From Saccostrea cucullata (taxonomy: Eukaryota): 64,000 nucleotides of DNA. The notes under the pieces are model-generated. The model did not search any database. It saw nothing but the letters and a program-made list of their open reading frames with translations, and was not told where the DNA came from. The position numbers and the translations under genes were made by a program. This document shows positions 1 through 64,000 of this stretch, in pieces. The number at the start of each line of letters is the position of its first letter. Within the stretch, counting starts at the first letter, position 1. Location of the stretch: contig NW_026929674.1 in NCBI RefSeq assembly GCF_032062105.1, positions 62,001 to 126,000 on the forward strand, given 5' to 3'.

Positions 1-12315: not shown

Positions 12316-15300
12316 CATTGCTGAGTTTAAAGTAAAGGTCTACCCTAATTTGAAGAGGTTTAACACTAACATATCTCTATATTAGTAAAGAGCTTCAAAT
12401 TTAAGACAAAAACATTTATGCAGTAATGTTCCTTAACATGCATCTGGCATATAAAATGAATGAGACCTTAAAAACCTCACAGTACATGTTTACTTAGCTA
12501 AGTAAAGGTCTAAATTGATGCTATTCAACAATATATATCAACATCTCTAAGTATGTGAATGAGTGAAATTCTCAAATAAAAAATATTATAAATCAAAGTA
12601 TCAATAAGAAGCTGAACCTTACGTCGCAGGTTCCAATCCCATTGCTAAATGCTTTAGACAGGTTACTCCTATGAGACTGCATAAACCAAGATTCTGTGTC
12701 ACGGTAGGTGTTAGCACAAAATGGATCTCATACTTCTTAAAGGCAACAAGTGCTGAGTACAAGTCTATATTTGCAGCTAATACCATCCCAAGTGGTGGCA
12801 CCATGAAATGACTGAAAAATGTATGATTAAGGCAAATAAACAAACATTAAACCATTACAGCAGTCTTATCAATCAAAAAAGCAAACTTTCTATTATTACA
12901 ATTTTTTTAAACAAATTTCTTTTGCAATTTAACTGAGCAATATTTGTCCTTTTTTGTCAGTAAAGTATGATATTAAATAATTAAGACTTTTTGAGAACAT
13001 CTATTTATAGCGAGTCCAGACAGCAGCACAAATCCCTGCCCATAATGCGAGCTCTTATGATAACACCTTGGCAAAAGAAGATTGTGACTTGCACATTGCT
13101 CCACTCAATTTTTCCGCAGTATACTTTGGACCCACAGTGCTTAGCTTCTTTAACATGTTTAAGCTACATTCAAAATTCATTTCTATTTAATTTGAATTAG
13201 ATATCCTTACTCATGTTCACATGGAGCTAATGGGAAGTAATTTAACGACCAGTGAATTCATTCGAATTAAACATTTGAATAAACTCTCAGTGTGAACACT
13301 GAGCATGGATGCACCAAATGTCAAATGCGGCTTGACAAGCACAATCTAAATTAAAACTAAATAAGTATCTGCCCTCACCCTTACAGTCACACTGTCAATA
13401 TATAATTAGTTGAATATATCCTGTAACATTAAGTGCAGTTTGAATTATACAGTATGATCACTATGATAGATAGCAGGACTGTTGAAATTACATCCTCAAA
13501 TTAAAAAAAAATAAAATATAAAGCTGTGGGGATTTACAAGGCAAACAGAGAGCGTCTGAACTGTAAAACAGATAATATATCGGTGTGTCTGTGTATTTCT
13601 AATAACATCAATGTATGTCACTGTCATGTAATCAGTAGTGTAAATTTTAAGTAATAAAAATATTCTAACCTTCATTCCAATGGTCCAAGCCAATCCTACA
13701 TTAAAATGTCGCCGTCAGCTCTTTCATCACTCGATACAATTATCACTGGGGAATCCGAAGCAGAGTCAAGAGTGTTCATCCTTGTTAATGTGACAGTCAG
13801 AATTTCCTCGTAAACAATTCACACAAGATTCTTAGAATATATGAATCGGGATAATTCTGCTTAGAATAATGTTCCAGAGAAGTGACAAAGTACTTCGTAG
13901 CTGCAGATTAAATGAGTGTGCATGTCTACAAACGGATTCTTTGTGAGAAAATGTTCAACTTCACAAATCATTCTATTTTCAGTTTGTAAACCATGGCAAA
14001 CATGTGTCCGACGTCGACTCGAAGGGGCACACTAAAAACGGGATATACTAGAGACCGGATATTTACCTGAGGTTTTCATTTTTAATTAAATGGTAATATT
14101 GTATTTTAAATTACTTATGTACAGACTTTATGACTTCGAGGCATATGCTATACAAAAATTCAATTGTTTGGAACATTTACAGACAAATTTGAATCAGGTC
14201 AAATCAGTGTTTAGTACATCGCGTCTTTAGTACCTTCCTATTTCCCACAATGCTGCGCGTTGTTTACAAACAAGCGCGAAAAAATCCTCTAAACTAGGTA
14301 CTAATTATTGTTGTGTACATCATCACATTTTAAAATTATTTGAATAAAAAGAAAACAAAGAAACACCGAATCAAAACTATATCTTTTAGATGCATCAACT
14401 AAAAATGTGCACATGTATGCAGTAAAGGCTTGGCTGGCTATAGTAGACAACTTGTTCCTGAAAGGTTTCTCACATACATGTACTTGTTTTATATAAAAAA
14501 CAATTAAATATAGCTGGAAGTTTATTTCTTTTTATATCAAATGACAAGATTTTATAAGTTCGAAATTATTTCAGTCAAACTTTTTCATAATATACCAATA
14601 TTTTTAGCTATCAGAAAAAAGCGTGTATGAGCTATTAACCCCTAATTATAGGGGCCAGCCCCTTTTCGTTAATCAAATATGAAAGCTCTCGTAATTACCC
14701 ACAACTTTTGTAATATATTTCTTACCAAATTATTCTCGGTTTAAAAGTTATTACACAAAAAGTAGCAAAAATTCAAAGAAAAAAAAATATCTAAAATTTG
14801 CCGTTTTATAGCTTCCAAACTTTAAGAAATCAGCTATATAATTTTATCGTTGAGCACATCTACAATGTATTGGCTACAAGTTCTCCAACTTTCGTGTAAA
14901 TATCTTATGTCATTTTTGAGATTTTCAGTGGAAACGAGACATCAAAAATTTTCAATTAAAGGGCAATAACTCACAAATAAAGGCATGCATCAAAAAACTG
15001 AAAACAGGTTTAAATAGGTTTAACTACAAGCTATCTATCCTGAAAGTTTCATAACGATCAGTCCAAAGGTCTTTGAGAAATCGCCTGTCAAAAATCGAGC
15101 GGGAAAAAAAGAATAATAAGAAACAAAAGAATAACAGTAGGGTCTTCCGAAGGAAGCGGAAGACCCTAATGAGGAAAACATGATAATTCTTATTAGGAGG
15201 ATGAATAGTTGAACGAAAGGCAATAACAATTTAATGCTCCAAACCTTTGTAGCTGTTAAACCTGCTGAAATTTTTAGTATGATAGCCTAAATCAAAATTT

Positions 15301-15893
15301 AAATATGGTCAATAGGTTGCTGACGGTTATTTAAAAAAAATTAAATTTTAGTCACTGGAAAGTAATAAAATTAAAATTGTCTGAAGATATTTTATGATCA
15401 TTAGTTTGTTAAATGGTCAGGTTTTGGTAATATCATTAACGTTTTAAATGGCTTCATCAAATTTAATGACACTATTACGTCGATGCAATAATAATAATGA
15501 ACGAACGAGTGACACAAATAAAATGTTAAATACAGGAATTTAATTGTCCTTGAAAAAAAATATCAGCTTTGCGATTTTCTATACAGAATCGAAAACACTT
15601 GTTAACCTGTTTGTTGTAAGAACCACTAGCCATGTTTTGGACGATGTTACAACATGAGTTCTCAGATTTCCTGTGGCTTTTATCTCTCCAGTGGTGCAGG
15701 TCAGATGTTAATTTCACAATTAAAGGTAAGTAATGGTTTGTGATAGTAAGTTTCTTCTTTTTGACATGTGATTGATGACAGGTTTGGTCTCGTGAAGCAA
15801 TAAGGCTTCTTAAATTTATTCAACGTCCGGGACAAAACATTTTACTTTTAATTAAAATTTAGGTGTTAGGCGTAGTAGGTTTATGGACAGAAA

Positions 15894-16288
15894 ATGAACA
15901 GATGTTTGTTGGTCCTTTTGCTGACTTTGTACCATGCAGAAGGGTGGATCTCGGACACCAGACGGAGTAGACTAGGGAGTGTAGAATCTGATGGAAGAAC
16001 AAGTAAAGGGGGCCTAATGGCAAACTTTGAACTGAAACTGAAAGGCACAGAAGAGATAAATGGAGGCACAGTGACTAGATTCGAAGTGAAGATCAATGAC
16101 AGGGCAACCAAAACATTGGAAGGAACTGAGGATTTCAGACTGAATTTAAAGGATAACAAAGAAGAGAAGAGAAAATCAAAGTCCGGTTTCAGATTAGAAT
16201 CAAATGACAACAATGTTACGGGGAAAAGAACAGTGGACGATTTCAAACTAGACTTGGATGATAAAGACCACAAGCATGAACATAAAGA
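15894..16288 (+). CDS. Distal first coding exon (signal peptide plus charged repeat segment), probably of the EMI-domain membrane protein gene
   Basis: MNRCLLVLLLTLYHAEG signal peptide. Acceptor tttag at 15862, upstream non-coding donor AAAG/gtaagt at 15725, donor GA/gtaagt at 16288. Phase 2 matches exon 39535. Confidence 0.75.
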
Positions 16289-17535
16289 GTAAGTATGCGA
16301 CGTAATGTACTGCTGGTAGAACCATTTGTTATATGAACATTCCAAGGTTACATGCTCCATAGAAAAATAAGGTTAATGTGTTTTATAAAGAATTAATTGT
16401 TTACACATAACTGGATACTTTCTAAACTTACTATATGATTACTTTTACTATATAATGTTTCTTCATGGAGATTGCCTTTTGTGACTTTTTAAATTATATT
16501 TTGAGGGTTATTAAGAATGCATTGTCGAAATTAAACACATTTAATTTGGACAGATATGTTTCAAAAATTGAAACATTTTTTGGAAGAAGGGCATTGACCC
16601 TCCTTTCCATCATTACATTTCGGACAAAATTTCATAATTTTAATTTTTGACTGTAAATGACAGTCAATACTGCACTCATTTTTACAATTCTGAATATATT
16701 CCATGTCAAGTCTTTCTTAAAAACTAGTCCCATATGTTCATTTAAAAAGTAGTCACGAAATAAAATGTTACTTTGTTTTAGATATATGAGTAATATATTA
16801 TCTACTATACATAAACCAATATGCATTAATTATGAGTTTGGTTTCCTGATCATGAAGTGAAACATTTGATTTAAGAAATGATTTACTTGAATTAGAGAAC
16901 TGCCACTGAAAGGAAGTAAGAAAAACCCATCAATCTTTCTGTTTAGCATTTAGGAATTTTCTTAATTGATACCTGGAAGGAAAATGACATCAGTTACATT
17001 TTTTGATACTTAAAAAGGTTAAAAAACGGAAATCTCTGTTTGTTTTCATATCAAAATAGACTCATCTTTTGTAAACGTTATTGTTGTTTCTTTTTTTTAT
17101 TAATATCAAATCAGGATGCAAGTATTAAAAATAAAAGTTTTGTTTTCGTGTCAATTATATGCGTATAGTAATGAAGAAATTAAATTGTTGTATGGAGAAC
17201 AAAACACTTTATTGTATTGCCCTTCTGTAATATATAAATGCCCCTGAAAATTCATTCAAATCAGAAAAAGAAAAATACCAATTAAGATAATTTGTTTGAA
17301 CAATACAGAAAATTCTCTATATAATAATTTCAAAGAAGCAAATTTTCAAATTTGATTTTTTGTGAATCTTTTAACCAGTTTACCAGTTTATTAACATCTC
17401 TTTGGTTGTTATTTAACAACACAGAGATCAATACATATTAATATAACATATATACATACATGCGTGAGCATAACATATAACATATATACAAAGTGTGTTT
17501 ATAATCAAGTATTTCCATATATGTTTACATTGATG

Positions 17536-20500
17536 TTAACCTGGAGGTTTGACTCTCTCGTTTAAAATTTTAATAAAAGAACAGAGTTTACTCAATAGTC
17601 CAACATTTTTTGAAGAAAACAATTCATTAAATTTGATAATATTTGGTCTTGTAAAATAATATTTCGGAATGTACAATTTTCTTTCATCTTTTAATTTTTC
17701 ACAACATAAAATATAGTGGAATTCATCACCAAGATCATTTTTGCATAAAAGACAAATTCTATTAATTCTTTCAATACCTTCCCATCTTCCTGTTTCAATG
17801 GGTAATTTATGGTTTGCTGTTCTAAATCTAGCTAAAATTTGTTTCTTATAATTATTTAACCTGCTATCTACATAAAATTGACATCCAAAGTGTAAATTTG
17901 TAAATAGATTATATGTCACACCTTTTGAAGAATCTTTACAGGTTGAATTCCAATTTTGTTGAAACTGATCTAATAATTTTTGCTTCAAACTTTTAATAAG
18001 CCAATTTCTATTAAATAATTGATTCTGGTTCCAAATATTACTATATCCACAATTGTCTAAAATTGATTTCAAATTCTTTAACCATTTAGATTCATGTCCA
18101 TTATCAAATTTTGCACGAAGTAATTTATACATTAAACAACAATATTTTGATTGTTTTCCATATAAAATTTTTGACCAGTATGCAATAATTCTTGTTTTGA
18201 TATGTATACTTAAAGGTACTCTACCTAATTCACCATAGATCATAAAATTTGGAGTACTTGGTTTTAAATGAAAGAGCATTTTACAAAATTTTAAATGTAC
18301 TCTTTCTATCATTTCAACATTACCATAACCCCACACTTCACAACCATACAATAAAATTGGAATTACAATCTTGTCGAACAAATACAATTGGTCATAAAGA
18401 GAAAGATGTAATTGGTTACCCTTTTTTAAAATACCATACATAGCTTTCGTTGCTCTTTCAGTAGCATATTGTTTTGTCTTAATAAATGAGCCTGTTGTTG
18501 AGAATATAATTCCTAGATATTTGAAATGTTTAACAATTTCAATTTCTTTGTTATTGTAATAAAAAACTTTATGCGGTATACGTCCCTTTGAAAAAATCAT
18601 TATTTTTGTTTTTTCTATATTAACTTCTAGCTTCCATTTTTCACAATACAATAAAAAAACTGTGCAACTGATTCTGTAAATCTTCGGTTGATTCCGATAG
18701 TAAAACTGTATCATCTGCATACAAAATAATCAGCATTTTTAACAAGACACCAAGTTCTTTTTCAATCTCATTTGATATTGTTGAGATACCAATATTGTTA
18801 TGTGCAATTAAAAAAGATTCTACATCATTCAGAAATAAAGCAAATAAAAAGGGCGATAAGTTTTCCCCTTGTCGTACCCCTATTTTGCATGGAAAATATT
18901 CAGTAACCATATCATTAACAGCTATTCTGGATTTACTCTCAGAGTACATTTTCACTATAACTTCAAAACATTTTCCGGTAATATTATTTTGAATGAGTTT
19001 TTGCCACAGTCCTATTCTCCATACATTGTCAAAAGCAGCCTTAAAATCTATAAATGCACAATATAGTTTCTTTTTCAATAAAAAGGATAATTCGATTAGC
19101 GATTGTAAAGTAAAAATGTTATCTATTGTAGAATAATTTGATCTGAAACCCCCTTGATTTTCATTTAGTATATCATATTGCTCAGCATAATTATTTAATC
19201 GTTTAGCTAAGATGGATGTGAATAATTTACCCATGCAACTTAATAAAGTTATAGGTCTATAGTTTTCAGGGTCATTGTCGTTCCCCTTATTTTTATAAAT
19301 AGGCAATATATCACCAACAATCCAAGCTTCAGGTAAAATTGCTGAGTTAAAAACAATATTAAATAACATAACATATACCGGTAACATAATACTAGCAGAG
19401 GATTTTATGTATTCATTATAAATTTCATCACTTCCAGAACTTTTGTTATTTTTAATATTTTCAATTGCGTGTTTTATCTCATCTTCAGTTATCACTGAGT
19501 CTAGTTCTTCATTAGTATATGTATTTCTAATCTCATTTGATAGTGGTTCGTCATTATTTACATCACCATTATTGACGTTTTTAAAGTAATTGTAAAATTC
19601 ATCAATATTAATATCACATTTTTTGTTGTTCGGCCTTTTATTAATTATTTTCCAATAACTTTTTGGATCGTTACTTCTCAGTTTTCTAATTTTTTTCATA
19701 ATTAAATTTCTATGTTTTTTCATACTTTTATCCATAGTATTTTTATATTTACGTTCATTGATACGTACTTCTTCTTTTAAGATGCTTGAACGATATTTCC
19801 TAAACATTCGTTTTGATTTCCTATATTTTTTTTGTGCTATTTTGCATTCTTTATCAAACCATTCTTTTCTTTTCTGTGGTAGTTTATTGTGAGTTTGGCG
19901 AGCATTAAATATTCCAAAAGTTGTGCGTGCCGAGTCAAGCAGTAGACCTACAGTGTCTGAAAAGATTTCATTAACCTGATTTTTATTTAAATCATTGATA
20001 TCAATATTGCTCAAGTCATATTTTAATTTTCTTAGAACATTTAAATCAATATTTTGACAAAATTCTTCTGTTTTTTCATTATCCCATGGTTTTATCTTCT
20101 GACATGAAAAATTATTTTTATTTGTCTTACTTTCTTCTTTAGTTTGGTAGTTATCATTTGAGATATATGAGTTCACACTTATTTCACAAAGTAGTGGCAT
20201 ATGGATATCAGAATATAACCTATTGAATTCTAGTACAGAAAAATTTTGCACATGTTTCAAAAATTCAACACTACATATACAATAATCGACCACACTTGAT
20301 TTTGTTGTAGTAAATTTACCCTCTTCTAATCTTCCATTCAATAAATACATATTGTTATTTTTACAAAAATTTAATAAATTGTTTCCAAAATTATTCTTTG
20401 TTTTATCTAATGATTTTCGTTTCCTTGGTACATTTATCTTTTGTAATTCAAATACATTTGAGAGACAGTCTAAACTGGGATCATCTAACTCAAATTCTTG

Positions 20501-21049
20501 ATTTGATATGTCATCTGGTTCAATAAAATCATCTCTATCAGAAGTTCTTGCATTAAAATCTCCAATTAGGCATATATGGCTAAATTCACTCTGTAAATTC
20601 AAAAATTCAAGTTCAATTTCTTCAAAAGCTTCCCTTGAACTATATATAGAACTTTCTGGTGGTATATAAACAACACCTAAAATCAAGTCTTTATCTGAAT
20701 TAATTAAAGAAGATTTTAATCTTAACCAGTGAACAAATTTACAATCTGTGTGAACGATAGTTACATAATCTTTGATAGATTTTTTGTATCCAATTACAAT
20801 ACCACCAGAACGTCTGTTTGAAAATCCGTGCCTATTTTTAGCATCAAACAAAAAATAATTGTGATCAATCGGTGTAGTATCATCAGTTTTTGTCTCTGTA
20901 AAACACAATATATCAAAGGAAGAGATAAATGTTGAAAATTCTGGATAATTTATGCGTCTACTTAAACCACAAACGTTTAATCCTAAGATTTTAAGTTTGC
21001 AATCAGTTCCAGTGGATGAATCGAGAGAGTCGGTTGGATCACTGTCCAC
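17536..21049 (-). CDS. LINE ORF2 (APE endonuclease plus reverse transcriptase), split by one frameshift at ~18653-18659
   Basis: EN motifs LNVCGL, FTET, VYIPP, GDFNART, SDIH. RT motifs NYRPITLL, FIDFKAAFD, GVRQGENLSPFLF, LYADD, FKYLGI. Removing one T from the T7 run (- strand) joins 18641-21049 to 17536-18720 (..LHSFLLYCEKW..). Confidence 0.92.
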
Positions 21050-21085
21050 TAAATTGTCACGTGGTAGATTTCCTCCTAGGTTATC

Positions 21086-22336
21086 CTACCTTTGACTTAC
21101 TGAGCCGCGTCTGTTGAATGGTCGAAATTCACGGGCCATTGGAGTTAGGCGCGGATCTACGTTGTGTGGTGCCGCTGGTGCGTTATATGGGTTTTCCTGA
21201 CCGAAATCTGTCGCCACGAATCGCTCGCCGTTGATATAGAGTTTATCCATAACCAGTTGCGCTTTGATGCCCTGTCGTTTAGCTTCTTTGTAATGCGGGT
21301 ATAATATTTTCCGGTTATCGTTTATTTCCTTGGGAAATTGCTCGAATACACTGAAATCTGCGTTGCCTTGATCGCCTCGTTCCCGAAGATCGGTGATCAC
21401 CGTGATTGCAGTTTTTCGGACCTTTTCACGATCCTTAAAGTTTACAAATTTTGCCACAACTGCCCGAGATTTTGCCTCTTGCTTCCGGCCCATACGATGT
21501 ACTCGATGAAATGGAATTTCATCCGTTATTCCGAGTTTTTCAGAAATGAACGCTTTTAGTGCCTGCTCACATTGTTCTGATGTTTCATCTTTTGGTTCAT
21601 GAATTCCCACAAATATAAGGTTGTCACGCATGGACCTTGCTTGTAATTCATTTTGCTGGTCTTTTAGATCTAACATTTTTTTTGTCATAATAGTCATTTG
21701 TTTTCTAAGTGCCTCACTCTCTTTTTCTAAGTTCTCATGTATTTTTTTGGATCTCTTCATTTCTGCTACTATCTCTTTTGATGTTTCTTCATTCTCATCT
21801 AACTTTTCACTAGTGAATATAATGTTTTTTTCAATGTCTGACATTTTTGTTTTCAATTCAAGCACGTCAGTTGTGACAGTATTCATTGTTACTTCAAATT
21901 TGCTGATTCTAGATTCAATTTGATCAAGTTTATCCAATTTTTGGCAAACTTTGTCCAATGTTTTGGCCAAATTGTCTATTTTATTACCATAATCAATTGG
22001 CTGTAATCCACCCTGATATTGTTGTACCTGTTGTACAGGGTGAACAGGCGCTACAGGTGAGAAACTGTAATTCATTACCGGCAATTGAGACATTTGTGGT
22101 ATTTGGTATGTATTATTTTGATTGTTCTGCATACTCTGTTGATTGTTTATTGGAGTTGAGAATAACGGTTGCGAGATTCTTTGTGTGTCTACATTGTCTT
22201 GAGAAGTACTCATAACACTTACTTTTCTTTGTTGCGCTTCACTGCTCAAATCTGGGCCTTCTTTTCTTTTCTTCCCTTTCTTAGATTTATTTCCATTAGA
22301 ACCGCTGGATCCACTTCCAGATGTTTTAGGCCTCAT
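21086..22336 (-). CDS. LINE ORF1 protein (coiled coil plus L1-type RRM/CTD, 416 aa)
   Basis: Long heptad region followed by RSMRDNLIFVGI..FHRVHRMG..RAVVAKF...DREKV..VFEQFPKEI motifs typical of L1/Tnp_22-like ORF1. Confidence 0.88.
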   Translation of the reverse strand: MRPKTSGSGSSGSNGNKSKKGKKRKEGPDLSSEAQQRKVSVMSTSQDNVDTQRISQPLFSTPINNQQSMQNNQNNTYQIPQMSQLPVMNYSFSPVAPVHPVQQVQQYQGGLQPIDYGNKIDNLAKTLDKVCQKLDKLDQIESRISKFEVTMNTVTTDVLELKTKMSDIEKNIIFTSEKLDENEETSKEIVAEMKRSKKIHENLEKESEALRKQMTIMTKKMLDLKDQQNELQARSMRDNLIFVGIHEPKDETSEQCEQALKAFISEKLGITDEIPFHRVHRMGRKQEAKSRAVVAKFVNFKDREKVRKTAITVITDLRERGDQGNADFSVFEQFPKEINDNRKILYPHYKEAKRQGIKAQLVMDKLYINGERFVATDFGQENPYNAPAAPHNVDPRLTPMAREFRPFNRRGSVSQR

Positions 22337-22523
22337 AACACGCAGTTGAAATCATTCGGTAAATCCCCCAAAGTTTGTTAATTTTAAACTTAAGATATCT
22401 TATAGTCAGAGCTCGAAAAATCATGACTCTCATTCAGCTCACGCATGCGCAACCGAAATCTTAATATTACAATTGGTAAAATTAAGATTACTATTAATTA
22501 TCTATTGATTAAAATCTTGTCAT

Positions 22524-22594
22524 ATGTGGATCATACGAATTTCTGTCCTTGAACTTCTTGGCAGTTTGTCATTATTATATGGACTTTTAATAAG
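22524..22594 (+). CDS. Candidate alternative first exon encoding a signal-peptide-like segment (MWIIRISVLELLGSLSLLYGLLI)
   Basis: ATG at 22524, open hydrophobic frame, perfect donor AAG/gtaagt at 22594, phase 2, compatible with exon 39535. Confidence 0.45.
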
Positions 22595-24157
22595 GTAAGT
22601 CAATAATTAAATCATATGACTCATTTTCATTTAACTTGACAATAAATGATTCATAACAAATGATATTCGATTAAACATGTTGATAATCATTCATATGGTG
22701 GAAATCATAAACTTTATACGTATGTCAATACTTACTTCTGTGTATTCTTAATCAATGGTATATAATACCAATTTGACGTAAAACAATATGATAGCAGAAT
22801 CCTTTTTCTATACCCATTACATTGACTTTCCTTGGGTATGTTCCTGTAATTATGTATACAGTAACTGTTTATACCCCGTTTATGAGTTTTGAAGTATACC
22901 ATAAGATGTGGTATTGGTTAAAAAATGATGAAGATTGTAAAATAAGAAGATGTTAACAGCGCATACATCAAGGACTACTGAAGTTTCCATAGAAGGGATC
23001 GGGTGCCTAGTAGGAGAAAGTTTCCCATGTGGACCGATTACACCTGACCGCCGTAAGCTCTATGTATTGATCAGAAATATCGCAATGCTAATTGAAGAAT
23101 TTTTGAGGACAGATTTACTACTCACACCTATCTCTTTTTTAGTGTAAGGTTTTGAATTTAAGGAAATATTATGACATGCGAGTTATTCAATTGGATTCAA
23201 CTTCAATGTAATCACAACGGATGTCATGATCACAGGCGTCTGGATGAACAATATTAAACTGTACATATACACTAGTTTGTTAGTCGTCCAAAATTTAGAA
23301 AATTTCATGTTTAATCAAACAGAGAAAAACGCATATCAACATATTTTTAAACACGCTCGGAATTTGTCATTGGTTTGTCAATCAATGCCCTGTTCACACG
23401 GAGAATTTAATTCGAATTAAACGTAAATTTACTGCGAATTAGCTTCGCTTAGCGTTCACACGGAGAATTTAATGCGAATTAGTTTACTTCGCATTAGTTT
23501 ACTGCGCATTAAATTACTTCGCATTAGCTCCGTGTGAACGCAAAGCGAAGCTAATTCGAATTAAATTTTGGCGCATGCGTAAGGGTAGAAATGGGTCAAA
23601 TACCACCTGCCAGTGGTCAGATATGGGTACCAATACATTTTCTGGGTAAGAAATGAAGAAAATCATGCTACTCTCTCCAAAAAATGCAATGATTTTATGT
23701 ATTTTTCAATATGTAGGCTACATGTATATCTCAGCCTACCTTATATTTTCTGCACCTTTACTCTATTTTCAAAGGTTTATTCCATGCACATATAGGCCTA
23801 TTTAATTATTTTGATTATAAAAAAAAAAGTAAAAATAAAACTGAGATAAAACAGTATTGTCATCAGGTATAAAGGGATATTATGTCTATACCCTTTCTAA
23901 TGTTTTGACATAAAGTAATGCTGTAATAAAAAGACACACAAATGATTTATCAACGCATTAAATCAGACACAAAAGCCCCCCCCCCTTAAAGAAAAATGAC
24001 CTCCGATAATTTGCTTAAGATTCACAGAGAAATCTACCATGGAGATTCTTTTCATTGATAAAATTATGTCGTGAATTTTGGAGCCGTATGACGTCAAAAA
24101 ATATTATTTTGCGCAATATGCATAAAAATTACGTCATAAAGTGCACTTGGCATAATA

Positions 24158-27108
24158 ATGGCGAAGGAGACGCGAGGAATAAACTGGAACAGCGAGGAAA
24201 TTATTGAACTCATTGAAAGTTGGGCGTCAGAAGAAATTTCTAATGATTTTTCCGGAGTTTATAGAAACAAGCATGTCTATGAAAAAATTGCCATTGGTAT
24301 GTAGATATTAAATTTATTTATCTTAATTAACTTGATAGATCTACATAAATTTATATCTATATTCTATCATTTAATTCAATAGTACGTTTAGCCTATACCC
24401 CCTTCCAAAATCAAAATGTTTTATGTTTATACCGATTAGATATTGAAATTTAGTAGTGCAGTTTGTAGTACATGTATACGTAAGCCCCATTGGGCCAAGA
24501 AGCCCCTGAGTTTTCGTGTATTTTAATGTGAGAAAAACAAGGCACAATATATATAATAGTGGTATTAGTATTTGTTAGCTATGTACCAAATCATGACATC
24601 ATTAATGCTAGTATCATAGTTTGAATGAAGGGGGCCCAGAGGGCGAATGCCAAAGTATTGTACCAAAGTATGGCATTATTATTCATATCATAGTTTGACA
24701 ATTTCAGGGGGGTACCCCCGCCCCACCCCCATCGCCCCCCTTAAATTTGCCAGTGGTAATAGCATTTCATTGTAAATATTAATGCAAAAAGCAATATATT
24801 ATAGGCTACGGTAAAAATATTTGGATGTACAGCATAACAGATAACTGATTTTGTTTAGCTTTGAGAGGGAAAGGAATTGACAGGACCTGGGAATCCTGTC
24901 GAACCAAAATTAAAGGACTAAGGCAGGCATACTTGAGGGCAAAGCTCCATAATAATACTTCAGGCCAGTCCAGAAGTCGTTTTGTCTATTTTGACAAGCT
25001 GGACGAATTCCTTGGATCGAAACCTCTCACAGAACCATCCGTCCTTGTCGACACTACTGAGAACGTGGAAGAAAAAGTTGCAGTCGAAACAAATAATGGT
25101 GAGACAGAGTAGCAAGTTTATCTGAATTCATTTTTCACAATTTTTTTAAATAGTAAATTTAGAAATAATTATATATGTACATGTATTTTCAAGACCAGAA
25201 GAAGGACACAGCAGAGAAAGCCACCGTCAAAGTGGAGAAGGACGAAGACAATGGAAAGAAAGACGGAGAGAATGGAGGTATTATTATTATTTGATGTCAC
25301 TGGCAAATCAAACTTTGATGGAGTTTAAATACTAGTATAGTACATATATCTATCAACAAATAAGACAGTTTTACCATACATGCATGTCCAGAGCAATATG
25401 AAACTCAGAAATGGTCCGGGATGGGGGTGGGGGTGAAACCGTTTGAAACATGAATTAACTGACAAAACTGAAAAATTATTGCTAGATAGCATTTTCTCAA
25501 ATGAAATCTTACTTATAACCTTATATTCAGAACCTTATATTTATATTTACTATGTTTTATGACATTAGAGCATTCAAGGTCGGAAATCAAGCAGAAAAAT
25601 TTATCGAAGGAAAAAACAAGAAAGAGAACAATGGATGAAAGCCTTAGTAAGTCTCCCTCCCCCATTAATTATGAATAATATATATATATATATATATATG
25701 CATTATTTAGAGAACAAGACGGGTTCTGTATCGTAGATACCCCCAAATTTGTATCTACGATACAGAACCTGTCGAGTTCTCTAAATGATTTGTGACACGA
25801 TCAATCAAAAATAGCTCCGCCCACTTTATAAATTTGCAGCATCCAAACTTCCGTCTGTAGATGAGGCCCCGACGGGGAGTGCGCATCCGCAGTATATATA
25901 TTTCCATGGAAAACGTAAAATTCGGTCAGATTAGTTTTGACAATTTAACGGGGTAGGCGTAATCAAGTGATAGTCAGTCTTAAATGGAGATTTATCATAA
26001 TTTATTTCAGGATTCTTAAAATCCCGGTTTACCTAGATTAACAAAAACAGGATTTACAAAAAGTTCTTCGATGGACTTGGATGTCACTCGGTCACGGATT
26101 TTTTATTTTCAAATTGAATTGCGACATAAACAACGAAATGAAAAAGACGTGTGGCTGTCGTCAGCGAGAAGGACTTTAGAAAATAAAAACGCGGAAAAAA
26201 TGGACTTGAATGATTTTGCACGAGGAGAGTGGATGTTTTCGTTTTCCGTTATTGCGAATTTTCCGTTTCGTTAAGGATGGAAATACGTACAGAGGATGTT
26301 TTCCGTTATTGCGAATTTTCCTTTTACTTTGGATCGAAATTACGTACAGATTCTGTGTGGAATAAGTTTTTAAAAAGTGATTGAGAAATTTTGACATTTT
26401 ACATTGTCAGGAAAATACCGGGTATTTCTCCAAAATTTATAATAGGAAAACATCAACATTTACTATTTGAACGTGCTTTTGCTAAATTGAATCAGATTTA
26501 TTTTTAGACCGTGCTGTATTTTAGATACAGAATAGTTGGCAAATACAATACTGTATATACAGGGCTAATACAGAACGGAAAGTAGCTCCGGCCACCACAG
26601 TCCCGTTCTGTATTGCTAATACAGAACAGTAAACTTCAAAGAAAATCGCCGCTATCGCGTCACAAATACAACTTAACAATGTTCATATAAAGTAAATGGT
26701 TATTTTAGTTAGGTCAAAAATATATACGAAGCCAGATATCAAATTTCATGTTTTGTATATTATCCTTCCTAAAAAGGGATTTCATTCTGAAATTATATCA
26801 TTAAAATTATAGATAACTTCGTACATGCCCTTGTTGACATGGAGGAGAGGCAGACTAAATACCAATTTGATCAGGAAGAGAAGAGAAGGAGGCTGGAGGA
26901 CGAAGCCGAACAAAGACGAATGGAAAGTGAGCGGCAGTTCCAACTACAACTCTATCAAATGCAGGCACAGATGCAGATGCAGATGGCCTCAATATTTATG
27001 GGCACTCCAGCTCCCGGACCAGCACAAGCTCCAGGGTCAGCAGGAGACAACGAATCAAATATCCCTATACAGGAAGCTCTCTATCACGCTGACTATTTCG
27101 ATCTATGA
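24158..27108 (+). CDS. Harbinger Myb/SANT-like (trihelix) DNA-binding protein, 5 exons, ~278 aa
   Basis: Exons 24158-24296, 24859-25098, 25194-25277, 25569-25646, 26813-27108; all GT-AG, all phase 1, open. Sequence W..EEIIELIESW...RNKHVYEKIA..LR..G..RTWESCRTKIKGLRQAY...FVYFDKLDEFLG, with a C-terminal coiled coil. Confidence 0.88.
24480..24754. mobile_element. Decayed relative of the 6198-6541 MITE, in Myb-gene intron 1
   Basis: gggggcccagagggcgaa and tttgacaatttcagggggg...cccccttaaatttgccagtg match the 3' part of the 6198 element. Confidence 0.55.
25705..26667. mobile_element. Unclassified hairpin-ended element in Myb-gene intron 4, next to a (TA)n tract
   Basis: 36-bp-arm hairpin 25705-25786 (33/36 paired, 10-nt loop). 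Inverted pair ATTTGTGACACGAT (25788) / ATCGCGTCACAAAT (26654). Recurring TACAGAAC motif at both ends. Confidence 0.6.
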
Positions 27109-27319
27109 TTATATCAGTACATAATCTGTATCATGTGTATACATATCTGAACTGTTCAACATAATTTAATTCCTCAGTTGATTCATTCACGTATAAGGTC
27201 TTTTCCATGTAAGCATTAGATCATTTTACTCATTGTTAAAATAAAAAAAATAAGTCTTGATCCTGATCCTGATCTTGTAAAATTAAAATCACCGTAATTC
27301 ATACGGATATCATATATGG

Positions 27320-27500
27320 TACACGTGCAGGGAAATTTTCGCCCCGTTTTATTTTTATCCCTTTTGCCCTAATCATAGAAGCTGTGATTGGGGGAATTTT
27401 AAACCGGCGTGACTGGACGAAATTAAATTAGGGCTTAATTGTTTGCAAGTATATATGAAAGGGCAAAAATAACACGAGACGAAAATAAACCCGGCGTGTA
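27320..27500. mobile_element. Small degenerate MITE
   Basis: Imperfect inverted ends: gggaaattttcgccccgttttatttt..cccttttgccc versus gggcaaaaataacacgagacgaaaataaaccc. Confidence 0.5.
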
Positions 27501-27521
27501 TAGAGAACGTTATTTAGTTTT

Positions 27522-27725
27522 AAGGGAATATATCATATACCTAGTAGTGTATCAGCCCTGATACAGGCGTTTTGGACTAGGAGAGACAGCGCTTCGGAAG
27601 TAGGGCTGTCTCGCCCTCAGGGCTGAGATATCTCTGCCTCGGCCCTCCGGGCTTGGGCCGATACCAACCGCTCGGGCTGATACCAGGGCCGAGATCAAAA
27701 CAGCAGTATGATATTCTATATAACT
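27522..27725. repeat. GC-rich multi-hairpin (cruciform-like) element end
   Basis: Nested stems GTATCAG-cc-CTGATAC, GAGACAGC...GCTGTCTC, CTCAG-gg-CTGAG and TCGGCCC...GGGCCGA inside imperfect outer arms (gaatatatcata / tatgatattc). Confidence 0.55.
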
Positions 27726-29028
27726 CAATCGCATCATCTCGGGTCAGAAAGACAACCTCCAATGTTTTAACATTGACGCAAAAATTTTAAACAATATAGA
27801 ATTGCTTCATATTTAGTAAAGTATTTGAAAGACAGAGTTAAAAGACAATTCTATGGTATAAATGTACATTTGTAGGTATTTAAGACCGCGGAACATTAAC
27901 TGGCAAGATTGGAAATATGCAGATTAATTCATTTCTATCTGTAACAATCAAAACATTCAGTGATATACAATGAAATGGGCGGGTACAATTCGACGCGGAC
28001 GGCCGAAAAAAACATTGGATTGAAATTTTCTTTTGAAATTTTTACAATCCACCTCAGCTACACTAGAAGGCACATTACTATTGATTGACCAAGAAGACAA
28101 ATTTAATTTCGGTATAGTTTGAAAATAATATATCAATCAGAATTTTCTGTCCAGTATTTTAAAGTTGAGCTCCAAACTCCTCAGATAAGATGTTTCCTTC
28201 CATTTCTTTCAAAGTTTGTGAAAAAGGAAACGGGATGGGGTGGGGTGGTGTGTGTGTGGGGGGGGGGGGGGTCATGGCGCGTATTCAATGTTGTTTTCCA
28301 CTTGTTGGAAAGGCCCTAGAAGTGGTGACTGGAGAACGACTCATTTATTATAAACAAACAAACAAAAAAAAAAAAACAAACAAAAACAAAAACAAAAAAA
28401 AAGAAGAGAAAAAGAAACGAAAAATGAGGATACGAGGGAATTAATTAATTCGACAGAATTCTGCATTCACATAAAAGTGAAAAGTTTATTGATTTATTGA
28501 TTAAGAAATAAAACTATGCATTTGGATATTGTAGGTGTTCAAATAGGTTGATTTATATTTCAGTATTTTAAAAGTTTTATTTTTATATTTGCATAACTCT
28601 TGATAGATTAGAAAATTAGAAAGCATTAATCATTCATTTTAATTATATTTGTCATTTTTCATTAAAGATATATTTGCCATTTCATTTAACATCAATCTAA
28701 GGCCACAACTATGTTTTCTTCCCTCGGACCTGCGCGATCACATTTTATAAAACTATATATAAATAATATTATTTTAAATTTCCCAAAACGGGAAAATCAT
28801 ATGCTAATTTCTGTTCTATTTCCGCTCTATTTTCGAAATTTAAATCTGCTTACTTGTATACAAGTCAGAAAAAAGTATATAAAACAAATATAATTGTCCG
28901 TGCATTTTTTTTTTCATGTTCTGACCATATATCAACCAACAGCAATTAAAAAAGTAGTAAGTTATAAGAAATATACTATATTGCAATATTTGTCTTTGAT
29001 TTTTTTTTTCACAGCCTTAAATTAAGAA

Positions 29029-30279
29029 TTACAAATTTGCGGCAATAGCCTCTCTGATAATGTTAGCATTTTGTGGGGCGTTTCCCAAGCATCTGTTTTG
29101 GTCCATGTTAATAGTCCTCGTCCATTCGTCAATCGCCTGTACGCTGTCTAGCTCGCTCAAATTATTTAGAACACAGCATGCTGTGACAACATCCACGAAA
29201 AAGGGAAGTTTCCCATCAAATCTTTTCGAAAGTTTTCTCCATCTAGATTTGAGTCTTCCAAAAGTATTTTCTATAACCATTCGTGCGCTTGAGTGTTTGA
29301 AATTGTATTGTGCTTGTACCGGATCAAGATTTCCTTTAAAAGGTGTCATAAGAGAATTTGACAACGGGTAAGCAGCGTCGCCAATGAGATGTAATGGTAC
29401 GTTTACAGTATCAATTAATAAAGAAAGTTGCGGTAAAAAAGTTGACATTTTTTTGCATATAGAGGAATGTTTGTATATTCTAGCATCATGAGCCTTTCCA
29501 GGCCAACCAATATATACGTCCAAAAATCTGTAGCGATGGTCTGAAACGGCCTGCATAACTATTGAATAGAAACCTTTCCGATTATAATAGTCATTTGGAT
29601 TTTCGGAAGGTGCCAAAATCTGAAAGTGAGTACCATCAATTGCGCCTATTGTTTGGGGAAAACCTCGGAAATTAAAACCATGTACAATATCGCTAGCTTC
29701 CTCCTCAGTTCTAGGGAATCTTATAACTTTTGAACACATGTTTTTCAAAGCAAATACCACATCATGGACGATTTTCCATACAGTCGATTTTCCACAGGCA
29801 AATGTTACTGCCAGAGAACGAAAATCAATCGGCGAACTCAGATACCACAAAGTGATTAAAATTTTTTTTTGCAGTGGAACCGCAGTTCGCATATTTGTGT
29901 CTTTCGATTTAACCGTGTCCAGTTCCTTGACCAAGTAATCAAACGTATATTTGTGTACCCTTATGTGGCTCTTAAATTCACTCTCCTTCCACGACAGAAA
30001 ATCCGTATACAGATCACTTTCCCTGTCAAACTTCCAAGTTGATCTTTTGAATTGTAATTGATTTCGCATATTCAATAAAGAACCAATAATCAAAAAAAAC
30101 AATCGTCTACGATGTCTGCGATTTTTCATGAGACGTTCCCACCTTGATTTTCTTCTTTGTTTCAGTCTAAGATATCTCTCTTTTCTTTGTCGATGTAGCA
30201 AATTATGATGACATTGTAAATTGACTTGGAAAAAACAGCGAAGGAAAAGGAAAAATTTGCATAGTGTTGCTTTCTCCAT
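29029..30279 (-). CDS. Harbinger DDE transposase (DDE_Tnp_4/HARBI1-like), 416 aa, intact
   Basis: GAIDGTH, YYNRKGFYSI.MQAVSD, GWPGKAHDARIY, LIGDAAYPL and ARMVIENTFGRLKSRW motifs; catalytic D/D/E all present. Confidence 0.95.
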   Translation of the reverse strand: MEKATLCKFFLFLRCFFQVNLQCHHNLLHRQRKERYLRLKQRRKSRWERLMKNRRHRRRLFFLIIGSLLNMRNQLQFKRSTWKFDRESDLYTDFLSWKESEFKSHIRVHKYTFDYLVKELDTVKSKDTNMRTAVPLQKKILITLWYLSSPIDFRSLAVTFACGKSTVWKIVHDVVFALKNMCSKVIRFPRTEEEASDIVHGFNFRGFPQTIGAIDGTHFQILAPSENPNDYYNRKGFYSIVMQAVSDHRYRFLDVYIGWPGKAHDARIYKHSSICKKMSTFLPQLSLLIDTVNVPLHLIGDAAYPLSNSLMTPFKGNLDPVQAQYNFKHSSARMVIENTFGRLKSRWRKLSKRFDGKLPFFVDVVTACCVLNNLSELDSVQAIDEWTRTINMDQNRCLGNAPQNANIIREAIAANL

Positions 30280-30837
30280 TTTGATAAATGTTCAAAAGGT
30301 GACGTAATTAATTTTAATGACGTCATAATACAATTAACGTCGTCAATTTTTTTACAATCTTGCTCTTCGTAACCTTGCCATCAACATAATTTTCTGAATA
30401 TTTTCTGAATATTATTATTTTTTATCGTTCAGTTTAAAAAATAAACTTGTATACTTTCAGTTAAAGATACATGCATACTTTGAACCAATTATTTACATGT
30501 GATGCGGCCTTTACGTATTTTCTGTTCTGAGCAGTTTCAATAAATTTTTGTGTTAGAAAAAATATAGCAATTTTAATATTGCTTTTACTAATTGGTTAAT
30601 ATCATTATTATTTCTTTTGTCTTAGCCATTGAATAATTTCTCGCACCTGCTTACCTGGAAATATTTACAAATTTAATGCGAATTAGTTTACTTCGCATTA
30701 ACGTCGTGTGAACGCTATTTAATTCGCATTAATTTAATTCGCATTAGTTTACTTCGCATTTACTTCGCATTAGTTTACTGCGAATTAAACTCTCCGTGTG
30801 AACAGGGCACAAATTTTTATTATCACAATGACACTTA

Positions 30838-31917
30838 TGCCCTGTTCACACGACGAGTTTAATTCGCAGTAAATTAATGCGAAGTAAACTAATGCCCTGT
30901 TCACACGGATAATTTAATTCGCAGTATATTAATGCGAAGTAAACTAATGCGAATCAAACTAATGCGAATTAAATTGCGTTCACACGACAGCTAATGCGAA
31001 GTAAACTAATGCGAATTAAAATTTTACTTCGACAGTCAGGCGTGAGGAAGGCTCTTATGACGTCATTTGCAAATCACGTCACCTTATGCAGAAAGAAATG
31101 CATTTGACAATATGTCACAGTGTCTGGAGACATATTTTAGTGATTAACACATTTTTTCTTAGTTTTTCACTCAAAAATAGCACAAGTACTTAAAGCTGAC
31201 CACCGACATGATGCATTTGACATAATTTTGCCATTACGCATGCCCCAAAATTTAATTCGAATTAGCTTCGCTTAGCGTTCACACGGAGCTAATGCGAAGT
31301 AATTTAATGCGCAGTAAACTAATGCGAAGTAAACTAATTCGCATTAAATTCTCCGTGTGAACGCTAAGCGAAGCTAATTCGCAGTAAACTTACGTTTAAT
31401 TCGAATTAAACTCCCCGTGTGAACAGGGCATAATGCGAATCAAATTAATGCGAATTAAATTGCGTTCACATGACGGCTAATGCGAAGTAAACTAATGCGA
31501 ATTATAATTTTTCTTCTACAGTCAGGTGTCAGTAAGTCTATTATGACGTCATTTATAAATCACGTCATGTATGCAGAGCCATCCTTTGATACATCATGTA
31601 GTGGCTATAGGTATTCATTGATTTTAGTAATTAACATACTTTCCCTCAATTTTTGAACCAAATATAGCACAAATACCTATATATAACCACCAACACGTGT
31701 CCTGTGACTTAATTCTAGCCTTACGCATGTGTCAAAATTTAATTCGAATTAGCTTCGCTTAGCGTTCACACGGAGCTAATGCGAAGTAATTTAATGCGCA
31801 GTAAATTAATTCGAATTAAAATAATTCGCATTAAATTCTCCGTGTGAACGCTAAGCGAAGCTAATTCGCAGTAACTTTACGTTTAATTCGAATTAAACTC
31901 TCCGTGTGAACAGGGCA
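30838..31917. mobile_element. Harbinger MITE (~539 bp, TSD TTA) interrupted by a second MITE
   Basis: TGCCCTGTTCACACG termini; TTA at 30835-37 and 31918-20. Opposite orientation to the autonomous element. Confidence 0.92.
30893..31430. mobile_element. Nested Harbinger MITE (538 bp, TSD TAA)
   Basis: Same termini; TAA at 30890-92 and 31431-33. The host MITE repeat (aac-TAA-tgcgaatc) resumes after it. Confidence 0.92.
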
Positions 31918-34760
31918 TTATTATTCCGTACATTGTTAATCAAAAAAGGAATGGCTTTGTATTTTCAAATTGTGAAATCAAGTAAAAGTTATACAAGTTA
32001 ATTAATTAACATTTATCAAAAATAAAAATTCTTTATTAATGAAGGTTTAATTATGATCGTGGTTATTTACCATGAATATCTTATGACAGCTACAACAAAA
32101 AAGTTGATATGAAATAAGGAAATGGTCATTCGTGTACACCACTCGGCCGGTTTAGTTGGACCTGTCCCTTCCTGGGACTATTTTACGATTTTTATACAAT
32201 TTCTAATAAAGACATGAATCGTTTTCGATCAAAGAAGGTTCTTATGAAGCGTGAATGATAAATAATAATATTGCCTTTGCTTTTTATCGTTAATGGTTGT
32301 CTGATGTTCATTAATCTTTATAAGTTTCATGCGCGTGACTTCTCCTAATTAAGGTTTGAGACTGGGGCTATGACAGAAGAGTTTAATTTTGATATTTATA
32401 ATTCAAACTGAAAATTTTACTTTTTTCCCTTAAATTTTTGTCTTTAAGTGTTATCTTAAAACATGTATATTTAGTTTTGATAAAAAGGAAGATTGATATT
32501 TACTGCCTTGATAATTTGTTATATGTAATGAATAAAGTTTCAAGGATATTGTACATTTCAAAATCATGCTCTGTCAAATTTGTTACTTTAAATGATAATT
32601 CTAGACTTGAATTCCAAACCTGATTTGAGAAAAACAATGTACTCACTTCCCTTTTTGTTATTTGTTTGTAGACATCCTTTCTGTAAATGTGTCAGATCTG
32701 TTTTTTTTTAAATAGAATTGGATGCTTGGCAACTAGAAAATAAGTAAAGCTACATAATGGTATATTACCAATTTGTTTTAGCAAAAAATCAGTAGATTTC
32801 GTATTGACAAAACAGTTTAAGCATGATTGCATCATATTTTTTATTAGAAATATCTTGATCAATATTCTACCATACATAATGCAAAATGCTTTTCCCCTAT
32901 ATTTTTGGAAATTCAATATAGCTTTGGTCCAATTTGATTCAAACTTAATCGAGGAACTTTTCATCTTTTTAATATTATCTCGAAATACGTGCGTCTGTCG
33001 AATCAAACTGGATTATATATATAGTATATGACCAGTGACAAAATTTGATATTTTGCGGCTGTTATCTATGATTAAATTATCGTAAGAAATGCAGAATTTT
33101 GTGATTTGCATTTTTTGGTAAAAGTTCTTTAAAATTTGCAAGTAAAACAACTTGCTTTGAGAGCAGAATATGTATACAAACCGTACAGTACCCTTCATAC
33201 AATTAACAATTTGCCCGAAGTTTTTGATAACAGACTTAACTTGCCAGATTTAATACAGATTTTTTTTCTTTTTTTTACATATATGGCACTATAAAATACT
33301 AATCGTTATTTACAGAGAAGATATTCGTTTCGGGTAAAATTTACATCATACACGTTAAAATTCAAAAAGAAACTCAGAATATATTTTTTTAACATTAAAA
33401 CTCGTTTTGTATCCTTCGTTTTAAGGAATACTGGTATCAGTAAATTAACCTTGTGATTGATTGCCAATTAATCACTTTCTTTAAGCATGAGAACGTTATA
33501 TGTTTTAAATCCACCGACAGATCATAGCCATGATCCGAAACCTGTAAACAGTCGTGTTATGTCTAAGCAAGTTTTTAGTGGTTTTAAATAAGAATTACAT
33601 GTTACCTAATGCATGCCTATGTTTCCGTAAACTTCCAGCTTCCAACGCAATAAGTCTAACGGTTTGTTAGAAACCCTCATTCAATGTCTAAAGTCTTACA
33701 CTTCAACTTCAAGGGAGAACAAATAATTCTTGTTAAACATATATAGTTTCAGTATTAACTTCACATTTGAATATGTATATTACATCGTTTGTTTGAAGAA
33801 TGATCACAAAGGCTACTATGTTTCTACAATAACTTTTTTAAAATTTTTTAACATAAAGCAGTACGATAAATATGTTTGGGTTTTTTAGTTTTTGTGGTAA
33901 ATTTGTGTCATTCTGCCAGAACTGACATTCTTGGAAGTATGCAAAGTCATCGATGACATCTTTCAGCGTTTTGAGCTGTAGTTGCTATGGGGTATATTTT
34001 AAGCATCAATACCTATTTGCCAACAATATTCATATATAAGCTATTTTTGTTCAGCGAAACAGACACTGGCTAAATAGTTACTCTAAGGTTGTAATCAGGA
34101 ATTTTATATTTTAAAATGTACTCATTCATATCTAAATGCTATAATTTGAAGTCAAAAATGAATGACGTTTTCAATACTGCTTTTTTTTCGTTTATCATAA
34201 ACTGATTAATAAGAAAAAGGTTTCTAGGGAAAAAAAACCTCAAAATGCAAGAATAGACGGAATGAACTTCAGTATTTGTTGCTAAAAATAGATATTGAAT
34301 AAATAGTAAGTTGTTTGACTGGTCATTGAATTAGGTTTTACAAACAATCGAACCTCGGTGCATAAAATTTGCCCTCTTTATGGTACGAAAGTAGTATAAA
34401 CTATATTGGACTGATAATGAAATAGTTATTAATATCATATTACATGCATATTATCAATACCAATGCCCACTCGTACAAAAACAAACGTATAAAACTTCCA
34501 TGTCGGAAACAATTCGACTGACGTAACCACTTTGCATGCCATGCACGTGCATATTGAAGTTTTTCTCACTTACACTTTTCCCCCTGCCCTTTCATTCTGA
34601 CAACGCACTGTTTTGGCTTGTCTTTGTTTGATGAATGTTTGCCATCAACCATTGCCCAGGGCGCTTCAGGTAGAACTTACTTATCATATTCGGAATGATC
34701 GTTGTGAAGAGAAAAGCATTTCATATTTAGGGAATATACACAGCTCATGGGCCGTTGAAG

Positions 34761-34849
34761 ATGGAGTTAGCACGGGCTATTATGTCTGTCCAAGTTCTAA
34801 TTTTCTTTGGAATTTTAGTTTTGGATTCATCTGCTCATCAAGGCCATGT
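34761..34849 (+). CDS. Proximal alternative first coding exon with signal peptide (MELARAIMSVQVLIFFGILVLDSSA/HQGH)
   Basis: Good ATG context (gaagATGG), h-region plus S-S-A cleavage site, donor GT/gtaagt at 34849, phase 2. Joins exon 39535 as HQGHV-HHAP. TATAAAA at 34488 upstream. Confidence 0.72.
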
Positions 34850-36193
34850 GTAAGTTGGGAACTTTTGAATTTTAGGGACTTTAACTTAAAATATAATTTC
34901 ATTTCGAAAATACACATAACATCACGTGTGTTTGGTGTGCCTTGCATATTATTTTCATACTATTATTTTCCTATTGAATTATATCTATTGAAAGTAAAAT
35001 ACTATTGTAAATAGTGGTTCCTATAATGTATTCCTAAACTAAATACCACTTTTCAATGTTCAGAAGGACTTTTAAGGTTTGTTATTTTCATATTAACACG
35101 AGTTACACATTTTACCATTTATTATAAATCTTAATTATTCAGGCGTGGTATTTTATGTTAATACATTTTCGAAATCATGCTTTGGTTCACCGATAAGTGC
35201 CTGCTTTAAAAATTGACATATATTTACTAATATCGGTTAATTTTTATGATTTCTCCTTAAATTCCTTTACTTTTAACACCTGTACAATTTTGGGATTATA
35301 GTAATGAAATCTAAATAACATTCAGATACAATAAGAATAATATTCTTTTTTCCAGAATTAAAGCTTTAAATCGTTTATTATGATGTAATTATTGTCATCT
35401 GTATATAACTATTTGTTTTGATTGACTAATTAGATCTTTACCTTAGGTAAAGGATGTAAACAAACAAAGGTTCAGGTCTCTGTCAGCTATTGATCTATCG
35501 ACATGTTGTACTTTTATTATTTTGTTGAAGTAGTACAAGGTGGCGTGTTAAGGGCCTTGCATTTTGTGTTATTTATGATTATGGAAACACTTTGAAAAGT
35601 TCATCGCTATGATCATTATAATTATAAATACCAGGTATACAATAAAAACATCAATAGTTTTTTTTTACTTGTGTACAAGCTTGTACAATAGACTCCGAAG
35701 ATAGTGGTATTTGGTTGAAGGAAATGATTTAAATAATAGGTCAAATCAATATCTGTTCGGCCAAATGGTTTTCTATTCAAGCTTAATTATAATTTTACTT
35801 ACTTCTTCATGTTTATTTCGTGTTAAAGATATAAGTAGCTTTCAACAAATATTCAAAAGCATGAATATTAAAAGATTTCAGTTTAAAAAAAATACCTTGT
35901 GTAAAATACCTTGTGTTATGCTCATGTTTGCTTTTAATTCAAGACCAAATACATTGTGTTGGTGAACTTGTTTGTACTAAAACAACTGTTAACGAGGACC
36001 TTACACTTACCATGTAAGCACGCTGTATACACGATATGTAGGACCTTACAAAACATGCCTTGTTGTTAGAGTCGTGTTCCTTGCCAGGGGGCTCTTTGCT
36101 GTGGCCATCAAAGTAATGCATATAGCTCCCAACAATAAACGCTTCTCTTCAAATATAACAAAACACACTTTTAGTGCAAAACTTATGTATATA

Positions 36194-37241
36194 CGAGGGT
36201 TGTCCCGTAAAATCGTGGACAAAGCGTTTTTCTCCAAAAGTAAAGGGCGCACTAAGCTGAAATTTTCAGTAAATGTTTATTCATCATATTTAAGTGAATC
36301 ATAATGTTTTTGATAATATATATTCAAAAATAAAGATTTTATTATGCTTGAATTCGCACAAGGTACGGTCCTACGGCGCACGGTAAAAATAGCAAGGTTA
36401 TATTAGAGAAGACACTAGAATTAATTCGTAATAAAAGTTTCTATATATAATATAAGGGTGAAAATTATCCTAATAAGATTCCTTAATCAATTCTGTCGTC
36501 TTTTGAAAGATTTCAAGGCATTTGGTTAATTTTTGGCAGTTTCCCGAGCATTCCAAATTGGAAAGTGGTAAACACATACACGAAAAATGGCGACTTTTGA
36601 TGACGTTACGGCGCACCGGAGAGCAGTTCAGATAGATTAGGATGTTGTAATGACGCCTTACGAGACTTAAAATGAATACAGAAGAACGAAAATATGAAAA
36701 ATATAACCAGATCTTTAGTATATAAATGAAATGAAAGTTTTCTTAGCGAAGTCTTATCCCCAGATAGTACAAAACATATGGACAGACTGCCATTGTAATA
36801 GCAAAGGACGCAGTCACTGTCGACCGTCGATGTGAGATTCTCTTTTCGTTGAATGATGGTGAGAATACTGTCCGTAACTTGCTAATAAATATTCAGAACA
36901 TCGCATTAGTGTGCCACATTGGTTCCTTATCTGGTTATAGACACTCACGTATGTAAATCAATAAAATTTCTAAATTTAAGTGGGGCTTATCCAACTTTAA
37001 GTTTAGCAAAGATGAAACGTGACGCTGTTTTAGACACTTTGACGTTATCATCCGTGCGCCGTAGGGCGATACAGTACATAACATAAAATATCATAATTTG
37101 ATTATTTATGCATATATCTATTTGAAATTTGCTATGTATATTCATAATATACGTACTAAAGAGTGGTGAAAATTTCAGAACTCAGTGATAATTATTTTTC
37201 AAACTAGCCAACTTGTCCACGATTTTACTGGACAACCCTCG
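36194..37241 (+). mobile_element. Internally deleted mariner element (1048 bp)
   Basis: 29-bp TIRs CGAGGGTTGTCC(C/A)GTAAAATCGTGGACAA with TA on both sides. Decayed N-terminal transposase remnants from ~36587 (..TRSLVYK..). Confidence 0.85.
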
Positions 37242-39534
37242 TATAATGTTCTTTTATTATCTTATTGCAGAGAAGGCAAATCCAGATGTCAAACATGCTC
37301 TGATATGCCCACCCTCGCAATGGTTAATTTGACCAATACAGCTTGTCTTCGGCTACCATGAACTTCGTTTGATTATCAATTACAAAACTGAGCTGAATGT
37401 AAAAATATGAGAAACATTTCTTTTTAAACACTTATTATTATTTTGATTAACAAGCCGTGACTGAAACATATAATTTGGTGACGTAATATATATACTTCAT
37501 AAAATTGAATTACCATCAAATTGTCCAACATATCAGTTAGCCTCTGCATATGAGATACAGTCAAAATAACATATAAAGCTTTGGTTATATTAATGACGAA
37601 CTAAAAGTTTGTGTAAAATAATTCTGATCTACCTTTTCTTCGAAGAAAAATAAGCTGATAAAGGTCCAGGTTTTTACTTACGTAATAATAAATACCCTGT
37701 AAGTCAGGATTGACGGGAGATTGTTCCATTTTTATAGGAGCATTCTAATCTTTCAAAAGCTTTCGAACAAATAAGCAGTTTCTGATAACTTCGAAATGTC
37801 ATTAGATTAGTAAGGGATATACTGAATGAGAATTTCGATTATGTTTGTGTTTAATTATACAAGCTCACAACATTATCCATTTGAATGATAATGAGTTTTC
37901 TCAGAAACTATAAAAATTATGAAATAATGAAAGATAAAGATTTATGGTATATAATTTTTGCACTCTAAAAAACAGTGTAGACTTTATTTAATTTTCTATC
38001 TTTTATAATGAATATTAAGTTGAAATAAATAATTAAAATTCCTTTTTCAAGGTCAATAATTTTGTGTTTTATAATTATATATTCATATTATCAGAATACT
38101 AATATATATCTAAACGACCTTCGTGACATGTAGTCGTATTTTAACTACAATTTTTATCATAACTTGAAGTGTAACTATGAAAACAAATTAGAACTTCAAT
38201 CTTTTATTTCAAGATTTTAAATCATTTCAGTGGCTTAAAGTGAAATAAGTTCTAAACCAAAATCAAAAAAATCAATACAAGCAAAAGCGGAAGAAGATGC
38301 TTTAACATGATACGTTGACAACATTATCACCAGTGTCAACAATAAAAACATAGTACAGCCGTTAGAATCCTTACGCCCTCGGGCCGGTCACGTCTGTCTA
38401 ATTAATTTCCTCGCTAGCTTTATAACTGTATTACGCTGTATCTGTACGTTAAGTGTCACTTAGTAGAACAATGAGTTCCTATTTAACATCGGTCTACATT
38501 GTGTATTATGTTTTTCTTTTTCTTGTTTTTTATAACATAAACAAGCTCAATTTTTCAATGTTGAGGAACAAATCCGCAATAAAACTTTATAAATTTTACT
38601 AAATTTTATTTTGCAACAACACGTCTTTTGTTATTCCTCTGTTTTCTAGAAGGAATGTGTATGTTTTCTTATACTTAACGTAGAGGGTATTCTGATCATA
38701 ATAACATTCCCCTGTCTTTTATTTTGTGAAATTTATAAAAGGAAGATAAATCCTACAACATTTTTTCAATCACGTGCTCTTCCATTTATTTTCATTTCAC
38801 CCATATCAATTGCCCATAGGCGGCAATATTAATAGATGTAACCATTGCTATATAATTCCCAGTATTTCATCATTCATACTAATTTAAGAATTCAAAATCG
38901 TTCGTCTTTCATTACTTATTTGCAATCAGTTTACACGCAATACTAATTTAAGTTTTACATAATTAAGTGTTTTAAACATTTCTTTTTAGAATATGCATTT
39001 TAACAAATTTCAAAGTCCATGAAGACCCACGTATTTATTCCCTAAATGGTTGTCAAAAATTTCAACTGATCATAAATCACAAAAGTTGCCTGTCATTTCC
39101 CCTGTATACAGTTGTATGTGCTGGGCGATATGTCATTGATCTGCCATTGATCATTGACTTTATATCTGATCACTACACATGTTTTACTGAACTGAGAAGA
39201 TCAAAAAATCAAATATTAAATGAAAAGATTTTAAAAGAGAAAGCCAGATTGTTGACAGTAGGATCCGATCAATGTGCCATGCTAATGTTTTAAGTTTTCT
39301 GATATTCCATCCATCACTAATAAGGTTCATTTCTATTTATTCTATGCTGTTGGATTCTACATTTCGTGAGATCTTTTTACTTTTGCACGTCCCTTCGTTT
39401 TAAGGACTAAAATTATTATTACTTACTTTATACTGGATAGCTACCAATCATTTCTATTTCTTTGGGTTCTTTTTTCTTATATTAATCTGACGTTTTGAGT
39501 TTCTTGCAATGTTTTCATCTTGTCTTTCTTCCAG

Positions 39535-40744
39535 TCACCACGCCCCTACAAACCCCTCTCAGTCTGCCCCTCGGCCGTACCAGACAGGGACAGAGGAACA
39601 GAAATGTATGGTGATCGTCAGGAGAACCTTCCTGGAGAAGGAGATGGTCATCTACCCGTGCTTTCGACCCATCAGAGGGGTCACCCCTGTCTCAGCCCAC
39701 CAAAGGTAACAACGGGGATAACGTCTGCTGGACAAAAAACGAGGGAAAATAATTAACAGTGCATGTGGTTATTGTTATTATTCTTTATAGAAAGGCATAA
39801 GTAAATATGTGTTTTATTACTATTGTTTTATGCAATTCTGTTGTTTACATCAAAATATGGCATTAATTGCCTCTAAATGCTCGTATGGGGTCTTCATATA
39901 TCATTGCAATAGCCTTGAAATGGTCTATAAACCAATGACTAATATTCCTTAATGTCTGTACATAATCAATAGTAAAAGGGTAAAGCTCTTCTGAAGGATT
40001 AGTCACTTTTTCTTAGAGGTTTACCTCAGTAAGTCATTAATCTGTGACAGGTATTATCCTAGGTTATTAATACACACTTGAGGCACATTTCCAATCATTA
40101 TCAAAACGGCTTAGATGAATATATATGAAGGGGATAAAACTCATATCATGTACAGATGTTTAGTATATCCTTATACCTTTTTCCATAGGTAGAATAATTA
40201 TCCTTACTATATATAGTGGCATATATCAAAGGCATAGTTATGGAGACTTTGATTTGCTCTTCAGAGATGTTCATTTCCTTGCTGATATTGCCTTTAAAAT
40301 TCAAAGCACTTAAATGCCAACTTTGTTGCAGCTTGTTTTCAAAGTCATGGCTCCATTCTTTGCTTCAATATAATATATTTCTTTTTCTTTCATTTATAAA
40401 GAATGATTTTTAATTTAATGGTATAAGAGAAATTGTCATCTTTTAACATATAGCTATTGCCCAAATGAAGCATACATCAAGCACTCAATATCTGAAGTTG
40501 ATGGTGTAATACACCCTACTACGTGTCCTGCACAGATGTTTATGTTACTCAAAATGTCCCCTGACGATTATATGTGTATTATATCATAATTGACTTGATT
40601 TATTGATATCTTACAGCTCACTAGGTATGGTGTGTAGAGGCTACACCACTATTCCCAGCACTAAATACCTCCGGATGTCCATTTGTTGTCCGGGATGGTA
40701 CTCAGACCAGCAGGGACGCTGTACAATGAGTGAGTGTCTTTCAA

Positions 40745-40794
<50 letters not shown>

Positions 40795-40832
40795 GTAAAC
40801 TTTTCACATTTTCATCTTTTCTAACCACTGGG

Positions 40833-40868
<36 letters not shown>

Positions 40869-40873
40869 GGGAA

Positions 40874-40904
<31 letters not shown>

Positions 40905-43900
40905 CTTCCAAGGGGAGATAATTATGAATTTGAGAAAAATTTATGGCATTTTTAAAAAATCTTCTTCTCCAGAACCGCTGGGCCAGGAAAGATGAAACAC
41001 ATGTGGAAGCATCCTCAGGTAGTGTAGATTCAAGTTTGTTCAAATCATGACCCCCGGGGCAAGGGTGGGGCCAAAATGGCCGACCCAAGTTTTACATAGG
41101 AATATATAGGAAAAATCTTTTAAAATCTTCTTCTCCAGTACCACTGGGCCAGGAAAGATGAAACTCATGTGGAATCATCCTCAGGTAGTGTGGATTCAAG
41201 TTTGGTCAAATCATGACCCCCAGGGCAAGGGTGGGGCCAAAATGGCCGACCCAAGTTTTACATAGGAATATATAGGGAAAATCTTTAAAAATCTTTTTCT
41301 CCAGAACCACTGGGCCAGGAAAGATGAAACTCATGTGGAATCATCCTCAGGTAGAGCAGATTTCACATGACCCCCCCGGGGCAAAGGTGGGGCCAAAATG
41401 GCCGACCCAAGTTTTACATAGGAATATATAGGAAAAATCTTTAAAAATCTTCTTCTCCAGAACCACTGGACCAGGAAAGATGAAACTCATGTGGAATCAT
41501 CCTCAGGTAGAGCAGATCAGTTTGTTCAAATCATGACCCCCCGGGGCAAAAGTGGGGCCAAAATGGCCGACCCAAGTTTTACATAGGAATATATAGGAAA
41601 AATCTTTAAAAATCTTCTTCTCCAGAACCACTGGACCAGGAAAGATGAAACTCATGTGGAATCATCCTCAGGTAGTGTAGATTCAAGTTTGGTCAAATCA
41701 TGATCCCTGTGGCAAGGGTGGGGCCAAAATAATATAGTTTTACATAGGAATATATAACAAAAATCTTCTTCTCCAGAACCACTAGGACAGGAAAGATGAA
41801 ACTCATGTGGAATCATCCTCAGGTAGTGTAGATTCAAGTTTGTTCAAATCATGACCCCTGTGGCAAGGGTGGGGCCAAAATGGCCGTCCCAAGTTTTACA
41901 TAGAAATATATAGGAAAAATCTTTAAAAATCTTCTTCTCAAGAACCACTGGGCCAGGATAGATGAAACTCATGTGGAATCATCCTCAGGTAGTGTAGATT
42001 CAAGTTTGTTCAAATCATGACCCCCGGGGCTAGGGTGGGGCCAAAATGGCCGACCCAAGCTTTATATAGGGATATGTAGAGAAACCTTTTAAAATCTTCT
42101 TTTCAAGTACTTCAAAGCTATGACTTGTGATATTTATATAGAATCACTCAGGTAGTGTAGATTCTAGTTTGTTAATGATGAACCTGAGTAAATTTAAGCC
42201 TGAAGCGCTGTGGCCCCTGGGCCTCTTATTGTACTCATAATGAAATTTTTAAAGTAAAACTACAACACTAATACTAAACTCTTCACTATTTGATCAAATA
42301 AATATTTTTAAACATGAATGTAATTGAAAAAGGAGGATTACTTCATCTGATTTTAAAACCGACTACTGTCAAACATCCTTACTGTCACTTGCAGAATATG
42401 GACCACAAGATACTTATAAGATAACATTCTCTTTTTAACTTAATAATAGATATCTAAGTCTGAAGAAGCTATTTTCTCTTTTCAGTATTGTTATGTGTAC
42501 CCTATAATATACAATATTCACAGAATCACCACCAAAATCCAACATTTATTTCTTTGGAATAGATCAATCCTTGAATTTATATCACTGTTTTTCACCAATA
42601 TAATTTGAAATAAAGCGTGTCTTTCTGAAATCTTTAGCAGAATTTTGTTGGACGCACTTGTAAAATCGGGGTCTTGCTTTTTGTCATTTAACTATAAGCT
42701 TAGGAAGGGATTTCAATTGAATCTTTGTGGTCACGTGCATCTGCCTCACTGAAACCTACTCACAAGTATTAATTTTTTTATCACAATTTGCAGTTTTATA
42801 TCATATAAATATACTAGATAGGTTTTGATTTTTTGGCATAATAAATAGAAGAAAATCATTTATTCTACTTACCTGAAATAGTTTAAAGATGGTCAAAATA
42901 CTGGAAACATAATTGAAATGACACAGTAACAAATTGAGCAGTGATATATGATGTGGTCTCCTAAAATATAAACATGAATATATTTTCGGAATTTCTTTAC
43001 TTGGTCTAACATTCCAGTGACCCACAAATAATATATAAACGTCAGACAGCTAATGTTTGACCTTTTTAAGACTTATTTTAAGACCATTGATGAATGTAAA
43101 CTTCATCTAAATTTAAAAAGACAATTATTTAAGCTAAAAGTTGATGTTAGACTTCATTATGTGGCTGACCAAATCATGATGCTCTTAATATTATTCCATC
43201 AACATATTTGGTTGTACAAATGATTTATCAGTAGGAATATTTCCTACATTGTAAAAAAAAAAGACTGCACATGTTTAACATTTATTAGAGAGTATGTTTT
43301 AATTTGCATAGGTTTTCGTCAAAACTAAGTGAAAACTGTTTCTTAAGCATAAAACAGCTGTATTGCATAAGCATCTTTTGCGTATTCAATAAAGAATCCG
43401 GTATATTGACTATGATGTACAAATATACCCTGACGTTTCCAGAAAATAAGTTGGTCTGGTTCTTTTGCATTCATTGAAGCTTCACAAATATCCTAAACCA
43501 AAACCTGTCAAATAGCAGTAGCAGTCACAACGCTGCATGTAAGAACCCATGACCACATTTGACAGGCAATAAATCTGCAGTCGCCAATTTCAAATGATCA
43601 CAAGGAAACGAATATGTTTCGACAAAGGTTACAAAGTGCCCTTTTATTATATGATATTTCAAAGCATGTAATCGTTTTCTTGCTACGGCTTTTTGCCGAG
43701 ATGTCTTTTTAATCGTATATACATGTAAGAATTTTCCACTTGATTCAAAATAATCCCTCATTTAGGATTGATTTAGTAGAAATGGCTTTGCTTCGTTAAA
43801 TCCTCGACAATGTTAGAACCTATTAATATCAGGTTTTGTCTGTTGTTGTCCGTTGTCTTACGTTGTCGATCTTTTGTAAACATTTGTATACTAGTATTTT

Positions 43901-46787
43901 GTAGGGTTTTTTTCTGAAAAAGAAATGAGATATTCAGACCTTTACTTCTAGGGTTCAATCCTAACATTTTACTAAAACTATGCAATATCTTTGAAATTTT
44001 ACTATATTCTAGGGGGACCAAGTAGATATACATGTACATTGTATTTTTTCTAAATTCGTGAAATATGTGGTCCCTGGATGTAGAGCTTGCTCAGGGTGGA
44101 ATTATTTTAAAATATTTCTTAACATCGGGAATACAGGCAGTTTGCTTGGTTGTACAAGGCTTTAAAGCCCCTACTTTATTCTTAAAATATTAACATCTTA
44201 ATATTCACGGCTTATTTTCTGGAATAGTTGGTCATATAATACACAAAATAGGTTTTTATCATATGCTTACGGCAAGCAGTATGGTCCTGTACACGTTTTT
44301 TAAATTTTATTGTTCTTTTCCAGAGGTAGACGACCGAGGCCGAGAGTCAAAGATGCCAAGGTTGAGCGCACCTGTTCAGGAAGATAAACCTAAGAACCTT
44401 AAATCTCTTCCTAAATACCCGGCATCTTATGACAACCAAAGATATGGTCCAATGATGCGCACGCAGCCTCCACCAGACAGGTGGACACCAAACAACATGG
44501 CAATGCGCAGGATCCAAAAGATGATGGAGCAGAGATTGAGGTTGATAGAAATGATTGAAAGAAAGATGAGAGAACGTGAACAGTCTGTTTCTACTGTTCC
44601 CCCAGTTCCTCAATCTCCGGTAGGAAAACTTTTCCCTGCCGTAGGAAAATTTATAACAGTGAGCAAGTCTTTCATTCCTGCACGGAAAGGTATGTCAACA
44701 CCACAACAGACCAAGATATCACAAATACCCATCCGTCAACAGCCTGCCAGACAGGTACCCAGAATTCCAAAGCCACAACAACAAAAACCACAACTCATTA
44801 TCTCACAGAAAAAGAGCTTTGTACAGATTCCACGACCGTCAACCCCACAATTCTCTCCTGTCAGACAGTCCACACGTGTTCATATCAACATGCCAAATCC
44901 TTTCCCACAAATTCCTCAACGTCCACCAATGCAACAGCGACAAATGCCTCAGATTCCACGCACACCAGATCGACGCTTCCAGATGATGCCAGCAAATGCT
45001 CCAATGAACACACACTCACAATTCCCCAGAATCCCTCCCCATCCCATGTCTCAGCTCCTTCAGCGTATGGGTCAAGACAGGGGGGTGTTCCTGCCAAGGG
45101 TTCCTGTCCAGATGCCACCAGTTCAGGTTCAACCAGGACCCAACCTTGGTAAGCTTTAAAAAAACAGTGGCAATCTTTTTTCTCTCAAAAATCAAAATTC
45201 GAAGTTATTAGAAGTTGGCAATATAGTGTTTTCTTCTTAACTTCATACGTATATTAAAATTGTATATGATAAAAATTTCTTTTTTAAAGGTTTCCCTTCA
45301 CCTCCACCATGTTTCGCTGCCTATCTCGACGTGGTTCAATCCTGTTTTAAGGAGTCGGGTGTCGAGATGCCCCCAGATCATGGCATTCTTAATGGAGACT
45401 ATAATTACCGGGGCGTCTGTCAGTAAGTAAAGTTAATTAAATTCCAATTTTTACTTAATTTAGCTCGCTTAATATTATCAAAGGGCTTGATATAGCCAGA
45501 TATTCTCAACCTACGATCAAACTGTAATTAAGAGAATGTTTACGCGTTGTTCTTGTTTTCAAGGGAGAAGATTCCTATTGCTGATTGTATAAAACGTTCT
45601 GTTCATCCATGTTCCACACTCCAGGAACATATGTTAGTCCGAACCACAATGGTCAACACCCTCTCTGAGATTGATAGGATCTGTCGTATCGACAATAGTA
45701 GGTTTTATATTTCTGCTTTGAAAAATAACAAATATCTAAGAATGAATTCTTGTACTGCGAGTATATGAATATTCAGTTAGAATGCACAACTTTATCTTTA
45801 AATTCTTGAAATTCGACATGTTGAAAGTGAAATTTCAAGTACATTTCTGATTCTGTAGTTCGAGGTATTGAGCACCGTATGTCAGCTGGAGACGATATCA
45901 CTCCGCCGCCGACAGAGCTTCCACAGGACAACACACACATGCACGGTGACGTAGTCCACAGCCACCCACACGACCATCCACACGATCACTCACACGGTCA
46001 TTCACACGATCACTCGCACGATGATCATGAACATCTTCCACTGGACACTCCACTCCATGAGAACACAATTCAGGTGCAACCAGCTACAGAACCCTCAACA
46101 GACGGAATACAGTTCCTTAGACCTTCAGGTCAGTTGATCAAAAGTTCATTGCTACAAACATGGCTACAGCCTTACAGATAATACTGATCTTAAGTATGAT
46201 ATACTTTTGGACACTTTTAACATTCATTATTTCTTTTGTTCTCAGATCAAATCAAACCTGAACCAGTAATAGACGACAAGCAAGACATTGCAACTGAAAT
46301 AAAGAATGAAATCAAACCTGAGATCAAACAAGCCATCGATGAGGCGAAGAAAGACGAAAGTGTTATGGTGGAACTTACCAAGATGATCGAAAACAATGTG
46401 GATGGACATGGTCATGCCCATCCTCATATACAGCACACTCATGGTGACATCACACATGAGTATTATCTTCCAATCCTTATCGGTACAGCCATCGGTGTTG
46501 CCGCCATCTTCCTTCTTCTGCTTGCTATTCTTTGTGTTTGTTGCCGAAGAAGAATCAAGAAGAAAGTTTATGTTGAAAAAGAACCCGAAAAACCAAAGTT
46601 GTTCGAGGGAATCTACACTATTGGAGTGCCTCCTCCAGTTTATGAAGTGAACGGTATTCCTCCATTGTCGTATGAAGAAGTCCGAGGGGTTAAAATTACG
46701 GGTTCACCGTCTTCTGTTAGACGTCATAATGACGCAAACGACGAGGTTGAGTACAGCTCGCGCCGTGGAGTCGTGTCAGACATTTAA
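39535..46787 (+). CDS. Common exons of an uncharacterised type-I membrane protein: EMI domain, Pro/Gln-rich region, Cys-helical segment, His-rich tract, TM, cytoplasmic tail (~860 aa with the distal first exon)
   Basis: Exons 39535-39705, 40617-40729, 44324-45148, 45290-45422, 45564-45697, 45859-46128, 46246-46787; all GT-AG, phases consistent, no stops. EMI signature C...PC...C...CCPGW...C. TM LPILIGTAIGVAAIFLLLLAILCVCC followed by RRRIKKK. AATAAA at ~46965. Confidence 0.9.
40745..42230 (+). mobile_element. Oyster-type HINE (Helentron non-autonomous) containing ~7 tandem ~165-bp Cg170-like satellite units
   Basis: 5' TTTTTAGCTCACCTGAGCCGAAGGCTCAAGTGAGCT; 3' GTGGCCCCTGGGCCTCTT. Unit marker aaatcttcttctccag recurs at about 40957, 41122, 41289, 41446, 41610, 41761, 41927 and 42091. 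Confidence 0.92.
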
Positions 46788-48079
46788 GTGAAAACGAGGC
46801 TAGTAGTCATGACGAACAGTGCTATTTCTTCAACCTTCCCAAAGTTTTCGTTTTACTGATGTAGAGCAAGATTTATTGTAATAATGCAATCTCGTGATAG
46901 AATCTCGTCCATTCTTGTGTGTCAAATAACAAGTATCTTAATGTATATGCAATGTAATTGGTTGAATAAAATTCAATATTATCTTTAGGTATTATCGAGT
47001 TCTTCTTGTCTTGAAAATGTTCCATTTGGTCCATCTTATACGTGGGTTGCGGTTGGAAATCTAAAATAAGGAAGTATCAGTTCATTAGTATGAGAGTGGG
47101 GGCTCACTAACATTAACAATTTTTTATTTATATTTTTTAGGTTCGTCTTACATAAAATTACCAAGAGAAAAAAACAAGTATAGTAATCTATTCAGAATTC
47201 ACCTTGACAATTTTCCTTCAAAGTGCACGTGATATCTTGCAATAAGATCTCATGATGAAATATTTGACTCGACATTTGTCCTCCTTGCACTTTATCAGCC
47301 ATATTTGTGTTTTTTTTTCTTTTCGTGTGAGACACTATGTGGCATGTTTTGCTGTAAGCTGCATGTGTTAATTATAGCTAAATATGACTTTAGTCTTTAT
47401 GCTTTAATAGCTTCCAGATTCATTGACCAGAAAGTTGAAGCTGGTGTTATCTTAATCTGTAAAAAGAACCCTTGTGGGCAAGAAAATGTTTCTCTCACAA
47501 CCTTGTATGCACAGGGACCAGACAGTCTTTGAACTGTTTCTACTTTTCCCCGGCCGATCTCTTTTAAAAGCAAGAATATCATTTTAAAACGTAACGTTTT
47601 TGAGAATTTAAATGAGACACGTGAAATATGCAGTAGGATAGCTCTTCACGCCGACCATCTGGGAAAATGACGTTCTAATTTAACCACTACTTTCATCATT
47701 TACTTTTTTTAATTTAAGCTGCCAGAAATATAAAAATAAAAAAAAGATAAATAGTTAAACGTATACATCTAGCGCAGTTTATAAAAGTTGAACATACGTT
47801 TCGTAATAGAGGAAATGTTGGGTAATAGTTTTAGGTGAAAAATATAATTTGGAAAAATTTCAACTTTTCGACTTTTTCCAAGTTTGATCTCTCAGATATT
47901 GGACATTTATGTTGACATATTGTAATTTAGAAAATTGGTCCAGAAGCAGTTTCTATGATATCAAAATCCTTGATTTCTTTATAGTTATTATTTTGCTTTA
48001 ATAGCTGTTGTCAGAGGTTGTCTAAAGTGAAGAAAAAACTGTACGCTTCGATGTTACTGACTTTGGAATCATGTATTTT

Positions 48080-49450
48080 AACAGTTTAAATTTTCAAGGT
48101 TGAGAATTCACATCTGACTTAAATCATTTCAGGAATACTTTGTTAGAATGGAGTAGAAGAATCTAGAATGTTGAATTAAGCTGCTAAGGGGCAGTTTGAA
48201 TGCCATCTCTTCTTGTATCTTCAGTATATCAGAAGTTGAAAAAGAATTGGATAGATTACGTTATCAAAATGTGCTAGTTCCAGTTAACAAAGCTGGCAAT
48301 AACATTGTTTTGTCTGTAAGGCTCAATTTTTCATTTGTATTTGTAGAGGAACGTGCTTTTTATTCTGTAAGTATTAATTAAACTTTCAGTCATCATTCGT
48401 TTTCTAAGGAAAACATTTAAAATTCTTCAAAGCCGTACATGTCAGTTTTTTATATTCAAAATATTCCCTACTATTACAATGAGAAACTTGCAGAATACTG
48501 TACGCACAGCACTTTGTTTGAGAAGTGTTCAAATTCAGATGTGAATATGTAAAAATGAAAAAAAAAGATCTTTAGAAAATTTGAAATCACAAAATATAAG
48601 GAAAATCAAAAACAACAAATATAACGATTTTTCAAATTACTAGTACTTTTACAACCAATCCCCATGAACTATTTCTTTTGACCTCATAGACAGCTGCTTT
48701 TTCAATGGGATGCGTTAATTTTCTTACCTTATCATTTGCAATAACTTTAAAACTTTAAAAGATTAAGTCTTCCAACATGTTCTCGGAATTCCCATGTTGA
48801 CCAGTAGAGCCCGTTATTAGAAGACTTTTTTTTTGGTATTCACATCAAGCAGAATTCATTCAAAAACTTTTACATGAAAAAAAAAGACATCTCTTGCCGT
48901 GAATTCAACATTTATATATATCAATAAAAAATATTCAATTTTATTCCTATGTTGGTTCGATATATCCCGTTGACCTCGAAATAAAAGATTCACTGAATCT
49001 GACACATTTGAGCCACAATGGGTATTTAGATTTTCATTAGAAAAAAATGTTACGAAAACTATAAAATACAATTAAAAAATGATGACTCAACGTCCCTCAT
49101 TTGATTACCACCTGCATATTGAGCCTATGGCTCCCAATTGAATAGATACACAGGAACAAACAATTTTTAAAACGAGGCAAGCTACTGACAAACAATTTGA
49201 AGAAATAAGGAAATCAACTGTCTTTTTTAAAGTCATTCGTTTTCTAAGGAAAACATTTCGCATGTAGTTTTTTATATTCAAAATATTGCCCTACTATACA
49301 ATGACCTTGTCGGCAATACAAGTGTATCAAGAATGTAAAAAAGAAAAAAAAAAGATCGAAAATTTGAAATCACAAAATTAAGGAAAATCAAAAACGATTT
49401 TTATTTTGGTTACAAATAATTTTCCGTTATCATTTGCAATATCTTTAAAA
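48080..49450 (+). pseudogene. Decayed Penelope-like retroelement RT, partly duplicated (second copy continues at 50576-50830)
   Basis: Remnant motifs VLVPVNKAGNNIV (~48270-48310), GIPM (~48784) and AEFIQKLL (~48848). 48390-48760 recurs at 49232-49450, and 48886-49210 recurs at 50586-50830. Confidence 0.65.
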
Positions 49451-49451
49451 C

Positions 49452-50575
49452 TTTTTTTTTCAAGTTTTTTTTTATATAACACACTACAATTGCCAGTTAA
49501 CCCGGGTATTTAGGATAACCAACATAAAAACAACAAAGAAAAAGAAAATTCAAAATAAGTCATTATAACCAATTTGTTAAAAGTTTAACTAGGTCACACG
49601 TTTTCGACAAATTTAACATGTGGATGTAACATGAACTTCTCTTGTACAATATTTTCTATTCTGTTTTTCATTTTAAATTTATATATTTTATATGCCAGAT
49701 ATGATATTATAGTATTATAAAAACGAATTCTTGAATTTGTTTCCAAGTAGAATCCAAGTAGAATCCTACAACAATATGTTTCCATTGCACATCATAGTTC
49801 ATAACAAAATTCAACTTTAGCCATACACCTTTTACATTATCACAATTAAAAATTAGATGTTTTATATTTTCATTTTTTGCAAAATTCACATTTTGCATTT
49901 TCCTACATTTTTGTAAAAAGGAATTGTATCAACAATTTATAGGACGTTTATCATTGAGTTTGATTTTATTTCTATAAATATTACGTTTTCTCTCACACAA
50001 AAGCATATTGTATTTAAATAGCAACATATAATCTGAAAAATGTCATTTTACAATTCAAACCACTGTATTCAATTAAAAATACAACACTTCATATCAAACA
50101 TGCATTTCTTCCTTTTTTTGCTGTTCACACAAAAATTTACTATCATTTTCTTGTAATGTTTTAATTACCATTTTCACAAAGAGAGACAAAATATTATTAT
50201 CCAATTTTTAAAACATATTGTTTTACTGTGTTTCCAAAGTGGTTGTTGTCAAATGGATAAATTTGATATTTCTATTTCCTTTTTACATTTTTAAATGTTC
50301 TTTATAAAAAGTAGACAGGTGAGAAATAAGTGAAAAGTTTTCGAGTTTTCCAGACAATGATTAATTCAAATGCATTTTGAATACTAGTCTTGTTACCCAA
50401 GATGCCTTTAAGGCCTTTAATTTCAGTTCAATATCAACTAATCCTATTCCCCCTTCTTCTTGTTTGCCTATAACAGTATCTCGTTTGTTCCATATAAAAT
50501 TGAATACACTACTTTTTAATTTTTTTATAAAAAGGGAGGCAATACAATGTATCTTTGAACAAACAATGAAAGTCA
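49452..50575 (-). pseudogene. 5'-truncated, decayed L1/Tx1-type LINE ORF2 fragment
   Basis: FNFIWNKRD..IGKQEEGGIGLVDIELKLKALKASWVTRL and ENIKHLIFNCDNVKGVW (zf-RVT-like). Poly(A) remnant at 49452-49473. Confidence 0.75.
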
Positions 50576-51789
50576 AAAACTTTTAATATCTCTTGCCGTG
50601 AATATATATATTTAAAAAATATTATTTTTTTATGTTGATTCGATATATCCCGTTGACCTCGAAATAAAAGATTCACTGAATCTGACACATTTGAGCCACA
50701 ATGGGTATTTAGATATTCATTAGAAAAAAAATGTTACGAAAACTATAAAATACCATTAAAAAATATATGTATTTGATTTATAAAATTTTACAATTTTTAA
50801 AACGAGGCAAAAAAACAATTTGAAGAAATAAAATCATCTGCAATTATATTTTCACATTAAATTTATTTAATTTTCTGTCTTTATATATAAATAGGAAATA
50901 TTCATGACCTTTGAGAAACCTATTCAAGATTAATAATTATGTGACATTTTGAATTTCTTTCCTTTTGCTGTTCATGATCAAAACCCTCTCATTTTCAATA
51001 ATTTTGTACAAAAAGACAAAATAAAAATATGTTAAAAACTCTGTGTTTCAGTCAAATGGATTTGTGATATATATTTTTTAAAACTTATATTTTTTGGATA
51101 CTGTATATTAGTAGATAAACTTTATAAACATAATTCACATTTTCATATTCCCCAAAGAAAATACGCATTTAATTATTTATAAAATTTTACATAGAAAAAT
51201 AATAAAATCATCTGCAGTGATATTTTCACATAAAATTTATTCAATTTATTCAATTTTCTGTCTTTATATTAAATAGAAAACAATCATGACCTTTGAGAAA
51301 CCTATTCAAAATGAATTATTATGTGACATTTTGTTTTCTTACCTCGAATATGACGGTTTTACAGAAATACTTCGAAGAACTGACATCAACATGAATAACA
51401 TTTTTTTTAAAATATGAACGAGATTTTTCTGAAAATAATATTTTCGATGAATACAATGCAATGATATGCTTGAAGGAGAGAACTTTCTGTGACTATAAAT
51501 ATAATGTAAAGAACTTGGCTGTGTAGAGTAACATTTGAAAGCAGCATAGTACTGCAGTCCTCGGCAGTTTTCTTTTATTATGAATCCTATTACAGATCTA
51601 TTTCTCATGTCTTCACTTCTGTAATGTTAAAGTTTCTTTTCTATATTGCTTCATGTTTTGAGGTAGTTTTGTTTTAGACAACCTGTACTGCATCTATCAT
51701 CCTAGCAAAATGTTAAAATGAAAAAAAGGTGAAAGTAACGAACAATAATCGATCTAAAAATTCTATAAACAAAACAATTCTGTGGACAT

Positions 51790-51905
51790 AATATACGGAC
51801 CCCTGGGTATTTCTGAAATGGCCGGGATCAGGTGCTTTGGATGAGTTAGCATCTCCTGTTAACTGATTACACCCGCCCTGAGCTCTATGTTTTCATCGGG
51901 CCGAC
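51790..51905 (-). repeat. Conserved oyster Penelope-associated repeat motif (degenerate)
   Basis: Reverse strand reads ggcgggtgtaatcagttaacaggagatgctaactcatccaaagcacctgatccc...ccaggggtccgt, resembling a recalled abundant oyster repeat. Confidence 0.45.
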
Positions 51906-54201
51906 GGAACATTCCATAATCAAATTCAGTATAAAAAGCTGTATGGAACTATACAAAATATGAGTCAATAGTGCGGTTTATTTGCATATATCAAGGTGAA
52001 AATAATGACCAATTTTTGAATTTAAATGTTGACTTTAAGGTTATTGAAATCCCTGTAACACCAACTTATCTGACAGTAGGTTGTCTATGTTTAAAAAGTG
52101 ATGGTACTCGGGGTATGCTCTTGGGCATTGAATAAGTTTGTAAACAACACAAGTAGGTGAGGATGGGTTCTTGGACTAGTTTGTGCATCACTGCTGTAAA
52201 TATAACACAAATCACACTTTATATATAATTTAGAATGTCGAAAATTTATGCGGTGAGTTAACTTTTTTTTTCAGAGATCAATTTTACTCATTCTTAAGTT
52301 ATACTTCTTTGACCAAAGTAAAGTACAACTATGACATAAAATAATGCAATAATTAGAAAATGATTTTAGCATTTTTATTGCATCTTTAATAACATTATAT
52401 TACAGAGCATCAACAAATTAAAAAATATACTAACAGAAAAAATATGAGTAGTTCTCTAAAAGAAAAAGTAACAGAGTTATAACCCTACATTAAATTGTTT
52501 ACAATTGCCTGACAAAATATGATATAAATTCACCATGTAACGAAGGAATGTCATATATCACATTACATTCTCACCCAGACTAAGAGATCTGCAGATTTTG
52601 TACTCCGTCAGTATGATTGTTCAAAATCAGTACATTATGTTGAGAACATTCAAACAACACGATTTCAGCACATATATTCTCAGTTAAAGCACCTTAATTT
52701 GTGTCTTAGATTTTTAAAACATCTCAAATATACTGTATAACACAAACATAACATCATCTAATTCAAGCATTGTGATATAAAATATTGCTGGACATGGTAG
52801 AAAAAACTGAGATAACTTGTAAATCCCCCCGCTAATCTAGAGATCTTGAAAGGAGTTTGAACTTGTAGAATAAGGATTCTGATATCATTGCACACTAAAT
52901 ACATGTAGCAATTTGGAATACATGTAATATTAAAGCTCACATTTACACACATAAACACACTGTCTTGACAGTGAAATCACCTTAAAAATTCCACACTGGA
53001 AAAAAATCACGATTATTCATTAAAGTTTTACAATGAAGTACATTCAACTTAAATACATTCAATAACAGATGCTTTTGAAGCAATGGACAATGAACAATGA
53101 ATGAGAACTATTTCAGGTTTCCCACTGGTCAATGAACAATGAATGAGAACTGGTCAAGCTCTGTCATTGGTTCACCTGAGACCTCCTAAAGGACTAGAAC
53201 ACCATGATACAAGTCATCTCCCTTGTAAATCTACATTGTCTCCCTTGGTATTTGCTCAGAAAAATATATTACAACAGAAAGAAAAAGGAAGCAAATATAT
53301 ATCAGAAAATGTGCACTGTATTCATTGGCTGATGTTAATATTTGCGCAAAGGAATAAATATATATGACAAATTATAAGACATAAAAAATTAAAGCATTAA
53401 AAGAGAATTTGAGTATCAAATGTTTTTTTTTTAACTGTAAAACTGTAAAAGTAGATCACTATATTTTTGGGAACAATTTTCACAAGCTGTGATTCATGTT
53501 GTATAGAATCCTTAACAATATAAAGTTTTGTACAGGCAATTAAGTGAATAAAAAGTGATTTTCAGTAGAATGATTTACTGTCTCTTTGTAAAATCAGTAA
53601 ATCTCAGGGATTCTTACTGTGTGTGTCAATTTACAAGCTAATAAATTGTACATACATTTTTAATGAAAACAATTCTTACATGTAAATGAAAAATAGTCAT
53701 CAATAAATATGTGATCTTTTACATACTTCTCATTTTGTTTGTGTATGTATATAAACATTAAAAGTAGAAAGTAGATAATAAGTTTGTAGAGAATTGATTT
53801 GTGCTTTTAAAGGCACTATTGCAAAGAAAATTTATTCAGAATGTATAAACAGCAAATGAAAAACTGCTGGATATATCAACAAATCTCATAAATGTAAAGC
53901 TATGATGTAATTTTATTTTGGTTATTGTAAACGAATTATTGGCCACCCTGGCATTTTTAACAATACTTCTCTAAATCTTAGATGTATAAATACACCTTTA
54001 TGGCAAATGTCAATCACCATTAGTTTTAACTCATTATCATTGAAAAAAATAATAATTAAGCGTGCAATATATTTGTTAGCCTGATTTTTCATATGCACAT
54101 CATTTTCATTTCATTTGAGTTAATTTCCAAAAAAAAATTGACAACTTAATTTTTTGTAATTAAGACAAATCCTGGCCCTCATATTACATATCCCCCGGCC
54201 C

Positions 54202-57200
54202 TTATCGTTTGCCAGTCTGTCGCTGTCGGCCATTACTCTGCATTAGGTTGCGTAGTTTTTGGAGATTCTGTTGCGTTGTTGTGTCTGTAGGTTTGAGTTT
54301 TAGAGCTTCCAGATAACTCTGCTCTGCCTTCTCAAGCTTTCCATTTAGATGATACATGGCTCCTAAATTCATGTGAGCTGTAGCCACCTAAGAAAGGAAA
54401 AATAACTCATAATTAAAAAAAATTCTGAATAGGAGTTATCTCTCTTAGTACATGATGTATCAGCTTTAATGTGATGACTTACATTTGGTTTGAGAAGTAC
54501 AGCCTTTTCATAGAGCTTCTCTGATGCCTCATTATCACCATCTTGTCTGAACAAAAGGAAATAATCAAAATAAAATGCGTCCTCAAACTGCTAATGACTA
54601 TTTATATCATGGGTGAAGCACCGGTCATAGAGATTATTTATCTACTTAGAGATTTATTACATAATATTGTAAACTTAATAAAGTGATAATTGCTCAATAT
54701 TATAACCATTATACTGCATTTATTCCATGATTTCATTTGATGACCTCATTGAAAAGGCCATGAAGCAGATTTCTAAACTTCCTTGTCAAAGCCTTTTTAA
54801 GAAAACTTTTTGTAACAATTAAAACTGTTCTCAACAGAAAAATTCACATTTTAGTTTATATGGCTAAAGTATCTCTACAGGTGTCAGAATCAGAATCAGA
54901 AAGTTTTATTTAGAGTCGGATTTTTAAAACAAGTAAGATAAGCTCTGTAGAGCTTTTGACCGACATAACCTGAGTTGACATTACTAGTTTATTTCTCTAA
55001 CCTGAGAATATTTGCTGCATTAAAGATGAGTTCAAAGTCATTTGGAGATTTCTGGATGGCTTTTCTGTACATGGTGGAGGATTCCTTAAGTCTGCCGGTC
55101 TCACCAAGAAACTGGGCTGTAACAGAGTCAAACAGAATTCTCATCATGACAGAGGGTTACTTCCCCTCATAGCAACAACAGGTTTTTTACACATAGAAAA
55201 AATATGGCTATTTCAACTTTCACCTATAAATTGTTAAACATGTATCATGCCTTCATAACAATACATGTTTAATACATGTATTTGAATAAAAAGTTTGTAA
55301 AAAGTAACATGGTTACTTATCTGTTATATACATATATCATGGAATTCCATGAAAATCATATTAGCATTGTGCAATTCTGAACAAAAAATTAACAAGCAAG
55401 GAATTTCATAACAACATGATGATAATTAGATACCATAGTGATGGTCCACCATCGTGTCCTCGGGGTCCAGTTGTTTGGCTTTCTTAAACCACTCCTCTGC
55501 CTCTTTTATCTGGTTCTGTCAATTAAATTTATTACCGTATAGAAATTCTAAATAATTTCTGCGTAATCAAGTTGGAAAACTTTTTCTACAAAATTTGCTG
55601 AGTCTTAATACAATGAATACTAGTATGAGGAAAATGGCTTAATATATAGACTTCTGAATGAATACATGTAAGTAAAAGAATTTGCAAATTCATGTTTCAT
55701 CTTTTTCCTTTTTTACTCAATTATTTACCAAATTTATAGGTTTAATTTTGTTACCAAAGTTTGTTCTATATCGAGGAAAGCTGAAGCATTACAATGAAAT
55801 TTTGATTTTAAACAGAACAACATTTAGGGAAGTGTGGAATATAGAGAATGCTGAGTTTCCCGTGGTCACCTTTTTATGGAGGAGCTTAGCCATGGTCAGG
55901 TGAGCTGGCACGTGGTCAGGCTTGGCTTTCAGGGCCTCTTTGTACCACTTCTCAGCTTCTTCTATCTGACCTATCTTCATGTATACCTCACCTGAAAAGT
56001 AACCAATTAAATCTTAGATTATCTCTAAAAGTAACCAATCAAATCTTAGATTGTACCTAAAAGTAACCAATCACCTAAATATCAATCAAATGGCAGATTA
56101 TTTGTCATATAAAAGTGTTAATGTAAAAATAACTTGGATGCAAAATAAAAATATCCATATTTTTCTTATTATCTAACTAAAAGTCATATTAAATATATTA
56201 AAAGTGTTAATGTAATAATAAATCTGGAAAGAGATAAAAACATTCAAACTACACTGATATTTATTATTCAATTAAAAGTCAAATTAAAATATTTTTGCCT
56301 CCCTTATAGACCAACTGCAAGAAATTAATATTGACGTAAACAGTATACCGGTTCAAGGATTAGATATCAAAACATTTTTAAAAAAGATTTTCATTTAAGG
56401 TTGCTTTATTTTTTATGTGTACAATTCACCTTTTTTTTTTTGAAGAGTTTCTATGAACCATTTATAATTTGGATAAGTTTATTATGCTCATGTATAACAA
56501 ATATAAATCATGATGTACTTTCTAAAAAGCAATTTCTTGCAGGTGAAAATAGGCAGTAATTTGTCTAGCAAAAAGGAATGCCCTGCTCAATAACACATTG
56601 TAATTGCAGGTTATTTATGGGTAATATAAATTTCATCAAAAGGGGAGTGTTTACTAATTGCTTACAAACGATGTGCAATAAAAGATTCCATGCACATCGT
56701 AGGCACTTGAAGTCAATCATTCGAGTGTGTAAAATTAAAATCAAATGCATATTTCAAACAGCAATTCAGTCTCGTTTTAATTGAACTTATGCATTACATC
56801 ACTGGAATACAAATTTCTACACGTGGATGCATTTATTAATAGGCATCAATTGAATTACTCCAGGCAAAAACACTTCATTTTACATACTAACAAAGACTGC
56901 AAATAATTTCTGTGCCCTTTTATGCAGCATGTTCAAGCAATACCTGAGAGTTTTATAGCGCTGTACATATCAATGCTGTTCTTACGCAATGGGGTTTTAA
57001 ACTCAGCTGAACACTTGAATTTAAAATGACAAAGTAACGAGAAATTAATGCACAATTTTTATTCACTTGCAGAATCCTAAAGAATTTGATTGGGGTCCGC
57101 TCCCCCATAAATCACTGACCCTGTTCACATCACATGGAGAATTATACAGAAACCAAACAGAGTTCTGCAGCTAATCTTCGCACCCCTCGACACCCTACAT

Positions 57201-60200
57201 ACCCACGTCTGGTCCGGGGAGGGGAGTGATATATTTATGGCTTAAGGTAAATAAAGTCCCAGCAGTTTTTTGTGTTAAATTACACAATTATATGTAACTC
57301 TAGAAATAGCAAGAATAGGATGAAGTGAGATGTGTATAAAACAGATATCATTATTTCCACACCTGCTCTTTGTATGGGGTGAATTTGAACTTGATTTGAT
57401 ATTAAAATGTCCTTTTTTTAAGGATCGAATGTTTTGACAACTTAATATCAAACTGAAATATAAATGATCAAGGCTACAGACACACTACCAATAAAACATT
57501 GATCACTCTCTATACTCCATTAACAGAAAAATGTGTAGCTGAGAAATAACTTTCACTTGAACCACTCAAACAAGTCTACACCCAGTCAGGACCAATAAAA
57601 TCAGAAAATATTATATACAGGTAATTAATGTAATTAGATCATCTAGAACATTATTAAGGAGGAAAAAAGTGAAAAAAAAATCAAGACATAGCTACGGGGA
57701 TTTTCTTTATGTTATAAAAAGATTGAGGAGCATTACCTAATGTTATAAATAGAATGAGGAGCATTGTAGTTGGGTCTCCTAAGACCACTGCTTTTCCCTG
57801 CATTTACCCTATTATACCAAGGGTGTGTTATAAACAGATATTAAGGGGGCACAACCACTGGGGGTTTCCCATATGTTATAAATAGATAGAGAATGATTAC
57901 CTAGCATGTTATAAATAGACTGAGGAGCATAGTAGCTGGGTCTCCTTTTGAGAGCCTCTCTGTAGATTTCTATGGCTTCCTTGTTCCTCTCCTGTTCAGC
58001 TAACATCCTGCCCAGGTTATACAGGGCCGAGATCTTAGTGTTCTCATGGAGACGAGGGTCCTTAAGGCCGGAGGTGTCAAGGTCAGCGCAGTGACGGTAA
58101 ATCTAATAATAGATATCAACAATTACAAATCTAATTCATCAATACAATGAATTAATGCATCAAATGTCTGCTTCTTTTATTTTCTGCATTACCTTTTTTA
58201 AAAACTATTATTATTTTAGTCTTATACTTAAAATCTTTTTCTTTTAAAGCTGTCATTTTCGTAGATTTATTTTGTCATGAGACCCTGAAATCTGCTAATT
58301 ATTACTTTAATTTCTACAAAACTGGTAAATTGGGCTACATTTTACAGACTGATTATGGGTACTTCTCCTTTCTTTCAAATATAATTTTTGAATTGTTTGG
58401 AATGATTTCCTTTCACTCGTTTTTTAATCTATAAAATTGAGATTGTAAGAGTGTACTGCTGACCTTTTCTGCCTCCGCATATTTCCCCTGACCAGCATAG
58501 ATGATGGCCAGATTTAGATGGGCCACTGAAAGAGACGGAAAAAAACATAAATGGTTAACTTTTTTAAGCAAAGCACAAATCTTCTGTTTCTAAATCCTTC
58601 TGTTTATCATAAGATTTTATTATTTTGAAATCAAATTGAAAAATTCCCTAGAAAAGCACCATCATACAAATGTATCAAGAATTGTATGTGAATGAAATTT
58701 CATCAACAATAATATTTCACTTTTATAGAATGTTTATTGCCCTTGACTTGAGATATCTTCTCATCTCAGATATGAAATCTTACAAGTATGTAATTCTAAT
58801 GTAATTATCTTGATAAATGCATACTTTTATGCAAATTCACTAGACTGTAAACATTAAAAATTTTCCTTGAAAGAAAAAATATAAAAGGACCACAATTCTG
58901 TACAATGAACTAGCAGGCCACAAAATTAAAAATTTGAAAATCTCCCTCCATGTCAATTAATTACATTTAGTCAATCAAAGGCCCCAAGAAAAAGCCTGCT
59001 AGCTTGGCTTTTCATCTTCATAACAGCAGGACAAGGACTCCTTTTGAACTGACAAATCGGAAACTCTGAATTCTCTGTAATTAAGAACTGCACTGTATGG
59101 ATTTATAGAATTGCTTTTTCACAATTCACTGCCCTTTGCTCAATAGCTTTGATAACTGTTGCATGGAATGACTGACGCTGGCAAGAAAATATATGGTGGA
59201 CTCCCCACAGCTTTTCTGACTGGGGCCTCATTATCAATAGTGGGTTTTCAATTTGGAAATGATTGAGTAACCTCTAAAGCCGTGGAATATTGTTACTAAT
59301 TTTTTTCTTCAGATTGATAAACGTGTTAGGATTTTTTGTTTTCTGCTTTACTTTATTTCAGTTTTAACATATTCTGGATGCAGACATTGCAGAGAGAAAA
59401 TATTTGCAGAAATGCCACTAGCTAATTGTTAACTCAGGTTTCTGATAATTGAATGAATTATTGTCTACATTATTTTGAAGTTAAGATTTTTTTTTTCTTG
59501 AACATAAACTGATCAGCATCTAACCTTATTTTTTAGGAACATTTTTTTCTGCAAAAGATACTGCTTTATTAAACTGTTCAATCATATGAGATGGCCAACA
59601 TAAGTTAGCTCCCCTTAAAAAACACTCTTCAATCATGAGATAGCTGAGATAAAGTTACCTCCCCTTACACATCACTCAGCAGCTGATGCCATTTGTCTTA
59701 ATTTCTTTACCCTCAATTTATTTTTAACTGTTACAAGAATCCTCAGCCAGGAAATTCTTATCATAACCTGTCATCACTGATTAAAATATATAACTGTCTT
59801 AAGATTATTTCTCTGTGCTGTGTGTTCTCTAATTGCTTCTCATTCACATAAAGTGCACATCAATTTTAACATATTTCTACACAAATATTTTTTACCCATT
59901 TCATTTTTATGACACATATAAAATAAAAAAATACACACATTCCTGTAGATTAATCTGTTAATATTTATGTCACTATTTAATATATATATATCTGAATGGA
60001 CAAAATCATATTCGAGTCTTAATACTATAAGTAAAATTGAATTTACAATTGTGTTTGAAATATCATTGAATACAAGAAGAAAAGCATAAAGTTTTGAAAT
60101 TCATGGGAAAAGTCTTAGGAATTCTGATTTTTGTCAGAAGAAGCCTGATGGCATATTTCAATCTGTTTTTTGTGTATAAAACCTTACTTGACAGTTTAGG

Positions 60201-62806
60201 TCTGTACTGAATCGCTCTCTTGTAGCTTTCTACAGCGGCTTCCATCCGTTTCTGATCCTGAAGCAGGATGCCTCTGTAATGTAAATAAATTTCACAATCT
60301 GAGCAAAATTCAAAAGACAGACATGTGTGTAAATATATCTCAAGTTGGCAGTTGATTCCAACATCCAAGATCTTTTTGATGCTACATTGGAAAGAGCAGC
60401 TGCTAAGAATTTCCTTCATTTTTTTGGTTATAATTATCAACATGCATCTGTCTTTTTTGTTTTCTCTTAGAAAGTTAAAATCAAAAATAATATAAGTATT
60501 AAAAGCGTTAACTATATAATTATATATCCTAAGACATGAAGGGTTATTTGAATTTCTTTTTCAGAAAGCTTGTTGAATGCTTCAATCATAGAGTATAAAT
60601 TTTTCCTGTGGATTATTTGATTGACTTGAATATGCAGGGTTCCTATCTTCTTCCTATACAAATGTTAAACCCCCCTTTTTTCAGGGAAGAAAGACACCTT
60701 TCGTCAAGGGGATTAACTCCAACAAAGCAAACCATTCAACTTCTCACCCAAAGCATCAGCGTGTTTATGGATCCCTAATGATATAGTGTTATTTTATGGA
60801 GATATGGTCATAACTTCATATGAATTGCAAATGTTTGCTCATTCCATTAGGAAAATGATTTGAACTTTATGCAGAGATAAAAATATTATGTTTGTGCAAC
60901 ATAGACATTTTTCTTACATGTATTGATTTATACAACATTGTATGCAGATTTTATTTTTTAAGTCTGTTGTATCTTCAATGATATGTCATTACAAAATCAT
61001 AAAGTTATGCATGATGCACCATAATATCTAAATATCTGAGCCAGTGTTAAATTGTAAAACTGCATAAAGAAGCAGATTGTGGGGCCTGAAGATAATACCA
61101 TATAACATGACAATGGAACTCTGTAATAAAATCTACAAACTATACTTGTTACACCTTCATATCAATTGGTCTCGGATGTCTGTGAACTATGTTATAGCAT
61201 AACAAACGAAACTTAAACTCCCAGAGGGTTAACATTTGATAATGACGTTATCGAGTCAGTAATACATCAAAAACTACAGAAATTTACGCTACCTAAAGAA
61301 AGGGAAATCTTGGTTAAGACCACTAAATCCAACTGCTGAATTTTCTTTTAGTCAACTACCATTACATAAATTCAAAGATCTTTTCCTTGTTAATTATAGG
61401 TTGCTATTTATTTTTTCCTTAAGTAAATTTTCCAGCAGGTATTGCTGAACAGTCATTGAGGTTTACTGAAGCGTGCCTCCCTCAGTTAAAGAATCTACCC
61501 TCATTTCACTCCTCGGTACATCCAATCAAGCTTTCATCATAAGTACAGTATGATGGCTGGGGACTCTGACTTATGCCTGACAAAAGGATGATCAAATCAA
61601 TTGAGAGGTACCCCCAGGGGGTCAGGATTAACTGGCTCTCCGTGAAAAATCCTGTCAGCCCTGTCCTCTCATGTCCCTAGCTGAGCAACCACCCCAAAAA
61701 TTATTCCCAGTTAAATCATTATCACCTTATGTGAAATGTTACAAAGGTGCACAAGGGCATAATAAGTTTATAGACCCTTTGTTCTGTACAAATGAATTAC
61801 AATATTACAGAGTAGATAGACCCTGGTGCCCTGTACTTCTGTACAAATGAATAAAAATATTCTGAAATCAAACCAACTAAAGAAAGTCTAGCTTAGGTTA
61901 ATTTTTTCCCCAAAATTACTAATTTATTAGACATTTTTGATGCTTAAATTAAACACAGTTTTACTGAGCAGACATCTCTGTTTTTCTGTAGTGTGGTTCT
62001 CCTGAACCTATATTTGTTATAACCTATATTCTCTCTAACAGAAAATCAATTATTCTCTGTAGATTTTGTGATGAGAAATCATTCGACCCTATCTAGCTTG
62101 ACACAACACAGATAATCTCAATATTTATGTGGTATCAATTCTTATTTAATATATCTAGTGAAAAAAAAAAAGTACATTGTATCAGCCATATTGCCCCTGT
62201 GTTTGAGAGCATTTCTATATCATTGTATAAAACACTTCAAAAGCTGAGGGCCTTACAGATTATAGTGAGTATCAGCCATATTGCCCTGTTGTTTGAGGGC
62301 TTTCTATATGTATAATACACTACAAAAGCTGAGGTCCTTATAGGTTGTATAGTGAATATCAGCCATATTGCCCCAATGCTTGAGGGCATTTCTATATGTA
62401 TATATAATACACTACAATAGTTGAGTGCCTTACAGGTTATACGGTGTATCAGCCATATCGCCCCGGTGTTTGAGGGCATTTCTATATGTACAGTACACTA
62501 CAAAAGCTGAAGGCCTTACAGGTTATAGTGAGTATCAGCCATATTGCCCCAGCGCTTGAGGGCCTTTCTATAGGTATAATACATTACAAAATCTGAGGGC
62601 CTTACAGGTTATAATGAGTATTAGCCATATTGCCCCGGTGCTTGAGGACGTTTCTATAGGTATAATACATTACAAAAACTGAGGGCCTTACAGGTTATAG
62701 TGAGTATCAGCCATATTGCCCCGGTGTTTGAGGGCATTTCTATAGGCCTGTTCTGCCTCCATCTTCTTTCCCTGTTGGTTCCAGACATTGGCCAGGTTAC
62801 CCCAAG
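54202..62806 (-). CDS. TMTC2: Protein O-mannosyltransferase TMTC2, C-terminal TPR exons (5' part lies beyond the window)
   Basis: Exons 62806-62692, 60273-60188, 58525-58464, 58102-57901, 55991-55870, 55515-55434, 55116-55002, 54546-54483, 54387-54202; GT-AG and phase-consistent. AWGNLANV..AYRNAL..R.NMAD..YNL, LKDP..H....ALYNLG, APQSIYNMLGE, DHVPAHLT, FNAA..LRQ and MNLGA.YHLNG...NLQKL match TMTC2. Confidence 0.92.
54885..54975 (-). mobile_element. Very short LINE-like 3' end in a TMTC2 intron
   Basis: - strand: hairpin AAGCTCT-ac-AGAGCTT, then AATAAA, then (ATTCTG)n tail. Confidence 0.45.
62175..62746 (-). repeat. ~86-bp tandem repeat derived from a TMTC2 exon end plus donor site (~6 extra copies)
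   Basis: Marker atcagccatattgccc (or a 1-nt variant) at about 62181, 62271, 62357, 62448, 62535, 62620 and 62706; the last is the real exon. Confidence 0.92.
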
Positions 62807-64000
62807 CTAGAAAAACAAAAAATATAAAATATATGAAGTTATGACCACATCATGTATAACTGAAAAGGAAGGAAATATTGATGGATTAGTAGACCAATAT
62901 TCAAACTTCAGAATGCCAATCCTCCAAATAACGAACAACTATCTAGTCAATCATCATATTACCAGAATGTTTTCTCTTTAAATGCCGGGCCCCTACCCAG
63001 CACAAAAAGAAGTCAGAACCACACTGACACACCCTTTACCTGAAACTTCAGTCCACAGGTAAAGCCATAAAAGAAAAAAAAAGGAACAATAAAGATTTAG
63101 ACCAGCAATTACACTAGTGTATAAACTCATTTAAGTTCTCTCTCAAACAAGATCAAATCAAACAGATAGGTCAATATGTAACTACAGAGCAACATGATTA
63201 TCTTGAACATCTATATCTTGAGAACCCTGGATATATTGAAATATTAAGGTGGAAGTTCCACCTCTACTTTGTTTTCTATATATTTATCTCAAAACTAATA
63301 TCTTGAACCCTAAGAACAGATTTCTCTTTCTTTTTTCTTGGTCCCATATAGTGCTACATAACAATTAAGGTTTGACTTTATTTCAACAAGCCTAATAATT
63401 CTTAATTTTTTTTAATGGATTATATATAAAATATTAAAGGACTAATGGAACTGACAGTCTGACACCCAGATGGCTGATGGATTTTAAATATTTAACCAGT
63501 AAGATTAATTCATCTTGTCTACCTGAACAATCCAAGTGTTACACCACAGACCACCAGATGTCACCCTGTGTCAGTGCCTATAATCAACCAATCAGATTGT
63601 TATAACACAGACCAGCTGATGTGTCATGTTCTACCACAACTAATGTCAATCAACTTGCATGTTTCCCCTGCATCATCAGCTAATGGAAGAATTCTACCCC
63701 ACAGCCATAGAAAGGTACTACATGTGTACAATAAAATGTTTTCTGATCTTTATCAACAACTACAAACTTGTGTTCAGCATTTCAGAAGCTGTAAGCCTCG
63801 ATATCAACAGTCAATCATCATGTGTTCCATCAGGGAATCCTTCCATTTTAAGATGGTCAACTACAGATCAGGCTTCAGGAGAGCTTTTAGGGCCTGAATG
63901 CTTACTTACAATTAGGAAGGACTTATGCTTTTATTTTTTTTTGTTTCCTGTCAGAAAACTTTTTTTCCCCTTTAAATGTATCCTTAGCTATAGGTTCATA

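Follow-up and report, generated by a model that had tools for sequence, protein, structure and literature searches.

Two alternative first coding exons of an oyster membrane-protein gene, A and C, are real, and both are in the public annotation. We put a probability of about 0.8 on the reading that each is joined to the common exon at 39535, that the two are likely served by two promoters, and that B, the other candidate, probably arose by chance. The window analysed here is a stretch of 64,000 nt from Saccostrea cucullata (contig NW_026929674.1, 62,001-126,000, of assembly GCF_032062105.1), and all coordinates are positions within it (Table 1). Exon A followed by the common body is identical, residue for residue, to RefSeq isoform X1 of LOC134281746 (XP_062620160.1; P0018), and exon C followed by the body is likewise identical to isoform X2 (XP_062620161.1; P0001). 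The X1/X2 pair is annotated in all four oyster species returned, S. cucullata and three others, with LOC133185541, LOC105347694 and LOC128182720 as the orthologous loci. LOC134281746 is annotated only as uncharacterised, and the names returned mention neither the 18-residue repeats nor the exchange of His1 described below.

The initial annotation had proposed an array of three variable first exons on one constant body. The three stretches from ATG to GTAAGT that it described (395, 71 and 89 nt for A, B and C) were confirmed, coordinates and translations included; they end in phase 2 and read in frame into 39535. The shared phase, offered as support, is not independent evidence, since no exon can be spliced to 39535 in frame unless it ends in phase 2. 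We also reject as evidence the His-rich sequence said to run from the first exons into the common exon, because it is not conserved in A (the exon A peptides of S. echinata and of the Crassostrea X1 proteins have no terminal His) and because the common exon itself encodes the His that follows the junction. What stands is a constant body with two variable starts, A and C, which appear in RefSeq for four oysters and in junction reads; B, the third member of the supposed array, is absent from the annotated isoforms returned for these four species and has no junction listed.

Table 1. Features of the gene and of its long first intron, in window coordinates
Feature	Position	Strand	Remarks
Short candidate exon before A, non-coding	15680..15725	+	Start tentative; inferred from the donor that follows 15725 and the acceptor at 15862
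Exon A, first coding exon of X1	15863..16288, ATG 15894	+	Predicted 17-residue signal peptide and 114 charged residues
Five tandem 54-nt/18-residue repeats in exon A	16008..16277	+	F-x-[LV]-x-x core
Non-LTR retrotransposon (LINE)	17371..22456	-	Pfam RVT_1 (1e-27) and Exo_endo_phos; ends approximate
LINE ORF1	22351-21086	-	
LINE ORF2, endonuclease/RT, two frames	21085-18641 and 18729-17536	-	
Candidate B	22524..22594	+	Likely chance ATG-to-donor stretch, unsupported as exon
Harbinger-like DNA transposon region	23384..31921	-	Pfam DDE_Tnp_4 (5e-36); inverted repeats I1, I2
Harbinger-like inverted repeats	23385-23662 and 31154-31431/31649-31919		
Harbinger-like transposase ORF	30291-29029	-	
Exon C, first exon of X2	34716..34849, ATG 34761	+	Predicted 25-residue signal peptide and HQGH
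First common exon	39535..39705	+	First half of EMI-like domain; acceptor TTCCAG
Common exon	40617..40729	+	Second half of EMI-like domain (CCPGW)
Common exon	44324..45148	+	Pro/Gln/Met-rich linker, predicted mostly disordered
Common exon	45290..45422	+	Six-cysteine helical domain, part 1
Common exon	45564..45697	+	Six-cysteine helical domain, part 2
Common exon	45859..46128	+	His/Asp-rich stalk
Last coding exon	46246..46787	+	Predicted transmembrane helix, Cys cluster, conserved cytoplasmic tail with PPPVYEV

RNA reads from a related oyster, which differs at 9 of 171 and 8 of 112 letters in two of the common exons, join both A and C to 39535. Exon C is joined directly: the 34849>39535 joint is present in all three raw-read runs (21, 6 and 8 reads). 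Exon A is joined through loose ends that stop before 39535; those among the rows listed come from X7 (27 reads, agreement 0.98) and the X1 contig. The consensus of these loose ends matches the end of A at 27/30, that of C at 10/30 and that of B at 5/30. The C form accounts for 21/61, 6/39 and 8/24 of the reads at 39544 in the three runs, and one contig set contains the A form only. The initial annotation had predicted junctions to 39535 from all three donors; two were recovered in the relative in these ways, and for B none is found among the rows listed.

Separate promoters for A and C, which the original proposal linked to putative tissue- or stage-specific N-termini, are likely, on thin support from a single run of the relative. 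Transcription of C likely starts near 34716, where five molecules end in run X6 (one run, apparently unstranded), and no upstream joint into C is found among the rows listed for the related oyster. Alternatively, one promoter upstream of A could serve both forms, with a shared non-coding first exon that continues either into A through the acceptor at 15862 or into C through the one at 34730, in a mutually exclusive manner. A clear donor/acceptor pair does lie upstream of A: its acceptor AG is at 15861-15862, 31 nt before the ATG, and a consensus donor in the sequence follows 15725. Because of this pair, we infer that A is likely the first coding exon of its transcript and not the first exon. 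There is also a possible AG acceptor at 34730, 30 nt before the ATG of C, which the old C. gigas model K1QQ72 uses or reads through. However, the ends of the five X6 molecules lie upstream of this AG, and the rows listed contain neither a joint nor a loose end at 34731. We therefore regard a single promoter as unlikely and favor two.

Candidate B, next to a transposon, likely resembles an exon only by chance. Most of the 19-kb spacing of the proposed exons is transposon (approximately 5 kb of LINE and 8.5 kb of Harbinger-like region), and the ATG of B is 188 nt from the ORF1 ATG of the LINE on the opposite strand. B lies beyond the start of ORF1, which rules it out as LINE coding sequence. It also falls outside the element, some 70 nt past a candidate 5' end that was placed by eye from a 6-bp candidate target-site duplication and is weak. 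B is not supported as an exon, given its absence from annotations, its weak hydrophobic core, the frequency of such stretches by chance and its poor match to the loose ends. No B isoform is among the annotated isoforms returned for the four oysters. Hydrophobicity is lowest in B (2.03, compared to 2.75 for A and 3.40 for C), whose core contains a Glu and whose position -3 is not a purine. In 150 order-3 Markov simulations of the intron, with a hydrophobicity cut-off of 2.0 set just under the value for B, at least one ATG-started, hydrophobic, phase-2 candidate occurred in 12% of introns when GTAAGT was the donor and in 37% when GT[AG]AG was allowed. The same scan returned equally good candidates that the initial annotation lacks: two in phase 2, each antisense within a transposon ORF (19782-19888 and 29060-29367), and one in phase 1 with a GTAAGT donor (31480-31531). 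A B junction is likewise missing among the loose ends listed at 39535 in the runs of the relative, which may lack the LINE insertion; the read test covered loose ends at 39535 only, and B lies outside the region examined with reads. All three exons could still be real if B were young and used at a low level from an antisense promoter of the LINE. Such chimeras have a precedent in human L1, which has antisense promoter activity and whose ORF0 splice donors can fuse to neighbouring genes (PMC10760644, excerpted text), and B, close to ORF1, ends at a perfect AAG/GTAAGT donor whose phase fits. Nonetheless, the X7 loose ends correspond to A and leave room for about one B read, and together with the missing annotation, the poor signal core and the chance frequencies this makes a third exon very improbable. 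Least probable of all, to the point that we give it almost no weight, is an array of duplicated exons that diversify recognition. Clustered protocadherins and UGT1A have many duplicated paralogous variable exons, which encode most of the recognition part and are joined to constant exons. Here too, alternative 5' exons enter one constant body, all in the same phase, but no more than two of them have support, and the signal regions of these two share 3 of 27 residues, with no DNA similarity between the exons in a self-BLAST. In addition, exon C contributes only four mature residues. A and C are thus unrelated in sequence, whereas the protocadherin and UGT1A exons are paralogs, and we therefore describe the locus as a twin-start gene and not as a duplicated variable-exon array.

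A closer parallel is provided by the IgLON genes. Lsamp, Ntm and Opcml are cell-surface genes in which two alternative first exons, each with a signal peptide, precede one constant body (PMC5288359, excerpted text). According to the same excerpts, their twin promoters have been demonstrated, whereas those of the oyster gene are inferred, and their processed proteins have identical N-termini, whereas exon A is predicted to add 114 residues. The proteins themselves are unrelated: IgLONs are Ig/GPI proteins, whereas the oyster protein is EMI-like and transmembrane.

A and C probably each supply their own cleavable signal peptide, so that both products would be type I membrane proteins sharing one body: the EMI-like domain, then the linker, the helical cysteine domain, the stalk and the tail. 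Cleavage was judged by a crude (-3,-1) rule, not by SignalP; in several proteins two or more sites are candidates. By this rule a site that leaves His1 is found in 10 of the 12 C-type proteins (Tegillarca and Solemya are missed), and all four X1 proteins have one site, at the same position. Exon C thus encodes a predicted mollusc-wide N-terminus with His at mature position 1. It is probably the ancestral start, because orthologs from mussel, ark clam, scallop, unionid and limpet begin in the same way. Exon A would then have been gained in oysters, upstream of C; in the mollusc annotations its start is seen in oysters only.

The A-type N-terminus is orthologous in the X1 proteins of S. echinata, C. 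gigas and C. angulata. Identity of the exon A peptide is 96/129 to S. echinata and 39/88 to C. gigas, with a core of 22/31. Autocorrelation of the exon A protein peaks at lags of 18 and 36 (none of 2000 shuffles was as high) and that of the DNA at 54 and 108. The repeats behind these peaks escaped the initial annotation. There are five units in Saccostrea and three in Crassostrea, and A was probably enlarged by tandem duplication of the 54-nt unit. It would replace the His1 of C by a charged extension of 114 residues, likely of beta-strand repeats, although AlphaFold does not model these repeats reliably (pLDDT <50). Database searches with the exon A peptide, made against representatives, returned no match, not even the oyster X1 proteins, and were blind because these are cluster members and not representatives. 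Pfam gave no match to exon A at its cut-off, and the Atlas gave no usable feature match, with all structure rows under the bar.

The cysteine domain of the body, called an EMI domain in the initial annotation, is better described as EMI-like. EMI proteins include the EMILINs and multimerins and proteins that combine EMI with EGF domains, such as EGFL7, MEGF10 and the stabilins. Much of the resemblance holds: the oyster protein has a single copy, the first confidently folded domain in both isoforms (after the 114-residue extension in X1), with six Cys invariant in seven of seven orthologs, a CCPG that is invariant towards the C-terminal end of the domain, and a pair of long beta-strands (residues 7-25 and 44-64), which probably run antiparallel as a long hairpin in the predicted model (mean pLDDT 88, pTM 0.48, from 7 sequences). 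EMI domains are described as single N-terminal domains with two long beta-strands, six conserved cysteines in three disulfides (PMC11990869) and a CC pair in the C-terminal half (bioRxiv 10.64898/2026.05.13.724420); PMC11990869 states that there is no EMI crystal structure. We do not file the domain as a member because the Pfam EMI profile matched none of 10 whole orthologs at E<=1, none of 7 isolated domains at E<=10 and none of 11 further proteins. The rest of the protein is unlike the EMILIN/multimerin and EMI + EGF families. Foldseek found no match to the domain at E<=0.001. In the VIA fold search the best Z was 2.9, and TGFBI 43-102 scored a Z of 2.3 (rmsd 3.6, 42 aligned). The nearest Atlas cluster is a STAB2 fragment (0.84), which we take as a lead only. 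A profile of the domain run against 1.84 billion proteins found 12, and the named carriers of the motif are molluscan orthologs. A Thr that is invariant seven positions behind the first Cys is a putative counterpart of the O-fucose site, a conserved Ser/Thr in the N-terminal half of EMI domains, as in MMRN1. In the limpet ortholog an EGF domain directly follows the EMI-like domain.

The remainder of the body gave few leads. The full-length model (860 residues) has a pLDDT <50 for 615 residues, the exon A repeats among them, and the helical cysteine domain had no clear match in the fold search (best Z 6.7, to common helical bundles). Searching the PDB by sequence with each of the two alignments produced no meaningful match. 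A metagenome scan returned three short contigs from another oyster-like genome, all of which end short of any first exon; in one (L003) the common exon begins in the same phase, and it shows nothing further. The main texts of open papers do not mention LOC105347694, K1QQ72 or six further accessions (supplementary tables of shell or mantle proteomes may list the gene) and hold nothing relevant on oyster alternative first exons, on EMI in molluscs or on CCPG.

The A/C pair is an ordinary use of alternative starts: paired signal-peptide exons are common, and RefSeq already lists the two isoforms in four oysters. Beyond this, the gene encodes a membrane protein, uncharacterised and present across molluscs, whose EMI-like domain is accompanied by a conserved cytoplasmic tail and to which an oyster-only start exon adds a repeat module without known relative. 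We speculate, with little confidence, that the choice of promoter decides whether the ectodomain is tipped with a metal-binding His1 (C) or with self-stacking, charged beta-repeats (A), for example in shell or cement matrix deposition, and that the repeats of this new oyster exon are still expanding. If the two N-termini differ in binding, the gene would be a neat, datable case of a new exon altering a surface protein.

The last coding exon in the window matches LOC134281746 of Saccostrea cucullata at 100%, and two alternative first coding exons, A and C, are spliced onto one body in this gene. Translation of A plus the body gives RefSeq isoform X1 exactly (860 aa), and translation of C plus the body gives isoform X2 exactly (758 aa). 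Isoform pairs with orthologous N-termini are also present in S. echinata, C. gigas and C. angulata. Orthologs of the last coding exon were found in oysters, mussels, scallops and one ark clam, and also in unionids, Solemya and limpets. The isoforms returned for Mytilus, scallop and Patella differ internally, and the complete ones share a single N-terminus of the type coded by C. A search by accession in the main texts of open papers found no paper on the gene.

Candidate first exons, body exons and transposable elements in the window
Feature	Position	Strand	Remarks
A	15894-16288
LINE, near full-length	17371-22456	-	open ORF1; ORF2 in two frames, break near 18700
B	22524-22594
Harbinger-like DNA transposon	23384-31921		open 420-codon transposase frame; long inverted repeats of 15-nt units
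C	34761-34849
Non-autonomous DNA element	36196-37241		terminal inverted repeats
Body exon 1	39535-39705
Body exon 2	40617-40729
Body exon 3	44324-45148
Body exon 4	45290-45422
Body exon 5	45564-45697
Body exon 6	45859-46128
Body exon 7, last coding	46246-46787

The initial annotation had read A, B and C as an array of three signal-peptide first exons feeding exon 39535. All three candidates are present as described, each starting with ATG, ending in phase 2 before GTAAGT and reading in frame into exon 39535. We regard this pattern as weak evidence for exons in A+T-rich DNA, and the shared phase is uninformative because phase 2 is obligatory for any partner of 39535. When the intron was simulated 150 times with a Markov model and the hydrophobicity cut-off placed just below the value of B, a candidate of B quality arose by chance in 12% with GTAAGT donors and in 37% with GT[AG]AG donors. 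The same scan of the real intron gave extra look-alikes at 19782-19888, 29060-29367 and 31480-31531.

RNA reads from 4 of the 24 runs listed, derived from a relative whose exons are about 93-95% identical, were placed on 32000-40750, a region that covers C and two common exons but neither A nor B. The predicted junction 34849>39535 (GT..AG) was seen in 21 reads of run X6, 6 of X7 and 8 of X8. Among the rows listed, loose ends before 39535 occurred in 27 reads of run X7, with an agreement of 0.98, and in a single contig, of depth 483.5, from the contig set, run X1. The listing leaves out 276 rows, including any for X6 and X8 at this position. The consensus of the loose ends agrees with the final letters of A at 27 of 30 positions, compared with 10/30 for C and 5/30 for B. 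Both joins therefore occur within one run, X7. Since C accounts for 21/61, 6/39 and 8/24 reads at 39544, A seems to predominate in the material sampled. In run X6, five molecules end at 34716, and 32000-34627 is empty except for traces in its first bin. This pattern suggests a separate transcription start for C. An acceptor 31 nt upstream of the ATG of A and a consensus donor that follows 15725 make a short non-coding exon ahead of A likely.

B adjoins the 5' end of a LINE with reverse transcriptase (RT) and endonuclease domains (Pfam), 188 nt from the ORF1 ATG, and could in principle be an exon driven by that element. Passages of PMC10760644 describe antisense chimeras that can form in human L1 through donors of ORF0, which offers a precedent, and the insertion may be missing from the relative sampled for RNA. 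We consider this very improbable: B is unannotated, is a start in none of the isoforms returned for the oysters, has no junction among those listed, has the weakest hydrophobic core of the three candidates, and is readily matched by chance in simulated introns. Variable first exons on a constant body are supported for A and C, by annotated isoforms and RNA reads, but not for B. With two exons instead of three, both already annotated, the design is an ordinary one; the initial observation is partly confirmed and its interpretation partly supported.

Of the 19 kb that separate A from C, about 13.5 kb consist of the LINE and the Harbinger-like element. Where the LINE ends is uncertain; a candidate duplication of 6 bp lies at 17365-17370 and 22457-22462, and a 33-nt palindrome (22457-22489) abuts the 5' end of the element. 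The right end of the Harbinger-like transposon is duplicated, and related ends lie at 7625-7744 and 13185-13304. The non-autonomous element draws most RNA reads placed, and the loose ends there come from numerous other loci. Tandem arrays occupy introns at 40955-42184 (166-nt units) and 62179-62746 (86-nt units). Upstream, 1-9561 and 10412-15119 form a mosaic local duplication (97-99% identity; blocks 1-760, 1678-2599, 5744-6197, 6542-6897 and 7331-9561) with 31-nt satellite arrays, which could be a recent duplication or two assembled haplotypes. Minus-strand exons at 54202-60560 belong to a convergent neighbor with TPR repeats (Pfam), which is presumably similar to the C-terminal part of proteins in the TMTC family.

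The body begins with a 70-residue cysteine domain (six invariant Cys, CCPG and one invariant Thr) predicted as long beta-strands (pLDDT 88). These properties fit EMI features given in parts of PMC11990869 and bioRxiv 10.64898/2026.05.13.724420. The Pfam EMI profile did not match the domain and fold searches gave no clear match, and we call it EMI-like where an EMI domain had been proposed. It is followed by a Pro/Gln-rich linker, a helical six-cysteine domain (no clear match in a fold search) and a His/Asp-rich stalk; the limpet ortholog (P0061, Patella vulgata LOC126811680) has EGF domains between EMI-like domain and stalk, whereas the bivalve proteins have none. One predicted transmembrane helix precedes a highly conserved tail with PPPVYEV. 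The tail around YTIGVPPPVYEV (exon 46246-46787) is near-invariant from oysters to unionids and limpets, and the ectodomain is far less conserved. Motifs of the PPxY type are ligands of WW domains.

A crude (-3,-1) rule predicts a single signal cleavage in each of the four isoform X1 proteins, at residue 17 or 18. In 10 of 12 C-type proteins (exceptions, Tegillarca and Solemya) a predicted site leaves His as residue 1; several have additional candidate sites. After its signal, exon A codes five tandem 18-residue units with an F-x-[LV] core (16008-16277; a 54-nt period in the DNA) and balanced charge (25 K/R, 23 D/E). None of 2000 shuffles reached this periodicity for either Saccostrea protein; for C. 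gigas, 1.1% of the shuffles did. There are five repeats in S. cucullata and S. echinata and three in Crassostrea, including C. gigas. In the AlphaFold model, just the first two units form a hairpin, with low confidence. Searches found no relatives of the module, although two were blind even to the oyster X1 proteins. With 3/27 residues identical and no DNA match, A and C are, on sequence comparison, not paralogous.

The gene is not an array of the protocadherin or UGT1A type. Two promoters about 19 kb apart probably each drive a first exon that is predicted to supply its own cleavable signal. In mode of working the gene resembles the IgLON twin-promoter genes as portrayed in sections of PMC5288359, but unlike those genes, its mature N-termini are predicted to differ between forms. 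The ancestral form is probably C, with His1, and the A form, with its repeat extension, was probably derived in oysters. A further reading, in which the two forms would switch the function of the protein by exchanging a tip with His1 for one of beta-repeats, is unlikely.

What the first reader, a model, noticed from the sequence alone, without database searches (positions are those of the whole stretch)
21030..21100. LINE ORF1 and ORF2 are one reading frame separated by a single UAG, and ORF2 has no AUG
Seen in sequence: on the - strand the frame reads ...SQR-UAG-DNLGGNLPRDNL-VDSDPTD...KILGLNVCGL with no frameshift. The ORF-track start at 21049 is GTG, and the first Met of ORF2 lies over 230 codons in, past most of the endonuclease. 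Full EN-RT therefore needs stop-codon readthrough (ORF1-ORF2 fusion) or non-AUG reinitiation. The context is UAG-G, as in gammaretroviral gag-pol readthrough (established), and local pairing is possible (UAGG-auaa-CCUA; GGUAG...CUACC). The recoding mechanism itself is inference.
Basis: partly seen in the sequence, partly recalled or inferred. Interest (0 to 1): 0.72.

Follow-up and report, generated by a model that had tools for sequence, protein, structure and literature searches.

The report
Conserved UAG leak in RTE-X LINEs
In a large group of animal jumping genes (RTE-X LINEs), the two genes sit in one reading frame split by a single UAG stop with a conserved G-rich sequence after it, so ribosomes likely read through the stop to make a fused protein, as some retroviruses do, rather than restarting as human LINE-1 is thought to.

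Summary
Confirmed and general. The window holds a near-full-length RTE-X LINE. Its L1-type ORF1 ends in one UAG (21088-21086), in frame with an ORF2 whose first Met is codon 246. This is not a copy-specific mutation. The first in-frame stop upstream of the endonuclease is UAG in 24 of 32 readable junctions found by endonuclease and 21 of 23 found by RT, whereas ORF2 itself ends in UAG in 4 of 25. Over 43 junctions (endonuclease identity 24-80%), +4 is G in 38, +13 is a purine in all 43, and the silent +12 is G in 27. Linkers of up to 548 codons stay open, and 34 of 43 lack Met. Best reading: programmed UAG readthrough giving an ORF1p-ORF2p fusion (inferred, 0.72); main rival, AUG-independent restart. 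Readthrough was proposed before for Paramecium Group 3 LINEs, and this scan noted in-frame stops in two unrelated LINE sets. Ten literature searches found no report for animal RTE-X; Repbase was not searchable.

The parts
17376..22450 (-). Near-full-length RTE-X clade LINE copy, about 5.1 kb; both ends approximate
   Evidence: Laid contig depth falls beyond about 22370 and rises toward the 3' end, as expected for 5'-truncated copies; loose read ends at 17376-17378. No target-site duplication among the 20 largest repeat families shown.
21086..22336 (-). ORF1, 416 aa from ATG 22336: coiled coil + RRM + C-terminal domain (L1-type ORF1p)
   Evidence: AlphaFold model of its last 237 residues, pLDDT 88.6; best Foldseek match human LINE-1 ORF1p trimer 2ykp_A, E 2.5e-9.
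21086..21088 (-). Single in-frame UAG ending ORF1 (the likely readthrough codon)
   Evidence: First upstream in-frame stop is TAG in 24 of 32 and 21 of 23 readable junctions of relatives.
21070..21085 (-). Conserved 3' context: G at +4 and a purine/G run at about +12 to +17
   Evidence: 43 junctions: +4 G 38, +12 G 27 (third codon position; background 0.11), +13 G 38 and purine 43, +14 G 29.
20999..21085 (-). Open, AUG-less 29-codon linker between the stop and the first endonuclease strand; GTG at 21049
20201..20998 (-). APE-type endonuclease domain of ORF2
   Evidence: Pfam Exo_endo_phos E 4.6e-6 and Exo_endo_phos_2 E 1.4e-6; motifs located.
18656..19282 (-). Reverse transcriptase core up to the frameshift
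   Evidence: Pfam RVT_1 E 1e-27; human L1 ORF2p best PDB match, E 1.3e-21.
18653..18657 (-). One-base frameshift, specific to this copy or assembly
   Evidence: Intact relatives switch frame here; contigs of X12 (75.8 of 75.8 depth) and X4 (32.9 of 46.7) lack one base at 18653.
17536..18657 (-). 3' part of ORF2 (thumb, C-terminal Cys/His motif), ending in TAA
17376..17535 (-). 3' UTR ending in a short tandem octamer tail
   Evidence: (family D14).

Best explanation
This RTE-X LINE and most of its readable relatives place ORF1 and ORF2 in one frame around a single UAG, and likely make their endonuclease-RT by programmed readthrough of that UAG as an ORF1p-ORF2p fusion. Shown: the frame, the UAG, the open AUG-less linker and the conserved bases at +4 and +12 to +17. 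Inferred: most ribosomes stop and release ORF1p, and a few percent insert an amino acid at the UAG with a near-cognate tRNA. The G at +4 and the G/purine run at the ribosome's mRNA entry channel would act as a mainly primary-sequence stimulator. Also inferred: the variable linker is translated as a flexible tether, and the fusion would join ORF1p trimers through its coiled coil, setting a low ORF2:ORF1 ratio. No protease is encoded, so the fusion would stay uncut unless a host enzyme cleaves it.
For: (1) Stop identity: TAG in 24 of 32 and 21 of 23 junctions, against 4 of 25 for the same elements' ORF2 stops (TAA 13, TGA 8). Animal-virus readthrough uses UAG or UGA, not UAA (PMC13517186 section 22 part 2). 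(2) Frame: ORF1 homology is in frame with ORF2 in all 10 discovery and all 18 validation junctions where ORF1 was detected. (3) Open linker: 0 stops in 1,388 codons over 19 validation linkers, 87 expected; 1 in 943 in the discovery set, 74 expected. A 15-nt insertion in one linker keeps the frame. (4) 34 of 43 have no Met before the endonuclease Asn, and only 7 have a Met at least 6 codons ahead of it. (5) The 3' context is constrained as nucleotides: G at silent +12 in 27 of 43 against 0.11 background. Other TAG triplets in the same loci have +4 G in 14% of 456. +4 G and +13 G replicated in the RT-found set (19 and 18 of 21). (6) The window's UAGGAU is a type III readthrough hexamer, and the MoMLV stimulator starts at +12. 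(7) A published RTE-X consensus shows the same junction, read by eye.
Against: There is no translation data. No downstream structure was found, although type III sites 'most likely generally' need one: mean z +0.5 in 22 and -0.17 in 21 junctions; own-arm pairing test p 0.23, pruned 0.66; a helix in one 7-member subfamily is not above shuffles (81-157 of 500). The MoMLV-like +8 G and +10 C seen in discovery (14 and 13 of 22) did not replicate (8 and 4 of 21). Only 22 of 43 match a strict type III hexamer. 9 of 43 have an in-frame Met before the endonuclease. L027 has TAG-TGA then ATG, and three relatives (L026, L030, L032) lack ORF1 and start at AUG. The validation set comes almost wholly from two contaminated genome bins and includes a close subfamily, so it is not 21 independent events; the tree is poorly resolved (7 of 29 branches well supported).
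Confidence: 0.72

Rival explanations
1. Termination followed by AUG-independent restart: the ribosome releases ORF1p at the UAG and resumes at or just after it, giving a free ORF2p, akin to the unconventional reinitiation proposed for mammalian L1.
For: L1 ORF2 is described as using a termination-reinitiation route independent of its AUG, and SART1 uses a downstream signal for coupling (PMC5972666, PMC5009743 passages). An open linker and a downstream signal fit this too. Most linkers hold a near-cognate codon (19 of 22 have CTG, GTG, ACG or TTG or more).
Against: Restart needs neither frame 0 nor UAG, yet both are kept. The near-cognate codons differ in identity and place, and L011 and L015 have none. 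An in-frame ATG lies within about 30 nt of the stop in only 8 of 43, half of them upstream of it.
Confidence: 0.18
2. Splicing removes the stop, or uses UAG/G as a 3' splice site, to join ORF1 or the leader to ORF2.
For: UAG/G resembles an acceptor, which would explain 'always AG then G'. In the window the stop lies in a donor-like stretch. Three Mytilus gene models skip 156 nt with GT..AG ends across the TAG of family L004.
Against: No pyrimidine tract: mean 0.47, and 1 of 42 reaches 0.7. A GT donor at the stop is possible in only 3 of 22. Splicing would not need an open linker continuous with ORF1. Gene models of different families bridge at different points. No joint appeared in RNA run X22, but depth there was under 4, so this is weak.
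Confidence: 0.04
3. A-to-I editing turns UAG into a Trp codon in part of the transcripts, as at the hepatitis delta amber/W site (recalled).
For: It would explain strict UAG use; UAG is a favoured ADAR triplet (recalled, not checked).
Against: The UAG is no more paired than control TAGs (0.57/0.43/0.59 in 21 junctions versus 0.55/0.44/0.58 in 165 controls). It does not explain the fixed-position G run.
Confidence: 0.04
4. The UAG is a copy-specific nonsense mutation in a single-ORF element, or the host reads UAG as sense.
For: This copy carries one other lesion (frameshift near 18653), so it is not pristine.
Against: The TAG recurs in families only 24-80% identical (median 34%). ORF2 frames of over 1,100 codons hold no TAG, and 4 of 25 ORF2s end in TAG.
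Confidence: 0.01

Closest known systems
RTE-X (RTEX) clade LINEs of bivalves, e.g. RTEX-10_CGi
   Same: The RT segment matches RTEX-10_CGi closely by eye, including the GVRQGENLSPFLFAL motif (PMC10294476 supplement 23). The closest named proteins are from Mytilus. Length of about 5 kb fits.
   Different: The passages read from the bivalve and gastropod LINE surveys do not describe the junction or how ORF2 is translated. ORF1 here is L1-type, not the esterase type reported for some RTEX.
Gammaretroviral gag-pol UAG readthrough (MoMLV; Beier-Grimm type III)
   Same: One in-frame UAG between a structural gene and the RT gene; G at +4; G run from about +12.
   Different: No pseudoknot or stable stem found; +8 G and +10 C only in some families; no protease to cut the fusion; non-LTR element.
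Paramecium Group 3 non-LTR retrotransposons (PMC5405496)
   Same: [quoted passage not shown]
   Different: A separate ciliate clade; no stop context or motif in the passages read; ciliate genetic code (recalled).
Mammalian L1 and silkworm SART1 ORF2 translation
   Same: Bicistronic LINE RNA; L1-type ORF1p fold; ORF2 made at a lower level than ORF1 (recalled).
   Different: L1 has a 63-nt spacer and an ORF2 AUG; SART1 has an overlapping stop-start. Here there is no spacer stop and usually no AUG.

Membership tests
APE-type non-LTR retrotransposon (LINE) | ORF2 with APE endonuclease then RT | tested here: met
APE-type non-LTR retrotransposon (LINE) | Multicopy, 5'-truncated copies, simple-repeat 3' tail | tested here: met
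   Depth gradient and 3' loose ends; octamer tail.
APE-type non-LTR retrotransposon (LINE) | Target-site duplication | tested here: inconclusive
   None among the 20 largest of at least 60 direct-repeat families; 5' end approximate.
RTE-X clade | RT groups with RTEX references rather than Proto2 | tested here: inconclusive
   By-eye match to RTEX-10_CGi and unlike three Proto2 references; no tree with reference RTs was built. Likely met.
L1-type ORF1p | Coiled coil + RRM + CTD fold | tested here: met
Beier-Grimm type III readthrough site | Hexamer UAGGGV, UAGGUA or UAGGAU | tested here: met
   Window UAGGAU; across families only 22 of 43 strict, 38 of 43 UAG-G.
Gammaretroviral readthrough signal | 8-nt spacer with conserved G at +4 and +8 | tested here: inconclusive
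   +4 G 38 of 43; +8 G 22 of 43 and A in the window; not replicated in the validation set.
Gammaretroviral readthrough signal | H-type pseudoknot from +12 | tested here: not met
   No stable or covarying downstream stem. No dedicated pseudoknot predictor was run, and pairings beyond 1 kb were not tested.
Programmed stop-codon readthrough | Fused product detected | not testable with these tools
   Needs a reporter, ribosome profiling or proteomics.
SART1-type stop-start coupling | AUG overlapping or next to the ORF1 stop | tested here: not met
   No ATG in the first 200 nt after the stop in the window; in-frame ATG within about 30 nt in 8 of 43.

The most novel reading that the evidence does not exclude
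A major lineage of animal LINEs makes its reverse transcriptase as a retrovirus-style Gag-Pol-like fusion. It uses a structure-free UAG readthrough signal (G at +4, G/purine run at +12 to +17) that has survived divergence to about 30% protein identity and apparent ORF1 swaps, and it physically tethers the enzyme to the ORF1p trimer without a protease.
Probability: 0.55. Interest if true: 0.85.

Novelty: new variant of a known kind. Interest (0 to 1): 0.76.

Why it matters
How LINEs translate ORF2 from a bicistronic RNA is a long-open question; the studied cases point to reinitiation. A clade-wide in-frame UAG with a short fixed-position signal gives a different answer that a reporter can test with dozens of natural variants. 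It may define a readthrough stimulator that needs no RNA structure. A fused ORF1p-ORF2p would change how RNP stoichiometry and cis-preference are viewed. In practice, annotation misreads these elements: 28 of 248 retrieved proteins are ORF1-plus-endonuclease models, and the three that could be matched to DNA bridge the stop with a predicted intron.

Tried and rejected
No host genome is held, so copies were assessed through sequencing runs and relatives. Viral contigs gave no relatives in three scans; genome contigs gave none with the endonuclease alignment. The search for longer ORF1 fusions returned one unrelated protein; it also missed known fused gene models, so it is uninformative. The representative search with the read-through query has no DNA context, so real fusions cannot be told from gene-model artefacts. 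Local hairpin, downstream stem, arm-to-downstream duplex within 1 kb, and arm-to-endonuclease-start pairing were all rejected. Laid reads: none of the 40 variant rows shown lies at 21086-21088, and contigs of X12 and X14 span the stop without gaps, but 309 rows were hidden, so this is not counted as proof; RNA depth was too low to test splicing or editing. Run-finder shares were not used as evidence. Pfam and PDB sequence searches did not recognise ORF1; the fold search did. The endonuclease tree was too weak to count gains or losses. The primary L1 reinitiation paper was not held. No 2A-like NPGP motif is in the window's linker (by eye). The curated bivalve library is held only as cut sequence starts, so its junctions could not be counted; the first supplement search covered 12 of 33 files.

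Full report
Observation. On the minus strand a 421-codon frame (22351..21086) ends in TAG at 21088-21086, and the same frame continues open for 814 codons. The first Met after the stop is codon 246, beyond the NVCG, ETK and GDFNAR endonuclease motifs. The only in-frame near-cognate starts before the endonuclease Asn are GTG at 21049 and ATC at 20989, and no ATG occurs in any frame in the first 200 nt. The copy also has a one-base frameshift near 18653-18657 that contigs of two other runs lack.

What the element is. ORF2 carries an APE endonuclease and an RT. The ORF1 model matches the human LINE-1 ORF1p trimer (pLDDT 88.6; E 2.5e-9). The closest named proteins are from Mytilus. The RT matches RTEX-10_CGi by eye and differs from three Proto2 references in the alignment supplement of PMC10294476. 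It is therefore very likely an RTE-X LINE; a bivalve host is an inference. The family is multicopy with a 3'-biased depth profile.

Discovery set. An endonuclease alignment found 42 metagenome loci and a single-protein scan one more; with the window that is 44. Twelve lack a usable endonuclease start. Of the 32 readable, 24 have TAG as the first in-frame stop upstream of the endonuclease. The other eight are: L021 and L025, TAG-ended ORF1 in frame plus one extra stop in the linker (L025's sibling L017 is open); L027, TAG-TGA then ATG in a decayed copy; L033, TAG-ended ORF1 with an insertion; L010, TAA and no ORF1 detected; L026, L030 and L032, a separate branch with no ORF1 and an AUG-led ORF2. 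For motif counts I kept 22: I dropped siblings L028 and L037 and the distant L041, and added L021. L005 and L015 are decayed copies with a further stop 12 codons upstream.

Validation set. An RT alignment, blind to the junction, found 28 loci in genome contigs, 27 of them new; 25 of the 28 are host LINE contigs inside two symbiont genome bins. Four were not readable (L070 unrelated, L059 and L063 without endonuclease, L057 open to the contig edge). Of 23 readable, 21 have TAG as the first upstream in-frame stop, and 18 of these have ORF1 homology in the same frame ending at that TAG. L045 has a TAG with the motif but a frameshifted linker, and L064 is decayed. Control: ORF2 terminal stops are TAA 13, TGA 8, TAG 4. 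Pairwise endonuclease identity over the 43 junctions is 24-80%, median 34%. The 43 were chosen as TAG junctions, so '43 of 43 TAG' is not a result; the unbiased counts are 24 of 32 and 21 of 23.

Linker. It runs 12 to 549 codons up to the endonuclease Asn. Stops: 1 in 943 codons in discovery (74 expected) and 0 in 1,388 over 19 of 21 validation linkers (87 expected). This is circular where the stop was only defined as the first upstream, but not where ORF1 homology fixes it independently (10 and 18 junctions). 34 of 43 have no Met; 7 have a Met at least 6 codons before the Asn. In a 7-member subfamily the TAG and bases +4, +9, +12 to +15 and +18 to +21 are invariant while flanks diverge, and a 15-nt insertion keeps the frame.

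Context. Over 43 junctions: -1 A 27, +4 G 38, +8 G 22, +9 C 24, +12 G 27, +13 G 38 (purine 43), +14 G 29, and +15 to +17 purine 39-40. +12 is a third codon position with background G of 0.11, so the constraint is on the RNA. +4 G and +13 G replicated in the validation set; +8 G and +10 C did not. A review (PMC13517186: passages, section 26 and part 2 of section 22 read) defines type III sites as UAGGGV, UAGGUA or UAGGAU. [quoted passage not shown] The window meets the hexamer; 22 of 43 meet it strictly. A curated RTE-X consensus from a scallop in the supplement of PMC10294476 shows the same junction, with a Met three codons before the Asn (by eye).

Structure. Folding +10..+80 gave mean z +0.5 (0 of 22 below -2) and -0.17 (1 of 21). 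The G-run arm pairs no better with its own downstream kilobase than with shuffles (1 of 43 below -2), nor with its own endonuclease start than with those of other families (p 0.23; 0.66 after pruning to 35). An RNAalifold helix in one subfamily is not above shuffle controls. The signal looks like primary sequence, though a very long-range pairing is untested.

Mechanism. Readthrough explains frame, UAG bias, open linker, missing AUG and a fixed-distance 3' signal together (0.72). AUG-independent restart explains the linker and perhaps the signal, but not the frame or the codon bias (0.18). Splicing lacks a pyrimidine tract (1 of 42) and a shared donor (3 of 22). Mytilus gene models do bridge the stop with a 156-nt GT..AG gap, which I read as prediction artefact; RNA depth was too low to test this (133 reads laid over 5.4 kb, no joints). 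Editing lacks a paired UAG. The fusion, its level and its role in RNP assembly are inferred.

Prior art. PMC5405496 (passages) suggests read-through for Paramecium Group 3 LINEs. PMC5972666 and PMC5009743 (passages) describe reinitiation for L1 and SART1 and name no LINE readthrough in the passages seen. PMC10294476, PMC11203168, PMC3905857 and PMC5753468 (passages) do not describe the RTE-X junction there. Ten searches found no report of this for animal RTE-X. The library lacks most subscription papers and Repbase Reports, where a note could exist. Earlier scan notes record in-frame stops in a dinoflagellate LINE family and one other LINE, unchecked here; no look-alike of this sequence was on file.

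Verdict. A real, family-wide feature. Known clade and known kind of recoding, but an apparently undescribed combination with a testable signal: new variant of a known kind, interest 0.76.

Noticed in passing
window 29029-30291 (-): Intact 420-codon ORF with DDE_Tnp_4 (E 5e-36) and HTH_Tnp_4 matches; a Harbinger-type transposase by recalled family assignment.
   Followed up: no
window 44194-45159 (+): 321-codon Pro/Gln/Met-rich ORF with no Pfam match; probably a host exon.
   Followed up: no
window 21100-21198: A diverged 99-nt piece of the ORF1 3' end sits inside another poly(A) transcript: 10-13 RNA reads have loose ends on both sides, and a contig of X14 shows the same piece.
   Followed up: no
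L043-L056, L058, L060-L069: 25 of 28 hits in the bacterial genome collection are animal LINE contigs inside two Sedimenticola genome bins, i.e. host contamination of species representatives.
   Followed up: partly
L056:1557-3200, L046:1543-2470, L002:1510-2250, L058:3057-3635: Very long open linkers (548, 308, 246 and 192 codons) between the UAG and the endonuclease; content not analysed.
   Followed up: no
L007, L018, L021, L031 upstream of the TAG: The ORF1 C-terminus looks like a different ORF1 type, not matched by the L1-type queries, yet the same UAG junction follows; suggests ORF1 swaps that kept the signal.
   Followed up: partly
L004:78-366 versus P0009, P0010, P0016: Public gene models fuse ORF1 to the endonuclease by skipping 156 nt that contain the TAG; 28 of 248 retrieved proteins are such ORF1-plus-endonuclease models.
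   Followed up: partly
L041:1904-1920: A distant, GC-rich LINE also has an in-frame TAG-G, followed by a short telomere-like stretch; left out of the counts.
   Followed up: no
L026, L030, L032: A well-supported branch (100/99) without ORF1 homology and with AUG-led ORF2; may mark loss of ORF1 and of the junction.
   Followed up: partly
window 15879-16292 (+): 137-codon ORF starting with a signal-peptide-like stretch, just 3' of the LINE.
   Followed up: no
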